A stretch of 64,000 nt of DNA from the NCBI GenBank assembly GCA_965198225.1, contig CBDAOY010000009.1, positions 928,001 to 992,000 on the forward strand. Reading direction: 5' to 3'. A program made the position numbers and the translations under genes. How positions within the stretch are numbered: the stretch's first letter is position 1; the number at the start of each line of letters is the position of its first letter. The notes below the pieces were generated by a model. The model was not told the DNA's origin, did not search any database, and saw only the letters and a program-made list of their open reading frames with translations. Below, piece after piece: positions 1 to 64,000 of the stretch. The DNA comes from Terriglobia bacterium (GTDB lineage: Bacteria > Acidobacteriota > Terriglobia > 20CM-2-55-15).

Positions 1-800
1 TCCACGACCGCGTTATTCGGGTCGACTCGAGTTGCCAGCATCCCCGGGAAGCCCGTTCCTTTCAGGAGAATTTCGAGAGCCGCCTTTCTGTGCAGCCTAT
101 CGAGGCGTACGTAGTGAGGAACCCAGCCACCCCACCGCACGGCATCCTCCGTGTAGGGTCGAAAGCGGGAAAGAGTCGCGTAGACGGGCGTTCTCTCGCG
201 CCTTATCGTTTCGAAGCCTTCTTCGGTGATCGCTTTCTTCAATCGATGAGCGAGCGGGCTGGTCGTCGTGAACATGGGTGTCAGCAAGGCCCAGCGGTTC
301 ACGTTGTGCGCGAGAGCGACGATGCCCACGACTGCGGCCGTCCACAAGGTCCATGTCGCTACCTGATCTGTACGGGACAGAGCGAATCCTCCCGCCGTGA
401 ATCCCAGGCAAGCAATACCAAACACGGAGGCCGGTATGTGCCAGCGCTTTGCCGGGTTAGGATGGGTCATGCTCCCGGAGATCCTCAGGATCTTCAGAGG
501 TGAGAACTCCGACACCAGGTACGCCAGTAGCCAGATCGGCAGGAACACCAGTTCGGCGGGCCTCAGCTTCACGACTTCCGACCAACGCAAGCCGGTCCAG
601 GCGGACTCGGCTCCTTCGGACTCGCCGGCCGCGATCAAGGCGGCGTTCACTGCGCCGACAGAGGTTCCGGCGATTGCAGCGAACTGAGTCACACCGTGTT
701 TTCGCAGTGCTCTCCAGCAGCCGATATGGTACGCCCCTTTTGCACCACCACCGGTAAGCACTAGACCTATATGTTTCTGCTTGAGTTGTGAGAGGGTCAT
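1..800 (-). CDS. Patatin-like phospholipase with a hydrophobic insert; runs off the window start
   Basis: Not in the ORF track. Manual translation from ATG at 800 gives MTLSQLKQKHIGLVLTGGGAKGAYHIGCWRALRKHGVTQFAAIAGTSVGAVNAAL, with the patatin GGGxKG oxyanion motif and GxSxG nucleophile. The frame stays open to the window edge. Confidence 0.85.
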   Translation of the reverse strand, partial: MTLSQLKQKHIGLVLTGGGAKGAYHIGCWRALRKHGVTQFAAIAGTSVGAVNAALIAAGESEGAESAWTGLRWSEVVKLRPAELVFLPIWLLAYLVSEFSPLKILRISGSMTHPNPAKRWHIPASVFGIACLGFTAGGFALSRTDQVATWTLWTAAVVGIVALAHNVNRWALLTPMFTTTSPLAHRLKKAITEEGFETIRRERTPVYATLSRFRPYTEDAVRWGGWVPHYVRLDRLHRKAALEILLKGTGFPGMLATRVDPNNAVV

Positions 801-959
801 GCAGCCGTCAAACCGTCAGTCCCGCGCTGAATCTGCTCATTGTCGTCACGATCGGGTTTCGCCTAGGATCACAAGCTGTTTCCGGCGACGGATGGGTCTG
901 GAGGATACCTCAAAACAGGGTATACTGACGCCGAAAAATTTCAGTCAGGATGCGAAGAA

Positions 960-2769
960 GTGCAGCCTCGCGATTCGAGCACAGGATGCTCGACCATCGT
1001 TGATCTTCTACAATTCAGAGCTTCAAAGGAACCTCGTCGCCGGGCCCACACCTTCCTCAAGGACGGATTCCGCGAACAGAATCACTTGACCTATCGTGAG
1101 TTGGAGGTGCGTGCGCGGGCCATCGCAGCGTCTCTTCAGGGGGCGTCAAGTCCTGGCGACCGGGCCTTGCTGCTCTATCCCCCCGGCCTCGATTTCGTTG
1201 AGGCCGGATTTCGTTGAGGCCTTTTTGGGCTGCCTGTGTGCCGCCATCGTGGCCGTGCCGGCCTATCCACCTCGCTCGAATCAGGGCTCGAGCAGGATTC
1301 AGGCGATCATACGGGATGCGCGTCCGTCCGTCATTCTGACCACATCAAACAGCTTGCCGAAAGTCGAAGCGATGTGGGGCGATAGAGCGGCCGTCGCAGA
1401 AAGCCGTGTCCTGGCGACGGATGCGCCCGGCTCTTCCTTCCCCGAGAGCCCCGAACAATTGGTGGAAGGTTGGCGGGACTCGCATTGCGAAATCGGCGAA
1501 GGAACCCCTGCATACCTTCAATACACGTCTGGATCGACCTCCGAACCAAAGGGCGTGATCGTGACCCACGGCAACCTGGTGACGAATCTGCGAGACATGG
1601 ATCGCGGCTGGAAGCACGACGCCGACAGCGTCCTGGTGAGCTGGCTTCCGCACTTTCATGACATGGGACTCATCTACGGTATACTCGGGCCGCTGTACGC
1701 GGGAATTCCGGGGTATCTGCTGTCGCCCCTCTCCTTTCTGCAGCGGCCGGTTCGATGGTTGCAGGCAATGACCCATTACAGGGCGACTCACAGCGTGGCC
1801 CCAAACTTTGGGTACGAGCTCTGCGCGCGCAAGATCGCCGCGGAGGAACGAAACAGCCTCGATCTGGGAAACTGGTCCGTCGCTGTCAATGGTGCCGAGC
1901 CAGTCCGCCCAGAGACGCTGGAACGTTTTGCGCAATTCTTCGAGCCCTGTGGCTTCCGCCGAAGTGCCTTCTGCCCCGGCTACGGGCTGGCTGAGGCCAC
2001 GCTGAAGGTCACCGCGACGTGTAGAGATGAATCACCCGTCTTGACTCACCTGTCGAAGCAGGAGCTGGAGGGACACCACGTCGTGAAGTGCGATGCGGCA
2101 GAACAATCTCCCGAAGCCTTCACGCTGGTCGGTTGTGGCCGTTCAATGGTGGGGACCAGGGTCGCGATTGTTCACCCCGAAAAACTGACCTGCTGCTTGC
2201 CGGATGAAATCGGTGAAATCTGGGTGTCCGGCCAGACAGTGGCCGCTGGCTACTGGAACAGAGCCGAGGAGACCGCCGCAACCTTTCACGCATACACCGA
2301 GGACACAAGAGAGGGTCCTTTCCTGCGCACGGGTGATTTGGGGTTTGTGGAGGGAGGTCACCTGTACGTAACCGGGCGTATCAAGGATCTGATCATCATC
2401 CGAGGTCAGAACCACTACCCACAGGATGTCGAGCGGACTGCGGAGCGAAGCCACCCCGCCCTGCGTCAGCCCGGCTTCAGCGCCGCCTTTTCAATCGACG
2501 TCGCCAGCGAAGAGCGCCTCGTAGTTCTGGCAGAAGTCGAGCGTCGGTATCTGGACCAGGACACCGAAGAACTCGTGGGAGCCATCCGGCAGGCCATATC
2601 GGAAAACCACGAGTTGCAGGCATACGACGTCGTAATCGTTCGTCCTGGACGCATTCCGAAGACATCCAGCGGAAAGATCCGGCGGCGCGCCTGCAAGGCC
2701 GCTTATCTAGCCGGAGAGCTGGAAGCCGTCGAGAAAAAAAGGGAAGGGGGCCGTTCGAATGAATCCTGA
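960..2769 (+). pseudogene. Fatty acyl-AMP ligase (FAAL), frameshifted by a 16-bp tandem duplication
   Basis: N-terminal part in ORF 960..1217 (LTYRELEVRARAIA, GDRALLLYPPGLDFVEA), remainder in ORF 1096..2769 (YLQYTSGSTSEPKG, SWLPHFHDMGLI, YGLAEATL, RTGDLGF, PKTSSGKI). GATTTCGTTGAGGCC occurs at both 1191-1205 and 1207-1221. Confidence 0.88.
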
Positions 2770-4603
2770 ACCTGAGCGACCTGCCGTGACCGAACTCCTT
2801 GGCTCGACCGGCCTGTTCAACGTCCTGGACCGACCGACCTTGCAGGCTGTGGAAAGAGAGCTCGAGTGGGTCCGTCTCCCGGGCGGGACGACTCTGTTTC
2901 AACAGGGAGACACAGGAGATTCGTTGTATGTGCTGGTCCACGGCCGTTTGAGCGTTTCGATCGTTCATGAAGACGGACGGGAGCGCCCCATCGGCGAAGT
3001 GAGCCGCGGCGAGGTTGTCGGCGAGATGGCGGTTTTGACCGGAGAGCCGCGATCCGCAAACGTCCGCGCGATTCGAGATTCCCAGCTCGTGAAATTCTCC
3101 AAAGAAGCCTTTGAACGAGTCGTCGGAACCAATCCCAAGGCGATGATGTTGATCGCCCGAAGGCTCATCATGCGTTTGCGCGAGACCAGTCGAGCGACGT
3201 ACCAAACTACCCTGGCCACTTTTGCCGTGGTTCCACTGAGCCCGGACATCCCACTCGGGGAGTTTGCAAGGGGGATTGCCGAATCATTCTCGAGAATCGG
3301 ACCTACGCTGCACCTGAACCGCGACGTTCTTCAGAGTGCCCTCGGCGGATCCGTGAATTCGACACCCGAGGGCCGACGTGTCGAAGAGGTCTCCACATGG
3401 CTCGAAGAGCAGGAGGAGAAGTTCCAGTATGTCATCTACGAGTCGGACGCGGACAGCTCGGCGTGGTCCAATCTGTGTGTTCGCCAAGCCGATCGTGTTC
3501 TCCTGGTTGCCGCCGGCGGAGCCCGCACCGGCTCCACTACAGTCGAAGCTCAAATCCAGAACCTGTGTGCATGCGAAACGATCGCTCGAAAGGAGCTGGT
3601 CTTTCTCCATCGAAACGGCACGACGCGTCCCAGCGGTACTCAGGCATGGTTGGGTAGTCTCGGAGCCGGGGACATGCACCACCACATTCGTCACGAATCG
3701 AGTGCGGACTTTGACAGGCTTGCCCGGATACTTACCGGCAAATCTGTAGGTCTGGTCCTCGGCGGAGGGGGTGCAAGGGGCTTTGCACATCTCGGCATTC
3801 TTCGAGCGTTCGCGGACGTCGGCATCCCGATCGACATGATCGGCGGCACCAGCATGGGGTCCGTTATCGCGGCTCAGTATGCGCTGGGCTGCGATTATCA
3901 CGAGATGATCGAGTTGAACAGGAAGGGTTGGCTCGACATGGATCCACTGAAAGACAAGACGATACCGGTCATGGCTTTGCTGGCTTGCCGGAAGCTTGAC
4001 AGCATGATAGAGATGATGTTCGGTGACGCCAGGATTGAAGATCTCTGGCTGAAATACTTTTGTGTATCTGCCAATCTAACCCAGGCTGAAATGATGGTGC
4101 ACCGGGATGGCCCGCTTGCGAAGTGGGTTCGGGCAAGTATGGCGATACCCGGCGTTGCACTGCCGGTCTTCGACAACGGCGACCTGATCGTCGACGGCGG
4201 AGTGCTCAACAACCTGCCAGGCGACGTGATGAAGCGGATCTGTGGAGGCCCGGTCATTGCAGTCGACGTCAGTCCGCAGAAAGATCTCGCGATCGATCCC
4301 CACATGATCCATGCGCCATCGTCCTGGAAGATCCTCTGGAACAACGTCAACCCGGCTGCGGAACGAATGCACCTCCCCAACCTGCTCGCCCTTATGATGC
4401 GCACGACCATGCTCGGTAGCACGTCAAAGAGTCAGGAGGTCGCGCGAGAAGTCGATCTCTACCTGCGTCCTCCGATCGACGGCTTTGGTATATTCGAATG
4501 GAAGTCTCTGGAGAAGCTTGCTCAGGCGGGGTACGAGTTTGGGATAACAAAACTGGAAGAATGGAACAAGGAACGATCCATCCCGAAACCGAAACCAAGC
4601 TGA
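2759..4603 (+). CDS. Cyclic nucleotide-binding patatin-like phospholipase (NTE family)
   Basis: N-terminal cNMP domain (LFQQGDTGDSLY, GEMAVLTGEPRSANVRA); patatin motifs GGGGARG, GTSMG and DGG. Confidence 0.92.
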   Translation: MNPEPERPAVTELLGSTGLFNVLDRPTLQAVERELEWVRLPGGTTLFQQGDTGDSLYVLVHGRLSVSIVHEDGRERPIGEVSRGEVVGEMAVLTGEPRSANVRAIRDSQLVKFSKEAFERVVGTNPKAMMLIARRLIMRLRETSRATYQTTLATFAVVPLSPDIPLGEFARGIAESFSRIGPTLHLNRDVLQSALGGSVNSTPEGRRVEEVSTWLEEQEEKFQYVIYESDADSSAWSNLCVRQADRVLLVAAGGARTGSTTVEAQIQNLCACETIARKELVFLHRNGTTRPSGTQAWLGSLGAGDMHHHIRHESSADFDRLARILTGKSVGLVLGGGGARGFAHLGILRAFADVGIPIDMIGGTSMGSVIAAQYALGCDYHEMIELNRKGWLDMDPLKDKTIPVMALLACRKLDSMIEMMFGDARIEDLWLKYFCVSANLTQAEMMVHRDGPLAKWVRASMAIPGVALPVFDNGDLIVDGGVLNNLPGDVMKRICGGPVIAVDVSPQKDLAIDPHMIHAPSSWKILWNNVNPAAERMHLPNLLALMMRTTMLGSTSKSQEVAREVDLYLRPPIDGFGIFEWKSLEKLAQAGYEFGITKLEEWNKERSIPKPKPS

Positions 4604-5559
4604 GAACCGTCGAGCAAATTGAAGAGTGGCTGACGGTTAACGTCGCCAGGGAATTGGAGCTTGATCCCGACAAGATCGATATCCATCAGCGGCTGAGCCG
4701 CTACGGTCTTGATTCTCTGGTGGCAGTCGGTCTTTCGGGCGAACTGGAAGTGTGGCTGGGACGCGAGCTCCCTCCGGACCTCCTGACGAGCTTTCCGACG
4801 ATCGAGGTCCTGGCGCAGTCCCTGGCGGAAGAGTCCGACATCGGTGGCTCGTCCAACCGGGCCACTCCCAACGAAACGGGTCCGGGCGGAGTCGATTACA
4901 CGCGACTGGACTATCGCGAATGGTCGCCGTCGCAACTCTTCGTTAAAAAGGCTCTGGCCCTCCTGGTGCGACTGCTGTTCCGCCTTCACGTCGAGGGGAT
5001 GATATACCTTCGACCCGAAGGTCCATATATTCTGGCAACCAACCACCTGCACGTCTTTGACGCACCCCTGGTGTTCTGTTTCTTGCCCCGGCCCACCGTG
5101 GCGTTCGTGTCGGAGCACATGAGAGCCGTCCCCGGCGTGAACTGGTTCTTGAAGAAAATGGCAAACACCATTTACGTGGCTCGCGGTGAAGGGGATCAGG
5201 AAGCCATCGGAAATGCGCTGGCTGTGCTCGGTACCGGAGGGGTGCTGGCCTTGGCCCCCGAGGGCAAGATCAGCAAAACAGGGGGGCTGCTTCGAGGGCA
5301 TCCGGGAGTTGTTCACCTGGCGACTCAATCCGGCGTACCGATCGTGCCCCTCGTGATTTATGGCCAGGAGCGGGCCTTCCATCACTGGGCCCGTTTGCGC
5401 CGGGTTCCCGTCTCCGTCCGTATCGGACCCGCCATTCAATTCCCGCAGGGCAAGGCGACCTCGAAACAACTCGATGCGCATCGAGACACCGTGATGCACG
5501 CTCTGGCGCGAATGCTGCCACCGGAGTACCGGGGTGTTTACCGGAACTCCTGGCCGTAG
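4561..5559 (+). CDS. Acyl carrier protein fused to a PlsC-type lysophospholipid acyltransferase
   Basis: Phosphopantetheine motif YGLDSL in the N-terminal domain; acyltransferase NHLHVFD (HX4D) and APEG motifs. The start overlaps the upstream gene and is uncertain (4498 or 4561). Confidence 0.88.
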   Translation: MEQGTIHPETETKLRTVEQIEEWLTVNVARELELDPDKIDIHQRLSRYGLDSLVAVGLSGELEVWLGRELPPDLLTSFPTIEVLAQSLAEESDIGGSSNRATPNETGPGGVDYTRLDYREWSPSQLFVKKALALLVRLLFRLHVEGMIYLRPEGPYILATNHLHVFDAPLVFCFLPRPTVAFVSEHMRAVPGVNWFLKKMANTIYVARGEGDQEAIGNALAVLGTGGVLALAPEGKISKTGGLLRGHPGVVHLATQSGVPIVPLVIYGQERAFHHWARLRRVPVSVRIGPAIQFPQGKATSKQLDAHRDTVMHALARMLPPEYRGVYRNSWP

Positions 5560-5603
5560 ACCTCGCACGGACGACCCTGCGAAGAGTAGAAAGAAGTGGG
5601 ATA

Positions 5604-5754
5604 ACCACGGAGGCACGAAGGCACGGAGCACCTAGAACCGGGGAAAAATAGGTCGTTCCCAGCCTTTCCTGCTCGACGGGACACAGTGGCTCTCGGACGG
5701 ACTTTTTAGCTAAAACCAGACCAAGAAACTCCTTGCCTCTGTGCCTCCGTGGTT
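5604..5754. repeat. Intergenic element bounded by 14-bp inverted repeats (AACCACGGAGGCAC ... GTGCCTCCGTGGTT)
   Basis: Inverted repeat read directly between two convergent genes. Confidence 0.55.
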
Positions 5755-5818
5755 GGGTGTTGGCTGAGCAGAAGGGTCTGGGACCGCCGCTTCTTCCCCC
5801 GTGGTTAGAATCCCCCCG

Positions 5819-8518
5819 CTACTCACACCTCAACGCCGCAACCGGGTCCACCCGCGTCGCCCGGCGCGCGGGCACGTAGCCCGCAACCAGCGCCACGACG
5901 ATCATCGCAAGCGCGACCGAGACAAACGATATCGGGTCGCGACTGCTGACGCCGTAGAGGAAACCTTCCACCAACCGCGTGGCGGCCAGGGCCGCGATCA
6001 ACCCGATTCCGACGCCGATCCCTACTATCCCGGCCGCCTCACCGAGGACGATAGCGAAGACATCCGCCTGCCGCGCGCCGAGCGCCATGCGGATTCCGAT
6101 CTCCCGGGTGCGCCGGGCCATCGAGTACGACATCACCCCGTAGACCCCTACCGAGGCCAGGGCGAGGGCGAGGGCGCCAAACACCGCAATCAGCGCGACC
6201 CCCAGGTGTGCCGGGAACAGGGACGCGCTCATCTGTTCCGACATCGTTCGGACGTTGGCGACGGGAAGATTGGGCTCGATGTTTCTAACCTGCGCCTGGA
6301 TGGGATTGATGAGTGCTGTTGGATCGGTTGATGTGCGGACATGGAGGGTGACACCCGACTCATGGTTCTGAAGCAGCGGGAAATACACGAACGCGGGAAG
6401 GTTTTCAACCAGGCTGACGTACTTCCCGTCGCGGGTGATCCCGATTACCTCTCGCCTCGGTGAGTCGGGGCGGCCTAGCTGGAGGCGCTTTCCGATTGCG
6501 TTCTCTCCCGGCCAGTACCGCGCAGCCATCGCTTCATTGACAATGCACACGAGCGGTGCACCGTCTCCGTCGGTCCGACTGAAATCCCTGCCCGCGAGAA
6601 GCGGCATTCCCATCGTCCGGAAGTAGTTCAACGAAACGACGTTGGCGCCGACGATGTTCGGCGATCCCTGAGGCGGCGGGGTCTGTCCTTCGATCAGGAC
6701 GCTCACCCGGCGTCCGCCTCCGCCGAGCGCCGACACTCGGGCGACGGCCGCCGACTCGACTCCCGGGAGAGCTCCGGTTTCTTCCAGGACGCGATCGTAG
6801 AATGCCCGACCCTGTTGCTCGGAGTACGACACGAGGTTGATACTGAGCGGCATCAGGAGCATGCTGTCGGTTTCGAATCCCGGATCGATGGCCTGCGTTT
6901 TCTGCAGGCTGCGCAGGAACAGGCCCGTCCCGATCAGCAGCAGCACCGAAATGGCCACCTGAGACACAACGAACGCGGACCGAAGCTTCCATCGCCCCAC
7001 GCCGCGTATGACGGGGTTCAAGCTTGTCCGCGCCGCTTCGATGGCCGGCACGAGTCCGAACAGCCCGGCCGTCCCCAGGCAGGCGCCGAGAGTGAACAGC
7101 AGGACTCGTGTGTTCGGGATTGCGTCGAGCGTGATCGTGATCGGCAACAGGTTGATGCGCATGATCGCAGCAACCAGCAGGTTCGTACCCCAGACAGCCA
7201 GCGCGAGCCCTCCGATCCCCCCGAAGAGCGAGAGCAGGAGGCTTTCGGTCAGGAACTGGCGAATCAGGCGGCCGCGCCCCGCGCCCAGTGCGATTCGCGT
7301 CGCAATCTCGACGCGACGAGCCGTCGCCCGTGCCAGCAGCAGGTTCGCGACATTCGCACAGGCGATCAGCAGGACCAGCCCGACGACGACCATCAGAAGC
7401 GTGCCCGCCGGAGCCAGCGCGCTGCGCGCCTGCGGACTGCCGGAATCGGCCGGATAAGGGGTAAAGAGGACTCCCGAGTTCGTGTCCGGGTAGGCATTCT
7501 CCAAGCGGTTTGCCACGACCTGAAGCGATGCCGAAGCCGTTCCCATTCCCCCACCCGGCTTGAGCCGACCGAACATGTTCAGCCAGCGCGCACCCCGTCT
7601 GTCGAGCAGGTTGGCGTCCATGCCCACGGAGAATCCGGCCCGTGGCGGGCGCACCAGTTGCTGCATCATCGTCGGGACCCAGACGTCGGTGTCCTCGGTG
7701 ATGTTCCGTCCCGTGAACCTGGCAGGAGCGACGCCGATCACCGTGAAAAGTTGACCGTTCAGGGTCATCTGGCTTCCGAGCGCCGTGTCGTCTCCGCCGT
7801 AACGTTGATCCCAGAGTCGGTGGCTGATGACCGCAACCGGATGGGTCCCGGGAGTCTGATCTTCTTCCGGAACAAAGAAACGGCCGCCGGCTGGGTCGAG
7901 TCCGAGCAGGGAGAAGTAGTTTCCTGAAACAACCATCCCGGAAAGCGTTTCGGTCTGCTCTCCCGTGTCCCACGTCAGCGTGATCCCGCCGTAGGTTGCG
8001 AACCCGCTGAATGCGTCCACGTTGTCCCGGATGTCGACGTAGTCGGGGTAAGAGGTGCCGCTGTACGGATTCCGTTCGGAGCCGGAGAAGACGGACAGGA
8101 GTTCTTCCGTGTCCCGACCCGGACTCCCGGCGAACAACGTCGCGTCGATCAAAGTGAATATCGCCGTGTTGGCCCCGATGCCTATCGCGAGCGTCAGCAC
8201 GGCCACGGCGGTGAACCCGCGGTTCTGGACCAGCGTGCGGACTCCGTAGCGGACGTCCTGGAATAGTGTCTGCATGAGACCGTCTCCTTTGCGTTTGCGG
8301 GTTCCCGACGTTGGTGTCTCGTTCCTGAAGCTTCTGTAAAGGCTGAGGACGTCTTTGAAGTAGAGCCGACGCGCTTGACGAGCTCCGAGGAGATCGACGC
8401 GCTTCCGGAACAATTCGTCGATATCGCCCTCGATTTCTTCTCTCCAGTCCGGCCGACAGAGCAGTGCCAGAAACCATTTTGCAGCCGCGGGCGGCAGAGC
8501 CGCTTTAAGGTTTCGCAT
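5819..8518 (-). CDS. ABC permease, ADOP/MacB-FtsX duplicated type
   Basis: QDVRYGVRTL, IGANTAIFT, LLIACANVANLLLARA, REIGIRMALGA, VDPVAALRCE. The ATG at 8518 overlaps the PadR stop codon. Confidence 0.93.
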   Translation of the reverse strand: MRNLKAALPPAAAKWFLALLCRPDWREEIEGDIDELFRKRVDLLGARQARRLYFKDVLSLYRSFRNETPTSGTRKRKGDGLMQTLFQDVRYGVRTLVQNRGFTAVAVLTLAIGIGANTAIFTLIDATLFAGSPGRDTEELLSVFSGSERNPYSGTSYPDYVDIRDNVDAFSGFATYGGITLTWDTGEQTETLSGMVVSGNYFSLLGLDPAGGRFFVPEEDQTPGTHPVAVISHRLWDQRYGGDDTALGSQMTLNGQLFTVIGVAPARFTGRNITEDTDVWVPTMMQQLVRPPRAGFSVGMDANLLDRRGARWLNMFGRLKPGGGMGTASASLQVVANRLENAYPDTNSGVLFTPYPADSGSPQARSALAPAGTLLMVVVGLVLLIACANVANLLLARATARRVEIATRIALGAGRGRLIRQFLTESLLLSLFGGIGGLALAVWGTNLLVAAIMRINLLPITITLDAIPNTRVLLFTLGACLGTAGLFGLVPAIEAARTSLNPVIRGVGRWKLRSAFVVSQVAISVLLLIGTGLFLRSLQKTQAIDPGFETDSMLLMPLSINLVSYSEQQGRAFYDRVLEETGALPGVESAAVARVSALGGGGRRVSVLIEGQTPPPQGSPNIVGANVVSLNYFRTMGMPLLAGRDFSRTDGDGAPLVCIVNEAMAARYWPGENAIGKRLQLGRPDSPRREVIGITRDGKYVSLVENLPAFVYFPLLQNHESGVTLHVRTSTDPTALINPIQAQVRNIEPNLPVANVRTMSEQMSASLFPAHLGVALIAVFGALALALASVGVYGVMSYSMARRTREIGIRMALGARQADVFAIVLGEAAGIVGIGVGIGLIAALAATRLVEGFLYGVSSRDPISFVSVALAMIVVALVAGYVPARRATRVDPVAALRCE

Positions 8519-8838
8519 CACGACCTGGCCTCGAGCTGGTGCCACATCTTCTCCCGGATACGCCGCATATCGGTCAGGACGGCGATTCCGAATCGTGTGA
8601 TCCTGAAGAACCTCTTCCGCCGCCCCCCGCGTTGACTGGTAGCGCCGCCAACTCTGGATCGAAGGCACCGCTTGCGCTCCAGGCGATCCAGTGCCGCGTA
8701 GACTGCTCCTATCGAAACCGACCGTTCTGCCCCCTCTTCGAGAGCCTGCTGGATCGTCACGCCGTAGGCGTCATCGCCCAGGCTGTAGATAGTCAGCAAG
8801 ACCAGTTCTTCGAACTCACCGAGATGATTGCCCTTCAT
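8518..8838 (-). CDS. PadR-family transcriptional regulator
   Basis: LGEFEELVLL, AYGVTI, GAVYAALDRLE, GGRRKRFFRIT; directly upstream of the ADOP permease. Confidence 0.92.
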   Translation of the reverse strand: MKGNHLGEFEELVLLTIYSLGDDAYGVTIQQALEEGAERSVSIGAVYAALDRLERKRCLRSRVGGATSQRGGRRKRFFRITRFGIAVLTDMRRIREKMWHQLEARS

Positions 8839-9024
8839 TTCTGCTCAGCTGAGACCTTTCGTATTGTCGGTTGGTCACAAGATATTTCTTATTAATTCGC
8901 AAATGTATAGGAAATATGTTTTGAGGTCACGCTTCGACTTTTCTTTGTGTCAGACACGGGATGCCGCCCTGAGGTTGGCACCGCCCTTCTGAAAGATTGC
9001 GACTGACCAAACACCCGCGCTCAC

Positions 9025-9112
9025 TCGACCAGGTGCCATGCGAGGGCCATTGTGAGGGGGACGGGGCTTGCCCCGTCCCCGGGTGTTTGCTAAGCGGAAT
9101 GTTGGTAAGAGC
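9025..9112 (+). repeat. Dispersed repeat family B, copy 1
   Basis: TCGACCAGGTGCC...GTGAGGGGGACGGGG-loop-CCCCGTCCCCGGGTGTTTG; similar copies at about 15178-15258 (minus strand) and 16834-16900. Confidence 0.75.
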
Positions 9113-9132
9113 GTCTACGTCCTTCAGGCAGT

Positions 9133-9161
9133 AAAAAAGCCGGGGTCCATCGGACCCCGGC
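9133..9161 (-). terminator. Rho-independent terminator of the TonB-dependent receptor gene
   Basis: Hairpin GCCGGGGTCC/GGACCCCGGC followed by a T6 run on the minus strand, 30 nt after the stop codon. Confidence 0.85.
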
Positions 9162-9191
9162 CCACGAGCTGTCAATCAGCTGGATCGAAGA

Positions 9192-12100
9192 CTAGAAGAA
9201 GAACTTCAGACCCACCTGAATCTGCCGCGCATCGTTCGCGGCGTTGATCGTTCCGAAGCTACCGGTCGTGCTACCGGTGGTTCCGGCAGCTCCCGGCACG
9301 AACGTCACGTTTGGCGCCTGGAAGTTGGTCCGGTTGAACGCGTTGAAGAACTCGAACCGGAGCTGCAGGTTCTGGTCCTCGCCGATGTACGTGTTCTTGA
9401 TCAGCGACAGGTCCCAGGTATTGCGACCCGGCGCCCGGACGGTGCCCCGACTGGCGTTCCCGAAGCGATTGCCCGGAGCGGCAAAACAGTTCGTGTCGAA
9501 CCAGCGATCCGGAGTCCCGTTGCTGATGTTCGGATTGCAGACGCGGTCGGGACGGAAGCTCTGCCCACCGATCGAGCCCGGCAGCCGCCGGCTGCTCGTC
9601 ACCGTCAGCGGCGTGCCGGTCATTGCCGTGACGATCCCGGTCAGCTGCCATCCGTCGACGATCCGACTGGCAGCTCCTTCCAGGCCGGAGGCCGGAAACT
9701 CGTAGATGTAGTTGAACGAGAAGCGGTGCTTCCGGTCGAACGAGATGAGCCCCTTCTCGGCCCCGATGCGGTTTAAGGCGTCCTGGGGGGACCCCGGGTT
9801 GCCGAAAGCGCTGGCTCCGCCCGTACCGATGTTCTTCGACCAGGTGTAGGAGGCGATGTAGCTCAGCCCGTTCGTCGTACGCTGCTCCAGCTTGGCCTGG
9901 AACGAGTGGTATGTGCTCTGGCCCTCGGTCGACCCGGTTGAGATCCGTCCGACCTGCGGGTACGGCTTGGTGGCCGCGATCTCGGCGGCGGTCTTGGTCG
10001 GGTCCCCGACCAGCAAAGGCTGGTTGCCGTCGTAACCGATCCGATCACGCAGACCCTTCGATCCGACGTAGGCCAGGTCCAGCAGGACGTTGTTGTGCAG
10101 CGCCCGCTGGATGCTCAGGCTCCAACGCTGCATGTAGGTGTTGGCGCTGTCCCGCACGACCGTCCGGATTCGCGTGTTCGACCCCACCGTGATCGTGGCG
10201 GGCGGGTTCGGGAACGGGTTGTCGAACGGCACGTCGTTGAACGCCTGTGCGTTGTTGTTTTCCACCGACGACGACGGTGGGCCCAGGAACATCTGGAACG
10301 GGTAGTTGTGGAGCAGGACGTCGTAGAAGATGCCGCCGCCGGCCCGGATCACGGTGTTGCCGTCGCCGGTGACATCCCAAGCGAAGCCGAGACGCGGCGC
10401 GAAGTTGTTCTTGTCCGTATCCCACGCTCCGTTCGTTCCGATGTCCACCCCGAGCTGGACCAGTTGACCTGTGTCGAAGTTCCACTGCCGCCAGAGATTG
10501 TCCTGTTCGTAGAGCGGCAGCTGGACATCGTGCCTCAGGCCCCAATTGATGGTCAGGTTCGGCGTGGCTTTCCAGTCGTCCTGGAAGAAGTAGGAGAAGA
10601 AGTTCCCCCGCTCGTGTTCGACGCTGTTGCCGACCTTCCGTCCGGCCGATCCCAGGTAACCCAGCAGGAAATCGGCGAAGTTGTCGCCCGTGAACGCCTG
10701 GTTGAACGTGTAGCTCCCCGACGTGTTGGACGGGAAGATCAGGTTCATTCCTTCGCGCCGGAACTCGCCCCCGAACTTGAAGGTGTGGTCGCCCCGCGTC
10801 CAGGTCAACGCCTCCGACACATGCCAGTTGTTGTGGAATCGGGCAAATCCGCCGCCGTTTCCCTGCGGCTGGTCGTAGCCCGAGATGCTGAGTCCCGGGA
10901 ATTTCTGGATCAGATCGTTGTCGCTCGCGAACGACTGCGTTTCGGTCAGGCCGAGCGCCTTCGCATGGAACCCTTCGCGCGCCTCCTTGCGCTGGAGGAT
11001 CTGCGTATTGGATCGGCTGAATCCAAACTTCGTTTCTCCAACCAGCTGGTTCGACCAGATCGAGGTCAGGAACAAGGCTATGGCCTGCGGATTCTTGATG
11101 ACATCGTCACCGAGCCCCGGCGTTGTCGTACGCTGCAACTCCCGGACCGACACGTCATCGGAATGGGTATAACGGCCGAAGAAAGTCTGGTTTTCGGTGA
11201 GCTTCGTGTCGACCCGGATCGTGTACTGATCGATATCTTTCGGGACACCGGTCGAACGGAACGTGTTGTTGGCGCCCGTGACGGAATCGATATCCGGATC
11301 GCTGAAGAACGGCAGGAAAGCCTGTGCCCTTGGACTGAACCGGCTCGACGGGATGATATTCCCGGCGAACGGTTGGCCCGTCGTGGGATCGATGATGGTC
11401 TTTCCCGTCGCACTGAAGTCGCCCTGACGCATCGCCCGTGTCGGTACCAGGCCGCTCCGGTTCGCGTTCGTGCTCTGGCGCGAACCCTCGTAGTTGAAGA
11501 AGAAGAAGGTGTGGTCGGAGACGATCGGACCGCCGATGGTCCCACCGAAATCGCTCCGTTTGAACTCGGGTTTCTCGCGGTTGGCCCGGTTCACGAAGAA
11601 GTTCGTCGCGTCCAGGTTGTCGTTGCGGTGGAAGCCGAACAGCGTTCCGTGGAATTCGTTCGTGCCGGTCTTGGTCGTCAGGTTGACGACACCGCCCGTG
11701 GCCCGGCCGAACTCGGCCGCGAACGTGCTCGTCTGGATCTTGAATTCGGCAAGAGCGTCGATCGAAGGCAGAAGGCGGATCTCGCCGTTGGCCAGGTCGT
11801 TGTTGTCGACGCCGTCCAGGATGAAGTTGTTTCCCCAGAGACGGCCGCCGTTGATGTGGGCGTTTCCGCCGCGCGAGGCCGTGTTCTCACCCTGAGCCAG
11901 CTCCGACACGCCGGTCGCCAGCATGTTCAACCCCAGGAAGCTGCGGCCGTTCAACGGAAGGTCGTCGATCTTGTCGCGGTCGATGACCTGACCCAGCGAT
12001 GCCGTGTCGGTCTCGACCAGCGGAGCGGTCCCGATGACGTCGATCGTCTGGGCGACGTCGCCGACGGCCATCTCGAAATCGATGCGGGCCGCCTGGTTGA

Positions 12101-12419
12101 CCTGCAGAACGACGCCGGTTCGCACCTGCGTGGCGAACCCGGGGAATTGCGCCTCGATCCGGTAGTTGCCCGCGGGCAACGCGGTGATCGTGTAGTTGCC
12201 GGTCTCGTTCGTCAGTATTTCGCGTGTCGCGTTCGTGTCGACGTTCGTGGCCGTGATTGTCACGCCGGGCAGCACCGCGCCGGTCTGGTCGGCGACGCTT
12301 CCGACGATCTGTCCAGTAAAACTTTGAGCGAACGCCGCCGGTCCTCCCGCCGTCAGCAGTAACACTGCCAACGAGGCGACCAGCACAATTCGCCGTCTAA
12401 AGAAACTAAACGTATCCAT
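9192..12419 (-). CDS. TonB-dependent receptor with N-terminal carboxypeptidase-regulatory-like domain (Oar-like)
   Basis: Signal peptide; GSVADQTGAVLPGVTI; LPLNGRSF; NFILDGVDNND; C-terminal RQIQVGLKFFF. Confidence 0.93.
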   Translation of the reverse strand: MDTFSFFRRRIVLVASLAVLLLTAGGPAAFAQSFTGQIVGSVADQTGAVLPGVTITATNVDTNATREILTNETGNYTITALPAGNYRIEAQFPGFATQVRTGVVLQVNQAARIDFEMAVGDVAQTIDVIGTAPLVETDTASLGQVIDRDKIDDLPLNGRSFLGLNMLATGVSELAQGENTASRGGNAHINGGRLWGNNFILDGVDNNDLANGEIRLLPSIDALAEFKIQTSTFAAEFGRATGGVVNLTTKTGTNEFHGTLFGFHRNDNLDATNFFVNRANREKPEFKRSDFGGTIGGPIVSDHTFFFFNYEGSRQSTNANRSGLVPTRAMRQGDFSATGKTIIDPTTGQPFAGNIIPSSRFSPRAQAFLPFFSDPDIDSVTGANNTFRSTGVPKDIDQYTIRVDTKLTENQTFFGRYTHSDDVSVRELQRTTTPGLGDDVIKNPQAIALFLTSIWSNQLVGETKFGFSRSNTQILQRKEAREGFHAKALGLTETQSFASDNDLIQKFPGLSISGYDQPQGNGGGFARFHNNWHVSEALTWTRGDHTFKFGGEFRREGMNLIFPSNTSGSYTFNQAFTGDNFADFLLGYLGSAGRKVGNSVEHERGNFFSYFFQDDWKATPNLTINWGLRHDVQLPLYEQDNLWRQWNFDTGQLVQLGVDIGTNGAWDTDKNNFAPRLGFAWDVTGDGNTVIRAGGGIFYDVLLHNYPFQMFLGPPSSSVENNNAQAFNDVPFDNPFPNPPATITVGSNTRIRTVVRDSANTYMQRWSLSIQRALHNNVLLDLAYVGSKGLRDRIGYDGNQPLLVGDPTKTAAEIAATKPYPQVGRISTGSTEGQSTYHSFQAKLEQRTTNGLSYIASYTWSKNIGTGGASAFGNPGSPQDALNRIGAEKGLISFDRKHRFSFNYIYEFPASGLEGAASRIVDGWQLTGIVTAMTGTPLTVTSSRRLPGSIGGQSFRPDRVCNPNISNGTPDRWFDTNCFAAPGNRFGNASRGTVRAPGRNTWDLSLIKNTYIGEDQNLQLRFEFFNAFNRTNFQAPNVTFVPGAAGTTGSTTGSFGTINAANDARQIQVGLKFFF

Positions 12420-12990
12420 TGAAATCTCCTGAGCTTGAGGGCGCCCGGGCCCGTTTTCATTCCACACCCGGACGTTTCCTTCGTTGTAGCTGCTTACACC
12501 CACTCAATACGAGGGATCACAATCGGTCCCCCGCCATTCATCAATACTTCTTTGCTTTCTTTGAGAGTCTAAGACTCCTCCCAGCCCATAACGACCAAGG
12601 GAACTCAGCCAAATATTTTACCCTCGAAAGAACCGAATCCTAGAGAAATAATCTTGCGAGCCGCTTGAGACTCCCGAGCAGCTAGTCAAACTAGCAGCCT
12701 GAAATCAAAGACATGGCGGCGACCGATTGCGTCAAGGTCTTTCCGATTCATTCGATTGGCGCGTCAGTTTTGCTCGATTGGGTCGCGACCTTCGATACCG
12801 AGCGACACTCGAATGATCCTGACGCTTTTGGAGGGCGACCCGGTTGTCGGGCTCGCGGACCGTCCACATATTTATATGCAGTATAGATACTTATGAGTCC
12901 TTGCGGCTGGGTCCGGCCCCAGAAATCCGTGCGTCCCTCTGCAGCGTCGGCATAGAATAACGGCATCGTTTTCTCTCGACGAAACACGAA

Positions 12991-14466
12991 ATGGGAATCC
13001 GAAATCGATTGTTGAGCGCGGTCGCAGTGATGACCGTCGTGCTGACGATGTCGGTCACCTCGGGGTTTGGGCAGGCGTCGGCACCGAGGTGGGAGCAATT
13101 GATGGAGCAGTTCCAGCGGCACCTCGATCGCGATGACTGGAGCCAGGCGTTCTCTCTCGTACAGGCTATCGCCAGAGAGACTCAAAGCCTGGACCCCGAT
13201 AGCCGGGAGAGTCTTCTGACGGCCGCCCAGTTTGCCCGACTGGCCGGCACACTGCGACTGCGGGACCGGTTCGCGGAAGCCGAACAAGTGTACCTGCGCC
13301 TGGTCGGTCTTCGGGAACGTTCGCTGGGAAGTAACCACCCGGCAGTGGGGCAGACGCTGAATGAAATCGGCTTGTTCTACAGGGACCAGTCGAAGTTTGC
13401 TGAAGCTGCAGGAGTCCTGAGGCGGGCCCTGTCGATCGCCGAGGAGGCGTACGGCGCGGAACACGCCGAAGTTGCCGCGGCAGCGAACAACCTCGGTATG
13501 GCGTATCGCGACCTGGCCAACTACTCTATGGCCGGGCCACTCCTTCAGCGCGCCGTCTCGATCACCGAAGATCTCGTCGGGCCCGAGCACCCGGATCTTG
13601 CGGCGGCCCTGAACAATCTCGGGCAGCTTTACCAGGCAATCGGGCGATTGGATCGAGCCGAGCCACTACTGGAGCGGTCCGTCGAGATCAATGAGAAGGC
13701 GCTCGAGGCCGATGATCTTCGACTCTCGACGAGCCTGAGGAGCCTGGCGGGGATCTACACGGCGCAAGGTCGGCCGGCCGCGGCGCTGGCGCTCTATGAG
13801 AGGGCTCTCGGGACGACGGAAGCTGCCTTAGGACCCAATCACACCGAAGTTGCGAGCGCCCTGAACAACCTGGGCGTGACCTACCGCAGCCTGGGCCGCC
13901 TGGACGAAGCCGAACCCCTGTTCGAGAGGGCCCTGGGCATCCTTGAAGACGTTCGCGGAGCCGAGCAAGCGGATGTCGCCGCGACGCTGAACAATCTTGC
14001 ACTGCTCTATTACACCCAGCGTCGCTACTCCAGGGCGGCACCGCTCTACGAGCGCTCCGTCGAAATCTTTAGGAACGTCTTCGGGCTGGAGCATCCCAAC
14101 CTGGCGATGGGATTGAACAATCTTGCCGGCCTATACCGGGCGCAGGGAAGGGCGGATGAAGCAGAACAGCTGTACCGGCAGGCGCTGGAGATTCGGGAGA
14201 AGGCAATCGGCCCGGAACACCCCGAGGTGGCCTCGACTCTGAACGGCCTGGCACTCCTCTACCACGGCGAGCGAAGGTATGCCGACGCGGAGCCGCTCTA
14301 CCGCCGCGCAATCGAGATCCGCGAGACTGCACTCGGGCCTGCGCACCCGGGTCTGGTGACGACGTTGGAGAACCTGAGCGCGCTGCTTGCGGAAACGGGA
14401 AGAGCGGTGGAGGCCGGTGATCTGATCCGACGGGCCCGGGCGATACAGGCGGCGGGCCCTAACTGA
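12991..14466 (+). CDS. Secreted tetratricopeptide-repeat protein (42-aa TPR type)
   Basis: Signal peptide followed by about 9 repeats of HP-x-VA-x-x-LNNLA-x-LY...AEPLY-x-RAL-x-I. Confidence 0.92.
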   Translation: MGIRNRLLSAVAVMTVVLTMSVTSGFGQASAPRWEQLMEQFQRHLDRDDWSQAFSLVQAIARETQSLDPDSRESLLTAAQFARLAGTLRLRDRFAEAEQVYLRLVGLRERSLGSNHPAVGQTLNEIGLFYRDQSKFAEAAGVLRRALSIAEEAYGAEHAEVAAAANNLGMAYRDLANYSMAGPLLQRAVSITEDLVGPEHPDLAAALNNLGQLYQAIGRLDRAEPLLERSVEINEKALEADDLRLSTSLRSLAGIYTAQGRPAAALALYERALGTTEAALGPNHTEVASALNNLGVTYRSLGRLDEAEPLFERALGILEDVRGAEQADVAATLNNLALLYYTQRRYSRAAPLYERSVEIFRNVFGLEHPNLAMGLNNLAGLYRAQGRADEAEQLYRQALEIREKAIGPEHPEVASTLNGLALLYHGERRYADAEPLYRRAIEIRETALGPAHPGLVTTLENLSALLAETGRAVEAGDLIRRARAIQAAGPN

Positions 14467-15085
14467 AGGATGGCAGGCCGGCTGTCGAGCGCCCTTGAGT
14501 CCGGCGCTTGCGCCCCGATTCGTTCCAGTCGAATCCCAGAAATTCCATGAACGCGCCTTGGTTCTTCGACCCGGTTCGTCGGCGGTTCCACTCCTTGATA
14601 CGCTCCTGGTATTCCTCGGACTCGTCCTCGTTCCATTTGCACACCGCGCGCAAAGTCCGCTTCGCGATTTTTCCGTCGAGTTCGTAAAGACACTCGGACA
14701 CCTTGCTGAGAGACAAGCCTTCCACGGCCCCGGTGTCGGACAGCGTGATGTTGAACGGGTGCTCGCGGCAGGCGACCGGGCGGTGTTCATAAACGGTGCA
14801 CATATCTTCCTTGTCGAGGAAGATGCATCGGTTTCGGCCCCATCGGAGCGCCATGATCACGCGGCGCGTGGCCAGCCGAACCCAGAAGGGATACCGTTTG
14901 GCGATGTTGATTTCGTCTTCTCCGAAGAAACGGATGAATTCCTGTGGAGCCTTGCCGGTACCCTCGACGATCCGACGGACGTCATGATCGGTGAGCATCA
15001 CGATCGTTTCCTTGCAGCAGTTGCCGCAACCCGTACATCGAAACTTCAACAGGTCGGTCCAGTCCTTCACAGTCGGTGTCGCCAT
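14459..15085 (-). CDS. YkgJ-family cysteine cluster (zinc/iron-chelating) protein
   Basis: FRCTGCGNCC ... CIFLD ... CTVYEHRPVACREHPF. Confidence 0.9.
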   Translation of the reverse strand: MATPTVKDWTDLLKFRCTGCGNCCKETIVMLTDHDVRRIVEGTGKAPQEFIRFFGEDEINIAKRYPFWVRLATRRVIMALRWGRNRCIFLDKEDMCTVYEHRPVACREHPFNITLSDTGAVEGLSLSKVSECLYELDGKIAKRTLRAVCKWNEDESEEYQERIKEWNRRRTGSKNQGAFMEFLGFDWNESGRKRRTQGRSTAGLPSFS

Positions 15086-15177
15086 CCTCGCTACCTCGCC
15101 TCTCCTGATGTTGGTGTGACTGATCATACTAGATTCGAAGACGGACAGATGGGGGGATGTCGGCTGGATTGTCCTCA

Positions 15178-15258
15178 CTCACCAACTTTTCCGCTTACCG
15201 AACATCCGGGGACAGGGCCAGGCCCCTGTCCCCCTCACATTGGCTCCCTCGCGGAACG
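15178..15258 (-). repeat. Dispersed repeat family B, copy 2
   Basis: The reverse complement matches the copy at 9025-9112, including the GGGGACAGGG..CCCTGTCCCC hairpin. Confidence 0.7.
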
Positions 15259-15362
15259 ATCCGGCAGCCCGGTATTTAGGTAGACGGACTGTGGGATTCC
15301 ATATATAAGGCCTGCATGTCAAGTGACCCGACGCCGGCAACTTCAAGTAGCAGCCGCTCCTG

Positions 15363-16796
15363 ATGAAGCACGACCGACTCGAAGACTGGACGCCGGCACA
15401 GATGCCCGCTGCGCCCCCACCCGGCTTCGGCAACTTCCTGCGCGTGATCGGACCCGCCATCATCATGATCGGGATTTCGATCGGCAGTGGCGAATGGCTC
15501 ATCGGACCAGCAGCCGCCGTGCGCTATGGCGTGGCGATGCTGGGTATCGTGACGATCGCGGTCCTGCTCCAGGCCGTCTTCAACATCGAGCTGATGCGCT
15601 ACACGGTCAGCACCGGCGAGCCGATATCCACGGGTTTCATGAGGCTGGGAAACCGGCCCCGGATGGTCGGCCTGATCTATATCATCTTCGGTTTTTTCCA
15701 CCTCGGCTGGCCCGCGTTTGCCGCGGCGTCTGCGGCCGCGCTGTTTGCCGCAATCAACGGACGCCTTCCCGTCGACCTCGACGCCGGCTCGGTGATGCTA
15801 TACGGCTACTTCACGTTCTTGCTGGCGCTGGCGATATTGCTCTTCGGCAAGACCGTCGAGCGGACCCTGGAGCGAGTGTCCTGGGCCTTGATGTCCTTGG
15901 TGTTTCTGTTCATGCTGGTCGTCAACGTTGCGTTCATTCCGGCGAGCGTGTGGTGGTCGACGTTCAAAGGTTTCGGGTTTGTAGGCAGGCTTCCCTCCAG
16001 CGTCGACTGGACGCTTGTCGGAGCGTTTGCGGCGTATGCCGGAGCAGGAGGCATCGCCAACCTGATGCTGTCGAGCTGGGCCCGCGATCGCGGCTACGGC
16101 ATGGGCGCGAATGTGGGTGCGATCGGAGGCGCCGTCGGCGGCAGCCCCACGAAACTGAGCCCGACAGGCCACACGTTTAAAATCGATGAGGAGAGCCTCG
16201 GCAAGTGGAAGCGCTGGATGGGCTTCGTTCATGCCGAGCAACTCGGCGTGTGGGCTCTCTTCTGCCTGATCGGAATGTTTCTCACGGTCAACATGGCTGT
16301 CGGGACGATGCCGGAGGGAACCGACATGACGGGCCTCGCGGCCGGGGCCTACCAGGCCGAGTATCTGCGCACGGAAGTGGGCGAGTTCATGTGGCTGCTG
16401 GCGCTGCTCAATGGTTTCTGGATTCTGCTGTCGACCCAGCTTGCGGTGATGGATGGCCTGGTACGAGTGACCACGGACATCATCTGGGCGGGCTTTCCGG
16501 AAGTCCGGGCTCGCGCCGGTCACGATGTCCGGAAGGTCTACTACACATTGCTGGCGGGCTTCATCGTCTGGGGGTGCTTTGCGCTCTCGATCGCCCAACC
16601 GATTGTCCTGCTCCTCATCGGAGCCAACGTCGCGGGCTTCATCCTGACGTTCGCTGCCGTCCACATCGTCTTGGTAAACAGACGCCTCCTGCCCGAGCCC
16701 CTCCGCCCTTCAGTGATGAGAGAAGCGCTGATGCTCCTCGTCGCCGCCTTCTACGGCTTCTTTGTTGTCATGAACCTTCGCTCGCTCTTTAACTAG
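15363..16796 (+). CDS. Nramp-like divalent metal/solute transporter
   Basis: IGPAIIMIGISIGSGEWLIGP motif; about 10-11 hydrophobic segments. Confidence 0.8.
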   Translation: MKHDRLEDWTPAQMPAAPPPGFGNFLRVIGPAIIMIGISIGSGEWLIGPAAAVRYGVAMLGIVTIAVLLQAVFNIELMRYTVSTGEPISTGFMRLGNRPRMVGLIYIIFGFFHLGWPAFAAASAAALFAAINGRLPVDLDAGSVMLYGYFTFLLALAILLFGKTVERTLERVSWALMSLVFLFMLVVNVAFIPASVWWSTFKGFGFVGRLPSSVDWTLVGAFAAYAGAGGIANLMLSSWARDRGYGMGANVGAIGGAVGGSPTKLSPTGHTFKIDEESLGKWKRWMGFVHAEQLGVWALFCLIGMFLTVNMAVGTMPEGTDMTGLAAGAYQAEYLRTEVGEFMWLLALLNGFWILLSTQLAVMDGLVRVTTDIIWAGFPEVRARAGHDVRKVYYTLLAGFIVWGCFALSIAQPIVLLLIGANVAGFILTFAAVHIVLVNRRLLPEPLRPSVMREALMLLVAAFYGFFVVMNLRSLFN

Positions 16797-16833
16797 GTCC
16801 GTGGGTGGTTGGTACGCACGGGCTTTTCGCCAA

Positions 16834-16900
16834 TCGACCAGGTGCCGTGAGAGAGCCACTGTGAGGGGGACAGGGGTATAGCCCTGTCCCCGGGTGTTTG
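16834..16900 (+). repeat. Dispersed repeat family B, copy 3
   Basis: TCGACCAGGTGCC...GTGAGGGGGACAGGG..CCCTGTCCCCGGGTGTTTG. Confidence 0.75.
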
Positions 16901-16914
16901 GGCACGCAGAAATG

Positions 16915-16979
16915 TGTAGGTGCGCTCTATGAGCGCATCTGCAAACAGAGAAGATGTGCGGTCATAGCCCGCCCCTACA
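16915..16979. repeat. GTAG-type REP doublet (REPIN-like), family A
   Basis: TGTAGGTGCGCTC-TAT-GAGCGCA paired with an inverted copy ending CCTACA. Confidence 0.8.
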
Positions 16980-17000
16980 GGAGACAGACCAGCTGGCGAG

Positions 17001-18680
17001 CTAGTCTTCCTTCCTCAACCGCGCCACTATCTCCTCTTCCTTCCTCTGAATCTTCTCTTCGGTTCCTCGGCGGGCGATCGAGTAGTCGGCCATGTCGATC
17101 AGGACGTAGGGAGCAAGCAGAGGAAATTGTTCGGCCACGAGCCGGTACTTCTCCTGCTCGATCCAGCGGTATGCCGGATGCCCCTGCGAGATCGTCCGCA
17201 GCTCGGTTTCCCAGAAGAACTGCCGGAAGTTCTGCCACTGATAGAAGCGGACCCGGTAGGCCAGCGGCACCACGTACTGTGCGAGATCCGGGTCGGCGCC
17301 CTCCAGCTTCCGGAAGAGTGCCCCGGCCCGATCGAGCGCTTCAACAAAGGGCCTTCGAAGACCGGACTCCTGGATCTCGGTCGGGATGTCGTAACCGTGA
17401 TGTACGGAGAACCTCTGCCGCTCCTGGGTCATCATCCGGTGCCGGTGCAGGTCGCGGTAGGAGCCGATGTCGACCATGATTTCGAAACGCAGGTAGGAGT
17501 TCTCCAGCGAGCGACCGACCTTGTACCAGCGTGCCGGCCGGCCGGCGAAATACCGTCCCAGCAAGTCCTTCTTTTCCTCCTCCGACAGCGCCCGAACCGC
17601 TTCGAAGGCTTCACGCCATCCGATATGGGATTGTGAGAACAGGACGCCGGCCAACATCTTGTCCTCAGCTTCCGCATCCCACTCGACGAGTTTCACGCCG
17701 GCTCGATCTCCAGCATCGATCCGATCGGATTGGACCCGTCCGGCGAACTCGCGCACCAGATCATTCCGGCGGGACAAGTACTCCTGATAGTCCCCGGATT
17801 TCTCGTCCCTCACGCGCAGGAGCAGGGAAGGAATCTCCTCGTCGAGCTCCTTCTTCAGCGCTCCGGACAGCCAGCGGAGTTCGCCGATCGAATGTCGTGC
17901 CGTCCGGTTCAGCAGGTACTCGAACGCCTGTGCGTTACCGCGAAGCGCGACCTGCCCGAGCGTGGCCATCGGTAACAGCCCCCGCAGCGTGTCGAACGCC
18001 TTCTTCTCGAGGATCGAAGGCTTTTCGCTGAAGTTTGCCTGAAGCCACTCCTGGAGCGGATCGAGCAGCGCGACGTATGTCTCGAACAGATGATCCATTG
18101 TCGACGTGTATTCATCCAGCAGCGAGAGTCGTACCAGGTCTGGCTTCGGGGTGTAGTAGAGGTAGCGACCTCCGACCTTGCTGCCGAAGTTCACATAGCG
18201 CGTGGACTTCTCGATCGGCTCCAGTCCGATTCGCTGATCCTCGACGAACTTCATGGCCACCTGCGAGATTCCCCAGAGGATGACGTGGGCGCCGGTCATC
18301 TGGGCGATGGAGTCGTCACCGTACTGGGACAGCCACTTGGCGTAGAACTTCTGTGCCCGGTGGTTGTTCAGGATGTTCTTGAAACCGTGATCCTTCAGGA
18401 AACCAACGGTCGCTTCCAGCTCCGCCGCCAGAGCTGGATCGTCCCCGTCGACGATGGGATAGACGTACTCCTTGAGCAGGACCTCGAGCAGGGAACCCTT
18501 GGCGCGGCTGGCCCGCGAGCAGAGGGCGCCGACAATCTCGGGCGGCAGGTTGCGGAGGACCGACACCAGGCCGTTCTCGTTCGTCGCAAACGGTTGTAGA
18601 AACCGGACATCGCGCTCCGACCAACTGTGAGGCGAGAAATCGGGTGCGTACTCGGTGTCGGGAACAGGGACCATCATCAC
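17001..18680 (-). CDS. thyX: FAD-dependent thymidylate synthase, tandem two-domain form
   Basis: YGDDSIAQ, EKSTRY, FDTLRGLLP in domain 1; DLHRHR in domain 2; 559 aa. Confidence 0.88.
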   Translation of the reverse strand: MMMVPVPDTEYAPDFSPHSWSERDVRFLQPFATNENGLVSVLRNLPPEIVGALCSRASRAKGSLLEVLLKEYVYPIVDGDDPALAAELEATVGFLKDHGFKNILNNHRAQKFYAKWLSQYGDDSIAQMTGAHVILWGISQVAMKFVEDQRIGLEPIEKSTRYVNFGSKVGGRYLYYTPKPDLVRLSLLDEYTSTMDHLFETYVALLDPLQEWLQANFSEKPSILEKKAFDTLRGLLPMATLGQVALRGNAQAFEYLLNRTARHSIGELRWLSGALKKELDEEIPSLLLRVRDEKSGDYQEYLSRRNDLVREFAGRVQSDRIDAGDRAGVKLVEWDAEAEDKMLAGVLFSQSHIGWREAFEAVRALSEEEKKDLLGRYFAGRPARWYKVGRSLENSYLRFEIMVDIGSYRDLHRHRMMTQERQRFSVHHGYDIPTEIQESGLRRPFVEALDRAGALFRKLEGADPDLAQYVVPLAYRVRFYQWQNFRQFFWETELRTISQGHPAYRWIEQEKYRLVAEQFPLLAPYVLIDMADYSIARRGTEEKIQRKEEEIVARLRKED

Positions 18681-18933
18681 TCCAAATCAGAAATGTCGAA
18701 TCTCCAATCTCGAATTTCCATTGCGGAATTTCCAATAGACCAATCTGCAATCAACTCGTCAACTGCGACCTGAATATATCGCAGATTTTTCTATCGGAGA
18801 TTCCGCATTCGACATTTCCTCAGTGGAGACTCGAAATAGGGATTCTTCGGACGGAAGCCGGCCCGAGCCTGCCGCAAATTTTGCGTGTTGACGCTCTTAT
18901 TTCGCCACTAATGCATCCGCACCCGCCGTCGAT

Positions 18934-19356
18934 ATGTACGGCATGGCACACCGGGCGCGGAGCACTGTCGAGAACACTCCGGGAACCGCTTACGCTTCGG
19001 TCTTTCCTGATGGCCATCCCGTACTGGAAATCTCAGACGCCAACTTTGACGTCGACGTGCTCGGCTCCCGACGGCCGTTCCTCCTCAACTTCGGCGCATC
19101 GTGGTGCAAGCCTTGCCGGTTGATCGGCCCGGCAGTAGCTCGGCTGGCAGCCGACTATGCCGGCATCGTCCAAGTCGGCCAGCTTGATGTTGTGGCAAAC
19201 CCCGCCACGAGAATTCGCCTGGGTGTCCGCCGCATACCTGCATTACTGCTGTTCGTCGACGGACGACTGAAGGAGAGCTTCATCGGGACTGACGGCCTGG
19301 AGGAGCTTCATCAAGCGCTGGATGAATACCGCTCGGTAGAGTCGGCCATTCAGTGA
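18934..19356 (+). CDS. Thioredoxin-family protein
   Basis: FGASWCKPC active site and cis-Pro motif RIPALLLF. Confidence 0.85.
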   Translation: MYGMAHRARSTVENTPGTAYASVFPDGHPVLEISDANFDVDVLGSRRPFLLNFGASWCKPCRLIGPAVARLAADYAGIVQVGQLDVVANPATRIRLGVRRIPALLLFVDGRLKESFIGTDGLEELHQALDEYRSVESAIQ

Positions 19357-19364
19357 CAAGTGAA

Positions 19365-19432
19365 TGTAGCTACGCTCTATGACTGCACATCGTTTCGGCT
19401 CGAAGGCTGTGCGGTCATAGACCGCACCTACA
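19365..19432. repeat. GTAG-type REP doublet (REPIN-like), family A
   Basis: TGTAGCTACGCTCTATGACTGCACA ... TGTGCGGTCATAGACCGCACCTACA. Confidence 0.8.
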
Positions 19433-19522
19433 CGTGAAAGGCTCGGCCACCCGAGTTTGCATTCCCACAATGCGCTCACAGAGCGCGGCGGTCGTGGATG
19501 CTGTCAGTGGCGGGACCGTCAA

Positions 19523-20652
19523 CTAGTGACCTGTAACAGTTAAATCGGGTCCGGGAGAATTCGCTTGGAGGCGTCCCGATAGGTCCACTTTATGGGTTTA
19601 GGTTGTTTGTTGTAATGACGAACGTATCGCATGAGCTTGCGAGCCAGATCTTTAACGGAAGTGAAGATGCCGCGGACGATGACATCCCGCTCGATCTTCG
19701 CAAACCAGAGTTCGACTTGGTTCAACCAGGACGAGTAGGTCGGCGTGTAGTGAATGTGAACGTGGGGATGATCGGTGAGGAATTGCCGGACTCGCTTGGT
19801 CTTGTGAGCGGAAAGGTTATCAGCGATAACGTGAATCTCCTTGTTCGGTGGTTGGTGAACCAGCAGATCCGCCAGGAAAGCCACGAACTCTTCGCTGGTG
19901 TGGCGTGGGGCCGTTTTGCCGACAACCTCCCCGGTCTTCGTATTCAGCGCCGCATAGAGCGAGAGCGTCCCATGGCGGAAATACTCGAAGCCGTGACGTT
20001 CCGCACGGCCCGGAGAAAGCGGAAGCACCGGAACCAAACGGTCCAAGGCTTGGATAGCCGTCTTTTCATCGACGCAAAAGACGGCCGCATGCTGCGGCGG
20101 ATTGACGTAGAGTCCGATGATATCGGCCGCTTTCTTCTCAAAGTCCGGATCGTTGGAAGCCATGTAGCGCTCGATTCGGTGGGGTTGCAGTCCGGCGCGT
20201 TTCCAAACCCGGGCGACCATCATGTGAGTCGTTCCCAGATGAGCGGCCAACTTGCGGCTACTCCAGTGCGTGGATCCATCCGGCGGCGGCTTGCTTGTCC
20301 ACGCCAGTATTCGAGCCTCCATCTTCGGCGTTCGTTTTTCCACTGCTCGGCCCGCATGTCGCGAGTACAACCCCGACAATCCGTCTTCGAGAAATCGGTT
20401 CTTCCATCGCGTGATGTAGCTGCGGTTACAGCCCAGCGCTTCACGGATCACCGAGAACGACTGACCGTCGGCAAGCATCAGTATCAAACGAGCCCGTCGC
20501 ACATCATCGGCCCGCAGCGCTCGGGAGCGCACTCGTCTTTGCAGTTCCCGCTCGACTTTCGGCGTCACTCGCACAGCTGTATAGGTCATGCACGAACGTT
20601 AACTCAACGCAGGGACATTACTGGTCCCACTTTCAACGTTACAGGCCACTAG
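19523..20652 (-). mobile_element. IS630-family insertion sequence
   Basis: Terminal inverted repeats CTAGTGACCTGTAAC and GTTACAGGCCACTAG, with CTAG (TA target) at both ends, enclosing a transposase gene. Confidence 0.93.
19540..20589 (-). CDS. IS630-family transposase
   Basis: N-terminal HTH; DDE motifs VDEKTAIQ, ADNLSAHK and WLNQVELWF. Confidence 0.95.
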   Translation of the reverse strand: MTYTAVRVTPKVERELQRRVRSRALRADDVRRARLILMLADGQSFSVIREALGCNRSYITRWKNRFLEDGLSGLYSRHAGRAVEKRTPKMEARILAWTSKPPPDGSTHWSSRKLAAHLGTTHMMVARVWKRAGLQPHRIERYMASNDPDFEKKAADIIGLYVNPPQHAAVFCVDEKTAIQALDRLVPVLPLSPGRAERHGFEYFRHGTLSLYAALNTKTGEVVGKTAPRHTSEEFVAFLADLLVHQPPNKEIHVIADNLSAHKTKRVRQFLTDHPHVHIHYTPTYSSWLNQVELWFAKIERDVIVRGIFTSVKDLARKLMRYVRHYNKQPKPIKWTYRDASKRILPDPI

Positions 20653-20871
20653 TGACCTGTAACAGGCCACTAGGGCCATCAGATTCCGAACCGATGAGAA
20701 ATCCAGCAATTTCTAATCTCCAACTTCCAATGCGGATTTGTGCATTAACAAATCTGCGATTACCCGGAACCGTCTTTCTGTCCGATCGCAAATTGCGATA
20801 TTTGAAAGAATCCACATTGTAGGGTGCTCATTGCAGATTTGAGGTTTGAAATCTGGCGCAGTTTGGTCCAC

Positions 20872-22449
20872 CTACTGATTCCGGTCCAGCACCCTCCCAC
20901 CGAGTGAATCTGTAAACTCCCCCTCATCGATTGCGAGCAGACCGTTCACGAAGACATATCGCATCCCTTCGCTGAGTTGGTGCGGGTTCTGATAGTCCGC
21001 CCGGTCGCGGATCGTTTCCGCATCGAAAACGATGACGTCCGCGATCGCGCCGGCTCGGATCAGTCCCCGATCCTTCATGCGAAAGACCGAGGCCGGTAAC
21101 GACGTCATGCTGCGGATCGCTTCGGCGAGAATGATCGCTCCGTCGTCCAGGGCGTACTTTCGTATCTTGCGCGAGAAATTCCCGTAGTTGCGGGGGTGGG
21201 GCACGCCCTCGCCCATGGGGACGAGGCCGCCGTCCGACGACGTCATCGTCCAGGGCTGCCGCATCAGTCGGACGACGTCGGCGGCGTCCATGTTGAACGA
21301 GACGAGCCCGGCGTTTCCTTCTTTTACCAGTTCCATTGCCAGATCGGCCGGCTGCATCGTCCGTTCATCCGCCACGCCCTGGAGCGTCTTGCCCTCGATA
21401 GACGGGTCCGGCTCGTAACGCCGGAACTGCAGTCGATCGGCGCCTCCGCGACGGTCGAGGTTTTCGATCACGTCCTGACGAACCCGGGGGGCCTCCCGCT
21501 CGTCGTTGATCCGGCGGATCAACTCGTCGCGCCCTCCGGCCTGGGCCCATCGTGGAATGAGTGCGCCAGTGATACTCGTGCCGGACGCCTCATACGCGTA
21601 CTGGTCGGCGTACACTTCCAGCCCCTCCGCGCGCGCTCTCTCGATGCGCCGGATCAACGCCTGCGAGTATCCCCAGACACGGGGGCCCAAGGCTTTGATG
21701 TGTGTCACGACTCCGGGAAGCCCGCCCTCGCGTGCGACGCGGATGACTTCGTCCACCGCACCGACGACACCGATGTTGTAGTCCGCCTCGTCGCGGATGT
21801 GACTGGTGTAGAGACCCCCGTATCCCGCAGCGATCTTTGCGAGCTCGATGACTTCCTCGAGTTTCGCGTAGTTGCCCGGTGCGTAGTAGAGCCCACTGGA
21901 CAGACCGAAAGCACCCGCTTCCATGCCCCTGCGGACAAGGTCCGTCATATCCTCGAGTTCGGTTGCCGTTGCCTGTCGATCCTCTAATCCGATGACGTCG
22001 CTTCGTACGGACCCGTGCCCGACCAACTGCGCGACATTGACGCCGATCCCGTCTGCGGTGAGGGCTGCGCGCTGGGTGAGGAGATCGGTCGGTCCACCGC
22101 CATCCGGGTTCACGACAACGGTCGTGATTCCCTGGGCCAGAAGCGGTTGTCCGTGGCTGAGTTCGGGGGTTACGAGCCCGCCGGCCGAATGCGAGTGGAC
22201 ATCGATGAAACCCGGAGTGAGGTAGAGTCCACCTGCGTCGATCACTCGCTTTGCCGGCTCGGTTGCCACGTCTCCGAGGGCCACGATGCGCCCGCCCGAG
22301 ATTGCGACATCAGCGTAGTACCACGGGTTGCCCGTGCCATCGAGCACGCGGGCGTTACGGATCACGATGTCAAAGGGTTCCTGCGCGGATGCCGAGGATG
22401 CGAAGCATACCATCAGCGTCAGCCACAAAAGGAGGAGCTCAGCCCTCAT
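20872..22449 (-). CDS. N-acyl-D-amino-acid deacylase (D-aminoacylase, amidohydrolase family), secreted
   Basis: Own signal peptide MRAELLLLWL..ASAQ; PGFIDVHSH, SHIRDE, HPRNYG. Fused to the upstream gene in the ORF track only through a frameshift. Confidence 0.88.
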   Translation of the reverse strand: MRAELLLLWLTLMVCFASSASAQEPFDIVIRNARVLDGTGNPWYYADVAISGGRIVALGDVATEPAKRVIDAGGLYLTPGFIDVHSHSAGGLVTPELSHGQPLLAQGITTVVVNPDGGGPTDLLTQRAALTADGIGVNVAQLVGHGSVRSDVIGLEDRQATATELEDMTDLVRRGMEAGAFGLSSGLYYAPGNYAKLEEVIELAKIAAGYGGLYTSHIRDEADYNIGVVGAVDEVIRVAREGGLPGVVTHIKALGPRVWGYSQALIRRIERARAEGLEVYADQYAYEASGTSITGALIPRWAQAGGRDELIRRINDEREAPRVRQDVIENLDRRGGADRLQFRRYEPDPSIEGKTLQGVADERTMQPADLAMELVKEGNAGLVSFNMDAADVVRLMRQPWTMTSSDGGLVPMGEGVPHPRNYGNFSRKIRKYALDDGAIILAEAIRSMTSLPASVFRMKDRGLIRAGAIADVIVFDAETIRDRADYQNPHQLSEGMRYVFVNGLLAIDEGEFTDSLGGRVLDRNQ

Positions 22450-22498
22450 CTCATGTTTCTGATGAAGCGTCGGCCAAGAAGGGCGACGGGTTCGGGTC

Positions 22499-23028
22499 TC
22501 AGCGGCGTCCGAGTTGGGCACGAATGCGCAACGTCCATTCCCGTTGGTTTTCCGGGCGGGTACCATGTTCTGTTTCCCTGTCATACGTCTGCTGCATTTC
22601 ACGAGTAGGGCGTTGGTCTGCTCCGAGATCTGCTGGAGCCTCTCACGGTTGCCGCAGGGATTGTGGACTCTCCTGAACTCTCTACGGATCTGTCGCGCGT
22701 GAATCGCGGCGATGTCGAAATGGATCTGTTCGTGCTCGAGCAGGCTTGCCGGCATGTCCGGCCGCGCCCAGGAGTTGATCCTTTCGAATTCAGCATCGAT
22801 TCTCCAGTTCGGTGCGTTGTTGGTGCAGGAGACCCGTATCGCTATCGTGAGCGAACTCTGAGCAGCCTGGAAGTCGGGGCTCGCAGGATCGACCGGAGCC
22901 CGAAAATCGCGCCATCGGAGCCGGACTCCTTCCGTCCAGACGATCGGATCGTCTGGAGTCCTTTGAGCTGCCAGAATGCTCGGGATCAGCAGCAGACTGA
23001 TCGCGAGGGAAACGAGGGGTTTCCGCAT
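22499..23028 (-). pseudogene. DUF922-like secreted zinc-peptidase-motif protein, frameshifted near 22605
   Basis: LRWRDF and LLEHEQIHFDI motifs. The expected C-terminus MQQTYDRETEHG...QREW..RI is in another frame, which ends at TGA 22499-22501. Confidence 0.75.
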
Positions 23029-23174
23029 GAAGTAATGAGACTACACGATCGGCGTAGGCGCAAGAAGAGCCTTGCAGGTGTGCGGAATCGAGGGGAAGCC
23101 GCTTCCAGATACGCGACGATAGTCGCATCCGGTTGAGCGGACCGCCGATCGCTGGCGGCTGATTGCTTGCCTAG

Positions 23175-25613
23175 TCACTGGCGGGCCGCCGCGTCCTCGG
23201 AGGCAATTGGCTCCATCCGTTTCATCTGGAAGGCGTGGCTCTTAACTACTCCCAGGATGAACGACGACATGCGGTACTCGTTGGCTTCAGCTTCTCCTGC
23301 GATCGCACGGACTGTCGGTTGATCGAAGTACTCGACCGGACGACCCAGCGCGTACGCCATCAGGTTCTCGGTGAACGTCCTCACCAGTGGTATCGGACGC
23401 TTCAGAATGGCGTCGACGAGCTCGCCGGGAGTCGACACCGGAGTCCCGTCGTAGAAATCGCCCCGTGTGTCGAGCCCAATCCCATTTTCCCGGAGTCGCC
23501 ACTTCGCCGTGACGTCGAAGTTATCCAGGGCCAGGCCGATGGGATCGATCAGGCTGTGACACGAGTTGCAGGCCGGGTTCCGGCGATGCATCTCCATCCG
23601 TTTGCCCGTGGTCAACAGCTTGCCGTCCTGCGCCCCTTCGGTCTCTTCCAGCGCAGGTACGTTCGCCGGTGGCGGTGGCGGCGGCGTGCCCAGCAGGACT
23701 TCCATGACCCACTTTCCGCGCAGCACCGGAGAGGTTCGTGTGGCGAGTGAAGTGAGCACCAGCACGCTTCCGTGACCGAGCAGCCCCCTTCGTTTCTCGT
23801 CCGGGTAGTTCACGCGGCGGAACTGCCGTCCGGGGACGTCCGGGATTCCGTAGTGACGCGCGAGACGCTCGTTGACGAACGTGTAGTCGGCCGAGTACAG
23901 GTCGAGCAGGCTGCGGTCTTCGCGAACGAGATCATTGAAAAACAGCTCCGTCTCCCGCCGCATCGCGTCGGCGAGATTCTCGCCGAAGTTCGGGTAGGCG
24001 GTCACGGCCGGACGCACCTTGTAGAGATCCTGGAGCCGGAACCACTGGGCCGCAAACCGGGTCCCGAGCGCATCTGCGCGTGGGTCGGCCAGCAGCCGAC
24101 GAGCCTGGCGTTCGATCTCTCCCGGCTGGGAAAGCCGGCCCTCGCTCGCGAGCGTCTGGAGTTCTTCATCCGGGGTGGTTCCCCACAGGAAGAACGAAAG
24201 CCGCGACGCCAGGTCCAGGTCGCGGATGCGGTAGACCTGTCCGGGTTCGACACCAGCGGGCTCGCGTTCCAGGCGCAACACGAAGTGCGGGCTCGCCAGG
24301 ATCGCCTCCAGGGAGCTGCGGACACCGACTTCGAACCCCCCTTTTTCGGCGCCGGTGTCGTAGAAATGCATCAGGCCGTCGAGATCGCCGGGCGTGAGGG
24401 AGCGCCGGTAGGCCTCGCTCGCCATCCGCGAAACGATCTCTCTGGCGCAGGGCCGTTCTTCGTCGGTCACGGTCGGACGGCAGGTGAAAATCTTATGCCG
24501 GCTCGGCGTGTCGGAGAGTCCCGTGACGTTGTAGGGTCCCTTGATGGTGAGGTCTCTCAGATGGGGCAGCGTCGTGATCCCGGCTCCGCCCTGGCCCCCG
24601 CCGGCGAACGACCAGTCGTGCGGGCGGATCAGGTCTTCGTATGGCCCATCGGACCGCTTGACGAACGCCGCCGAGACCCGGCGCTGGCCGGCTCGGACGA
24701 CGATCGACTGGGTCTCCGCGCCGTAGCCGATCCGATTGTCGAAGCTGGTTGCCCCAGAGTTTGTGTCATAAAGAAGCAAGGCGACCCGCTCGCCGTCGAT
24801 CGAGACGTCGATGTCATCGAGCCTCGTGTTGTTCCCGGCGCTGAACGTGAACCCGAAGATGTATTCGCCGTCTGCCGGAAAGACATGGTCGATCACCATT
24901 CCGCCCCGCGTCCCGTAGGGGGCACCCTCGACGTGGTCCCACGGGTGTTGCGAAAGGTATTGCGAGTTGGTGAATGTCTGATCGATAGCAGGAGCGTTCC
25001 GGTCACCGACCGCCGTCCGGCTGATCGCCGCGGCCGCGTTGAGGTAGGCCTCCAGCAGTGTGGGAGATAGCGTCTGCGCGTCGGCCATGTTGTCGAAATT
25101 GGCGAGCATCTGGTCGAGCGGCAGCCAGTCCGAGGCATCGACGCCCAACGCAAGAAGGTCCCGGATCGCGAGCTCATACTCGGGCCGGTTCAGCCTCTGG
25201 AAGGTTCGTCCTCCCGGGTTCGGGTTCGCAGCCGCATCCCGGTCGATACCGGCTTCCAGCGAGGTCGCGAAGGCATCGAGTGTCGCCGCATCCGGGCGCG
25301 GCGCGCCTTTGGGCGGCATCATGCCGGCTCGCAGCTTGCGGATCATCTTTTCGACGAGTTCGGCGTTTTCTTCAACATGAGCCAGGTCCAGACCGGACAT
25401 GCTCATATCCCCGGATCGCTCGACGTCGTCGTGACAATAGCCGCAGTACCGATCGACTACCGCCTGCTGCGATTCGACCGACAGTTCGAGTGCGGGTCCA
25501 GCAACGGGGGTCGTTGTGGCCTGTGCTGTCTCTGACTGTGCGAGATTGGTGCCGGTGGCGAGAAGCGCCGACACGCTCAAGATGCCCAGAGTCACGAGGA
25601 TGTGTTTCGACAT
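23175..25613 (-). CDS. DUF1592/DUF1588-type (Planctomycete cytochrome c associated) protein, paralog 1
   Basis: CGYCH and CNSCH heme motifs, RLNRPEY, LASRLSFFLW, TSPVLRGKWV. Confidence 0.9.
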   Translation of the reverse strand: MSKHILVTLGILSVSALLATGTNLAQSETAQATTTPVAGPALELSVESQQAVVDRYCGYCHDDVERSGDMSMSGLDLAHVEENAELVEKMIRKLRAGMMPPKGAPRPDAATLDAFATSLEAGIDRDAAANPNPGGRTFQRLNRPEYELAIRDLLALGVDASDWLPLDQMLANFDNMADAQTLSPTLLEAYLNAAAAISRTAVGDRNAPAIDQTFTNSQYLSQHPWDHVEGAPYGTRGGMVIDHVFPADGEYIFGFTFSAGNNTRLDDIDVSIDGERVALLLYDTNSGATSFDNRIGYGAETQSIVVRAGQRRVSAAFVKRSDGPYEDLIRPHDWSFAGGGQGGAGITTLPHLRDLTIKGPYNVTGLSDTPSRHKIFTCRPTVTDEERPCAREIVSRMASEAYRRSLTPGDLDGLMHFYDTGAEKGGFEVGVRSSLEAILASPHFVLRLEREPAGVEPGQVYRIRDLDLASRLSFFLWGTTPDEELQTLASEGRLSQPGEIERQARRLLADPRADALGTRFAAQWFRLQDLYKVRPAVTAYPNFGENLADAMRRETELFFNDLVREDRSLLDLYSADYTFVNERLARHYGIPDVPGRQFRRVNYPDEKRRGLLGHGSVLVLTSLATRTSPVLRGKWVMEVLLGTPPPPPPANVPALEETEGAQDGKLLTTGKRMEMHRRNPACNSCHSLIDPIGLALDNFDVTAKWRLRENGIGLDTRGDFYDGTPVSTPGELVDAILKRPIPLVRTFTENLMAYALGRPVEYFDQPTVRAIAGEAEANEYRMSSFILGVVKSHAFQMKRMEPIASEDAAARQ

Positions 25614-25650
25614 AACACGGCCCTTTTTCGTCAAATGCCCACCGTCCTGG

Positions 25651-25721
25651 TGTAGCTGCGCTCTATGAGCGCACAAATGCCCGCGAAACTATGAGTCGTG
25701 CGGTCACAGACCGCACCTACA
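25651..25721. repeat. GTAG-type REP doublet (REPIN-like), family A
   Basis: TGTAGCTGCGCTCTATGAGCGCACA ... GTGCGGTCACAGACCGCACCTACA. Confidence 0.8.
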
Positions 25722-25762
25722 CCCGCCGGATAATACCTCTCGGTCATGCTTTGTATGACGCC

Positions 25763-27082
25763 TCAACCGCTGCAAGTGGCGGCGACGTGTCGGATCTCCG
25801 TCGCCCGGAAGATGTCGCGGTCCCCTTCTTTCGCCATCATACCGACGACGGTGACTTCGTGGTTGGTCGAATGTCTCTCCAGCGCCGGGATCCCGGTCAC
25901 GATCGTCTCTTCGCCCGAGTCCTTGTCGGTCAGGATGTAGTACCCGTCCATGTCGTCCTTGTTGAAGCAGCCCGTCAAGCTGTTTGGCTCTCCCTCTGCA
26001 ACCTCGCAAGTTGCGGCGACGTGCCTGATCTCGGTCGCCCGGAAGACGTCGCGGTCCCCCTCCTTCGTCATCATACCGACGACGGTGACTTCGTGGTTGG
26101 TCGAATGTCTCTCCAGCGCCGGGATCCCGGTCACGATCGTCTCTTCGCCCGAGTCCTTGTCGGTCAGGATGTAGTATCCGTCCATGTCACCCTTGTTGAA
26201 GCAGCCCGTCAAGCTGTTTGGATCATCTGCCTCTTCTGCAGGAGCGGGCCCTCCGCCACCTCCTCCGCGCCCGCCTCGACCCCCGCGCCCTCGTCCACGC
26301 CCGCCCGTCGTCTCCTCCTCTGGAGACCATGGGCCGTAACTCAAGTCAGGCAGCAGCCGGGCGATCCATTGCTCGGTGCTCGTCACGATCCCGGCGAGCT
26401 TGGCGTTGACCTCCTGAGCGCCTCCCGGTCCCAGGGCCCGGACGACGGGCGATCCCTGGTCGAGGCTTCCGAAGTTGTCGAGGTAGTACAGATGGATGTA
26501 CCCGCCGTCCCCACCGAGCGCCAGAGCACCGGTCACGTGATGCATCTCCGCCTCGTCAAAATGGGGGAAGAAGTCGGCCTCCATCACGTCGTAGTATTCC
26601 TGCTCGCGGCCGGGGGCGACTTTGGAAAGGTTCACCACCATGACGCCGGGCTCCTCGTCTTCCGGCAGCGGGTTGTCGATGTCGGGAAGGGTCCGGATTG
26701 CGTAGCTCTGGCGGCTGGTGATGCACTTCTCCAGACGGTTCATCAGCGAGGTCAACTCGGCGTCCGCGTCACCAGCGTCGTTGAAACCGGCCAGGTTTTC
26801 ACCGGGGGTGGCGATGAGGAACCTGTAGTTGTCCCCGAACACGGCGGTCCGGCTCACGGTGCGCCACGGCGTGTCGCCGTCTCTGGATCGATCCATGAGC
26901 TCACGTTGGACAGCGATGAATTCGTTGACCATCGCCGGGTCGACCTGCACGATGCTCAGCTGTACCCATGGCGGGGGCTGATCCTCATCCTGTGCCGCAT
27001 CCGCCGAGAGAACCGCCAGCACGCCGACGAGCGCCAGACCGAACAGTGCGACCATTCCGACACGCAAACCTACATTTGCCAT
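25763..27082 (-). CDS. Secreted hypothetical protein: NIPSNAP-like region, RGG linker and two tandem 78-aa domains
   Basis: Signal peptide; RGRGRGGRGG linker; PNSLTGCFNK...IRHVAATC present twice. Confidence 0.75.
   Translation of the reverse strand: MANVGLRVGMVALFGLALVGVLAVLSADAAQDEDQPPPWVQLSIVQVDPAMVNEFIAVQRELMDRSRDGDTPWRTVSRTAVFGDNYRFLIATPGENLAGFNDAGDADAELTSLMNRLEKCITSRQSYAIRTLPDIDNPLPEDEEPGVMVVNLSKVAPGREQEYYDVMEADFFPHFDEAEMHHVTGALALGGDGGYIHLYYLDNFGSLDQGSPVVRALGPGGAQEVNAKLAGIVTSTEQWIARLLPDLSYGPWSPEEETTGGRGRGRGGRGGRGGGGGGPAPAEEADDPNSLTGCFNKGDMDGYYILTDKDSGEETIVTGIPALERHSTNHEVTVVGMMTKEGDRDVFRATEIRHVAATCEVAEGEPNSLTGCFNKDDMDGYYILTDKDSGEETIVTGIPALERHSTNHEVTVVGMMAKEGDRDIFRATEIRHVAATCSG
25772..26221. 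repeat. Intragenic tandem duplication with a 234-bp period
   Basis: 25772-25987 and 26006-26221 are nearly identical at the DNA level. Confidence 0.92.
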
Positions 27083-27194
27083 CGTGAACTCCCTTGTTCG
27101 AACTTCGAGAAGATTCCGTCACCCCGTGGCTGACGGATGAGTCTGGCGGGCGCTGAGGGGCCAGGCCGGCGTGACCCGGCCTGACCCGTCCTGC

Positions 27195-29060
27195 CTAGCA
27201 TACCACGCAGTTGTTGTTGTTCTTCGAGCCCAACTTTTCCAACAGCGCAACCGTCTCGGGGAACGGCGACACACGTTGGACCGGCCCATTCGCCATGTCC
27301 GCCGTCGTCTGTCCGTTCCGGGCAACGGCCGTCACGTCGGCGCCCTTGTCCACAAGGTAGAGGATCATCTCGTTGTCCCCGCGTGCCGCGGCATGGTGTA
27401 GCGGAGTGTAACCGCCGAAATCCCTGGCGTTGACATCGACGCCGAGCTCCTCGATGAGGTACTTCACGGAGGCCATCCATGCGTCCGGCGCGTGACGGTG
27501 GGCGTTTCCTGTAAAGCCTTCACCGTAACCGACACCCGACGCGGCGTGAATCGCGTACACGCCTGGTCCGCCTTCCTTGATCTTTGGCAGACCGGATGCA
27601 TCGGGACCAATGCCCCTGGCGTTGGTCGCGGGCCACAGACCTGGTCCAGCGGGCTGCAGCAGGGGCGGCGTTTCGGTGTTGTCCGCGGTGGTCCCACCCC
27701 TCGGCGGTCGCGGCGCCGGCGCCTTGCTCGGGATGTCGGGGTCGGCGTCGTACTCGACGAGTAGCCGCATCGCATCCACATCTGTCCCGTAGGCGGCACG
27801 CCAGAACGCTGTCGAGCCGTTGGTGTCCTCGAGACCGCAATTGCCGTTCCCGCAACCCGTGTAGGTCATGTACCAGGGATGCTTCGTCAGCCGGTTGTCG
27901 GGGTCCGCGCCGGCTTCCAGCAACACCCCCATGACATCAAGGTAGGTGGCTTGCTGCAGGCCGTGCTCCTGCGGCTGCGGGAACCGCGTTCTCGGTTGCC
28001 ACTCCGCGTTGACGGCCGCCCACAGAGGCGCGGCGTTGTGGACACTGTCGGCCAGGTTCGGGTCCGCGCCACGTTCCAGCAACTGCATTGCAAGGTCGAA
28101 CTGGGCGTTGATCACCGCGATCAGCAATGGGCTGGTGGCGTCTGCCCCGCTGACCTGGTTGACGTCAGCGCCACCATCGATGAGAGCCATCGCCGTGTCG
28201 GCGTAGCCCTGACGGGCGGCATGCAGCAGCGGTGTCAGCCCACCGGTTTTCGTGACTGCGGGCGGTCGATTTCGGCGGCCTCCCTGGCCTCCCGCCGCGG
28301 CTCCACCACGACCTCCGCGACCTCTTCCGCGCCTCTCGGGAACTTCGCCGGACAGGTAGAGGTCCCGCGCAGCAAGGACTGCGGCCTGGACCTGGCTCGG
28401 CGTCGGTTCCTGGAACGAATCCAGAACACCGCGTTGGAGATCACGCGCCGCGTTCACCAGCCTGCCTTCGGCCACGAGGTCGACCGTCTTCGAGGCGATG
28501 CCCGGATCGGCGTCATGCTCGAGGAGCACCCGGATCGCATCAACGCGGTTCTGAGACGCCGCGAAAATCAACGGCGTCTGTTCCCATTTGCTCTCCACCG
28601 CGTTCACGTCCGAGCCGTGGCCGATCAGGGCCGTGATCACGTCCGTGTTACCCGACGCGGCAGCCAGATGGAGAGCTGTCACGCCGCTGTTTGTCGTGCG
28701 TGCGGACACGTCGGCGCCGGCCTCGATCAACATGTCGACCACGGGTGAGCTTCCGTTTGTGCTGGCCACGTGCAGCGGCGTGTACTGCCCGATCCGGGTT
28801 ACCGCCGTCACGTTCGCGCCGGCGTAGATCAGCATTTCCGCCATCGCCGCGTCGCTGCGCTCGGCCGCCCAGTGCAGTGGTGTCATGCCGTCGCCGTGGG
28901 CCGCGTTCACGTCGGCGCCCTTCTGCAGCAGCGCGCGCACACCCTCGATGTTCCCGCGCATGGCCGCGTCCGCGACCGGCGAGTCAACCGGAGCTGCCGT
29001 GATGGCCACACTGACGCACAACGCGCCGATGAGCGTCACGGTTAGGACGAGTCGTCTCAT
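27195..29060 (-). CDS. Secreted ankyrin-repeat protein
   Basis: Multiple GxTPLHxAA...GADVN repeats after a signal peptide. Confidence 0.92.
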   Translation of the reverse strand: MRRLVLTVTLIGALCVSVAITAAPVDSPVADAAMRGNIEGVRALLQKGADVNAAHGDGMTPLHWAAERSDAAMAEMLIYAGANVTAVTRIGQYTPLHVASTNGSSPVVDMLIEAGADVSARTTNSGVTALHLAAASGNTDVITALIGHGSDVNAVESKWEQTPLIFAASQNRVDAIRVLLEHDADPGIASKTVDLVAEGRLVNAARDLQRGVLDSFQEPTPSQVQAAVLAARDLYLSGEVPERRGRGRGGRGGAAAGGQGGRRNRPPAVTKTGGLTPLLHAARQGYADTAMALIDGGADVNQVSGADATSPLLIAVINAQFDLAMQLLERGADPNLADSVHNAAPLWAAVNAEWQPRTRFPQPQEHGLQQATYLDVMGVLLEAGADPDNRLTKHPWYMTYTGCGNGNCGLEDTNGSTAFWRAAYGTDVDAMRLLVEYDADPDIPSKAPAPRPPRGGTTADNTETPPLLQPAGPGLWPATNARGIGPDASGLPKIKEGGPGVYAIHAASGVGYGEGFTGNAHRHAPDAWMASVKYLIEELGVDVNARDFGGYTPLHHAAARGDNEMILYLVDKGADVTAVARNGQTTADMANGPVQRVSPFPETVALLEKLGSKNNNNCVVC

Positions 29061-29074
29061 GCTTCTTTCCCCCC

Positions 29075-30493
29075 TCAGGCCTGGCTCGAAACGCTGGACG
29101 GTGCCGTCAGCGAAAGCTCACCCGTACTGTCGCCGAAGGTCTCGATGTCGTCCATGCCGAGCATGCGCATCATGCTCAGCATCGCGTTGGCCATCGGCGT
29201 GTCGTCTTCGGCCTTCACGTGAAGATTGCCTTCGAGATGGCCGTTGGCATGGCCGAGCAGGAAGAGCGGGCACCGCCGATGGTTGTGGATGTTGGCGTCC
29301 GACATCGGGGATCCCCAGACGATCATCGTCTTGTCCAGCAGAGAAGCGTCCCCTTCCATCGAGTTCTTCATCTTGTCCAGGAAGTACGGAAGCTGGCCGA
29401 TGCGGTAAGTGCAGATCTTATTGAAGTCCATGATCCGCTCGTGGTTGTTGCCGTGGTGCGATGCCGGGTGGAACGGCCTTTCCGATCCGCTCTCAGGGAA
29501 TACGCGGTTCTGGGCATCGCGACCCGTCTTGAAGGAGATCACACGGGTCATATCCGTTTCCAGCGCGAGCACCTGGAGGTCGAACATCAGTGCCATGTGT
29601 TCGGAGAAGGAGTCGGGCACGCCGGCCGGCGCTTCGGGTAGCGCGCGCTGTTCGCCGCCGCTGTTGTGCGCTTCAATCATCCCTATGCGGCGTTCGATCT
29701 CGCGAACGTTTTCGAGATACCGGTCCATTCGGAGCCGGTCGGCGGGTCCGAGGTCGTTCCGCACATCGGCGAGATCGCCCAGAATCCAATCGAGGATGCT
29801 CTTGCGCGCCTCCCTCCGCTCGGCCCGGTCTTCGGGTGTCTTGCCCGCACCGAACAGCATGTCGAATGCGACCCGCGGGTCGCGGATCATCGGAAGCGGC
29901 TCGCTGGGCGACGACCAGCTGATCGAGTCCGTGTACGCGCAGGAGTAGTTGTACGTACAGCCGCCCGCCTGGTCGAGACTCTCGATGCAGAACTGCATCG
30001 ACGGCAGCGGTGTGGCCTGCCCGAAGCGCTGAGCATAGAGCTGATCCATCGACGTTCCCACCCATAAATCAGAGCCCTGGGTCTGTTTGGGATGGGATTG
30101 GGTCAGGAACACCGCGCTCGAGCGGAAGTGGTCCCCCCCGATCTCCGGCGGTGAGAGTGCCTCAGCGTTGCGGGCATCGGTGTTGCTGATGATGGTCAGG
30201 TATTCCTGGTAGTCCTTCAGCGAGATCAGCGCGTTGTCCGGGAGGAGTTCGAAATCCTTCCCGGTTGTGGTCGGTTCGAACAGGTGCTGGCTTGCCCCCC
30301 ATACCTTGTTACAGCCGGGAAGCCCGTGTACCTCCTCGATGCAGACCAGACGCGTCTGGTCGACCGCGGCGGCCGCCGTCGCACCTCCGCGTCCGGCCGG
30401 TACCATCGCCTCCATGAACGGCAGCGCCACAGTGGCGCCGACGCCCCGGAGAAAGGTCCGGCGGGGTATGTATTTTCCAGTGATGTAGGACAT
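29075..30493 (-). CDS. DUF1552 domain protein (Tat substrate)
   Basis: RRTFLRGVGATVALPFMEAM twin-arginine signal; YSCAYTDSISW; SILD. Confidence 0.9.
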   Translation of the reverse strand: MSYITGKYIPRRTFLRGVGATVALPFMEAMVPAGRGGATAAAAVDQTRLVCIEEVHGLPGCNKVWGASQHLFEPTTTGKDFELLPDNALISLKDYQEYLTIISNTDARNAEALSPPEIGGDHFRSSAVFLTQSHPKQTQGSDLWVGTSMDQLYAQRFGQATPLPSMQFCIESLDQAGGCTYNYSCAYTDSISWSSPSEPLPMIRDPRVAFDMLFGAGKTPEDRAERREARKSILDWILGDLADVRNDLGPADRLRMDRYLENVREIERRIGMIEAHNSGGEQRALPEAPAGVPDSFSEHMALMFDLQVLALETDMTRVISFKTGRDAQNRVFPESGSERPFHPASHHGNNHERIMDFNKICTYRIGQLPYFLDKMKNSMEGDASLLDKTMIVWGSPMSDANIHNHRRCPLFLLGHANGHLEGNLHVKAEDDTPMANAMLSMMRMLGMDDIETFGDSTGELSLTAPSSVSSQA

Positions 30494-30524
30494 GGCTTGA
30501 GTCTCCTCGACTGTAGGGTAATGG

Positions 30525-32972
30525 TTATTGCCGGTTGATGGCTGCCGCGTCCTCGGTATCGACCGGCTCCATCCGCTTCATCTGGAATGCGTCGCTCTTC
30601 ACTACTCCCAGGATGAACGACGACATGTGGTACTCGTTGGCTTCAGCCTCTCGGGTGATCACGCGGATCGCCGGTTGATCGAAATACTCGACCGGCCGAC
30701 CCAGCGCGTACGCCATAAGATTTTCGGTAAACGTCCGTACTAGCGGCATCGGGCGCTTCAGGAGTGCATCGACGAGCTCCCCCGGACTCGACACCGGGGT
30801 CCCGTCGTAGAAATCGCCCCGGGTATCTATTGCGGCTCCGTTCTCCCGGAGGCGCCACTTCGCCGTGACGTCGAAATTGTCCAGCGCCAGACCGATTGGG
30901 TCCATCATGCTGTGGCAGGCGTTGCAGGCCGGGTTCTCTCTGTGTTTCTCCATCCGCTCGCGCGTCGACAGCAGCTTGCCGTCCTCCGACCCCTTGGTCT
31001 CGTCCAGGGTCGGGACGTTCGCCGGTGGAGGCGGCGGGGGAGTCCCCATCAGAACTTCCATGACCCACTTTCCGCGCAACACCGGGGAAGTGCGGTTTGC
31101 CAGCGACGTGAGCACGAGGATACTGCCGTGGCCCAGAACGCCCTGGCGGTTGCCGTCGGGATAATGGACCCGCCGGAACTGGCTTCCCGCGACATTCGGG
31201 AATCCGTAGTGGCGCGCGAGGCGTTCGTCGGCAAACGTGTAGTCGGCCGTGTACAGCTCGAGCAGGCTCCGGTCTTCGCGAACGAGGTAGTTGAAGAACG
31301 TCTCCGTCTCGCGCTGCATCGCATCGGCCATGTTCTCGTCGAAATTGGGGAAGAAGTTCGGGTCGGGACGGACCTTGTACAGGTCCTGGAGCCGGAACCA
31401 CTGGGCGGCGAACCGGTTGCCCAGTGCCTCGGCGCGCGGGTCGGCCAGCATCCTGCGCGCCTGACCTTGCAGTTCTCCTGGAGCCGACAGCCGTCCCTGG
31501 TCTGCGAGCGCCTGAAGTTCCTCGTCGGGGGTGGTTCCCCAGAGGAAAAACGACAGTCGCGACGCCAGGTCCAGGTCGCTGACAGGGTACACCTGCCCGG
31601 GTTGGACGTCGGCAGGCTCCCGCTCCAGCCGCAGAACGAAGTGCGGGCTCGCCAGGATCGCTTCGAGAGCTCCGCGTATCCCGAGCTCGAATCCGCCGTT
31701 TTCGGCGCCCGCGTCGTAGAACTGCATCAGGCCGTCGAGGTCGCCGGGTGTCAACGACCGCCGGTAGGCTTCGCTGGCTAACCGGGAAACGATGTCTCTC
31801 GCGCAGGGCCGTTCTTCGGAGGACCCGGTCGGTCGGCACGTGAAGATCTTCTCGCGGCTCGGCGTTTCCGACAGTCCCGTGATGTTGTCCGGGCCGTTGA
31901 CGATCAGGTCCCTCAAGTGGGGCAGCGTCGTGATTCCTGCGCCGCCGGAACCACCGCCGGCGTAAGACCAGTCGTGCGGGCGAATCAGATCTTCGTAGGG
32001 TCCCTCTGAGCTGCGGACGAACGCCGCCGACACACGATGCTGGCCGGCCCGAACCTGGATCGGCGGCGTCTGCACCGGAACGCGCCCGCGACCGTCGGCG
32101 CCTGCGCCTCCCCCGTTCGGGTCGTAGAGTATCAGAGCGACTCTTTCGCCGTCGATCGAGACGTCGACGTCATCGACCGAGGTGCCTCTGCCGGAACTGA
32201 ATGTCAACTCGAAGGTGTACTCGCCGTCGGCAGGGAAGACATGGTCGACGACCATTCCGCCACGGGTTCCGTAGGGAGCACCCTCGACGTGGTTCCAGGG
32301 ATGTTGCGAGACGTATTGCGAGTTCGTGTATGTCTCATCGATGTAAGGTGCGTACCGGTCACCGACAGCCATCCGACTGATCGCAGCTGCCGCGTTGAGG
32401 TACGCCTCCAGCAGCAAAGGCGACAACAATTGTGCATCCGCCATGTTGTCGAAGTTAGCGAGCATCTGGTCGAGCGGCAGCCAGTTTCCGGCGTCCACTT
32501 CCAACGCGAGGAGGTCCCGGACCGCCTGCTCGTACTCGGGACGGTTCAGCCGTTGGAAGCTTCGGCCACCGGGATTCGGATTCGCTGCCGCAACTTCGTC
32601 AATTCCCGATTCCAACGAGGCCGCAAGCGCCTGCAGCGTGGCCTCATCGGGGCGCGGCGCGCCGGTCGGCGGCATCATGCCGGCTCTCAGCTTGCGGATC
32701 ATCCTCTCGGCCAGTTCGGCGCTTTCCTCGACGTGCGTCAGGTCCAAACCGGACATGCTCATGCCGCCCGACATCTCGACGTCGTCGTGACAATAGCCAC
32801 AATACTGATCAATGACCGCCTGCTGGGCGTCTGGCGATAGCGTTGGGGCGGTTTGCGAGCGGGTCATCGGAACCGCGCTGTCTGTCGTCTGCTGCCCGGC
32901 AAGACTGATTCCCGCCACGACGATCAGACACACTGCTACGGCAGCCAGCGTCACGGTTCTGCGTTTTATCAT
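30525..32972 (-). CDS. DUF1592/DUF1588-type protein, paralog 2
   Basis: CGYCH and CNACH motifs; highly similar over its whole length to 23175..25613. Confidence 0.9.
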   Translation of the reverse strand: MIKRRTVTLAAVAVCLIVVAGISLAGQQTTDSAVPMTRSQTAPTLSPDAQQAVIDQYCGYCHDDVEMSGGMSMSGLDLTHVEESAELAERMIRKLRAGMMPPTGAPRPDEATLQALAASLESGIDEVAAANPNPGGRSFQRLNRPEYEQAVRDLLALEVDAGNWLPLDQMLANFDNMADAQLLSPLLLEAYLNAAAAISRMAVGDRYAPYIDETYTNSQYVSQHPWNHVEGAPYGTRGGMVVDHVFPADGEYTFELTFSSGRGTSVDDVDVSIDGERVALILYDPNGGGAGADGRGRVPVQTPPIQVRAGQHRVSAAFVRSSEGPYEDLIRPHDWSYAGGGSGGAGITTLPHLRDLIVNGPDNITGLSETPSREKIFTCRPTGSSEERPCARDIVSRLASEAYRRSLTPGDLDGLMQFYDAGAENGGFELGIRGALEAILASPHFVLRLEREPADVQPGQVYPVSDLDLASRLSFFLWGTTPDEELQALADQGRLSAPGELQGQARRMLADPRAEALGNRFAAQWFRLQDLYKVRPDPNFFPNFDENMADAMQRETETFFNYLVREDRSLLELYTADYTFADERLARHYGFPNVAGSQFRRVHYPDGNRQGVLGHGSILVLTSLANRTSPVLRGKWVMEVLMGTPPPPPPANVPTLDETKGSEDGKLLSTRERMEKHRENPACNACHSMMDPIGLALDNFDVTAKWRLRENGAAIDTRGDFYDGTPVSSPGELVDALLKRPMPLVRTFTENLMAYALGRPVEYFDQPAIRVITREAEANEYHMSSFILGVVKSDAFQMKRMEPVDTEDAAAINRQ

Positions 32973-33520
32973 TATTAGATCGGCTTCCCTCAAATTCAGG
33001 GGTTCTTACAAGATTGTATACAGAGCTCGGGATTCTCTGCGTTTCTATCACTTTACGGCAGGTTGAGCAAGCAGAATTCGCACTTTATGCCTGGCAAGCC
33101 CTGGTGCAAAAGTGGCCACCATCCCGTTGACTGAATTATCAGGCTGAGTCCTTACGGAATCAAACCTTCAAGCTGCTGATCCGTACTCCGTTAGCCCGTC
33201 GCAAGCCCTAACCCCGACAACCCTGAAATGCGAGCCAGCCGGCGTCGGTCGCGAAGAAGTCGCGAAGAAGTCGCGAAGAAAATATTATGGCTGTTGAACG
33301 TCGAGAAAAGTGGCTGCAGTTTCCCGGTCGGATCCGGGTGATCGAGCCGGGTGGTCATCACGCAACGCCGCGTGTGGGCGGAGCGGTTTGCAGTAGATCC
33401 GGAGTTGGAGACGCTCGGCACGGACGACTGGACCACCCCGGCTCCAAGGCTGGTGATTCCTTGAAGTCCTAATTCGCCGGATCTATACTCCCCGCAACTC
33501 CAGCGGCGAGGTATGTTTCG

Positions 33521-34219
33521 ATGAAAGCTCTGGTTCGAGTTTCATTCGTCCTGCTCCTGACGAGTACGCTCGTCTGGGCCGGAGATTTTTGGGAGGACAA
33601 ACAGTTTACCGAGTGGACCGAGAAAGACGTCGAAAAGATGATGACAAACTCACCGTGGGCCAAGCAAGTGAACGTAGCGCTGTCCATAGGAGGGCGGGGC
33701 GGGCGCGGTGGTGGGGCGCCCGGCCGAGTTGGGAGCCGTGGCGCTGGCGGAGATCGCCCCGGACGGGGTGGTGGCGGTGGCATGGCCCGCCGACCCGCCG
33801 TCAGGCTGACCATTTCATGGCGCAGCGCGCTACCCGTCAAACAGGCCCTGGTCAAGGCGCGAATGGGTGATTCCACCCAGATGCCGGCCGGGGCACAGCA
33901 GTACCTCGATCAACAGGACGAGTTCTACATCTTAGCCGTCGCCGGTTTTCCGGCTCAGATGGGTGGCCGGTTGGTGCGCAATCGTGAAGCTGCGCTCGCC
34001 GCAACGATCCTCAAGCGAAAGAGCGGTTCGATATCGCCCGAGAACGTTCGCGCCTTTGAACGGGGCGACGCCGTGGACCTGCTCTTCTTCTTCCCCAGAA
34101 GTGCCGACATCACTCTGGAAGACAAGGACGTGGAGTTGGTCGCGGAACTCGGCCCGATGGAGATCAAGAAAAAGTTCAAGCTCGAGGACATGGTTCTGAA
34201 CGGCAAGCTCGAACTTTGA
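33521..34219 (+). CDS. Secreted hypothetical protein with a Gly/Arg-rich insert
   Basis: Signal peptide, FWEDKQFTEWTEKDVEKMMTNSPWA, C-terminal KFKLEDMVLNGKLEL. Confidence 0.8.
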   Translation: MKALVRVSFVLLLTSTLVWAGDFWEDKQFTEWTEKDVEKMMTNSPWAKQVNVALSIGGRGGRGGGAPGRVGSRGAGGDRPGRGGGGGMARRPAVRLTISWRSALPVKQALVKARMGDSTQMPAGAQQYLDQQDEFYILAVAGFPAQMGGRLVRNREAALAATILKRKSGSISPENVRAFERGDAVDLLFFFPRSADITLEDKDVELVAELGPMEIKKKFKLEDMVLNGKLEL

Positions 34220-34390
34220 TTGGTCTACCGCCTTCGAAGAAAAGAACCGACCACCAGGCAACCACCAAGGAATAGCAGGGAGGTATCCAGCGACAACTTG
34301 GATTCCTCGATCCGCGACCAGGTCGTTTCACGTCCTGCTCCATCAATTTCGTCTCTAACAAATCGCGACTGACGATGGTATCTAGGAGCA

Positions 34391-34690
34391 GTGAACTTCC
34401 AAGAACTCCGCCAGTTCAAACGCATCAACGTGATTGGTACATCCGGAAGCGGCAAGACCACCTTCGCCCGAGAGGTCGCAAGCCTTCTCGAGCTTCCATA
34501 CCACGAGATGGATCGACTGTTCTGGAAAGCACACTGGCAAGAGTCATCCGACGAGGAACTGTTTGAGAAGGTTCGAGCAGTCACTTCCGGGCAGAAGTGG
34601 CTGTTGGATGGCAATGGAGCAGCTACATCACGAGCGGGCTCGACCGAACCCCTCACGAGTGTCAGGAACGAGCGAGGGCCGTCCATGTGA
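34391..34690 (+). pseudogene. Truncated adenylate-kinase-like (topology modulation type) P-loop protein
   Basis: RINVIGTSGSGKTT, MDRLFW, WLLDGN; family-like sequence stops at about 34615. Confidence 0.7.
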
Positions 34691-34738
34691 AGCTGGACGA
34701 GCTGGAAGGGAAGGCTGGGAATAGACAAAGCCGGAAGT

Positions 34739-34981
34739 CTAGAAGACTTGGCTTTCGAGGAACGCCCGTCCCTTACCTGTGAGCTGAAACACCCCGCCGT
34801 CATCGTCGAAGGTGACGAACTCGTCCGCAACGAGCCCCTCCATGAGTTCCGAGAACGCCTGATGCCCAGCTTGATAAAAGACCTTGCTGTGGGTGTGGAG
34901 ATCCCGCATGGGGATCGAACCGCCCTTCTTCGCTATGAACCTCAACAAGCCATCTCGGGCTGCCTGGATGTCCGTGCCCAT
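34739..34981 (-). CDS. Small hypothetical protein, possibly winged-helix
   Basis: 80-aa ORF with a GGAGG ribosome-binding site and C-terminal FQLTGKGRAFL. Confidence 0.65.
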   Translation of the reverse strand: MGTDIQAARDGLLRFIAKKGGSIPMRDLHTHSKVFYQAGHQAFSELMEGLVADEFVTFDDDGGVFQLTGKGRAFLESQVF

Positions 34982-35099
34982 TGTGTACCCTCCGTCTGAC
35001 CCGTTGCGCGGCTCAGCAGATCAGTGCGAATTATGTCATCGTCCGACGCGTCCGGTGCGACAAATGCGAAATTTGGGGGAGTGAAAGGTACCTACAGCA

Positions 35100-35122
35100 G
35101 AAAAGCCCCACGAGGGCCTTTC
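35100..35122 (-). terminator. Probable terminator downstream of tRNA-Lys
   Basis: Short GC hairpin followed by TTTT on the minus strand. Confidence 0.55.
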
Positions 35123-35142
35123 TATCTCATTGATCTATTCAA

Positions 35143-35215
<73 letters not shown>

Positions 35216-35368
35216 CAGCCAATAATAACAAAGGTGTGGGTGCTGGAAAAGAGGAGCGCAAAGCTGTGTTTCGCTCCCGGGCGAGTTCCTGTCGAATGGG
35301 ATGCGCATTCGGTGATGGCAAGAGACGCGACTCTCTCGCCGAATTTCAGGTGCACGGTGGTCACGACG

Positions 35369-35405
35369 AAACTGATTGTGCGGTCATAGACCGCACAATC
35401 AGTTT
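35369..35405. repeat. Perfect 17-bp-arm hairpin built on the family A REP core
   Basis: AAACTGATTGTGCGGTC-ATA-GACCGCACAATCAGTTT, just downstream of the DUF1028 gene; may act as a terminator. Confidence 0.75.
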
Positions 35406-35420
35406 TGAACTGTGTGCCGA

Positions 35421-36233
35421 CTAACGCCGCGACCGCATGGCCTCGTCATAGCGCATGCGTAGCGTCTCTACGGGGTTGGCGTTCTCGGTGGGTTTGATGT
35501 CTTCGTCGGTCGCGCTGATGTAGAGAGAGTAGTCGCCGTCGTTGAACGATTCACCGTTGGTATCGTCCTTTTCGGCGACGAGAATGTAGGCCACGTGAGA
35601 TGTCTTGCCGTCGCACGGCGCGTCGGGTTGAGGTTCGCTCTCGCACGTGCATCGGCCATCGCCGCCCTGAGCGTCGGCGGCTTCCATAGCGGCCATCACA
35701 CGATCGGCGAGCCGGGCTTCGGTTTCGCGGAAAGCGCGTGCGGCCTCATGCACCACGTTGTCGTTGGCGAGGATGTTTCCCTGGACCGAGAAATAAATGT
35801 CGGTTCCTTTGACACGTCCCTGGATCGAGAGCGATGACGGCCGGTTGCCCGTACCGGAGAACCCGGTGCTTCGTCCCTGCATGTCGAGGATGCCGAATTG
35901 ACGACGCTCGATGTCGGAATCCTTTTTGAGCATCCGCAGAATCTCTTCGGGGTGTGTCCCTTTCTGCAGTTCGCGAAAGACGAGCAACTGGTTTTCGCGG
36001 GTCGTGTCGACGCCGGCCTGGCACGCCGCGACGGCGATGCCCGGAACCACGACGGCCTGGATGTCCATCAGCCCCTCAGCGGGGAATCCCGCAAACCGGC
36101 CCTGCGCCACGCACGTCGCCGACGCGATCGACACCTGTCCGGTTGCCTGATCGACCGCGATGACTGACCACGTCGCGAACGCTGCAGTCTGGGATAGAAG
36201 TATGAAGTTCAGTGCGTAGACGAGATGTTTCAT
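35421..36233 (-). CDS. DUF1028 (Ntn-hydrolase-like) protein
   Basis: Signal peptide followed by TWSVIAVD, VQGNILA, GGDGRC. Confidence 0.85.
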   Translation of the reverse strand: MKHLVYALNFILLSQTAAFATWSVIAVDQATGQVSIASATCVAQGRFAGFPAEGLMDIQAVVVPGIAVAACQAGVDTTRENQLLVFRELQKGTHPEEILRMLKKDSDIERRQFGILDMQGRSTGFSGTGNRPSSLSIQGRVKGTDIYFSVQGNILANDNVVHEAARAFRETEARLADRVMAAMEAADAQGGDGRCTCESEPQPDAPCDGKTSHVAYILVAEKDDTNGESFNDGDYSLYISATDEDIKPTENANPVETLRMRYDEAMRSRR

Positions 36234-36269
36234 CGCGAACCGTCGCGCTTCTAAGTCGAAGTGAAGCTG

Positions 36270-36518
36270 CTATTCTTCGCTTTCTTCGTCGGTGCTCTCT
36301 TCTTCTTCAGGCATGAACGGGGCCCACTCTTCCGGAACGGCCTGAGGGCCCGGACGCATTCCTGCAAGGTCCGGATCCTCGCCGTCGGTCAAGCGCGGGC
36401 CTGCGGCAGCCTTGCGCTCCTTCGCCTCGAGCCGCTTCGCCGTCTTTTCGCGAGCTCGCTCCATCCGCGCTTTTTCTTTCAGCCGTTTTTGAAACGTCGG
36501 CCTGGATTGTCTTGCCAT
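36270..36518 (-). CDS. Small basic/acidic hypothetical protein
   Basis: TFQKRLKEKARMER...EDPDLAGMRPGPQ with an AGGA ribosome-binding site. Confidence 0.75.
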   Translation of the reverse strand: MARQSRPTFQKRLKEKARMERAREKTAKRLEAKERKAAAGPRLTDGEDPDLAGMRPGPQAVPEEWAPFMPEEEESTDEESEE

Positions 36519-36937
36519 ACTGTTTGTTCCTGTTTCCTGCGAGATTGCCGGGAGCCCGAAACCGCCGCCACAGTTCCAACTCTACCCCGGGTCGTCCGCC
36601 TGCTTGCGATGATTCGCTACCGCCCGGCTGGCATTTTCCCTCTGGAGCGAGTCAGGAACGGGCATCGACGGGTGAGGTAGCTTGGGAAACCGACGATCTC
36701 CTCCAAGTTCTCTAAATGTATAGTTCCAAAACCCCTACTGTCAACCGGTCGGCTTCCGTACCAGCGGTTTATGACTGGTTTGCGTCCGCACGGCATGAAC
36801 CTGGATAATTTGAATGTACTTGCGCTAGCTATATAGGTCACACCCGCTGGCGCCGAAGCTCTTGAACAGGCTCTCGTGAGGTACCGCGCGTTGACCGACT
36901 TGAGTGCCTATCGGAGCGAAGAGGCGAAGACGTAACC

Positions 36938-39008
36938 ATGGCTGATGGGAAAAGCACTGCGAGTATTTCGCGACGTCTGTTCGTCCTCTCGATGGCGGTC
37001 GTGCGCTGGGCGGCACCCGTGGCGCCGCCGTCTCGACGCTCGGACTGGCGGCAGGAATGGATTGCGGAGATCTACTTCCGTTGGAAACATCTCAGGGAAA
37101 CCGACCGACTGAGCCTGCGCGAAAGCTTGGACCTGGTCGGCCGTTCTCTAGGAGCGATACCGCACGCGTTCTGGATGTGGAGAGAGGAGTGGAGCGTGGA
37201 CATGTTGATACAGGACCTGCGGTACGCGACGCGAACCTACCTGACGAAACCGGTGTTCGCGATCCTCGCGGTGACGACGCTCGCCGTAGGAATTGGTGCG
37301 AACACCGTGATGTTCAGTCTTCGGCGGAGACCCGGAGGTGGTGGGTCGTACTCTGAACTTCGACGGGGCCGCGCGCAGGGTTATCGGAATCACACCGCGC
37401 GGCTTCGATTACCCGATAGGAGCCGAACTATGGATGCCTCTATCCTTCAGTTTTGACCCGTCTGCTGTTCGCGGCGCACACTACCTCGTTGTGATCGGTC
37501 GTCTTGAAGATGGTGTCGTGCCCGAACAGGCGCAGAGCGAGCTGGACACGATCACGACCCGCCTGGCTGCCGCCTTTCCGGAGACCAACTTGAACTGGGG
37601 CGCCGCACTCTATCCGATCCACGGGGAGATCGTCGATGATTCCCGAACGCCGTTGCTCGTGTTGTGTCCTGGCAGTCGCGCCGGATGGTATCCCGCGGCT
37701 GGGCGACACTCGTATCGATGCGGGAGTGCTGGCCTTCACGCTGGCCGTGTCACTCGCCACGGGTATCGTCGTCGGCCTGATTCCAGCGTTGCGCGCGGCT
37801 CGAAGCGATTTGAGCGAATCGCTGAAAGCTGGCCGTTCCGCCGCAGCAGGATCGGGTCCCGTGAACTTCCGCGGCGCCCTTGTCGTCGCGGAGGTCGCGA
37901 TTGCCCTTGTTGTCGTCGTCTGTTCGGGCCTGTTGACTCAGAGCCTGTGGCGCATGATGGCTGTCGACCGGGGTTTCGACTCTGACGGGGCTGCCCTCCG
38001 GCTGAGCCTGCCGACTTCGCGCTATTCCGATCCCGGCCAGAGAGCGGACTTTTACGACGGTCTGGTCGAACGTGTCTCGCGGTTACCAGGGGTCGAATCG
38101 GTCGGGGCCGCGAACCAGCTGCCGATGACAGGGATGTTCAACATCTCTTATGAAGTTGCCGGACGGGGGCTACCGGGTTCGTTCATCCGGACTATTTCGA
38201 GGCGATGGGAATCCAGATCCTCCGCGGACGCCGTTTCACGAATCGGGACCGGGGGAGTTCCCCAGACGTCGTGATTATCAATGAGGCGCTCGCTCGCGCG
38301 GCACTGCCTGGTGAAGATCCGCTCGGCATGTCCCTCGACATCGGTTACGCGCGTACCACGGACTCCCGGCCGCGCGAGATCGTCGGCATCGTCGAAGACG
38401 TGCGCGAGGCCGGTCTGGATCGGCCTGCCCCACCAGCCTACTACGTGCCCTACCGTCAGGATCCTTTCAGTAGCATGTTCATCGTCGCGCACACCTCTGT
38501 CGACCCGAGCACGCTGGTGGGTTCCCTTCGCCGCGAGGTTCGGGAGATGGACGTCGAGTTGGCGGTCCTCGATGCCGGACCGCTCGGCGATCTGGTTTCG
38601 GCATCGCTGGCCGGTCGCCGGTTCACGGTGAACTTCATGGGTGCCTTTGCGGCCGCCGCGTTGTTGCTTGCCGTGCTTGGAATCTACGGTGTGATGTCCT
38701 ACGCGGTGAACCAGCGACGCTCGGAAATCGGAGTGCGCATCGCGATGGGCGCAACCCGCCGCGACGTTCTTGGATTGGTGCTCCGAAACGGAATGCTTCT
38801 GGCGGTCATAGGCGTCGTTACGGGTCTGCTGGCGTCAGCGGCGATCACGCGCTACCTGGCCTCGATGCTGTTCGAGATAGAGGCGACCGATCCAGCTACA
38901 TTCGCGGGCGTGGCACTTATCCTGGTGGGGGTTGCCACGCTCGGCACTCTCGTCCCGGCCTATCGCGCGACTCTGGTCGATCCTCTCGAGGCGCTGCGTT
39001 CGGAGTAG
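36938..39008 (+). pseudogene. Decayed ADOP-type ABC permease with several internal deletions/frameshifts
   Basis: Permease segments are spread over ORFs 36938..37456, 37338..37985, 37636..38274 and 38205..39008; it is about 600 bp shorter than the intact paralog at 5819..8518. Confidence 0.85.
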
Positions 39009-39035
39009 GGGAGAGACGGTCGTTCCAGAGTCGGG

Positions 39036-39105
39036 TGTAGGTGCGCTGTATGAGCGCACAAGACGTCGCGCCCCGAGAAACGTGCGGTCATAGACCGCAC
39101 CTACA
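39036..39105. repeat. GTAG-type REP doublet (REPIN-like), family A
   Basis: TGTAGGTGCGCTGTATGAGCGCACA ... GTGCGGTCATAGACCGCACCTACA. Confidence 0.8.
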
Positions 39106-39131
39106 CTCCTCTCTTCTGCTATCCTCCGAAC

Positions 39132-39653
39132 ATGGCTACACGCAGCTTCGCCGGGAGATTCAAGGGCGCCTTCCTACTGGATGCGTCCGTCTACGAAGAT
39201 GTCGAAGCCGATCCGTCCGCACTCAGCCAGGCCATGGCAACCGTGGTACTTTCCAGCGTCGCGGCGGGCGTCGGAATGGGGCTGCGGGACGGAATCCGCG
39301 GCCTTGTAGCGGCTACAGTTGCCGCGTTGATTGGCTGGTTCTTCTGGGCCTGGCTGACCTACTTCATCGGGACCCGCTTGCTTCCGACCCCCCAGACGTC
39401 CGCGACCTGGGGTGAGCTGCTGCGGACGACCGGCTTTTCGGCCGCGCCGGGAACTCTTCGGATCTTTTCGATGGCACCTGGCTTCGGCGTTCTCCTCAAC
39501 TTTGTTGCCGCTGTGTGGATGCTTGTGGCGTTCGTCGTCGCGGTGAAGCAGGCGCTGGACTACGAAAGCACCTGGCGGGCCGTTTTCGTCTGCCTGACCG
39601 GTTGGTTTGTCTCCGTTGTTCTATCCATCTTTCTCATCCGCTTCGCGTTTTAG
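39132..39653 (+). CDS. YIP1-family membrane protein
   Basis: YEDVEAD, LLRTTGFSAAPG, AVKQALDY; about 5 transmembrane segments. Confidence 0.8.
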   Translation: MATRSFAGRFKGAFLLDASVYEDVEADPSALSQAMATVVLSSVAAGVGMGLRDGIRGLVAATVAALIGWFFWAWLTYFIGTRLLPTPQTSATWGELLRTTGFSAAPGTLRIFSMAPGFGVLLNFVAAVWMLVAFVVAVKQALDYESTWRAVFVCLTGWFVSVVLSIFLIRFAF

Positions 39654-39742
39654 CATCTTTTTCCCCTCGCACCCTAAAGATTTACCTACAGCCGCCGATA
39701 AAGTCACTAGACAGCCTGGAATCTGGCTTGGGGGGGAACGCG

Positions 39743-40059
39743 ATGTACTCGGAGATGTTTGGAGATTTCAAGAAGTTGCTGAAACTGGGTGTCCTGGGCT
39801 CCCAGATCGAAGTCCCCGAAAAAAACACGCTGCTGCGCGGCTTCCAGTACGCTTCCAGTACGCTTCCCCGGAAACGATCTCCTACGGGCGCTTCTGTTGG
39901 AACGGCACCTGTAAGAACTGTACCGTAACGGTTCAGCACGGAGATCAGAAGACCAGAGGCCAGGCATGCCTGACCGATGCGTGCGACGGCATGCAGGTGG
40001 TCAGTATGTCCAGAGAACTCGTTAGCCGACTGAAGACCATCGTGTCTTCTGCGGCATAA
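39743..40059 (+). pseudogene. 2Fe-2S cluster-binding protein, frameshifted by an 11-bp tandem duplication
   Basis: MYSEMFG...LLRGFQY continues as ...RFCWNGTCKNC...QAC in another frame; GCTTCCAGTAC is repeated at 39840-39850 and 39851-39861. Confidence 0.82.
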
Positions 40060-40170
40060 GACTCCAAAAAGCTCATTCCTTCACTTCCTGAAGATTGCGG
40101 TGGCCCCCGGGCCACCGTTTTTTTGTCTCGGTGGATTTGACGAGCCATGATGGGAACTAACACACCCAAA

Positions 40171-40229
40171 CTCCCCTCCTCAGATGAGGAGGGGTAGCGC
40201 GAAGCGCCGGGGTGGTGCTGATCAAGAAA
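40171..40229 (+). repeat. Dispersed repeat family C, copy 1
   Basis: CTCCCCTCCTCAGATGAGGAGGGG..GCGCGAAGCGCCGGGGTGGTGCTGA; a reverse-complement copy lies at about 48247-48305. Confidence 0.8.
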
Positions 40230-40329
40230 CTCCGGAGAATCCTACCCCCCCTTCCTGGAATCAGGAGGGAGCCGTTTCACGCCTTCCTGGACCCCGCGCC
40301 TCCACCCCCCGTGCTAGGATCGTCCCTCA

Positions 40330-42036
40330 GTGAAAAACTTCGAGATCGCTCACATTTTCGGCAACATGGCGGACCTGCTCGAGATCCAGGGCGCGAATCC
40401 GTTCCGCGTCCGGGCTTACCGAAACGCCAGGTCGAGCCTCGAGGCGTTGACCGACACCGTCGAGGAGATCGCCACACGGGACGGGTTGAAGGAGATCACG
40501 GGCATCGGCAAGGATCTCGCCGCTAAAATCGTCGAATACATCGAGACCGAGAAGATCCAGGCTTTCGAGGACCTGAAGGCCGAAGTTCCGATCGGATTGG
40601 TCAACATCGTCAGCATCCCGACGATCGGTCCCAAGACAGCAAAAGCAATCTTTGACCATCTGGGTGTCGAGAGCGTCCAGGACCTGGAGAAACTCGCCAG
40701 CGGGGAAGAGTTGCTGCAGGTTCCGGGCATCAAGGCGAAAACGCTCGAGAACATCGTTCGTGGAATCGCCCTCTTCAGACGGCGGAAGGGGATGTTCCTG
40801 CTCGGTCGAACCCTTCCTGTTGCTCGGGGGATCTGCGACGTTCTCAGGGACGTGGCTGACCGTGTAACCTATGCCGGTAGCCTGCGCCGCATGAAGGAAT
40901 CCGTCCACGACGTGGACATTCTCGCCGCCTCCGACGATCCCGAGAGAGTCATGGAAGCCTTCCTGGAGACCTCGGACCTGGTGCGGGTGCTGGTAAAGGG
41001 ATCGACGAAAACATCGGTGCTCATGCAGGGCGATCTGCAGGTGGACCTGCGTGTGGTCGAGCCGGCCAGTTGGGGAGCGGCGCTGGCGTACTTCACAGGG
41101 CCCAAGGGGCACAACATCCGGCTGCGTGAGCGGGCTATCAAACGCGGCCTGAAGCTGAACGAGTATGGCCTGTTCGACGACGACAGGAGTGTGGCGGCCC
41201 TGGAAGAGGAGGACATATACCGCGCGCTGGATCTCCCCTTTATCCCCCCGGTGTTGCGTGAGGATCGCGGAGAAATCGAGGCCGCCGTCGAAGGCCGTCT
41301 TCCCGACCTGGTCCGGGTGGAGGACATCCGGGGAGACCTCCACATGCACACCACGTGGAGTGACGGCGCAGCGTCTACGGCCGAAATGGTCAATCGAGCG
41401 ATCGCGAAGGGATACGCCTATGTCGCGATTACGGATCATTCCAAGTCGCTCGGCGTAGCCGGGGGGCTCTCCGAGGAGGACCTGGTCAATCACGTTCAGG
41501 AGATCGGGGAGATCGACGCCCGCCATCGGAACTTTCGTGTTCTTGCGGGAACGGAAGTCGACATCCGCAACGACGGCACTCTCGACTATTCCGACGAGAT
41601 GCTCTCAAGGCTGGATTTTGTCGTCGCCTCGATCCATTCAGGATTCAGGCAGGACCGGGCAACCTTGACCGGCCGGATCGTTCGCGCCATGCAGAATCCC
41701 AATGTCCGGGTAATCGGCCATCCGACCGGGCGCCTCCTGGGCGATCGCGATTCCTACGACCTGGACTTCGACAAGATCATGGCCGAAGCAGCGCGCACGC
41801 GGACCTGTCTCGAAGTCAACGCCCACTACTACCGCCTCGACCTCAACGACGTACTATGCCGCAAAGCCAGGGAAAATGGCGTGCGGGTCGTCATCAGTAC
41901 CGACTCGCACAACTTCGAAAACCTGGAAAACCTGCCCTACGGGGTGGGAACGGCCCAACGCGGCTGGCTGGAGAAGGAGCACGTGTTGAACACCAACGGG
42001 GTGGAGGAGTTGCTGGCCTATAAGGGATCCGTGTAG
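40330..42036 (+). CDS. polX: DNA polymerase X / PHP 3'-5' exonuclease
   Basis: NPFRVRAY, AGSLRR, HDVDIL, QVDLR, YFTG; PHP motifs DLHMHT, ITDHS and STDSH. Confidence 0.95.
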   Translation: MKNFEIAHIFGNMADLLEIQGANPFRVRAYRNARSSLEALTDTVEEIATRDGLKEITGIGKDLAAKIVEYIETEKIQAFEDLKAEVPIGLVNIVSIPTIGPKTAKAIFDHLGVESVQDLEKLASGEELLQVPGIKAKTLENIVRGIALFRRRKGMFLLGRTLPVARGICDVLRDVADRVTYAGSLRRMKESVHDVDILAASDDPERVMEAFLETSDLVRVLVKGSTKTSVLMQGDLQVDLRVVEPASWGAALAYFTGPKGHNIRLRERAIKRGLKLNEYGLFDDDRSVAALEEEDIYRALDLPFIPPVLREDRGEIEAAVEGRLPDLVRVEDIRGDLHMHTTWSDGAASTAEMVNRAIAKGYAYVAITDHSKSLGVAGGLSEEDLVNHVQEIGEIDARHRNFRVLAGTEVDIRNDGTLDYSDEMLSRLDFVVASIHSGFRQDRATLTGRIVRAMQNPNVRVIGHPTGRLLGDRDSYDLDFDKIMAEAARTRTCLEVNAHYYRLDLNDVLCRKARENGVRVVISTDSHNFENLENLPYGVGTAQRGWLEKEHVLNTNGVEELLAYKGSV

Positions 42037-42185
42037 GTGCGGTCTATGACCGCACAAAGCGTTTCCCGGAAGATCCGTTTGCCGAGGTTTCCGCTTAGCG
42101 AAGACCTAAAGGATCCGTGTAGGTGCGGTCTATGACCGCACATTTCTCGAATCGAAACCTTGTGCGCTCATAGAGCGCACCTACA
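42032..42185. repeat. Family A REP cluster: single REP at 42032-42056 plus doublet at 42118-42185
   Basis: GGATCCGTGTAGGTGCGGTCTATGACCGCACA occurs twice; the first copy supplies the polX TAG stop. Confidence 0.85.
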
Positions 42186-42197
42186 CTTGTTCGCTCG

Positions 42198-43235
42198 ATG
42201 ACTCCCACCGCAATCAAAGAGAAAGCTTACGAACTCGGTTTCGAACTGGCAGGGATTGCGCCCATCGCTCCTTCCCCTGAGGCTGACTTTTATCCCGAGT
42301 GGCTCGATCGCGGCTTTGCCGGGAAGATGAAATATCTCGAGCGCCAGGCGCCTTCTAAGATGGATCCCCGTTCGCTGATGCCTGGCGCGCGCTCCGTCAT
42401 CGTGTGCGCGATGAACTACCAGACGGATCGCGAGCTGACAACATTCGATCCCAATCGGGCCTGGGTCTCGCGCTATGCGTGGGGCGAGGACTATCATGAG
42501 GTCCTCCGTACCAGGCTGGAAAAACTTGCGGGCTGGCTGCGTGAGGCGGCCCGGGCCGAGGCCCGCGTTTACGTTGACACGGGGCCGTTGCTCGAGCGGG
42601 TCCACGCGAAATACGCCGGCGTCGGCTGGTTCGGGAAGAACACCTGCATCATCGACCAGAAGGTCGGCTCCTGGTTGTTTCTGGGCTGCATCCTCACCGA
42701 CCTCGAAACCGATTATGACCTGCCGGCTCCCGATCGATGCGGGAGCTGCACGCGCTGCATCGACGCCTGTCCGACAGACGCCATTCCGTCTCCGTACGTT
42801 CTGGACAGTAACAAATGCATCTCCTACCTGACGATCGAACTGCGTGGTCCGGTTCCGGAGGACTTGAGGTCCGGCGTGGGACATCACCTCTTCGGTTGCG
42901 ACATCTGCCAGGACGTCTGTCCGTGGAACCGGCGCGCTCCGTCGACGGACCAGCGGGCCTTCGATGCGCGTGAAGGTCTGTTCCGTCCCGAGCTGGAGCG
43001 GCTTCTCGAACTCGATGCCGAGGGGTGGCGACAGCTGATACGCGGGACCGCCATGAAGCGTGCCAGGGTTCGGGGTTTGCTGCGGAACCTGATGGTGGTC
43101 GTCGGGAATTCCGGGGTCGGGCGCTTGCGCGACAAGGTTCGGAAGTTTCTGGATCACCCCGATGGGGACGTAAGCTCCCATGCGCGGTGGGCGTTGGCTC
43201 GGTTGGATGCGGATGGAGAGGGGCAGCCTAAATGA
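42198..43235 (+). CDS. queG: tRNA epoxyqueuosine(34) reductase
   Basis: SRYAWGEDYH, VDTGPLLER, CGSCTRCIDACPT, CISYLTIE, GCDICQDVCPWN. Confidence 0.96.
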   Translation: MTPTAIKEKAYELGFELAGIAPIAPSPEADFYPEWLDRGFAGKMKYLERQAPSKMDPRSLMPGARSVIVCAMNYQTDRELTTFDPNRAWVSRYAWGEDYHEVLRTRLEKLAGWLREAARAEARVYVDTGPLLERVHAKYAGVGWFGKNTCIIDQKVGSWLFLGCILTDLETDYDLPAPDRCGSCTRCIDACPTDAIPSPYVLDSNKCISYLTIELRGPVPEDLRSGVGHHLFGCDICQDVCPWNRRAPSTDQRAFDAREGLFRPELERLLELDAEGWRQLIRGTAMKRARVRGLLRNLMVVVGNSGVGRLRDKVRKFLDHPDGDVSSHARWALARLDADGEGQPK

Positions 43236-43629
43236 TGCGGTCTTCCGGGGTGTTGGCCTTCTGCATCTGGACCATCCGGCGTTCGAGGTGGAACATGAAT
43301 CGGAAGATCATCTCGCGGTTCTTGTCGTCGATATCGTTGAACTGGATACCGATACGGGGATGGCTCATCCAGCGGACGACCGGATATACCACCGGCATCC
43401 CGACATCGGGCAGGACCAGCACGGCGGGCCCTAAAACCTGTCCTTTGTAGAATTTATCGAAGTGTTTGGCGGTGATGAAGCGCGCGCCGCCGGCGCCGAG
43501 CTCATCGACGATGGGATCGATATTGGTGCCCTCGAGGCTGAACAGCAGGTATACGGGCTCGGACGCAACCATCGGCAGGCGGAAAGCTGCCCGCTGCTTG
43601 GTGTACTCCGCTGGCACCGCGCTCTTCAT
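43228..43629 (-). CDS. PilZ-domain protein
   Basis: QRAAFR (RxxxR) motif, ELGAGGA (variant of DxSxxG), IGIQF. Confidence 0.75.
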   Translation of the reverse strand: MKSAVPAEYTKQRAAFRLPMVASEPVYLLFSLEGTNIDPIVDELGAGGARFITAKHFDKFYKGQVLGPAVLVLPDVGMPVVYPVVRWMSHPRIGIQFNDIDDKNREMIFRFMFHLERRMVQMQKANTPEDRII

Positions 43630-43688
43630 AATTATTCATTCGTCATATTCGGGCAGAATCTTTAGCGAAAGGTATACCTAATATACAG

Positions 43689-43831
43689 ATGCGTCTGTTC
43701 CTCATCGCCGCGGTTCCTATAGCTTTAATCCTGTATTGGCATGGGCTGGCGGCGCCGTTCTACCTGGACGACAGCAATGTGATTCAGAACCCGATTGAGG
43801 CAGAGGGCCTCGCCGGGACCCGGCCGTTGGG
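43689..43831 (+). pseudogene. 5' fragment of a paralog of the TMTC-like gene
   Basis: Translates as MRLFLIAAVPIALILYWHGLAAPFYLDD, versus MRLFLIAALPLALLIYGHGLEAPYYLDD at 43982. Confidence 0.8.
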
Positions 43832-43930
43832 GTGCCCTCGAGGCTAAAGAGCAGGTACACTGACTCGGAAGCGACCATCGGCAGGCGGAAGCTGCGCGCT
43901 GCTTGCTGTAATCCAGTACTGCGTCTTCAT
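43832..43930 (-). pseudogene. 5' fragment of a second PilZ gene
   Basis: DNA is similar to 43526-43629 (GTGCCCTCGAGGCT..CAGGTA..ACCATCGGCAGGCGGAA). Confidence 0.8.
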
Positions 43931-43981
43931 AATTGATAAACTGTTCATTCTGCGCAATCGGTTAGAAGCCCTAACAATTTG

Positions 43982-45718
43982 ATGCGTCTTTTCCTGATAG
44001 CTGCACTGCCCCTCGCACTCTTGATCTACGGACACGGACTGGAAGCGCCGTATTATCTGGACGATGTTGTCGTCCTCGATTCGGTGTCATTTTACAGCCC
44101 GAATCTGGGCAGCCGCACGGTTGCTGATGCGACTTTCTATCTGAACATGCTGGCAATCGATGTCGTCGCTCCCCTCTTCCACTGGAAACCCAGTTTTTAC
44201 TATAGGTTAGGCAACCTCCTGATCCATGTCCTGGTGGCGACGGTCCTGGTCGGCCTTGTCCGAGAATTAACGGGGCGTCTTTCAACGGGATACGCTGTCG
44301 GTTTTCTCTTCCTGGCCCATCCACTGACTAGCGAGCCGGTGATGTACGTTACCCAGCGCTACCAGTCGCTCGCCACTCTTTGGATTTTCGTCGCCGGATG
44401 GAGCTATGTACTCTTTCGGAAGTCGGGCGATTGGATCTCGGGTGATCGCCGTTGGCTCCTGGTAACGGTCGTTGCGAGCGTAGCCGCCGTTTTCACAAAG
44501 CGGTTCGCCTACGTCCTGCCCTTATGGATCCTTGTCCTGGAGTTTACGTACTTCAGTAAGCTGAAGTGGAATTGGCGCTATTTGTATTTGGTACCGGTCG
44601 GGGAGATTGTTCTCTGGAGGACTTTGTTGTATGTGAGCCCGGACAATACAACTGTTGTCGATGCAGCCCCTTGGGGTCAGTATTTGCTTGCTCAAGGACC
44701 GGTTCTGCTCAAGTACCTCCAACTTTCCGTATTCCCCGCCAAACAGTTTCTTTTCTATGACTTCCCACTGGCGACCAGCATTTCCTGGTCGGTCATCCTG
44801 CAGTGGGCTGTGGTCTTGGCGGTTCTGGCTACAGGATTCTTGGCGCTGCGCCGATATCCAGATATAGGGTTCGGCATCGTTACGTTCTTTGTCCTGCTGC
44901 TACCCTTGATCCTAATCCCGCGGCCGAATCTGGTTTTTGAGTACCGCGCCTATGGCTCGTTCGCGGGAATTGCGCTGGTGGCGGGAACGCTTCTGACCTG
45001 GCGTCCCAGGCCTGTTGTTGCCGTTATGACCGTTGCCCTGATCATTGCGTTTGGTGTTCGCACTTACGAACGAAGTGCCGAGTGGAATCATGAGATTCCG
45101 TTCTTCGAGTCGCACGTCGCGGAGTTCCCGGACGATCCGCACGCCCTCTCGTTTCTGGCGTTGCATTATTCGGCGTCGGGGCAGGTGAACAGGTCCATCG
45201 AAGTTCTCACGCATGCCCAGGACAACCTGGATCGTTTCAACGACTACTACATGCGGCCCGGAAGCCTGGCGATCGGACTGAATCTGCACGCAGCCCAGGT
45301 GGCCATTGGAAATCTCGATGCCGCTGGAGAGGTTCTTGAGCAGCTCCGTGTAATAGGTTCGGACGAGCCAGCGTTTGTGCGGTCCGAGGCGAGTTGGTTG
45401 CTCGCAACTGATCAACCGGAACGTGCCGTGGAAGCCTTCACGAGGCTGGTTGAGCTCGACCCTGATCAGGAAATCGGATGGCTGGGTCTCCGAATTGCGT
45501 ATTCGCGGCTCGGCGACGAAACACGGGCCGACGAGGCGGCCCGGCGGCTCAGTGAGGTCCAGGATCTGAAGGAAGTTCGGATCCGGGAAAGGTGGTTCAT
45601 CCCCGTTAGGTTCCGGACTCATGCGATTTTTGGAATGTTGTTGATGTTTTTCGCCATTACCGTCATTTGCGGCAGATTTGTCTGGTCCACGGCCCGTCAG
45701 AGGTGGTCCCATGGCTGA
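43982..45718 (+). CDS. TMTC-like (GT-C fold) membrane glycosyltransferase with C-terminal TPRs
   Basis: YYLDD in loop 1, NLLIH, FLAHPLTSEPVMYVTQR, FEYRAY; multiple transmembrane helices followed by TPR-like helices. Confidence 0.75.
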   Translation: MRLFLIAALPLALLIYGHGLEAPYYLDDVVVLDSVSFYSPNLGSRTVADATFYLNMLAIDVVAPLFHWKPSFYYRLGNLLIHVLVATVLVGLVRELTGRLSTGYAVGFLFLAHPLTSEPVMYVTQRYQSLATLWIFVAGWSYVLFRKSGDWISGDRRWLLVTVVASVAAVFTKRFAYVLPLWILVLEFTYFSKLKWNWRYLYLVPVGEIVLWRTLLYVSPDNTTVVDAAPWGQYLLAQGPVLLKYLQLSVFPAKQFLFYDFPLATSISWSVILQWAVVLAVLATGFLALRRYPDIGFGIVTFFVLLLPLILIPRPNLVFEYRAYGSFAGIALVAGTLLTWRPRPVVAVMTVALIIAFGVRTYERSAEWNHEIPFFESHVAEFPDDPHALSFLALHYSASGQVNRSIEVLTHAQDNLDRFNDYYMRPGSLAIGLNLHAAQVAIGNLDAAGEVLEQLRVIGSDEPAFVRSEASWLLATDQPERAVEAFTRLVELDPDQEIGWLGLRIAYSRLGDETRADEAARRLSEVQDLKEVRIRERWFIPVRFRTHAIFGMLLMFFAITVICGRFVWSTARQRWSHG

Positions 45719-46505
45719 GGGAGCAGTAGTTCTGGTCGTCAACAAGGAAAAGATACTTGTCGACCTGTTGGTGCGATCGTTCGAGGGGGATGGTCTGGCC
45801 ATGTTCGGGGCTGCGTCCATCGCCCAGGCGAAACATCTGTTGAAACAGCATCAGCCCGACCTCCTCATTATCGATCCCACTATCCCGGATGGATTCGAAT
45901 TCATGGGCGAGGTTCGGATCGGGTTAAAGCCGGTCGCTATCGTTGCCCTGGTCGAATCGGAAGACGTGCGGGAGCGGGTGGTCGCGGCCGGAGTGGAGCG
46001 CATGACGGACAAGAGCGCTGGACTCGACGCGCTCGTCGACGAGATCCGGTCTTCGTTCGACGCCGGCCTGTCGGTTCAAGCCAACGGCGACAGCGTTCGG
46101 GTGTTGCTCGCCGATGATGACGATGGAATGCGAACGACGCTGGCCGACTATCTGGGGATTCGAGGCTACTCGACGTTTCCGGCGAAGGATGGGCGGGAAG
46201 CCCTGGAACTGGTCCGGAAGGATGCGTCGATGAGGCTCGTGTTGTTGGACGTCAGTATGCCTCGGATGGGTGGTCTGGAGGTCCTACGCCAGATCATGCT
46301 CATGCCGGATCATCCCGACGTGATCATGATGACTGCGGTGGCCGACCGGGAAGTCGCAAAACAGGCTCTCAATGCGGGAGCGTTCGACTACGTCCTCAAG
46401 CCTTTCGACCTCGGGTCGATCGACTCTTCGATTATCGCTTGCCTCAGTTATTCGGACTATCACAAGCAGCCCTGGTGGAAGCGGTTGGTCCCACACTCCG
46501 CCTAG
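45711..46505 (+). CDS. Response regulator with two receiver domains
   Basis: Degenerate REC1; canonical REC2 (LADDD, LLDVSMP, MTA, KPF); no output domain. Confidence 0.88.
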   Translation: MAEGAVVLVVNKEKILVDLLVRSFEGDGLAMFGAASIAQAKHLLKQHQPDLLIIDPTIPDGFEFMGEVRIGLKPVAIVALVESEDVRERVVAAGVERMTDKSAGLDALVDEIRSSFDAGLSVQANGDSVRVLLADDDDGMRTTLADYLGIRGYSTFPAKDGREALELVRKDASMRLVLLDVSMPRMGGLEVLRQIMLMPDHPDVIMMTAVADREVAKQALNAGAFDYVLKPFDLGSIDSSIIACLSYSDYHKQPWWKRLVPHSA

Positions 46506-46777
46506 CAGCCCGTGGCAGAACTCTGCAGGGTCGCGCGCAGGGGTCTTCGGGTTGCAGGCGCGAAGAGAGGAGCGGAGCGATGATCATTCATCGTGACCGA
46601 CGAGGGACAAAGCCTGCGGCCCGAACCCCCCTGCGCCCTTCGGGTTACGGCGAAACGGGCCGTCTTCGTTGTCGCCGACTCCTCCCAATGAATGAGCATT
46701 ATTTCGTCCTCGCCTCCTAGAATCCGGCCCCGTTTGGCCGTAACGCGGCCCTGCAGAGTTCTGCCACGGGCTGCTAG
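46502..46777. mobile_element. MITE (non-autonomous element) with 29-bp perfect terminal inverted repeats
   Basis: CTAGCAGCCCGTGGCAGAACTCTGCAGGG ... CCCTGCAGAGTTCTGCCACGGGCTGCTAG; no transposase inside. Confidence 0.85.
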
Positions 46778-46849
46778 CAGTCCCGTTCCCCCACTACAAA
46801 CCGCTTATTTTTCAGCCGATTTGGTTCAATCCGCGCTAAATTATCTCGG

Positions 46850-48157
46850 ATGGGCAAGAGCATTCGTATCGGCCTGCTTGGACTGGGAACCGTCGGGACC
46901 GGTGTCGTTCGCCTCCTGGAGCGGAACCGGGACCTGATAGAGAGGCGGATCGGAGTCCCGCTGGAAGTGAGCCGAGTTGCAGTTCGCGACCCGGACAAGG
47001 CCCGGGACGTTTCCGTTTCAGACGGTCTCCTGACAACCGATCCCTTTGAGGTTGTGCGAGATCCAGATGTCGACGTCGTAGTCGAGCTGATCGGGGGCTG
47101 TGAGCCTGCACGCGAATTGGTCCTGGCCGCCATCGCGAATAAAAAGCCCCTGGTCACGGCCAACAAGGCCATGCTGGCCGAGCACGGGGACGAGATTCGA
47201 CGAGCGGCGCTGGAGATGGGCGTCGACCTGGGTTTCGAAGCCAGCGTCGGAGGTGGAATTCCAGTGATCAAGACCTTGCGCGAAGCCCTGGCGGCGAACC
47301 ACGTGCTTTCGGTCTACGGGATCATCAACGGGACTTCGAACTACATCCTTACGAAGATGCGGGAGGAGGATCGAACCTTCGAGGATGTGCTGGAGGAGGC
47401 GCAGCAGGCGGGATACGCAGAAGCCGATCCCAGCTTTGACGTCGAGGGGGTGGATTCGGCCCACAAACTGGCAATTCTCGTGAATCTCGCATTCGGAATC
47501 CCGGTCAAGCTCAGCGAAGTCTACACGGAAGGGATTACCCGGATCAGCCCCATCGACATCGAGTTCGGCCGGGAATTCGGCTACACGCTCAAGCTTCTGG
47601 CCATCGCGAAGGCAACAGACGAGGAGGTCGAAGCCCGTGTCCATCCGACCCTGGTCCCGGATGATGACCCGATCGCCAAGGTCGGCGGGGTCTATAACGC
47701 GGTCGAGATTGTCGGTGACGCAGTGGAAGACCTGATGCTCTACGGCCGGGGTGCCGGCGAGGGACCGACTGCCAGCGCGGTCGTCGGCGATATCATCGAC
47801 ATTTCAAGCAATCTGGAAGCCTCCCGCGACTCGGTGTCCCCGTCCCAGCTTCCTCCCGACGGTTCAGCTGGTCGTATCAAGCCGATCGACGCGATTTCGG
47901 GTCCCTACTACTTGCGGTTCATGATCGACGATGAGCCCGGCGTCTTAGCTCAAATCTCCGGCATTCTCGGACAGCACGGTATCAGCATCGAATCGATGAT
48001 CCAGAAAGGCCGGAAGACCGGAGGAACCGTGCCGCTGGTCGTAATGACGCACGCCGCGGTCGAAAGGGACGTCCAGGAGGCGCTCCAGGAAATCGATCAA
48101 CTCTCCTGCGTGTCGGAGAAGGCTGTGTTGATCCGGGTGGAGGGGGAGGAGTCGTAG
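46850..48157 (+). CDS. hom: Homoserine dehydrogenase with C-terminal ACT domain
   Basis: GLGTVG, VTANKA, FEASVGGGIP, GIINGTSNYIL, GYAEADP. Confidence 0.97.
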   Translation: MGKSIRIGLLGLGTVGTGVVRLLERNRDLIERRIGVPLEVSRVAVRDPDKARDVSVSDGLLTTDPFEVVRDPDVDVVVELIGGCEPARELVLAAIANKKPLVTANKAMLAEHGDEIRRAALEMGVDLGFEASVGGGIPVIKTLREALAANHVLSVYGIINGTSNYILTKMREEDRTFEDVLEEAQQAGYAEADPSFDVEGVDSAHKLAILVNLAFGIPVKLSEVYTEGITRISPIDIEFGREFGYTLKLLAIAKATDEEVEARVHPTLVPDDDPIAKVGGVYNAVEIVGDAVEDLMLYGRGAGEGPTASAVVGDIIDISSNLEASRDSVSPSQLPPDGSAGRIKPIDAISGPYYLRFMIDDEPGVLAQISGILGQHGISIESMIQKGRKTGGTVPLVVMTHAAVERDVQEALQEIDQLSCVSEKAVLIRVEGEES

Positions 48158-48246
48158 GCCGTTGGGAGCAACTGAGTCGGGCCCGCCAAACCACCCCGTC
48201 TGCACCTGCGGCGCAGCCATCCCTTTTTTGCGTGGGAAGGGGAATT

Positions 48247-48305
48247 TTCTTTGGTCAGCACCACCCCGGCGCTTCGCGCCACCCCTCCTCATCTGAGGAG
48301 GGGAG
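48247..48305 (-). repeat. Dispersed repeat family C, copy 2
   Basis: Reverse complement of 40171-40229. Confidence 0.8.
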
Positions 48306-48369
48306 CCCTCACTGACCACTTGCCACTGGACACTGCAAACCGCCCGGCGACAGCGTTCCGGCAGGCTAC

Positions 48370-48399
48370 AAAAAAATGGCCCGGGCATCGGCCCGGGCC
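48370..48399 (-). terminator. Rho-independent terminator of the pilin-like gene 48430..49197
   Basis: GGCCCGGGC/GCCCGGGCC hairpin followed by a T7 run on the minus strand. Confidence 0.85.
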
Positions 48400-48429
48400 T
48401 TGAAGGAGCTTGTCTGGCTATAAAAATTG

Positions 48430-49197
48430 TTAACGGATTCTGAAGACGATGTCGTCTCCCCCGACAGCGAAAGTCGGGCCGTCGGCGTTGGCGGAGGTCT
48501 CCAGCGCCCGGTTGGCGCCGGCCGCGATTACTATGACTGCGACTTCGGGCAGACCGCTCAGTCCGAGCTGTGCGAAATGCCCCACGTGAAGCTTGCGGAC
48601 GTTGATCAGGTACTTGTTGCCCCAGGGGTCCGTCAGTGGGAGAGCGATGATGTAAGGACCGGACCAGCCTCGCTGGGGGTCTCCCACAATCGTTCCGCGC
48701 CTCGGATATTCCTCGGTGCCGGTGAACGTGATGCCACCATCGGTGCTGGTTCTGGCAATCTGGTTGGCGACGAGATGCCCTTCGACCGTGTCGTCATCCG
48801 CGACCAGTTCGTGGCCGAATGACGAGGCCGCACTCGCGTAGGTCGCCGGGCTCGCCGGTATGTCCCAGGTGGACCCGACCGTCTGATCCGTCGGATAGGT
48901 CCCATTCTGGGAGGCCAGGTTGTTGAAGAAGGCGTCGTTCGGACCCGTGGCGTTGCCCGACCGGAACAACGGCCAATGAGAGGTGTCCTGGTAGTACGTG
49001 ATTACGCCCTGACCGATCGCCTGGACGTCGGCGAGGGCGGCCTGAACATTGGCGTTGTCGATGGCGCCGATCGCGCCACCGACGGCAACGCCTGCCAGCA
49101 CTGCACCGACGGCGACCGTCGCGGTCGCTTCGATCAGTGAGGTCGCGACGCCCCTGGTTCCACCCAGTAGTTTTTTAATTATTGTTAGCGCGTTCAT
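48430..49197 (-). CDS. GspG/type IV pilin-like protein with an atypical leader
   Basis: RGVATSLIE plus hydrophobic helix; WSGPY, DPWGNKY, GGDDIVFRIR. Confidence 0.85.
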   Translation of the reverse strand: MNALTIIKKLLGGTRGVATSLIEATATVAVGAVLAGVAVGGAIGAIDNANVQAALADVQAIGQGVITYYQDTSHWPLFRSGNATGPNDAFFNNLASQNGTYPTDQTVGSTWDIPASPATYASAASSFGHELVADDDTVEGHLVANQIARTSTDGGITFTGTEEYPRRGTIVGDPQRGWSGPYIIALPLTDPWGNKYLINVRKLHVGHFAQLGLSGLPEVAVIVIAAGANRALETSANADGPTFAVGGDDIVFRIR

Positions 49198-49238
49198 TGC
49201 TCAGCTCCTTCTCAAGTGTTCCGTTAGGCCCACTTAAA

Positions 49239-49254
49239 AGCACGCCGTGTGCCA
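49239..49254 (-). promoter_or_regulatory. Sigma54-type -24/-12 promoter
   Basis: The minus strand reads TGGCACACGGCGTGCT (GG-N10-GC), about 40 bp upstream of the pilin ATG, with AT-rich DNA further upstream. Confidence 0.72.
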
Positions 49255-49507
49255 TTGTCTAAGTAGCTGAAAACACTGATTTCTAACTTTATCGTGTCCA
49301 CAGATTCTGTAGACGGACCATCCTCGCGTCAACAACTTTGTGGTCTTTAATGCAGGAATTACAGTTTAAGAGTCGCTGCACCTGTTGCAGCCTGGCGCAG
49401 CTACTGCGCGTCGAGATGCATTAGATAAACCGTGCGGGGGGCGTGACGAAGGAGAGAACATCCTGTTGGTATTCGCAGTTGGGAGGAGGATCCTCAGGGA
49501 GGAGCTA

Positions 49508-49712
49508 TCACACTGAGGAACAAACGGTTCGACGCCCCGCTGTTCGGGTTGGTCACCGTGATCGCGAGGAGGCCGGGGGCGCTGATAATGAGGGCCGGCA
49601 CGGGCACCACGATCTGAGTAGGGGTGACCGAGGTCGGTGTGAGGGCTGCCGTGCCGAGCTGGACTGCGGCGCCAGTTTCAAAATTCGATCCGAAAATCGT
49701 CAGGTCGAACCG
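49508..49712 (-). pseudogene. 3' remnant of an IPT/TIG-domain gene
   Basis: Manual translation FDLTIFGSNFETGAAVQLG...TSVTPTQIVVPVP...ITVTNPNSGASN..LSV*; no start codon. Confidence 0.72.
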
Positions 49713-50017
49713 GGAGGACTCGGATCGTTACCGGGTCCGAGCTCGACGTCATATATGGCTGAACTCGTCGTGATCGACACACCGGAGACAAAAATCGGCC
49801 ACTTTCCCGTGTTCCTCCGGAAGTTCTGGACAGCCTTCGCGATCGTCTGAGTTTCTCGCGCCGCACGGGTCACCCGAGCGTCGTCGATCATGCCGGCGAC
49901 CATGGGAGTCAGGATTGCCGCCAGAATCCCCACTACGCCCAGGGCGACGACCATCTCCACCATCGTGAAGCCGCACTCGGAGCGCTCAGGGAACCGTGAA
50001 TGTGTTTGAAGAACCAT
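49700..50017 (-). pseudogene. 5' half of a small GspG-like pilin (paralog of 57024..57629), truncated
   Basis: G|FTMVE, ARVTRA, TGKWPIF; lacks the GPY/DPWG C-terminal half. Confidence 0.8.
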
Positions 50018-51161
50018 CGCTGAAGTCCACGGTCACGGTCACGCCGCTCAACGAGACGTTGCTTGCCGAGCCCGTGGCCGCGTCCTTGAAATTCTGGACC
50101 TTGATCGTCACCGTCTTCCCGACTCCCTTGATGGTGACGTCCGGGGCCACAGTTTGTTCCTGTTCGACCCGGATGGGAACGATCTGGGTCGGTTTGCCGC
50201 TGCCTTTGACCTGCTGGGCCGCGAAGGTTATGAGGTCCCCGCTGCCCTTACGGGTGCCGCCCCCGTAGTCGAACACGAAGTTTTTACCGAATTTGATCTT
50301 CTCGTAGTAGGCCTGCGGGGTGCTGGTGTAGGTCAGTCGGATCGATGTCACGTTGACCGCATTCGTGCCGAAGTTCGTTACCTTGAACTGGAGATCGTTG
50401 CCCCCCTTGATCTTGGCGGTGCCCTCCTCGTAGGTCAGCTTGGCGTCGATGCTGAGGCTTCGGAAGCCGAACGAAACGTCGTCGAAATCGAAATTGCCGC
50501 TGCCGTCGGTCACGTCGAACCGCTGAGTCACGGCGCCGTCTTCCGGGATGTTCAGTGTCACGGTCGCAAACTTCAGGACCTTCTTTTTCCTCTTGGCCAC
50601 CCCGGTGACTTGAGAGAAGACCTCATCCTTGAGGATATCGACGATCAGGTCGTCGCTGTTGCCCTTTATACCGTCGGGTCCAACGCTCTGGAGTCGGGCG
50701 GCCACTTCCGCGTTGTCTCCGCTCCGGTTGAACGTTGTCGAAGTGTAGACGTAGGCGTTTCCGAACGGATCCTTGTCGAACCCGATCAACCTTTCGACGG
50801 TGGTTTTCGGCACGTAGGGCCCCACCCATCCGGCGCCGACCAGGGTGTTTGTGTCGAAACTGAAGAGCGGGAAGGAGCCTTTCAACCAGAGTTTGGAGAG
50901 CTGGTCCGGGACGTCGCCGACCGTCCCTATGAACCCGAAGTCGGCCCGTCCCTCCGTGATGATCAGGTTGGGATTGCCGGTGATAGCGGTCTTGATCGAC
51001 TCCAGGTCGGATCGGGCTCTCATCGTCCCTTGAGAGACGAAGACCTGGTCGGCAATCGGAGCCGAAATGCCCAGAAGTATGGCCATCATCGCAATCAGTA
51101 CGATGGCTCCGAAGAGTCCCATGCCTCGAATGGTTGCTCGATCTTCCGTGATGGTGGTCAT
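49986..51161 (-). CDS. Large pilin-like protein, cassette position 4 (no E5; GspK/PilX-like leader)
   Basis: RG|MGLFG helix; WVGPY, DPFGN, SVGPDG; carboxypeptidase-like domain; C-terminal FSDGS. Paralog of 57626..58792. Confidence 0.85.
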   Translation of the reverse strand: MTTITEDRATIRGMGLFGAIVLIAMMAILLGISAPIADQVFVSQGTMRARSDLESIKTAITGNPNLIITEGRADFGFIGTVGDVPDQLSKLWLKGSFPLFSFDTNTLVGAGWVGPYVPKTTVERLIGFDKDPFGNAYVYTSTTFNRSGDNAEVAARLQSVGPDGIKGNSDDLIVDILKDEVFSQVTGVAKRKKKVLKFATVTLNIPEDGAVTQRFDVTDGSGNFDFDDVSFGFRSLSIDAKLTYEEGTAKIKGGNDLQFKVTNFGTNAVNVTSIRLTYTSTPQAYYEKIKFGKNFVFDYGGGTRKGSGDLITFAAQQVKGSGKPTQIVPIRVEQEQTVAPDVTIKGVGKTVTIKVQNFKDAATGSASNVSLSGVTVTVDFSDGSSNTFTVP

Positions 51162-52366
51162 GGTTCGGTCTTTGCCGTAAAGAAAGTTACGGAGCCGTCG
51201 CTGAAATCCACGCGGAACGTCACCCCGGTCATGTCCACCGCGGCTCCGTTGCCGGTCTGGACATCGTCAAAATTCTCCAGCTCGATCTTGAGAGTGCCGC
51301 CGCTGCCCACGGTGCTGATCCGGATGTCGGGGATCTGAAAAAACTGTGAAGAAACCAGCGCGTGCAGGGGTTCCTGCGTCACGCCGGTCCCGGCGATGAC
51401 CTCGTTGGAGAAGGTTACCGAATCACCGGACCCTTTCCTGGGACTGTTCGAATTGTAGACCGTTGTCCCGTTCAACCGGACCCTTCTGTAGAAGCCCGGT
51501 GGATCCGAAGTGTAGGTGAGCGTAAACGAGGAGATCGTCGTGGCGTCTTTGCCGAGGTTCTCCACGACGAACTCGACGTCGTCTGCATTGTTGCTCGTGG
51601 CGAAGCCTGTATCGTCCTTGTAAGCAAGAAGCGGCATGACCTCAAAAATCCGGTCTCCATGCGGGACATCCAGGAACTCGAAGAAACCACTCGTGTCGGT
51701 CGCTGTCGTACTGGTAGCCACGGCGCCCGCCGAGGGATAGGACAGCTTGACATCGACTCCGGCCAGGATGTTGCCGTTGCGGCGCACGTACCCGAATACC
51801 CGGGAAAAGGCCTCGCCCTTGTGGATCTCGATCAGGCCGTCATCGGACGTGCCCACGGTGCCGTCGGGACCGGGGACCTTGATCGTGGCGACGATCGGGG
51901 CTCCTGTGAACGCGCTCGTTCCCGCGGTCGTGTCCAATACGACAGCGTTGCCCCACGGGTCTTCGAGCAGATCCATCGGAGCGGTGATCAGGTAGGGACC
52001 GCGCCAGCCGTGACCGAGTTGCGTGATCGATTCGACCACATAATCCGGCAGCGCCCCCACCTCCGCCAGTTGGGTGAGCGAGGAGGGCAGGTTCCCCATG
52101 TCGCCGACAAACCCGAATCGGGTGACGTTGTCCTGCCCGCGCTGGATCTCTCTGGGAGTACCCACGACCGCTCTCTTGAGGCGGACGAGTTGATCGACGA
52201 CCGCCCTGTCGCGGGCGTTGTCGATCGCTGCCGGGACACCGATACTGAAGGTCAGGGCCAGCAGGACCATGATGGCCATGACGAGTGACACTTCGAACAG
52301 CGTCATGCCACGGCAGCTGTCGGCCTGTCGTCGTTCGGCCGCCATACTGTTGCCCGTCACGTTCAT
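51158..52366 (-). CDS. Large pilin-like protein, cassette position 3
   Basis: RG|MTLFE; FGFVGDMG; WRGPY; DPWGN; C-terminal DMTGVTFRVDFSDGS. Paralog of 58789..59982. Confidence 0.87.
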   Translation of the reverse strand: MNVTGNSMAAERRQADSCRGMTLFEVSLVMAIMVLLALTFSIGVPAAIDNARDRAVVDQLVRLKRAVVGTPREIQRGQDNVTRFGFVGDMGNLPSSLTQLAEVGALPDYVVESITQLGHGWRGPYLITAPMDLLEDPWGNAVVLDTTAGTSAFTGAPIVATIKVPGPDGTVGTSDDGLIEIHKGEAFSRVFGYVRRNGNILAGVDVKLSYPSAGAVATSTTATDTSGFFEFLDVPHGDRIFEVMPLLAYKDDTGFATSNNADDVEFVVENLGKDATTISSFTLTYTSDPPGFYRRVRLNGTTVYNSNSPRKGSGDSVTFSNEVIAGTGVTQEPLHALVSSQFFQIPDIRISTVGSGGTLKIELENFDDVQTGNGAAVDMTGVTFRVDFSDGSVTFFTAKTEP

Positions 52367-52370
52367 CGCC

Positions 52371-53572
52371 TTACGGCTCCACCGGTACGACGACGATCAT
52401 CGAGCCGTCGCTGAAAGTGATTTCGAAGATCACGCCGGACATGTCGACGGCGGTCCCCCCGCCTGTCTGCGTGTCGACGAAATTCTGCATCTGGATCTTC
52501 ATGGAGCTTCCTTTTCCGATCTTGCCGATCTGGATGTCCGCCACGTCCGTTATCGGCGATTGAAGTCGGATCGGGAGCGACTCTTCGACCGTGCCGCGCC
52601 CCTTCGCCGTTTTTCCGGAGAAATTCACCGTGTCTCCGGTGCCGAGTCGCGGGTTGCTGGAGTTGTACACCGTCGAACCGTCCACCCGCAGCCGGTTGAA
52701 GTAGGCGGGCGGATCGATCGAATAGTCGAAAGTCATGGAAGTGATCGTGATGTCTTCGGATGCGAAATTCTTGACGAAAAACTCGACGTCGTCGTTGTTC
52801 CCGCCCTTGACCACGGCCGTTCCGGCAGCCAGTACGAGTCGGGGCTCCACCGTCAGCGAGCGGTTTCCGAACGGAATGTCCGCGAAGAAGTAGTAACCCA
52901 GCGAATCGGTCGTGGCGGTCGAGGAAGTCAGAACACCGTTCTGGGCGTAGTTGAGGGTGATATCCATGCCCGGCACCACGTTGCCCTTGTTGTCGCGCAC
53001 GAAACCCTGAACCCTGGAGACGACTTCGGAGTTGAAGAAATTGACGGTGATGTCGTCGCCGTTGCCGAGAGAAAAATCCGGTCCCAGCGATGCCAGCTTT
53101 CCCTTCGCCCCGGCGCCGAACGTGGCATCAGTGAACGGGCTGTTGCTGTAGGAGAGTCCGTTGCCCCAGCCGTCCTTCATCAGGGCCGCCAGCGCCTCGA
53201 TCGTCTCGAGGGTCACATACGGGCCGTTCCAACCCGCGCCGGTCTTCTTCGTGGTGTCGAATGTGAACGCCGGCTGCGTGTCCTTGATCCAGAGGTCGGT
53301 CAGCGTCGCCGGCAGGTTGCCCATGTCGCCGACGTAGCCGAACGCCGTCCGGGTTTCATCGACCACGATCACCGGATCGCCCGACACGGCGCGCTGCAGG
53401 TCGGCCAGCCGATCTACGGTGATGTCGTGCTGAAGCATGTCGAGTGCGTTGCTGGCGACGCAAGGATCGACACGATCGCGAGCGTGGCCACGGCCTCGAC
53501 CAGGCTGAAGCCGGTTTCAATCCGTGCCTCCGTCGGCGAGGTCGACGCCAGCGTCTGGGAGGTCGATCTCAT
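52371..53572 (-). pseudogene. Large pilin-like protein, cassette position 2, frameshifted in the N-terminal helix near 53460
   Basis: ATG at 53572 gives ..ETG|FSLVEAVATLAIVSIL; the body (VASNALDMLQHD..., ORF 52371..53438) is in another frame. Confidence 0.82.
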
Positions 53573-54828
53573 TTCCGCTCCGGAGTGAATATGGCGACGG
53601 AACCGTCCGAAAACGTAACCTCGAACGAGATCCCGGTCATGTCGACGTCGGTGCCCGAGCCGGACTCGACGTCCTTGAAGTTCTGCAGCTTGATGCGCTT
53701 CGTTGCACCGGCCTGCGCGGACTGTCCAATGTTCTGGTCGAGCGCCAGGGTGAAGCCGGACTGGACCCGAACCGGGGATATCAGCCCGCTGTCGGAACCG
53801 GTCCCTTTGATCGTCTTGCTGGAGCTGAAGACGATGGTCTCGCCGCTCGCGGCTCTGTCCGAAGAGTCGTTGAAGACGGTCGAGTTGCCGACCTTGATTT
53901 TTTCGTAGAAAGCCGTCACATCGAATTCGGCCTTCAGGCTCGTGATGATGATGTCGTTGGCCGAGAAATTCTGGATGACGAACTCGACGTCGTTGTTCGA
54001 CCCACCCTTTGTGAAGCCGGTGTCGGCGACGTAGACCAGCGCGGGCTCGACTACCAGGCTGCGGTTGCCGAAAGGAACGTCGGTGAACGTGTACGCGCCG
54101 GACGCATTCGTGGTCGTGCTCGAGACTGCCGGGCTTCCGCCGGAAGGCTTGTTGATTTTGGCGGTCACGCCGGTCAGGGGATTCCCGCTGGCGTCCCGGA
54201 TGTATCCGACCACGGTCGCGAACAGGTCGGTCTCGTAGATTTCGACCGTGAGGTCGTCCCCTCCGCCCAAATCCGCATCCGGTCCGTAGCTGATCAGCCG
54301 GGCCCGGTACGTCTGTCCGGTCGATGAACTGACCCCGGTCTGGACCTCGTATACGATCGAGTTGCCCCATCCGTCGCGTGCGATGTCGGCGAATTGGTCC
54401 GTGGCGGGAACGCCGAAGTACGGACCGGCCCAGCCCGAACCCAACCTCAAGCTGGTGTCGAAGGTGAACAACGGCTGGGCGTTTCGAACCCAGAGCTCTT
54501 CCAGCGAGGTGGGCAGGGAGCCCATGGCCCCGATGAAGCCGAAATCGGTGCGGGATTCCTTCGTGACGATCCGTGGGTTTCCGATGATCGCGTGACGCAG
54601 TGCAGCAAGTCTGCGGCCGGTTTCGCGCTCGCGTTCGGCCTCCACCGGTTGGGAGAGTAGTGTAACCGTGCCGACAGCCACGAGCATCAGGATCCCCAGG
54701 CTGACGGAGACTTCCATCAGCGAGATCCCGCGATCACGTTGCGGACAGAGCGTTCCCAATGCCTCCTCCTTGAGGTTGGTGCCCCGACGATCTTTCCCGC
54801 CGTCGGTACGACCAGTCACGCCGATCAT
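53569..54828 (-). CDS. Large pilin-like protein, cassette position 1 (start uncertain)
   Basis: RG|ISLME; FGFIGAMG; WAGPY; DGWGN; SYGPD; C-terminal FSDGS. Confidence 0.85.
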   Translation of the reverse strand: MIGVTGRTDGGKDRRGTNLKEEALGTLCPQRDRGISLMEVSVSLGILMLVAVGTVTLLSQPVEAERERETGRRLAALRHAIIGNPRIVTKESRTDFGFIGAMGSLPTSLEELWVRNAQPLFTFDTSLRLGSGWAGPYFGVPATDQFADIARDGWGNSIVYEVQTGVSSSTGQTYRARLISYGPDADLGGGDDLTVEIYETDLFATVVGYIRDASGNPLTGVTAKINKPSGGSPAVSSTTTNASGAYTFTDVPFGNRSLVVEPALVYVADTGFTKGGSNNDVEFVIQNFSANDIIITSLKAEFDVTAFYEKIKVGNSTVFNDSSDRAASGETIVFSSSKTIKGTGSDSGLISPVRVQSGFTLALDQNIGQSAQAGATKRIKLQNFKDVESGSGTDVDMTGISFEVTFSDGSVAIFTPERK

Positions 54829-54905
54829 TCGGCGTCATTAGGTTTAAGGATCGGCAACGGACGTCCGAAACTGCAACCAAAAGCGACGAGCCGGCAAACC
54901 AGACA
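54812..54905 (-). promoter_or_regulatory. Conserved 5' leader/promoter element, copy 1
   Basis: Aligns with 56848-56940; contains the hairpin ACGCCGA-ATGA-TCGGCGT. Confidence 0.6.
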
Positions 54906-54980
54906 TCTGGTCAAGACGCTCGGGCGCGCTGGCTTCTCCGGACCCCGGTTTCTCCCTGGGAGCCGTTAGAGGAAATGCAT

Positions 54981-55259
54981 CTACTTGATTCGATAGATGA
55001 TGTCGTCGCCAGCCGGAGCGACAGCGGCTGTCTTGGAAATGTTGAAGCTTGTGTCGACCGTTGAGTCGGGTCCCGCCGAGAGGACGAAGCACGCATCGGC
55101 GCTCCCGCGCTTTGCGTTGATGATATTGACGAGATAACGGTTGCCCCATGGATCCGATCCGGGGTCCATGTATGGGCCGTTCCACTTGAACGGTCTGGCG
55201 GATGCCGTGGTCGTCGGATAGGAGGGAGCGTTTGTCAGAAGCTGCGGATAAGCGGTATA
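54981..55259 (-). pseudogene. 3' half of a small GspG-like pilin, interrupted by a group II intron
   Basis: QLLTNAPSY..WNGPY..DPWGNRY..LSAGPD..GDDIIYRIK; the upstream sequence is intron RNA. Confidence 0.85.
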
Positions 55260-56577
55260 TCGCGCCAAGCAAAGCTTGGGAAAGGGGAATTTGATGTGAG
55301 TCGATGAAACCTTTCGAAAGGAATCCAACTGGTGAAAATCCAGTCCGGCTAAAGCCGTAGCGGGCAGGCCGGTAGCGAGTCTTGCCTGTCGCCGGGTGAT
55401 CGGCGGGAGAGAAGCGTAGACAGCGAGGAAGTGGCGCAGCGAGGCTAGCTGCTGTGCTAGCGGGTGCAAGTCCCGCCGGCGCAATTTCCAGTATGGCGCC
55501 GTAGTTATATCCGGCAGTTATTGGGGTGACCCAATGGCTGGAAGCCCGGAAGTAAAAGCTCTAGACGGGGGAGAGGCGACACCGTATCTGTCCGGATCAG
55601 CACAGGGAGCAAGCAACCCGGAGGGCCGTAGCGAGAGCGAACGAACAAGACGCCGAAATGGCTGTCCCCGCATGAAGCTGATTTGCGGGAACGTTGGAGA
55701 TGCCAAGTGGTTCCCACTTTTTCATGATGGCCAGTGTCGGTATGGAAGAACTGGAGTGAGCACATACCGAATCTCCCGGCGTAGGCTGAAGGCGGCAATC
55801 CTGGAGAGTACAGTAGCGAAAGCCCGGAAGGTCTGGTGACCAGGCAGGAGGGTCCTTGAATGCCAAAGACTATCGCTATAACCGGCACTGCCGGGAAATG
55901 GGATGGAGGCCACCAGACTGGCGGATGGGGTCGCCAAGCGAGGATGGTTGGGACAACATAACCCAACTGGAGCGAGGACCCCAGGGCCCAGGTGAGGTCG
56001 ACCGCGGTCAATGGTCCCACACTCTGAAGTGGAGAATCCAGTTGACCGGGACGGCCCCTAAGGGCGGAGCAAACTGATTCGGCGAACGGTGTATTGTCGG
56101 GACCGGACTTTAGCCGCGAGCGGAGCCAGGAAGGCTTCGTGCCGAACTTACAGGTGCCTGGCGCTTGAAGCCGTACTGGGGAAAACCCGACGTACGGAAT
56201 TTCAGGGAGGGCGGCTGGAAACGTGAGCCATGGCAGAATTAGGAACCCGCTCCACGTATCGAAAGAGTGGAAGTCGGAAACTCTCATGCCTACAGTTGCG
56301 CGCGCCAGTGCTCTACCCGACGGCCGCGAGGATTCAGCTCCGAAATTTATTACGTTGCGGATGCCGAGGCTTTTATATCGGTCGAAGGCCGCATCCGGAC
56401 AGCCGTCATGCGAGGTTGTCGGGAGCCGCCGGAGTCTCTAGCCCGGGGCACGCTTCCACAGGGATTCTCCAGGAACTTGGGAAAGCCTCGCAATCTCCTC
56501 TCGAAGAGGTAGTCGGCGGTCGAGGGCAACCAGAGACTGCGGGCGACGGGTTGAGAGGAATCTTATGAGCCCATAGT
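55260..56577 (+). mobile_element. Outer group II intron, 3'-truncated (domains I-III only), split by a nested intron
   Basis: Domain I-like motifs CTGGTGAAAATCCAG, GAAGCGTAGACAG, TGCCGA..GAAGGC; GGAACTTGGGA at the domain II boundary; TGAGCCCATAGT in domain III. The 5' boundary is approximate. Confidence 0.7.
55434..56321 (+). ncRNA. Complete ORF-less group II intron nested in the outer intron
   Basis: Domain V GAAGCCGTACTGGGGAAAACCCGACGTACGGAATTTC (56167-56203); extended domain VI ending CTCTACCCGAC; no RT ORF. The 5' end lies between 55431 and 55434. Confidence 0.88.
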
Positions 56578-56648
56578 GTGTGCTGAGCAGCGCACCGCTC
56601 AGGAGGGTTGAAGTCCCTCCGGTGATCGGATGAGGGTCACCGTATCGC
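56578..56648 (+). mobile_element. 5' fragment of a third group II intron
   Basis: GTGTG start, CTGAGC..GCTCAG hairpin, then GGAGGGTTGAAGTCCCTCCGGTGA..TCACCGTA; same layout as the 5' end of the nested intron. Confidence 0.62.
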
Positions 56649-56801
56649 TCCAGGTCCGCCTTGGCTGTTTCCGGCTTTCGCCTTCATCAACGACGATGCG
56701 AGCGGGACGAGAAAACCCGCCATGATGCTGACGATGAACAGTGAGGCGACCACTTCCGGCAGAGTGAAGCCGCGGCTTCGGCAACGACCGGAGAGACTCA
56801 T
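56649..56801 (-). pseudogene. 5' fragment of a pilin-like gene
   Basis: MSLSGRCRSRG|FTLPEVVASLFIVSIMAGFLVP, then a frameshift and truncation. Confidence 0.8.
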
Positions 56802-56847
56802 GCGCGTTCTGCGTGGACGATCATTCACCGTCGTCGGTCTCCAAGCC

Positions 56848-56940
56848 GGTCACGCCGATCATTCAGCGTCATGGGTTTAGGATCTGAGAAGGGCGTCGGG
56901 GACTTCAACCTGAAAAGCGTCGAACCGACAAAAACACACA
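56848..56940 (-). promoter_or_regulatory. Conserved 5' leader/promoter element, copy 2
   Basis: Aligns with 54812-54905; hairpin ACGCTGA-ATGA-TCGGCGT. Confidence 0.6.
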
Positions 56941-57023
56941 TCGACCTAAGAATATGGCCTGTTTTTGTTTAGGGGAGAGTCTGACTCTGGGGCGGGGAGG
57001 GGGTTCAACAGCCCTGGGAGAGC

Positions 57024-57629
57024 TTATTTCACTCGCCCGACGATATCGTCGCCGCCGATCGTCACCGCGCCGGCGCCGGATCCGATGTTCTGGTCGAACG
57101 TGGTTTCGATCTGCCCGTTAGGTCCGGCCGAGATGACCATTCCGGCCTTCTGGACCCCGAAGCGGAGGTTCTCGGCGCTGACCAGGTAGGCGTTGCCCCA
57201 GGGATCGTCGCCGAGCTCCTGAACGTAGGGGCCGCGCCACGCAAACCGGCCGGCCGTGCCGTATCCGGGGACGTTGCGGCCGAGAATGTCTTCAAGATCT
57301 CCTCGCTCGTTGAGGGCCGGCAACCATTCGCTGTCGGTAGCCGAGGGAAGGGTTCCCGGGCCGAGCAGGATCTCGTAGTAATCGGAAGATGTGGTGATGC
57401 CGACGCCCGACTTGAAGATCGGCCACTTGCCTGTCGCCTTGTTGAAGTTCCGGATGGCCTGGCCGATGTTCACGACCTCCAGCTCGGCCCGTGTGACGCG
57501 GGCTTCTTCCACCAGTCGGCTCACCATTGGCGTGAGAATCGTGACGAGTATCACCAGGACCGCCAGAACCACAACCACTTCCAGGAGAGTGAACCCGAAT
57601 TCTTGCCTGCCGACGAATCTCATGATCAT
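57024..57629 (-). CDS. Small GspG-like pilin, cassette position 5
   Basis: G|FTLLE; WRGPY; DPWGNAY; ISAGPNG; GGDDIVGRVK. Confidence 0.9.
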   Translation of the reverse strand: MIMRFVGRQEFGFTLLEVVVVLAVLVILVTILTPMVSRLVEEARVTRAELEVVNIGQAIRNFNKATGKWPIFKSGVGITTSSDYYEILLGPGTLPSATDSEWLPALNERGDLEDILGRNVPGYGTAGRFAWRGPYVQELGDDPWGNAYLVSAENLRFGVQKAGMVISAGPNGQIETTFDQNIGSGAGAVTIGGDDIVGRVK

Positions 57630-58792
57630 GGCACCGAAAACGTGTTGACCGAGCCGTCGCTGAAGCCGATCGTAAACGTGACGCCGCTGACCGAGACGCC
57701 GCTCGCGGATCCCGTCGCTGCATCTTTGAAGTCTCGAATCTCGACGACGACGGACTTGCCGACTCCTCGAATCTCGACGTCCGGCGCTGCCGTGACCTCC
57801 TGTTCCACGCGGATCGGGATGACCTGCGTCGGCTTGCCCGTTCCGGCGACCGCCACCGCGGAGAAATTAATCGTCTCGCCGGTGCCCGGCCGGACACTGC
57901 TGTTGTCGGTGACGTAGTCGAAGACCTGCGTGTTTCCGATCTTGACTTCCTCGTAGTAGGACGCCGGCGAAGACGTGTATGTCGCCGTCATCGACGTGAC
58001 GTTGACCGCGTCGGACCCGAAGTTGGCCACCGTAAACTTGAGTCGGGTGCCCTGCAGCTTGGCGGTGCCGTTCTCATAGGTCAGCCGCGGATCGATGGCC
58101 AGGCTGCGAAACCCGAACGAGACATCGGTGAACGTGAAGTCGCCGCTGGCGTCGGTGACCGCGACGCGCTGGTCCACTGCGCCGTCAACCGGTACGTTGA
58201 GGGAGACGGAAGCAAAGGGAACAGTCTGATTGTTCCGCTTCAACGTCCCGTTGACGGTCGAGAAGATTTCTCCCTTGAGAAGGTCGATGGACAGGTCGTC
58301 GTCGGTTCCGCTCGTCCCGTCGGCGCCGAGGCTCGTGATTCGGGCTGCGACAAGGGCGTTATCCGAGGCACGGTTGAACTCGGTTGACGTGTACACAAGC
58401 GGATTTCCGAAGGGATCCAGGTCCAGCGTCAGGAGATCCTCGACGAACGTGTCGGGCGCGTAGGGGCCCACCCACCCGGCACCGACCAGGTCGGTCGTGT
58501 CGAAGACGTAGCCCGCCTGAGCCCCCTTGATCCACAGTTTGTCGAGCGTGACTGGTACGCCTCCCATTGTGCCGATGTAACCGAAATCGGCCCGGCCGCC
58601 TTCAATCACCAGGTTCGGATTACCGGCCATGGCTGTCTTGAGCGCTTCCAGATCCTCGCGAGCCTGCAGCGTTCTCGAAGCATTCGCAACCTGGTTCGCC
58701 ACCGGGACCGAAGCGACGATTAACGCGGTGGTCATCGCCATGAGGACGACGGCCCACAGGATTCCCATTCCCCTGTTTCGCTCCTGATTCAT
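57626..58792 (-). CDS. Large pilin-like protein, cassette position 4
   Basis: RG|MGILW (no E5); WVGPY; DPFGN; C-terminal FSDGS. Confidence 0.87.
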   Translation of the reverse strand: MNQERNRGMGILWAVVLMAMTTALIVASVPVANQVANASRTLQAREDLEALKTAMAGNPNLVIEGGRADFGYIGTMGGVPVTLDKLWIKGAQAGYVFDTTDLVGAGWVGPYAPDTFVEDLLTLDLDPFGNPLVYTSTEFNRASDNALVAARITSLGADGTSGTDDDLSIDLLKGEIFSTVNGTLKRNNQTVPFASVSLNVPVDGAVDQRVAVTDASGDFTFTDVSFGFRSLAIDPRLTYENGTAKLQGTRLKFTVANFGSDAVNVTSMTATYTSSPASYYEEVKIGNTQVFDYVTDNSSVRPGTGETINFSAVAVAGTGKPTQVIPIRVEQEVTAAPDVEIRGVGKSVVVEIRDFKDAATGSASGVSVSGVTFTIGFSDGSVNTFSVP

Positions 58793-59982
58793 GGCATCTG
58801 CCTCGTCGTGAAGAGTGTTGTCGAGCCGTCGCTGAAAACGATCTCGAAGGTCACGCCCGTCATGTCCACGTCGGCTGCTCCACCGCCGGTTGGAGCATCG
58901 GCGAATTCACTCAGTTCGATGTTGAGGGTACCGCCCGTTCCGATCGCGTTGATGCTGATTTCAGGCACCTGGAATGCCAGCGACGAGACCACAAGATGCT
59001 GAGGCTCCTGGATGACGTTGGTCCCGGCGACCAGTTCGGCGGGAAACGTGATGACATCGCCCGAGCCGGCCCTTGGGCTCGTCGAGTTGAACACGAGTGA
59101 GTCGTTGATCCGGACCTGCTCATAGTAAGCCGGCGGACTCGAAGAGTATGTCAACGTGAACGAAGTGACCGTCGTGGAGTCTTTGCCTAGATTCTCGATC
59201 ACGAACTCGACATCGCTGAACTGGACAGTCGTCGTGAATGCCGTGTCCTGCTGGTAGCTGAGCTTGGGATTGACCTCGATCACCCGTTCCCCGTGAGGAA
59301 TGAGACCGAACGAGTAGAAACCATCCGCATCGGTTGCCGTCGTGGTGGTGATGATGCTGCCGGCGTCCGGGTACGATATGACGACGTCGACCCCGGGTAT
59401 GGTGTTCCCGCCGGGGTCGCGGATGTATCCGAACAGGTCTGATTTCGCCTCTCCTTTGTAGATCTCGACGCTCTCGTCGTCCGCGGTGTCGGCGACGCCG
59501 TCACCTCCCAGAGAACGGATCGTCGCGACCACGGTCGAACCCGTGGATGCACTCGTCTTTTGAGTTGTGTCCAACTCCAACGGATTGCCCCAGGGGTCTT
59601 CAAGGAAATCCAGCGGATCGGTGGCGATGTAGGGACCGCGCCAGCCCGACCCGAGTTCGATGATGGACGTGACTTCGTAGGCGGGCTGAGCTCCGATGTC
59701 GATCAGATTTCCGAGAGCGGCCGGAAAGCTTCCCATGTCGCCGACGTAGCCGAAGCGACTGATGTTCCCCTCGCCCAGGCGTATAACGGAAGGCTCACCG
59801 ATCAGCGCTCGCTTGACGCGCATGACCTGTTCCCGGGTCTGCTCCGAGCGGTTTTGCTCCATGGTCAGAGGGACCATGAAGCCGAAGCTGTATGCCAGCA
59901 ATGCCAGAACCGACAGCGCAAGCGTCACCTCCGGAAGGCTGGTGCCCCGGTTGCCTCCGGACGGCTTCGTCGGTTTCCTCAT
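58789..59982 (-). CDS. Large pilin-like protein, cassette position 3
   Basis: RG|TSLPE; FGYVGDMG; WRGPY; DPWGN; DMTGVTFEIVFSDGS. Confidence 0.87.
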   Translation of the reverse strand: MRKPTKPSGGNRGTSLPEVTLALSVLALLAYSFGFMVPLTMEQNRSEQTREQVMRVKRALIGEPSVIRLGEGNISRFGYVGDMGSFPAALGNLIDIGAQPAYEVTSIIELGSGWRGPYIATDPLDFLEDPWGNPLELDTTQKTSASTGSTVVATIRSLGGDGVADTADDESVEIYKGEAKSDLFGYIRDPGGNTIPGVDVVISYPDAGSIITTTTATDADGFYSFGLIPHGERVIEVNPKLSYQQDTAFTTTVQFSDVEFVIENLGKDSTTVTSFTLTYSSSPPAYYEQVRINDSLVFNSTSPRAGSGDVITFPAELVAGTNVIQEPQHLVVSSLAFQVPEISINAIGTGGTLNIELSEFADAPTGGGAADVDMTGVTFEIVFSDGSTTLFTTRQMP

Positions 59983-60345
59983 GGCGTGGGATCCGTCGGC
60001 GTCGCGACGACCACCGACCCGTCACTGAACGTGAGCTCGAAGATCACGCCGGTCATGTCAACCGCGTTGCCGTTGCCGGTTGCCGTGTCTTCGAAGTTCT
60101 GCATCTCGATCGTCAACGAGCTGCCCCGGCCGATGTCGCCGATCACGATATCGTTGACGTCGGTAATCGACGACTGGATGCGGATCGGGAGCGATTCGGC
60201 GACCGCGCCGGTGCCGTCGATGGTTTCGGCCGCAAAGTTTGATGTGTCTCCGGTCGCAAACCGCGGGTTGCTGGAGTTGAAGACCGTCGTGTTGCCGATC
60301 CGGAGCCTTTCGAAGTAGGCCGGCGGCTGGATGTCGAAATCGATG
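59979..60345 (-). pseudogene. 3' remnant of a large pilin-like gene, cassette position 2
   Basis: IDFDIQPPAYFERLRI..SSNPR..DMTGVIFELTFSDGS matches the C-terminal part of 52371..53572. Confidence 0.82.
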
Positions 60346-61795
60346 GTCACCGGCGACACCGTCAACCAGACTTCCCGCATGGCCGGTGTCGGCAAACCGG
60401 ATCAGATCATCATCTCCCGTTCCATGATCGACGTTCTCAGCGAGAACGACAAGTTCATCTGTCGGTTTGTCGGGAAGGCTGATTTTCACGGCAAGACGGG
60501 CACCGTGGAGCTGTTCGAAATCCTCACCGAGAAGCCGGAACTCAAGGAGAAGCAGAAATCAAGGATTGTCTCCGAAAGCGTTCTCGCGGCAGAGGCGGAG
60601 ACGCCAAAGGGTCGGTTGATCGGCGATAAGTACTTCATCGAGAAGCTGATCGGTGAGGGCGCTTACGGTAAGGTTTTCAAGGCCCGCCATGCCGAGTCCA
60701 AGGACATCGTCGCGATCAAGATGCTTCCCGAAGACGCTTACTCGTTCTACAGCCGAGAGGCGCAAGTATTGCGCCAGTTGCAACCTTGCCCCTACATCAT
60801 GAGCATCATCGATGCGTTCGTCGACCAGGAGGGCCTCTGTATCGTCATGCCCTACATCGAGCACGGCAGCCTGCAGACCTACATGAACAAGCTGCACGGC
60901 GATCCACTCGAACCGGGACAGACGATTTCGCTCATGGAAGAGCTCCTGCTCGGCATCTCCCACGCCCATTCGCGGGACGTCATCCACCGGGACGTGAAAC
61001 CCCAGAACATCCTGCTGGGGAACGGAACAGATGGGATCCTGACCGATTTTGGTGTGGCCTATGCCATGGAATCCACCGGGCGAACGACGACGATGACAGC
61101 GGGAACTTCCGGGTATATCGCTCCCGAGGTCACCTCGGGAAGGTTCGACAGCTCGATCGACGTTTACTCCGCCGGCGTCGTCCTCTACAAGATGCTCGGC
61201 GGTGAGTTCCCGGTCGATATGCAGACCCTGCCTCCCTACACCCATCCGGATTTCGTCAAGATCATCGGCCGGTCCATCGCCGATCGCTCCAGGCGCTATT
61301 CGAAACCCGAAGATATGCTGGAGGATCTTCGCTCCATGGGCTCGAAGGTGCTCGGCTCGACGATTCAGTTCCATCGCGCAGTCCGGCGAAGAGCGGGTGC
61401 TGGTGGCCAGTGGGGACTCCAGCTGGGCCGTCCTGGAACCGGCACTGGCCGAGCGCAAGCTGAGCACCATGCGCTGCGGCCTCGACGACCTGCTCAAGCA
61501 GATACACTGGCACATTCCCGCCGTAACGGTTCTCGACTTCACGCTGCTCGCCATGTCGATGTCCAGCGTTCCCGACCAGGTTCACGCGTGCAGTGCGCTC
61601 GGCACGAAGGTCGTCGTCATCAACTGTGGGTCCATCGACGAGGCTTGGGGAATGCTCAAGGCCGGGGCCTCGGATTGTACGCCGTCGCTCGAGGCTCCGC
61701 AGGCGATCGAGGCGTTGACAATGTCCGTTGATACGCTCATCACACAGATACAGCTGGGTGGCGGAAAGTCCTGGTGGAAAAGGATTATCAGCTAG
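60346..61795 (+). pseudogene. 5'-truncated adenylate/guanylate cyclase - Ser/Thr kinase - receiver-like multidomain gene, frameshifted near 61370
   Basis: GDTVNQTSR cyclase motif; kinase motifs GEGAYG, VAIK, HRDVKPQN, DFG, APE; REC-like tail in ORF 61202..61795. Confidence 0.8.
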
Positions 61796-61901
61796 CCTTG
61801 CCATAGCGAACCCCAACAGCCAGGTGCGTCTGAAGCGAGTTGCGTCGGACGGTCGTCCGATCGTGGAAGTCCCGGGGAAGGGAGGATCGAGGGCGGAAAG
61901 A

Positions 61902-61932
61902 GCCGGCCTCGATCCGACGATCGACGGCCGGC
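61902..61932 (-). terminator. Hairpin downstream of pilin 61945..62529
   Basis: GCCGGCC-TCGATC..GATCGA-C-GGCCGGC with a short T tract. Confidence 0.55.
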
Positions 61933-61944
61933 CCATTCTGAAGT

Positions 61945-62529
61945 TTACTGGATTCGAGTCACGATGTCGTCGCCGCCAACCGTGACAGACGCGCTTGTTG
62001 CCTGGGTGCGGTCTGTTTCCAGCGTGCTGTTCGGTCCAGCCGATATGACGTAGGCGTGATCCGACCGAGTGTTCTTGAGCGCGTGTGCAGTCACGAGGTA
62101 CGCATTGTTCCAGGGGTCGGACGCGATGTTCATATAAGGGCCCCGGTAGGCGACCCGGCCACCGCGCGCGCTTGTCGGGAGGGAGAGCTTGTTCGTATTC
62201 AGATATTCGTCCAGTCCGATCGTCGTCAGCGCGGAAAGGGTCCAGTCCACCCCTCCGGCATCGGCGACAAGGGTTCCGTCTCCAAACAGCACGTCACCCG
62301 CTGCGGTGTCCGCATTGGCGTTGGCGATGTTGGAAAAGATCGGAAACCTGGCCGTATCTCGTTTGTAGGCCAGAAGCGACGTCCTTATCGCGCGAGCATC
62401 CGCCGCGGCTCGCGTGACCCGCGCCTGGTCGATGTAGCCGACCACGAGCGGGGTCATGATAGCTGCAAGGATCGCGATCACCCCCAATACGACCGCCAGT
62501 TCGATGAGTGTAAAGCCCTTGGATTTCAT
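61945..62529 (-). CDS. Major-type GspG/type IV pilin-like protein
   Basis: MKSKG|FTLIELAVVLG; YRGPY; DPWNN; GGDDIVTRIQ. Confidence 0.9.
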   Translation of the reverse strand: MKSKGFTLIELAVVLGVIAILAAIMTPLVVGYIDQARVTRAAADARAIRTSLLAYKRDTARFPIFSNIANANADTAAGDVLFGDGTLVADAGGVDWTLSALTTIGLDEYLNTNKLSLPTSARGGRVAYRGPYMNIASDPWNNAYLVTAHALKNTRSDHAYVISAGPNSTLETDRTQATSASVTVGGDDIVTRIQ

Positions 62530-62624
62530 TGATTCATCCTCGTCCGGGTTCGTCGCGTTCCACACACTCGGAGAAAACGGTAGTTCCGGTCGCGACACCG
62601 TGTCGCGACCGGAACACCAGCCGC

Positions 62625-63206
62625 TTAATTGATCCGGACGACGATGTCGTCGTTAGCCACGGTGACCGTCGTCGTGGTCTGATCCCGAGTCGTGTCCAGG
62701 GTGCCATCCGCGCCGGCCGAGATGACGTAGGTGATGTTCGTGTCACTGTCAACGTTCGACGCGTTGACCAGAAACGCATTGCCCCACGGATCGTCGCCAA
62801 CGGTGTCCAGGTAAGGACCGCGGTATGCAATCCGGCCTCCACGGAAATTACCACTCGTGTTCAGACTGAGTTTGTTGGTGTTGATGAATTCAATGATGCT
62901 GGCAGACGCGCTCGTCGTCGTCGTCCAGCCGTTGCCCGTCGACGGGATATTAAGGGAGCTCCTGAAATCGACCTCGTCTTCAGTGCCGGCCCGCGCAAGG
63001 GTGAGGGTTTCGTAGACCGGATAAAAGCTCGTATCCCGCTTGTGCAACTGGTATGCCGTTGCGATAGCCCTGGCGTCGGTGGCGGCCCGGGTTACCCGCG
63101 CCTGGTCGATGTAGCTGGTCACCAGGGGTGTGAGCATCGCGGCCAGGACCGCTATTACGGCCAGAGTGACCGCCATTTCGATAAGAGTGAAACCTTTGGC
63201 TTTCAT
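62625..63206 (-). CDS. Major-type GspG/type IV pilin-like protein
   Basis: MKAKG|FTLIEMAVTLA; YRGPY; DPWGN; NDDIVVRIN. Confidence 0.9.
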   Translation of the reverse strand: MKAKGFTLIEMAVTLAVIAVLAAMLTPLVTSYIDQARVTRAATDARAIATAYQLHKRDTSFYPVYETLTLARAGTEDEVDFRSSLNIPSTGNGWTTTTSASASIIEFINTNKLSLNTSGNFRGGRIAYRGPYLDTVGDDPWGNAFLVNASNVDSDTNITYVISAGADGTLDTTRDQTTTTVTVANDDIVVRIN

Positions 63207-63271
63207 TGTCGTTCTCCCTTTACTTGTGAGTTGTAAATCTGTTCGTGAAATCATGTCCGATAGCTCGTAAA

Positions 63272-63955
63272 TTATTGAATCCTATATATGATATCGTCGC
63301 CGACGGCAGAGAACGAATCGTTCAACTGGTCGAAGCGTGTCTCGATCGTCCGGTTCGCTCCGGCCGAGAGTACTACGACCGCGACCCGGCCGCCTGTGGG
63401 TATTCCCAGGCTCTGCCGGACCAGATCGACACCCTGAGGAGTGAGAAACTGGACGTTGACCAGGTAGCGGTCTCCCCAGGGATCCTTGGACAGATTGCTC
63501 AGGTACGGCCCGTTCCAGCCCTTCTGCCGGTTGAACGAAATCTCTCCGACACGACGGTAACTCGGTCCGTTCTCGTCGGGTTCGTTCTCGATCAGGTGGT
63601 TCTCAAGCAAGTCGATTTCGTCGTCATCGGTCGGCCAGGAATTCGTATTGTCCGCGGCATCGTCGCCGTCTGATTCCAGGACGTGGAAAATGTCGTCGTT
63701 CTTGGAGGTTGCGAGTCCCGATTTGTAAGCGGGCGGGAATCCGGTGTCCTGCATGAAGTTGAGAGCGGCCCCGGCGATCAATTCCAGATCGGCAACAGCC
63801 CGGGCCCGTCTCGCGTCCTCCATGTTTCCGAGAAGTCTACCTGCGCCGGCGCTGGCGATAATGGCCACCACGGCGATGACCACCACAGTCTCCACCAGTG
63901 AGGTGGCAGTGCCGCGATTGTCATGGAATGTGTTTCGTAACTTCATCGGTTTCAT
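63272..63955 (-). CDS. GspG/type IV pilin-like protein with an atypical leader
   Basis: RGTATSLVE; WNGPY; DPWGDRY; GDDIIYRIQ. Paralog of 48430..49197. Confidence 0.87.
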   Translation of the reverse strand: MKPMKLRNTFHDNRGTATSLVETVVVIAVVAIIASAGAGRLLGNMEDARRARAVADLELIAGAALNFMQDTGFPPAYKSGLATSKNDDIFHVLESDGDDAADNTNSWPTDDDEIDLLENHLIENEPDENGPSYRRVGEISFNRQKGWNGPYLSNLSKDPWGDRYLVNVQFLTPQGVDLVRQSLGIPTGGRVAVVVLSAGANRTIETRFDQLNDSFSAVGDDIIYRIQ

Positions 63956-64000
63956 GCCTCGCCGCCTTTGAAGCAATTGGTGTACCAACTTTAACGTGTT

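Follow-up and report, generated by a model that had tools for sequence, protein, structure and literature searches.

Paralogous cassettes of large modular GspG-like pilins in a type IV filament locus of a Terriglobia bacterium

A run of 14 GspG-like pilin genes or gene fragments, several of them encoding large multidomain proteins, raises the question of what kind of filament such a set would serve and where in it the large pilins would sit. The array lies in a window of 64,000 nucleotides, forward-strand positions 928,001 to 992,000 of contig CBDAOY010000009.1 (abbreviated C9) of assembly GCA_965198225.1, from a Terriglobia bacterium (Acidobacteriota; Terriglobia; 20CM-2-55-15); the host genome is that of a soil-type acidobacterium of the Solibacteraceae family of Terriglobia. 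The ORF listing places all the pilin genes on the minus strand between window positions 48430 and 63988, with 10 of the 14 appearing intact and four damaged. The original prediction of a type IV filament pilin array is supported, its count of approximately 15 being slightly high, and the array occupies the pilin end of a single, large type IV filament locus. Six full-size large pilins of 355-419 aa and a seventh present as a 3' fragment are grouped in two paralogous cassettes, the first composed as follows.

54981..55244, minus strand: lead small pilin of cassette 1, a 3' remnant of 87 aa with the N-terminal 126 aa gone
53569..54828, minus strand: c1p1, large pilin, ORF of 419 aa, leader G/ISLME at residue 34
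52371..53572, minus strand: c1p2, large pilin, broken, 355 aa remaining, 16-nt deletion near 53455-53462
51158..52366, minus strand: c1p3, large pilin, 402 aa, leader G/MTLFE
49986..51161, minus strand: c1p4, large pilin, 391 aa, leader G/MGLFG, without Glu5
49700..50017, minus strand: trail small pilin of cassette 1, a 105-aa N-terminal half with the C-terminal half deleted

The second cassette is paralogous to the first.

59979..60362, minus strand: c2p2, 3' fragment of a large pilin, C-terminal domain only
58789..59982, minus strand: c2p3, large pilin, 397 aa (ORF listing, Pfam and tree)
57626..58792, minus strand: c2p4, large pilin, 388 aa, leader G/MGILW, without Glu5
57024..57629, minus strand: trail small pilin of cassette 2 (S_57024), 201 aa, T2SSG 30.7 bits, N_methyl 24.9 bits

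Consecutive reading frames overlap by ATGA, as had been noted, at 53569-53572, 51158-51161, 57626-57629, 58789-58792 and 59979-59982, and the true start of c1p1 is probably downstream of 54828. Position-matched genes are closer to each other than to their neighbors, with identities between cassettes 1 and 2 of 60, 53, 63 and 57% compared with 31-43% between large pilins within a cassette. The cassette had been described as four large genes and one small gene; the four large genes stand, but relatives add a leading small pilin. In cassette 1 this is the remnant at 54981-55244, which the original account left out; it shares 79% identity with residues 127-213 of the ortholog in relative L002, and its junction is also found in the public contigs X1 and X4. 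The small gene said to close cassette 1 is present but is only a stump, 57% identical to S_57024; the L002 ortholog aligns with it over residues 8-108 only, and the region is identical in public contigs from three studies. The account of the second gene of cassette 1 also needs correcting, its G/FSLVE leader lying in a different frame from the remaining 355 aa because of the 16-nt deletion, and contigs from four runs (four studies) are identical to the window at this lesion. In cassette 2 the fragment c2p2 (63% identity to c1p2 and 75% to p2 of L003) ends at a junction at window position ~60352. The 5' end of this cassette is lost from the window as predicted, but not from X1 and X4, near-identical contigs in which cassette 2 is intact with ~3.3 kb of extra sequence and which run on past the junction for 3324 and 2227 bases, respectively.

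The large pilins are each built from a GspG-like head, a transthyretin/CarboxypepD_reg domain and an unnamed β-sandwich, in agreement with the prediction of GspG-derived pilins with appended β domains. The sequences have a short charged leader ending in Gly, ~20 hydrophobic residues and Glu at +5, the features of type IV pilins, except that p4 lacks the Glu and the S_63272 and S_48430 classes have it elsewhere, and matches to N_methyl (PF07963/TIGR02532) in Pfam and NCBIfam support the class. The Pfam searches detect T2SSG at E ≤ 0.01 in seven and N_methyl in six of the 14 genes or fragments, and PF08334 above 21 bits in six small pilins only. PF13620 exceeds its 32.3-bit cut-off in c1p1 and c1p2, two of the six full-size large pilins (37.1 and 35.5 bits, the latter score being that of c1p1), with weaker matches of 31.7, 17.4 and 17.0 bits in three more. 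The W-x-GPY...DPWG...S-x-G-x-DG...DDI motifs of GspG are present, and none of 11 proteins reaches the TIGR01710 GspG equivalog cut-off of 88.85 bits (scores of 16-63, the best being 63.1); the pilins are GspG-like in fold and are not GspG equivalogs.

The fold was compared using an AF2 model of one protein, c1p1 (53569-54828, pLDDT 87.4). Residues 60-196 of the model superpose onto EpsG (4lw9_A) with Z 9.9 and rmsd 2.5 over 98 residues, and the head onto PulG (5wda_A) with Z 8.3 and rmsd 2.7 over 100 residues, so that the predicted head fold as well as the motifs resemble GspG of the T2SS, whereas the proteins here are 1.5 to 3 times longer. From residue 202 the model resembles transthyretin/carboxypeptidase-D-like domains (Z 10-11), with the middle domain matching carboxypeptidase D domain II (1qmu_A) at Z 10.5 and rmsd 1.9 over 78 residues. 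The large pilins thus combine a pilin module with one or more domains that are not restricted to pili, the arrangement that defines modular pilins. The C-terminal domain is rare and almost confined to pilin-type proteins, with 206 matches at E ≤ 0.001 among 1.84e9 cluster representatives, almost all of them pilins; its carriers are mostly 370-440 aa long with the match at the C-end, and 9 of 12 atypical longer matches also have pilin N-terminal domains. The domain has no specific structural relative, with a best Z of 7.1 and no chain at Z ≥ 8, so that a role as an adhesin is a guess; the best CBM32/35/36 rows have Z 5.2-6.0. No curated family in Pfam or NCBIfam, including the described minor-pilin families there, describes the large pilins. 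The four heads are GspG-like and do not differ in size, and none has the GspI, GspJ or GspK fold found in known tip complexes, which weighs against a tip role. The GspI, GspJ and GspK models (PF02501, PF11612 and PF03934) have no match among 15 window proteins or in the locus in a genome scan, in which T2SSK and T2SSI signals occur only beside a canonical T2SS at C9:655-657 kb or on contig C6, and T2SSJ has no match anywhere in the genome.

Related genomes of Terriglobia (Solibacteraceae) show the same succession of lead pilin, p1-p4 and trail pilin, as expected of ordered cassettes. Six of seven Terriglobia loci keep p1-p4 in this order, L001 having p1 only, and the p1 ortholog is split in L003, L006 and L007. 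Four large paralogs are also found in Brocadiales MAGs, and in the tree every cassette position forms its own clade with 100% support. The predicted absence of Glu5 at position 4 holds for both window copies and for 12 of the 13 orthologs having the N terminus. Synteny in relatives runs in order through the secretin, AAA protein, TPR protein, histidine kinase (HK), sigma-54 response regulator (RR), small pilins, an opposite-strand cyclase-kinase and the cassette to an S_48430-like gene. S8 peptidases are present near the cassettes in G001 and L005. The elements flanking the cassettes in the window are as follows.

49509..49709, minus strand: remnant, the last ~67 residues of a ~1030-aa CarboxypepD_reg + TIG protein (tblastn 54% over 67 aa)
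55327..56444, plus strand: group II intron-like debris, RF02005 matches at 55335-55474 and 56278-56444
56670..56804, minus strand: remnant of a pilin-like gene of 466 aa, its N-terminal 45 aa (tblastn 87% over 45 aa)
60331..61795, plus strand: adenylate/guanylate cyclase and Ser/Thr kinase gene (Pfam), on the opposite strand to the pilins

The ~1030-aa protein, its domains assigned by Pfam from full-length relatives, comes after the cassette in L002 and L007, and the 466-aa pilin-like gene comes after cassette 2 in G001. The intron-like debris contains no reverse transcriptase. The cyclase-kinase gene is a conserved member of the locus, with orthologs of 601-611 aa in L001, L003, L004 and L007, and in the window its first ~124 codons are missing and a 1-nt frameshift occurs near 61367.

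Outside the cassettes the array contains small pilins, two of them with sigma-54-like sites.

63272..63988, minus strand: S_63272, small pilin, first pilin gene after the sigma-54 regulator, leader RGTATSLVE
63973-63987: sigma-54-like element of S_63272
62625..63254, minus strand: S_62625, small pilin, 50% identity to S_61945
61945..62598, minus strand: S_61945, small pilin, canonical KGFTLIE leader
49240-49254: sigma-54-like -24/-12 element of S_48430
48430..49197, minus strand: S_48430, small pilin, 255 aa, last gene of the locus, leader RGVATSLIE, T2SSG 27.9 bits

The likely start of S_63272 is the ATG at 63955. Sigma-54-like sites lie upstream of S_63272, S_48430 and their orthologs, although the pattern is not enriched across the window (58 matches compared with 51.6 expected). 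In both classes the Glu is at +7 from the Gly, and the S_48430 orthologs in L001 and L004 adjoin homoserine dehydrogenase, as in the window genome.

The large pilins are best read, with somewhat better than even confidence, as a set of modular minor pilins whose role is priming and capping of an MSH-like type IV filament. The small GspG-like pilins would build the fiber, its major subunits most plausibly coming from the S_63272 and S_48430 classes, which have sigma-54-like promoters. Translational coupling would link the genes of each cassette (lead small pilin, p1-p4, trail small pilin), whose products would form a stoichiometric priming and tip complex analogous to GspH-I-J-K or FimU-PilV-W-X, in which p4, lacking Glu5, would form the distal cap. 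Each large pilin would insert via its GspG-like module and show the transthyretin-like and β-sandwich domains outward, these display domains probably forming an adhesin that binds polymers or surfaces. With two diverged cassettes, a single machine would have a choice of two tips, and the cassettes are probably an exchangeable sticky pilus tip. A place at the tip for p1-p4, and binding among them, are suggested by gene order, coupling and the Glu5 pattern alone, and the analogy to core minor pilins is drawn only from operon structure and Glu5 loss.

An unlikely alternative places the large pilins in the shaft, as its subunits or scattered along a thick heteropolymeric fiber with the β domains covering its surface. 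In all four the GspG-type head is complete, including the C-terminal S-x-G-x-D-G...DD loop, which in GspG is the calcium site, and three of the four keep Glu5. Set against this are the single copy per position, strict order and ATGA coupling, as in minor-pilin operons, the conserved loss of Glu5 in one member, p4, and the at least five small pilin genes of the same locus that could form a shaft. Large major pilins and heteropolymeric pili do exist, as described in the available text of PMC11046646 and PMC10628169.

A filament also requires a machine, and the statement that the window holds no assembly machinery is literally correct but misleading, as a full set starts 3.5 kb past its end. The ATPase and platform genes occupy C9:1002719-1005594, which begins 10.7 kb beyond the window. 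The assembly ATPase is MshE-type with a c-di-GMP-binding MshEN domain (71.8 bits) and an adjoining GAF-GGDEF cyclase, and the platform is GspF-type (T2SSF 177.8 bits in Pfam). The best model for the small secretin is TIGR02519 (MshL) at 232.4 bits, under its cut-off of 250.2. An ExeA/MshM-like AAA protein (AAA_22), a TPR protein, a PAS histidine kinase and a sigma-54 response regulator are also present, and the TPR and HK genes flank a Peptidase_A24 gene of 200 aa (48.3 bits), which has an ortholog in G001. In G001 the pilin array is ~150 kb from the machinery, so physical linkage between the two is not universal.

This gene set also bears on a second reading, considered improbable, in which a T2SS-like machine builds a periplasmic pseudopilus and the cassette is a cargo-contacting tip for exporting neighbors, e.g. 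subtilases. The GspG-like character of all the pilins would fit, as would the S8 peptidases of the two relatives and the best NCBIfam models, the platform matching GspF at 347 bits and the ATPase, in its C-terminal half, GspE at 288 bits. However, the GspF, GspE and GspG equivalog cut-offs are reached by no locus protein, and the Pfam scan of 15 locus proteins finds alignment-type proteins matching PilM_2 and PilO and no GspC/L/M-type protein (T2SSC/L/M). The MshEN domain and the MshL-best secretin also point away from a T2SS, which is defined by GspC, GspL, GspM and GspH/I/J/K with GspD/E/F/G, a set that the locus does not contain, and the same genome has a separate canonical T2SS at C9:652-658 kb. 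The MSH pilus in the available text of PMC6668835 (Denise et al. 2019) is alike in having a single locus with an MshEN ATPase, platform, MshL-best secretin, ExeA/MshM-like and TPR (MshN-like) proteins. That text describes MSH loci without a prepilin peptidase and reports them from Gammaproteobacteria, Epsilonproteobacteria and Chrysiogenetes, whereas here an A24 prepilin peptidase lies inside the locus, the MshL score is under its cut-off, the pilins are GspG-like and the phylum is Acidobacteriota.

The locus is partly decayed in the window genome, which the original prediction missed. Four pilin genes and five regulatory or machinery genes are damaged: a frameshift interrupts c1p2, two small pilins are cut short, the ATPase gene has a 37-nt deletion as read in the assembly alone, the RR gene has a 4-nt deletion, and the HK, ExeA-like and cyclase-kinase genes have 1-nt indels each. 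Deletions have also removed the ~1030-aa cassette-associated protein and ~14 kb of genes between the cassettes. This erosion, with the intron debris, means that the system may be inactive in the window strain, and a reading of the array there as a non-functional relic that makes no filament is given a little under an even chance. The c1p2 deletion and the truncation of both small pilins are borne out by independent public contigs, and the eight other full-length T2SSE genes of the genome are intact, so the breakage is not genome-wide. On the other hand, ten pilin genes are still open, X1 and X4 carry an intact cassette 2, and X3 and X4, contigs from two other studies, lack the RR and HK lesions. 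Part of the damage may therefore be peculiar to the strain or arise from assembly errors, and the assembly may mix strains. The locus is mostly intact in close relatives.

The novelty first claimed for the array was overstated, as pilins carrying PF13620 are already catalogued and alternative minor-pilin sets are published. In the available text of PMC8179133, PF13620-bearing pilins are among the 15 commonest modular pilin architectures and modular pilins are predicted to be tip-exposed, and that of PMC13759059 describes alternative core minor-pilin sets that serve one machine and prime different filaments in cyanobacteria. Modular pilins such as PilB and PilC of S. sanguinis and CofB (Raynaud et al. 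2021) likewise have an N-terminal pilin module with grafted domains, whereas here four paralogs, known from genes alone, form a fixed-order cassette, with two extra domains each, the second unnamed and almost confined to these pilins. The Verru_Chthon cassette proteins A-D, judged by model names, are also a fixed prepilin-type cassette of soil bacteria; the large pilins have no match to these models (TIGR02596-TIGR02599) in NCBIfam, and two small pilins have weak N-terminal matches of 15.7-24.3 bits compared with cut-offs of 70/256.5.

GspH-I-J-K and FimU-PilV-W-X are alike in being four-gene translationally coupled operons in type IV filament loci. GspK lacks Glu5, so that GspH-I-J-K also share a member without this residue, as well as the presumed role in priming and capping. 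The four large pilins differ in being close paralogs with GspG-type heads and ~400 aa each. It is possible, though less likely than not, that in this lineage the universal GspH/I/J/K-type priming complex has been replaced by four GspG-fold duplicates with the same two display domains, the whole tip being a swappable cassette that crossed from one phylum to another (Acidobacteriota and anammox Planctomycetota). If so, the GspG-duplicate tip would represent an independently evolved way of priming and capping filaments.

Between positions 48430 and 63988 the minus strand of the window carries 14 pilin genes or gene fragments in the ORF listing. The small pilins S_48430, S_57024, S_61945, S_62625 and S_63272, named by their lower window coordinate, are 201-255 amino acids in length with the C terminus DDI(V/I)xR(I/V)x in each, and three damaged small pilins are also present. 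Six large pilins are of full size (355-419 amino acids) and one further member is a 3' fragment only. The large genes belong to cassettes of four ordered positions (p1 to p4) with leading and trailing small pilins at the flanks.

Pilin genes of the cassettes and two small pilins of the array (window coordinates)
63272-63955, minus strand, small pilin S_63272
60395-59979, minus strand, cassette 2 p2 fragment
59982-58789, minus strand, cassette 2 p3
58792-57626, minus strand, cassette 2 p4
57629-57024, minus strand, cassette 2 trailing small pilin
54828-53569, minus strand, cassette 1 p1
53572-52371, minus strand, cassette 1 p2
52366-51158, minus strand, cassette 1 p3
51161-49986, minus strand, cassette 1 p4
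50017-49700, minus strand, cassette 1 trailing small pilin
48430-49197, minus strand, small pilin S_48430

ATGA overlaps are found at most cassette junctions, and position-matched genes of the two cassettes (p2 63%, p3 53%, p4 60% and trailing pilin 57% identity) are closer than neighboring genes inside one cassette (31-43%), as had been proposed from the sequence. The p4 leaders, G/MGLFG and G/MGILW, are without Glu5, which is kept at the other positions; the predicted loss in both cassettes extends to 12 of the 13 p4 orthologs having an N terminus. Gene order, overlaps, position-matched identities and the Glu5-less p4 confirm the original prediction of a GspG-like array with cassettes of large multidomain pilins at 48430-63955, with which the ORF listing, Pfam and the AlphaFold2 model agree. 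Pfam finds T2SSG in 7 and N_methyl in 6 of the 14 genes or fragments, and CarboxypepD_reg (PF13620) above the cut-off in two large proteins and more weakly in three others. None of the array's pilins passes any NCBIfam model, the best score to the GspG equivalog TIGR01710 being 63 bits where the cut-off is 88.85.

The large genes encode pilins in which two β domains are added to a GspG-type head. The AlphaFold2 model of the cassette 1 p1 protein (pLDDT 87.4, 44-row alignment) has four parts: a long N-terminal helix, a head, a transthyretin-like sandwich and an all-β C-terminal domain. The head (residues 60-196) superposes on EpsG with a Z score of 9.9 (rmsd 2.5 over 98 residues) and on PulG with a Z score of 8.3, and from residue 202 the model matches transthyretin/carboxypeptidase-D-like sandwiches (Z 10-11). 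A Foldseek comparison of the whole p1 model with the PDB returned only matches of TM 0.1-0.2 to multidomain Ig-like proteins such as Gram-positive sortase pilins and is uninformative.

The C-terminal domain modeled alone is a β-sandwich (pLDDT 84.7), and the structure search with it gave no chain at Z≥8, so no fold family is assignable; CBM32/35/36-type modules score Z 5-6, below the best match at 7.1. A profile of this domain (A3, built from 34 C-domains), of the kind put forward in the original prediction, was searched against 1.84 billion cluster representatives and matches 206 at E≤0.001, 142 at 1e-10 and 38 at 1e-30, in most of the 206 at the C-terminal end of proteins of 370-440 amino acids. 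Among 12 atypical, mostly longer matches, Pfam finds pilin-type N termini in nine, PF13620 only in one and nothing in two. The domain is present in 10 of 400 sampled genomes of the class (this genome included), all in the window's own family, in which 9 of the 33 other genomes have it; the occurrences fall in 5 of 147 genera.

A word-indexed search with p1 finds 48 homologs at E≤0.001, and those with any source name are "hypothetical" or "prepilin-type N-terminal cleavage/methylation domain" proteins. Ten loci were found among 185,579 species genomes, seven in Terriglobia MAGs (with Solibacteraceae and Ca. Sulfopaludibacter titles among the records) and three in Ca. Brocadiales MAGs. The cassette order recurs in other genomes as predicted, p1-p2-p3-p4 being conserved in six of the seven Terriglobia loci with p1 only in L001; L002, L003, L004 and L007 have the leading small pilin, L006 has an 86-amino acid fragment of it, and the trailing one occurs in L002, L003, L004, L006 and L007. 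In the ML tree of 36 large pilins each position forms a separate clade with 100% support, and p4 groups with one of the four Brocadiales paralogs as its sister. The four paralogs p1-p4 form an ordered cassette of ancient origin. Synteny extends to the wider locus, with secretin, AAA protein, TPR protein, histidine kinase (HK), sigma-54 response regulator (RR), small pilins, a cyclase-Ser/Thr-kinase gene (601-611 amino acids, opposite strand) and cassette, and in relatives the cassette is followed by an S_48430-like pilin or by a CarboxypepD_reg and TIG protein of ~1030 amino acids (the latter in L002 and L007).

In G001, a close relative of the same genus, both cassettes (L003 and L002) are ~14 kb apart. 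The stretch between them (L003:15705-21196 and L002:1-8900), absent from the window genome, encodes pilin-like proteins of 466 and 382 amino acids with the large pilins' N-terminal GDP...FGYLGD motif, S8 peptidases, a 1164-amino acid protein (DUF7305, SBBP) and a DUF7948/SBBP protein. Transposases (DDE and IS21-type) lie inside or beside the relatives' arrays (L003:455-1873, L003:4300-6644, L002:19402-21090 and L006:15851-17266), and in G001 one stands where the HK/RR genes would precede the first pilin, consistent with the array having moved ~150 kb off its machinery. The cassette-2-type p1 ortholog is in two frames in three Terriglobia MAGs (L003:10001-11095, L006:10076-11151 and L007:9055-10477), a split that repeated inactivation or repeated sequencing error could explain. 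The Ca. Brocadiales MAG loci L008 and L009 (anammox-order Planctomycetota) have four large paralogs of the p1-p4 family, preceded in L008 by four pilin-like genes of 265-306 amino acids, and the distribution suggests cassette transfer between phyla. An ESM Atlas look-up gave, as leads only, unnamed N_methyl/T2SSG clusters of ~400 amino acids from WOR-3, Fidelibacterota and Zixibacteria.

The original prediction noted no assembly machinery in the window, which is true of the window itself, but the set begins 3.5 kb past its end and had been missed.

Machinery genes past the window end, on the same strand as the pilins
Sigma-54 RR and PAS HK
A24 prepilin peptidase, short (200 amino acids)
TPR protein
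ExeA-like AAA protein
Secretin, 507 amino acids (best NCBIfam model MshL, 232 bits against a cut-off of 250)
206-amino acid protein without family match
PilO-like protein and PilM-like protein (507 amino acids)
GspF-type platform
ATPase with MshEN c-di-GMP-binding domain

A GAF-GGDEF diguanylate cyclase is located directly upstream of the MshEN-domain ATPase (L011:14789-16066, corresponding to 1005789-1007066 of contig C9, CBDAOY010000009.1, of which the window is 928001-992000), an arrangement that fits c-di-GMP control of assembly. At the low-coordinate edge the locus is bounded by homoserine dehydrogenase (46850-48157), as in L001 and L004. The array in the window belongs to a complete MSH-like type IV filament system encoded at one locus, which has a peptidase of its own and elements for c-di-GMP and sigma-54 control. 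The locus is not a T2SS because no GspC, GspL or GspM was found in the Pfam scan of 15 locus proteins and a separate canonical T2SS is present at 652-658 kb of C9, with GspE/F/G, a T2SSK match and a weak T2SSI match. Its components resemble the MSH as set out by Denise et al. (PMC6668835), from which it differs in the presence of a prepilin peptidase and in an MshL score under the cut-off.

GG-N10-GC elements upstream of S_63272 and S_48430, here and in orthologs, make these two pilins candidate major subunits. The sigma-54 consensus is without enrichment over the window (58 matches versus 51.6 expected) and in L011 (11 versus 12.4 expected), and the locations of single sigma-54-like sites, and only these, are suggestive. 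The same two small-pilin classes (63272-63955, 48430-49197 and orthologs in L001, L003, L004 and L007) have in common an unusual leader, RG(V/T/M)ATS(L/M)(I/V)E, in which the Glu is +7 counted from the Gly; cleavage after the Ala would place it at +5. A tRNA gene at 35143-35215 (minus strand, Rfam 73.6 bits) has no relation to the array.

Several genes of this genome are damaged compared with orthologs. In cassette 1 the p2 leader is out of frame through a 16-nt deletion, the leading small pilin retains its last 87 codons only, and the trailing pilin is without its C-terminal half and adjoins the last ~67 codons of the ~1030-amino acid gene, a joint that points to a deletion of ~3 kb. The kinase gene facing cassette 2 is ~124 codons short with a 1-nt frameshift, and outside the window there are deletions of 37 nt in the ATPase and 4 nt in the RR and 1-nt indels in the HK and ExeA-like genes; the genome's eight other full-length T2SSE genes have no break. 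Lesions were checked in Logan contigs from four public runs of four studies (X1, X3, X4 and X7) over C9:976401-996400, the ATPase lesion lying outside this stretch. Contigs of X1, X3 and X4 equal the window without gaps over the truncated trailing pilin and the p2 deletion, the X7 contig does so over the p2 deletion (one other letter; this contig starts beyond the truncated pilin), and X1 and X4 contigs span the lead-pilin 5'-truncation junction. These three lesions are real. Long-read homopolymer error is ruled out by the identical independent contigs for the p2 deletion and truncated pilins only, a conclusion that does not extend to the HK, RR, kinase, ExeA-like and ATPase lesions; contigs of X3 and X4 have neither the RR deletion nor the extra HK base, and the window's RR and kinase alleles are also those of X1.

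Cassette 2, whose 5' end was predicted to be lost, is indeed without lead pilin, p1 and most of p2 in the window, but at the junction (~60352) a 7824-nt X1 contig fits both sides with 3324 extra bases between, part of the insert resembling cassette 1 p2, and an X4 contig runs on for 2227 extra bases. Cassette 2 is therefore complete in those samples, and its loss in the window reflects either variation between strains or an artefact of assembly.

Within the 2.2 kb that separate the cassettes, RF02005 (group II intron) matches weakly at two sites that have no reverse transcriptase, and a 45-codon remnant is left of the gene that follows cassette 2 in G001. Intact group II introns splitting a small pilin were rejected: there is no RT ORF, the RF02005 scores are 60-63 bits compared with 110-166 for the genome's full copies, and the pilin N-terminal half is absent, not displaced. 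The genome as a whole, with 34 RVT_1 and 23 RF02005 matches, is heavily colonized by group II introns. At 55434-56321 (L016 7034-7921) public contigs show a joint skipping ~888 nt (X1 and X7) and a joint back by a similar length (X1 and X3), and the summed depth of the contigs is 100-900x here and ~10x in the flanks. These data suggest a short group II-like unit lacking an RT, arranged in tandem, circular or else very widespread. Over 238 nt the stretch matches C6:838140-838377 at 96% identity.

By analogy with the gspHIJK and fimU-pilVWX operons, and with published findings on modular pilins and alternative sets, each cassette would encode a priming and tip complex, with the Glu5-less p4 as its putative cap, the β domains of the large pilins as adhesive modules and the two cassettes giving alternative tips. 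In published work, modular pilins are proposed to be tip-exposed and the pilin plus PF13620 architecture is already catalogued (PMC8179133), and alternative minor-pilin sets prime distinct filaments (PMC13759059). Counted against this reading are p1-p4 heads with no resemblance to GspI, GspJ or GspK, a C-domain without assignable function, a sigma-54 motif without overall enrichment, the ~150 kb between array and machinery in G001, and a filament system that may be dead in this genome. Complex prediction with the four head domains and p4 as partner gave no answer, with uncontrolled scores of 0.00 and 0.01 where the mark is 0.32, and has no bearing either way. Functionally, the closest counterpart of the system would be an MSH or T4a pilus tipped with modular minor pilins. 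What is new is the fixed four-paralog cassette with its private C-terminal domain, its distribution in Solibacteraceae and Brocadiales, and what seems to be a locus without classical core minor pilins, the genome scan giving no GspI/J/K-type signal there. Literature searches gave general minor-pilin papers and the modular-pilin paper (PMC8179133), whose Supplementary Dataset S1 may list single members, and no description of the cassette.

Minor-pilin tip complexes determine the binding target of a type IV filament and whether it assembles, and to our knowledge they are known nearly only from Proteobacteria, Firmicutes and cyanobacteria. The locus is a compact, conserved alternative, found in soil and sediment bacteria that are abundant and rarely cultured; its four paralogous modular pilins have a private C-terminal domain, and the Glu5-less one keeps a fixed place. 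The ~200 protein clusters concerned are at present annotated as "hypothetical" or just as "prepilin-type N-terminal domain" proteins. If the cassette is the tip, it would show that the major-pilin fold can serve to rebuild a priming complex, and the locus would offer a handle on particle and polymer attachment by Solibacteraceae and anammox bacteria.

What the first reader, a model, noticed from the sequence alone, without database searches (positions are those of the whole stretch)
55260..56648. Nested group II introns: an ORF-less intron and a third intron's 5' end inside an outer intron
Seen: a complete ribozyme of about 890 nt (domain V at 56167-56203, domain VI ending ACCCGAC at 56321) with no RT ORF. 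Removing it rejoins ...GAAGCGTAGACAGCGAGGAAGTG|GGCCGCGAGGATTCAGCTCCGAAAT..., a continuous domain-I-like stretch of a second intron. That outer intron continues to a domain III motif (GAGCCCATAGT), where a new GTGTG-hairpin intron start appears at 56578. A candidate EBS1, CACTTT (55715-55720), pairs with the 5' flank GAAGTG, and the preceding C could pair with the first G of the 3' flank. Known: twintrons and ORF-less group II introns exist in bacteria, but triple nesting is uncommon. Inference: non-autonomous introns that target conserved motifs of other introns and are mobilised in trans. All three lie antisense to the pilin operon, so splicing cannot restore it.
Basis: partly seen in the sequence, partly recalled or inferred. 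Interest (0 to 1): 0.78.

Follow-up and report, generated by a model that had tools for sequence, protein, structure and literature searches.

The report
Nested group II introns, ORF-less inner
This stretch is the decayed remains of self-splicing group II introns inserted into one another, and the intact inner one belongs to a widespread protein-less intron family that often lives inside other introns.

Summary
On the + strand, 55262-55433 and 56322-56575 are two halves of one group II intron domain I (Rfam RF02005, two half-matches). They are split exactly at 55433|55434 by a complete 888-nt intron with no protein gene (55434-56321).

The inner intron's EBS1, EBS2 and EBS3 pair with its own flanks. 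EBS1 and EBS3 covary with the flanks across 24 relatives from other genomes. Contigs from public runs bridge the junctions, and two carry the empty site, skipping exactly 888 nt.

A third intron's 5' stub starts at 56576, not 56578. It belongs to a family with 15 more copies in this genome, each placed after '...ATA'.

- The outer and third introns are dead fragments.
- The locus carries a deletion that fuses pieces of two different pseudopilin genes.
- The 3'-exon contact is an EBS3 at 55786, not the base next to EBS1.

[quoted passage not shown] What is less ordinary is the inner family. In a capped scan its domain V motif was found in many phyla. It is missed by RF00029. None of 114 sites has a reverse transcriptase upstream, and at least 16 of 30 loci lie inside other introns.

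The parts
54981..55261 (-). 3' fragment of a GspG-like pseudopilin gene ('pilB' type). Its similarity to the G002 protein ends at 55244. 55245-55261 is of uncertain origin.
   Evidence: Pfam T2SSG, E 1.3e-4. 79% identical to aa 127-213 of a 213-aa G002 protein. Aa 1-126 have no close match in G000.
55262..55433 (+). Outer intron, 5' part of domain I. It starts GCGCCAAGCAAAGCTTGG.
   Evidence: RF02005 model 1 to about 92. The same 5' end, preceded by TATC or TATT, occurs in the L092 and L056 hosts.
55419..55424 (+). IBS2 (GACAGC) of the inner intron, within the outer intron
   Evidence: 6 bp with EBS2 at 55661-55666.
55428..55433 (+). IBS1 (GAAGTG) of the inner intron
   Evidence: 6 pairs with EBS1 at 55715-55720.
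55434..56321 (+). Inner intron: complete, ORF-less, 888 nt, of the RF02003 (D1D4-4) type, with IIB-like exon recognition
   Evidence: Full-length homologs: L092 80%, L056 and L128 75%. RNAalifold gives 178 pairs, 107 with compensatory changes. No Pfam family in its ORFs. Empty-site joint in X1.
55661..55666 (+). EBS2 (GCTGTC)
   Evidence: Lies in the loop after CGAAA. Reading the table by eye, most of the 25 relatives listed there with a 5' flank have a 5-9 nt complement in this loop.
55715..55720 (+). EBS1 (CACTTT)
   Evidence: Mean 5.88 of 6 pairs with each element's own 5' exon in 24 elements. With shuffled exons the mean is 3.25 +/- 0.23 and the maximum 3.96 in 500 shuffles.
55786..55786 (+). 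EBS3 (C), pairing with IBS3 G at 56322
   Evidence: The aligned column is Watson-Crick with the first 3'-exon base in 20 of 24. The three subfamily members each have C one column to the right and G at +1 (the shift was read by eye).
56169..56199 (+). Domain V of the inner intron: AGC triad, AC bulge, GAAAA loop. The G of the triad faces two A's instead of a U.
   Evidence: Not matched by RF00029.
56204..56321 (+). Extended domain VI with a bulged A at 56315. The intron ends ...CTACCCGAC.
   Evidence: The base helix covaries, for example GC 13 / AU 11.
56322..56575 (+). Outer intron, continuation of domain I. It ends ...GAGCCCATA. The rest of the intron (EBS1 region, RT ORF, domains V and VI) is missing.
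   Evidence: RF02005 model about 93-225 on 56322-56444. The L092 host aligns up to CCCATA and then continues. A contig of X18 reads on past 56577 into outer-type sequence.
56576..56618 (+). 5' stub (about 43 nt) of a third intron, GTGTGTGCTGAGC...GGGTTGAAGTCCC
   Evidence: Aligns to positions 1-42 of the nested element at C8. 15 other copies of this 5' end occur in G000, all after ...ATA.
56640..56685 (-). Inverted fragment of a third-family intron (its positions 138-185)
   Evidence: 39-nt matches of 85-92% identity to 17 places in the genome.
56677..56828 (-). 5' fragment of a different, large pseudopilin gene ('pilA' type)
   Evidence: Pfam N_methyl, E 2.3e-6. 92% DNA identity to the start of a 466-aa G002 gene. 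Aa 53-466 have no close match in G000.

Best explanation
Window 55262-56685 is a decayed nest of group II introns. It lies antisense to a pseudopilin operon, at the junction of a deletion.

Proposed history:
1. An RT-encoding intron of the RF02005 type (the outer) inserted into a GspG-like gene.
2. An 888-nt ORF-less, IIB-like intron of the RF02003 type (the inner) then reverse-spliced into the outer's domain I. Its EBS2, EBS1 and EBS3 recognised GACAGC, GAAGTG and G.
3. A member of a third, multi-copy ORF-less family inserted after ...CCCATA further along domain I.
4. Later rearrangement removed most of the third intron, the outer's 3' part with its RT gene and domains V and VI, and the DNA between two pseudopilin genes. 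An inverted intron fragment was left at the joint.

Only the inner intron is still complete. Having no RT, it must have been copied into DNA by an RT supplied in trans, either from its host intron or from one of the intact RT-encoding introns in the genome.

Shown: the identities, the boundaries, the target pairing, the empty sites and the deletion. Inferred: the order of events, the helper RT, and whether the inner intron still splices.
For: Outer intron:
- Two RF02005 half-matches cover complementary halves of the model.
- The rejoined form is 79% identical (331 of 420) to an uninterrupted relative that encodes an RT.

Inner intron:
- Full-length homologs of 75-80% identity in other genomes.
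- EBS1 gives 5.88 of 6 pairs against 3.25 +/- 0.23 for shuffled exons, n = 24.
- EBS2 forms 6 bp with the flank.
- EBS3 pairs in 20 of 24, or 23 of 24 after a 1-column shift for the subfamily.
- The consensus structure has 178 pairs, 107 with compensatory changes, and a bulged A in domain VI.
- It departs uniquely from the family at 14 of 369 conserved columns, fewer than its two full-length relatives (23 and 28).

Empty sites and assembly:
- X1 contigs join 55433 to 56322 (2 contigs, 26 letters on the shorter side).
- X3 and X5 contigs bridge 55433|55434, and an X3 contig bridges 56321|56322.
- An X1 contig covers 56517-57000 with no differences.

Third family: 16 matches in G000 including this one, behind 6 different flanks that all end ATA.

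Deletion: the G002 orthologous pieces lie 12.8 kb apart, and the missing parts have no close match in G000.

Candidate helper RTs: 31 GIIM matches in G000, including six identical copies of an RT 42% identical to the L092 host RT.
Against: - The window's inner copy reaches no Rfam threshold itself. There is no RF00029 match at E<=5 and no RF02003 match listed. Its homologs score 57.7-104 bits on RF02003.
- Its 5' end is GCGCA, not GUGYG. Its domain V lacks the usual G-U pair at the triad. Catalytic competence is therefore untested.
- The X1 empty-site joint has only 26 letters on its shorter side, was laid at 90% likeness, and comes from a community sample. It may belong to a relative rather than to this organism.
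- The best DNA holders may include the window's own source sample, so the bridging contigs may not be independent.
- No RNA from this organism was examined.
- The second genomic copy (C6:838140-838377, 96%) carries the same outer|inner junction. At least one duplication therefore happened as a composite, not by separate homing.
Confidence: 0.9

Rival explanations
1. The whole region is inert debris. The inner intron is also dead: its GCGCA 5' end and its unusual domain V base are inactivating changes, so nothing here splices or moves any more.
For: - Only one full copy and one IS-truncated copy exist in G000.
- Both outer-type target sites in the genome are already occupied.
- The 5' end is non-canonical.
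- There is no RF00029 match.
- The element lies antisense to the operon, with no shown promoter.
Against: - The GCGCA or ACGCA end is shared with L056, L128 and L092, each of which sits at a different site that matches its own EBS1. The trait therefore predates successful insertions.
- The domain V form is shared by 70 unique flanked sequences, with a covarying pair next to it (66 of 70 paired, 4 pair types).
- The window copy has fewer unique departures from the family than its relatives.
- A 702-nt contig 96% identical to 55492-56192 occurs in an RNA library, although DNA carry-over is possible.
Confidence: 0.4
2. There is no nesting. 55262-56575 is one unusual intron with a large expansion segment inside domain I.
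For: A second copy in the genome carries the same junction.
Against: - The insert has its own 5' end, EBS1/2/3, domain V, domain VI and 3' end.
- Relatives of the insert lie at many unrelated sites.
- Relatives of the outer lack the insert.
Confidence: 0.02
3. The arrangement is an assembly chimera of repeated intron sequences.
For: The genome holds dozens of intron copies. Depth over the inner part in community runs is very uneven.
Against: - Contigs from three runs with different study codes bridge the junctions with 0-2 differences.
- The same outer|inner junction exists at C6.
- EBS/IBS complementarity across the junctions would not arise from a chimera.
Confidence: 0.02
4. The + strand RNA is kept as an antisense regulator of the pseudopilin operon rather than being mere intron remains.
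For: It lies antisense within the operon and is highly structured.
Against: - The flanking genes are broken fragments.
- G002, a genome of the same genus, has 12.8 kb between the two gene pieces where the window has this 1.4-kb insert.
- Every feature is explained as intron sequence.
Confidence: 0.03

Closest known systems
Thermosynechococcus elongatus twintrons: ORF-less TeI3 introns inside TeI4 introns, mobilised by 'driver' IEPs (Mohr et al. 2010, PMC2882425; passages read)
   Same: ORF-less introns with good EBS/IBS pairing insert at a conserved site of another mobile group II intron. Near-identical inner copies sit in diverged outer introns, as the third family does here. An RT supplied in trans is needed.
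   Different: There the ORF-less introns are recent deletion derivatives of the RT-encoding introns of the same genome and keep ORF remnants. Here the inner family belongs to a different RNA type from its host (RF02003 against RF02005). It has no RT next to any of 114 sites sampled across phyla, and it uses several different sites within host introns.
Methanosarcina acetivorans nested intron arrays (Dai & Zimmerly 2003). The paper is not held. It is known here only through passages of PMC4424553 and PMC2882425.
   Same: Repeated homing of introns into other introns, up to five deep, balanced by deletions. There are no intact coding exons around them.
   Different: Archaeal, and described as homing into related intron ORFs. 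Here most insertions are into ribozyme parts (domain I, domain V, the V-VI linker, the 5' end). One relative, L090, lies in an RT ORF by my reading.
Rfam RF02003 (group-II-D1D4-4) and RF02005 (group-II-D1D4-6)
   Same: The outer intron matches RF02005. 28 of the 30 loci of the inner family show an RF02003 match on the element, at 57.7-104 bits. In L078 an RF02005 match is the one listed there, and in L140 the listed RF02003 range misses my element coordinates.
   Different: These models cover only part of domains I-IV and say nothing about ORF content, nesting or domain V. The window's inner copy itself is not listed.
HYER ribozymes, described as ORF-less class IIC introns (seen only as described in PMC11754743)
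   Same: Compact bacterial group II RNAs without a protein gene.
   Different: In that paper's words, HYERs are class IIC with a recognition capacity of 7 bp. The family here has EBS1, EBS2 and EBS3 and is 789-888 nt long.
Trichodesmium group II twintron (Pfreundt & Hess 2015, PMC4649490; search listing and start of the abstract only)
   Same: A bacterial intron-in-intron arrangement.
   Different: By its title it is spliced sequentially. Here the outer intron is truncated and cannot splice.

Membership tests
Group II intron (inner, 55434-56321) | 5' terminus GUGYG | tested here: not met
   The window has GCGCA. The wider family has GUGCA. The closest relatives have GCGCA (L056, L128) and ACGCA (L092). 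The consensus GUGYG is recalled, not taken from a call.
Group II intron (inner, 55434-56321) | Domain V: a hairpin of about 34 nt with an AGC triad, a 2-nt bulge and a GNRA-type loop | tested here: inconclusive
   The AGC triad, the AC bulge and a GAAAA loop are present. The G of the triad faces AA rather than U. RF00029 gives no match at E<=5.
Group II intron (inner, 55434-56321) | Domain VI with a bulged branch-point A 7-8 nt from a 3' end ...AY | tested here: met
   A at 56315 is unpaired, 7 nt from the end ...GAC. The flanking helix covaries in 25 sequences.
Group II intron (inner, 55434-56321) | EBS1-IBS1, EBS2-IBS2 and EBS3-IBS3 pairing with the flanking exons | tested here: met
   6, 6 and 1 pairs in the window. 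EBS1 and EBS3 covary across 24 relatives.
Group II intron (inner, 55434-56321) | Domains I-IV recognisable by a curated model | tested here: inconclusive
   28 of 30 related loci show an RF02003 match on the element, at 57.7-104 bits. The window copy is not listed, but it is 75-80% identical to three elements that match.
Group II intron (inner, 55434-56321) | Intron-encoded reverse transcriptase in domain IV | tested here: not met
   0 Pfam families in its ORFs. 0 of 114 family sites have an RT match within 600 nt upstream. It is therefore the ORF-less form.
Group II intron (outer, 55262-55433 + 56322-56575) | Complete six-domain ribozyme | tested here: not met
   Only domain I sequence is present: RF02005 in two halves. 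There is no domain V or VI downstream. The relative L092 continues into an RT ORF.
Twintron (intron within intron) | The inner intron interrupts the outer ribozyme, and an uninterrupted outer form exists | tested here: met
   Half-matches to one model, an uninterrupted relative and the 888-nt skipping joint.
Twintron (intron within intron) | Sequential splicing: the inner is removed first, then the outer | not testable with these tools
   The outer lacks its catalytic domains, and no RNA of this organism was examined.

The most novel reading that the evidence does not exclude
[quoted passage not shown] Its catalytic domain V base is altered: the G of the AGC triad lies opposite two A's. Its 5' ends are not GUGYG. 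Its members live largely as parasites inside other group II introns and borrow an RT.

RT-based surveys and the Rfam domain V/VI model both miss this lineage. If it has not been described, ORF-less introns in bacteria would be far more common than the literature I read assumes.
Probability: 0.35. Interest if true: 0.65.

Novelty: new variant of a known kind. Interest (0 to 1): 0.5.

Why it matters
The locus itself matters little. [quoted passage not shown]

The family behind the inner intron is worth a specialist's look. [quoted passage not shown] This family fits that exception:
- None of 114 sites has an RT upstream.
- None of the elements' domain V regions reaches RF00029.
- Exon-binding sites covary with the flanks, which shows real mobility.
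- At least 16 of 30 loci sit inside other introns.

If this holds up, it gives a natural system for studying how non-autonomous ribozymes exploit autonomous ones. It would also supply compact, programmable IIB-type ribozymes with three guide segments.

Tried and rejected
Steps that gave nothing or were dropped:
- RF00029 was sought around the finding at E<=5. Nothing was found.
- Other inner copies were sought in G000. Only the IS-truncated C6 copy exists.
- I first read window 56647-56685 as possible homing-site mimicry or as pilin coding sequence. I dropped this once it aligned, inverted, to positions 138-185 of the third family and once pilin similarity to G002 was seen to end at 56677.
- I first took the outer 5' end for a damaged GTGCG. 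I revised this after two other genomes showed the same GCGCC start behind TATC or TATT.
- An EBS1 for the outer was sought in the retained part. No consistent site was found. Candidates in two full-length relatives lie beyond 56575.
- A circularly permuted intron was considered for the multi-copy loci where a domain V match lies 16 nt upstream of an RF02005 match. It more likely reflects one intron inserted in the V-VI linker of another. This was not followed to the end.
- In one search, runs with small shares and stretches without cover were not used as evidence.

Literature:
- Five full-text searches found no description of this ORF-less family. That is not proof that none exists.
- Simon et al. 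2008 and Dai & Zimmerly 2003 are not held.
- Supplementary files were not consulted. Those of PMC8919778 may list ORF-less introns of these phyla.

Rows dropped:
- One search used 30 non-identical elements out of 37 placements. Two with a 5'-end-to-domain-V distance over 800 nt and the duplicates were left out.
- One search dropped L110, L107, L062 and L079, which had no recognisable 3' end within the sequence held.
- One search also dropped L118 (5' flank too short) and L103 (3' end mis-assigned), leaving n = 24.
- One search used 25 sequences, without L103.
Full report
**What is at the coordinates**

Rfam's RF02005 (group-II-D1D4-6) matches the + strand twice, at 55335-55474 (60.8 bits) and 56278-56444 (62.7 bits); the gathering score is 49. 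The printed alignments show that the first match uses model positions 1 to about 92 on 55335-55430. The second uses positions about 93-225 on 56322-56444. No RF00029 (domain V/VI) match exists in 53500-58500, even at E<=5.

The genome G000 is rich in introns. It has 32 RF00029 matches (24 over the cut-off), 23 RF02005 matches (16 over the cut-off) and 31 GIIM maturase matches.

**The inner element is a real, complete, ORF-less group II intron**

- It folds better than shuffles: -361.1 against -337.1 +/- 4.65 kcal/mol, with 0 of 20 shuffles as good.
- All four ORFs tested that lie in or overlap it gave no Pfam family.
- A search of 40 related genomes found matches in 7, G000 included. One of these is a 174-nt 3' fragment in a genome of the same genus, 97% identical, that stops two bases after ...CCCGAC.
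They come from Acidobacteriota, Planctomycetota, Verrucomicrobiota, Pseudomonadota, Nitrospirota and others.
- Among these are full-length homologs: L092 at 80% over positions 2-888, and L056 and L128 at 75% over 1-888. There are 37 placements in which the family 5' end lies upstream of the domain V motif. In 35 of them the distance is 691-738 nt, which is too short for an RT gene.
- tblastn with nine RT proteins of G000 found an RT ending within 600 nt upstream of 0 of 114 motif sites. For 69 of those sites at least 1500 nt of upstream sequence was available.

**Exon-binding sites**

The mean is 5.88 of 6 pairs (n = 24). With exons shuffled among elements the mean is 3.25 +/- 0.23, and the maximum in 500 shuffles is 3.96.

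The loop after a conserved CGAAA holds an EBS2. In the window, GCUGUC (55661-55666) pairs with GACAGC (55419-55424). Most relatives have a 5-9 nt complement to their own exon in the same loop.

One column is Watson-Crick with the first 3'-exon base in 20 of 24 elements. The window, L092 and L128 each have a C one column to the right and a G at +1. The window's EBS3 is therefore C 55786, pairing with G 56322 (the shift was read by eye).

This pattern is IIB-like target recognition. It shows that the element arrived by reverse splicing exactly between 55433 and 55434.

**Structure**

RNAalifold on 25 full-length members gives 178 pairs, 107 of them with at least one compensatory double change. 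The structure includes a domain V hairpin and a domain VI whose base helix covaries and leaves one A unpaired. In the window that A is at 56315, 7 nt from the end.

Two features are unusual.
- The 5' end is GUGCA in the family. It is GCGCA or ACGCA in the window's subfamily.
- In domain V the A and the C of the AGC triad pair normally, but the G faces two A's. The next pair outward covaries: 66 of 70 unique sequences are paired, with four pair types.

None of the family's domain V regions is reported by RF00029 in the 30 loci scanned. An RF02003 match lies on the element in 28 of them, at 57.7-104 bits; in L078 an RF02005 match is listed instead, and in L140 the listed range misses my element coordinates. 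The window copy departs uniquely from well-conserved family columns at 14 of 369. L092 does so at 23 and L128 at 28, so the window copy shows no extra decay.

**The family lives in other introns**

A same-strand RF02005 match lies beside the element in 12 of the 30 loci (L042, L140, L098, L096, L051, L118, L137, L090, L057, L128, L092, L056). By eye, four more (L132, L103, L121, L074) are flanked by a host domain V 3' strand and a host domain VI.

The insertion sites differ: the host 5' hairpin, domain I, the domain V 5' strand, the V-VI linker and, in L090, apparently the RT ORF. The three closest relatives of the window's copy all sit in RF02005-type hosts, at three different sites.

**The outer intron**

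The computed rejoined outer is 79% identical (331 of 420) to the host intron of L092. The alignment runs straight through the join. That host goes on to encode an RT.

The outer starts GCGCCAAGC at 55262. The same start, preceded by TATC or TATT, is seen in L092 and L056, so this is a natural end rather than damage. In those two relatives a hexamer fully complementary to the 5' exon lies about 440 nt in, beyond the point where the window's copy stops. The retained piece is therefore probably only domain I, not domains I-III.

A second copy of the outer|inner junction lies at C6:838140-838377. It is 96% identical to window 55327-55564, is 5'-truncated, and is cut by an IS at the position equivalent to 55564.

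**The third intron**

Window 56576-56618 aligns with positions 1-42 of an element nested in an RF02005-type intron on contig C8. The same 5' end occurs at 15 other places in G000 with nearly identical sequence. It lies behind six different upstream flanks, all ending ATA. This marks an independently mobile family that homes to a conserved host site.

In the window only the stub remains. After about 20 nt of unassigned sequence, 56640-56685 is the reverse complement of positions 138-185 of the same family.

**Flanks and deletion**

The minus-strand ORF fragment 56637..56828 carries the N-terminal methylation motif. Over 56677-56811 it is 92% identical to the start of a 466-aa pseudopilin gene of G002, a genome of the same genus. 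The fragment ending at 54981 is a T2SS-G C-terminus, 79% identical to aa 127-213 of a different, 213-aa G002 protein.

In G002 the two pieces lie 12.8 kb apart. The missing parts have no close match anywhere in G000. The locus is thus a deletion junction filled with intron remains, not one gene with a simple insertion.

**Independent sequence support**

Contigs from runs under three different study codes carry the locus.
- X3 and X5 contigs bridge 55433|55434.
- An X3 contig bridges 56321|56322 with no differences.
- An X1 contig covers 56517-57000 with no differences.
- X1 also has two contigs that join 55433 to 56322, skipping 888 nt. This is the empty outer site. It has only 26 letters on the shorter side and may come from a relative.
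- In an RNA library (X18) a 702-nt contig is 96% identical to 55492-56192. Another contig follows the outer to 56577 and then continues with outer-type sequence instead of the third intron.
- The best holders may include the window's own source sample.

**Comparison with what is known**

ORF-less introns that home into other introns and rely on 'driver' RTs are described for Thermosynechococcus (PMC2882425, passages). Multi-level nests balanced by deletions are described for Methanosarcina (through PMC4424553, passages).

The arrangement here is another case of that kind. It differs in several ways: the inner family's breadth across phyla, the absence of an RT at all sampled sites, its altered domain V base and 5' end, and its invisibility to RF00029. 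The 2015 review expected few overlooked ORF-less introns unless their domain V were unusual. My five literature searches found no description of this family, which does not prove that none exists.

**Verdict**

- The locus itself is ordinary debris in an intron-rich genome.
- The inner intron's family is the part that deserves follow-up.

Noticed in passing
G000 contigs C4, C5, C6 (e.g. C5:812104-813041; loci L005-L010): Multi-level nests are common in this genome. The domain V of an RT-encoding RF02003-type intron is followed after 3 nt by the 5' end (GAGCG...) of a multi-copy RF02005-type intron. That intron in turn carries the third-family element about 130 nt after its RF02005 match.
   Followed up: partly
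G000, 15 places listed (e.g. C8:903489, C6:840158, C5:812863): The third family has near-identical 5' ends behind six different host flanks ending ATA, which suggests recent activity. By my reading, the C8 copy is about 1030 nt long with a canonical-looking domain V, yet RF00029 does not report it at E<=0.01.
   Followed up: partly
window 56322 joined back to 55436, in contigs of runs X1 and X3 (table 5c): These contigs join the inner family's 3' end directly to a 5' end, with one letter (T or A) between, which reads ...CCCGAC|G(T/A)GCAG. This could mean head-to-tail tandem copies or circle-derived junctions in relatives.
   Followed up: no
L002 (G000:C6:836640-839877), minus strand about 1500-130: An insertion sequence with a transposase-like ORF (by its look; no family search was run) cuts the second outer|inner copy at the position equivalent to window 55564. 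Nothing intron-like follows it.
   Followed up: partly
window 55262 and 55434; L092, L056, L128: Both the outer-type intron (GCGCC) and the inner subfamily (GCGCA or ACGCA) lack the U at position 2 in three different genomes. In L092 the first base A and its RNAalifold partner U change together (alignment columns 1 and 689).
   Followed up: partly
L090 (about 5699-6514, minus strand): A family member appears to lie inside the RT reading frame of its host intron. The 3' flank translates to ...FHLELHPEKTRLLEF by my reading.
   Followed up: no
window 51158-60395, minus strand: A tandem array of paralogous pseudopilin genes: proteins of about 200 aa of the GspG type and of 355-419 aa with an N-terminal prepilin-like helix. 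A conserved upstream segment is repeated at 54786-54865 and 56816-56897 (77% identity).
   Followed up: no
window 56619-56639: About 20 nt of unassigned sequence lies between the third-intron stub and the inverted fragment. In the RNA fold, 56621-56641 forms a small hairpin (GGTGATC...GGTCACC). The origin of this junction is unexplained.
   Followed up: no
window 35143-35215, minus strand: A tRNA gene (RF00005, 73.6 bits), unrelated to the finding.
   Followed up: no
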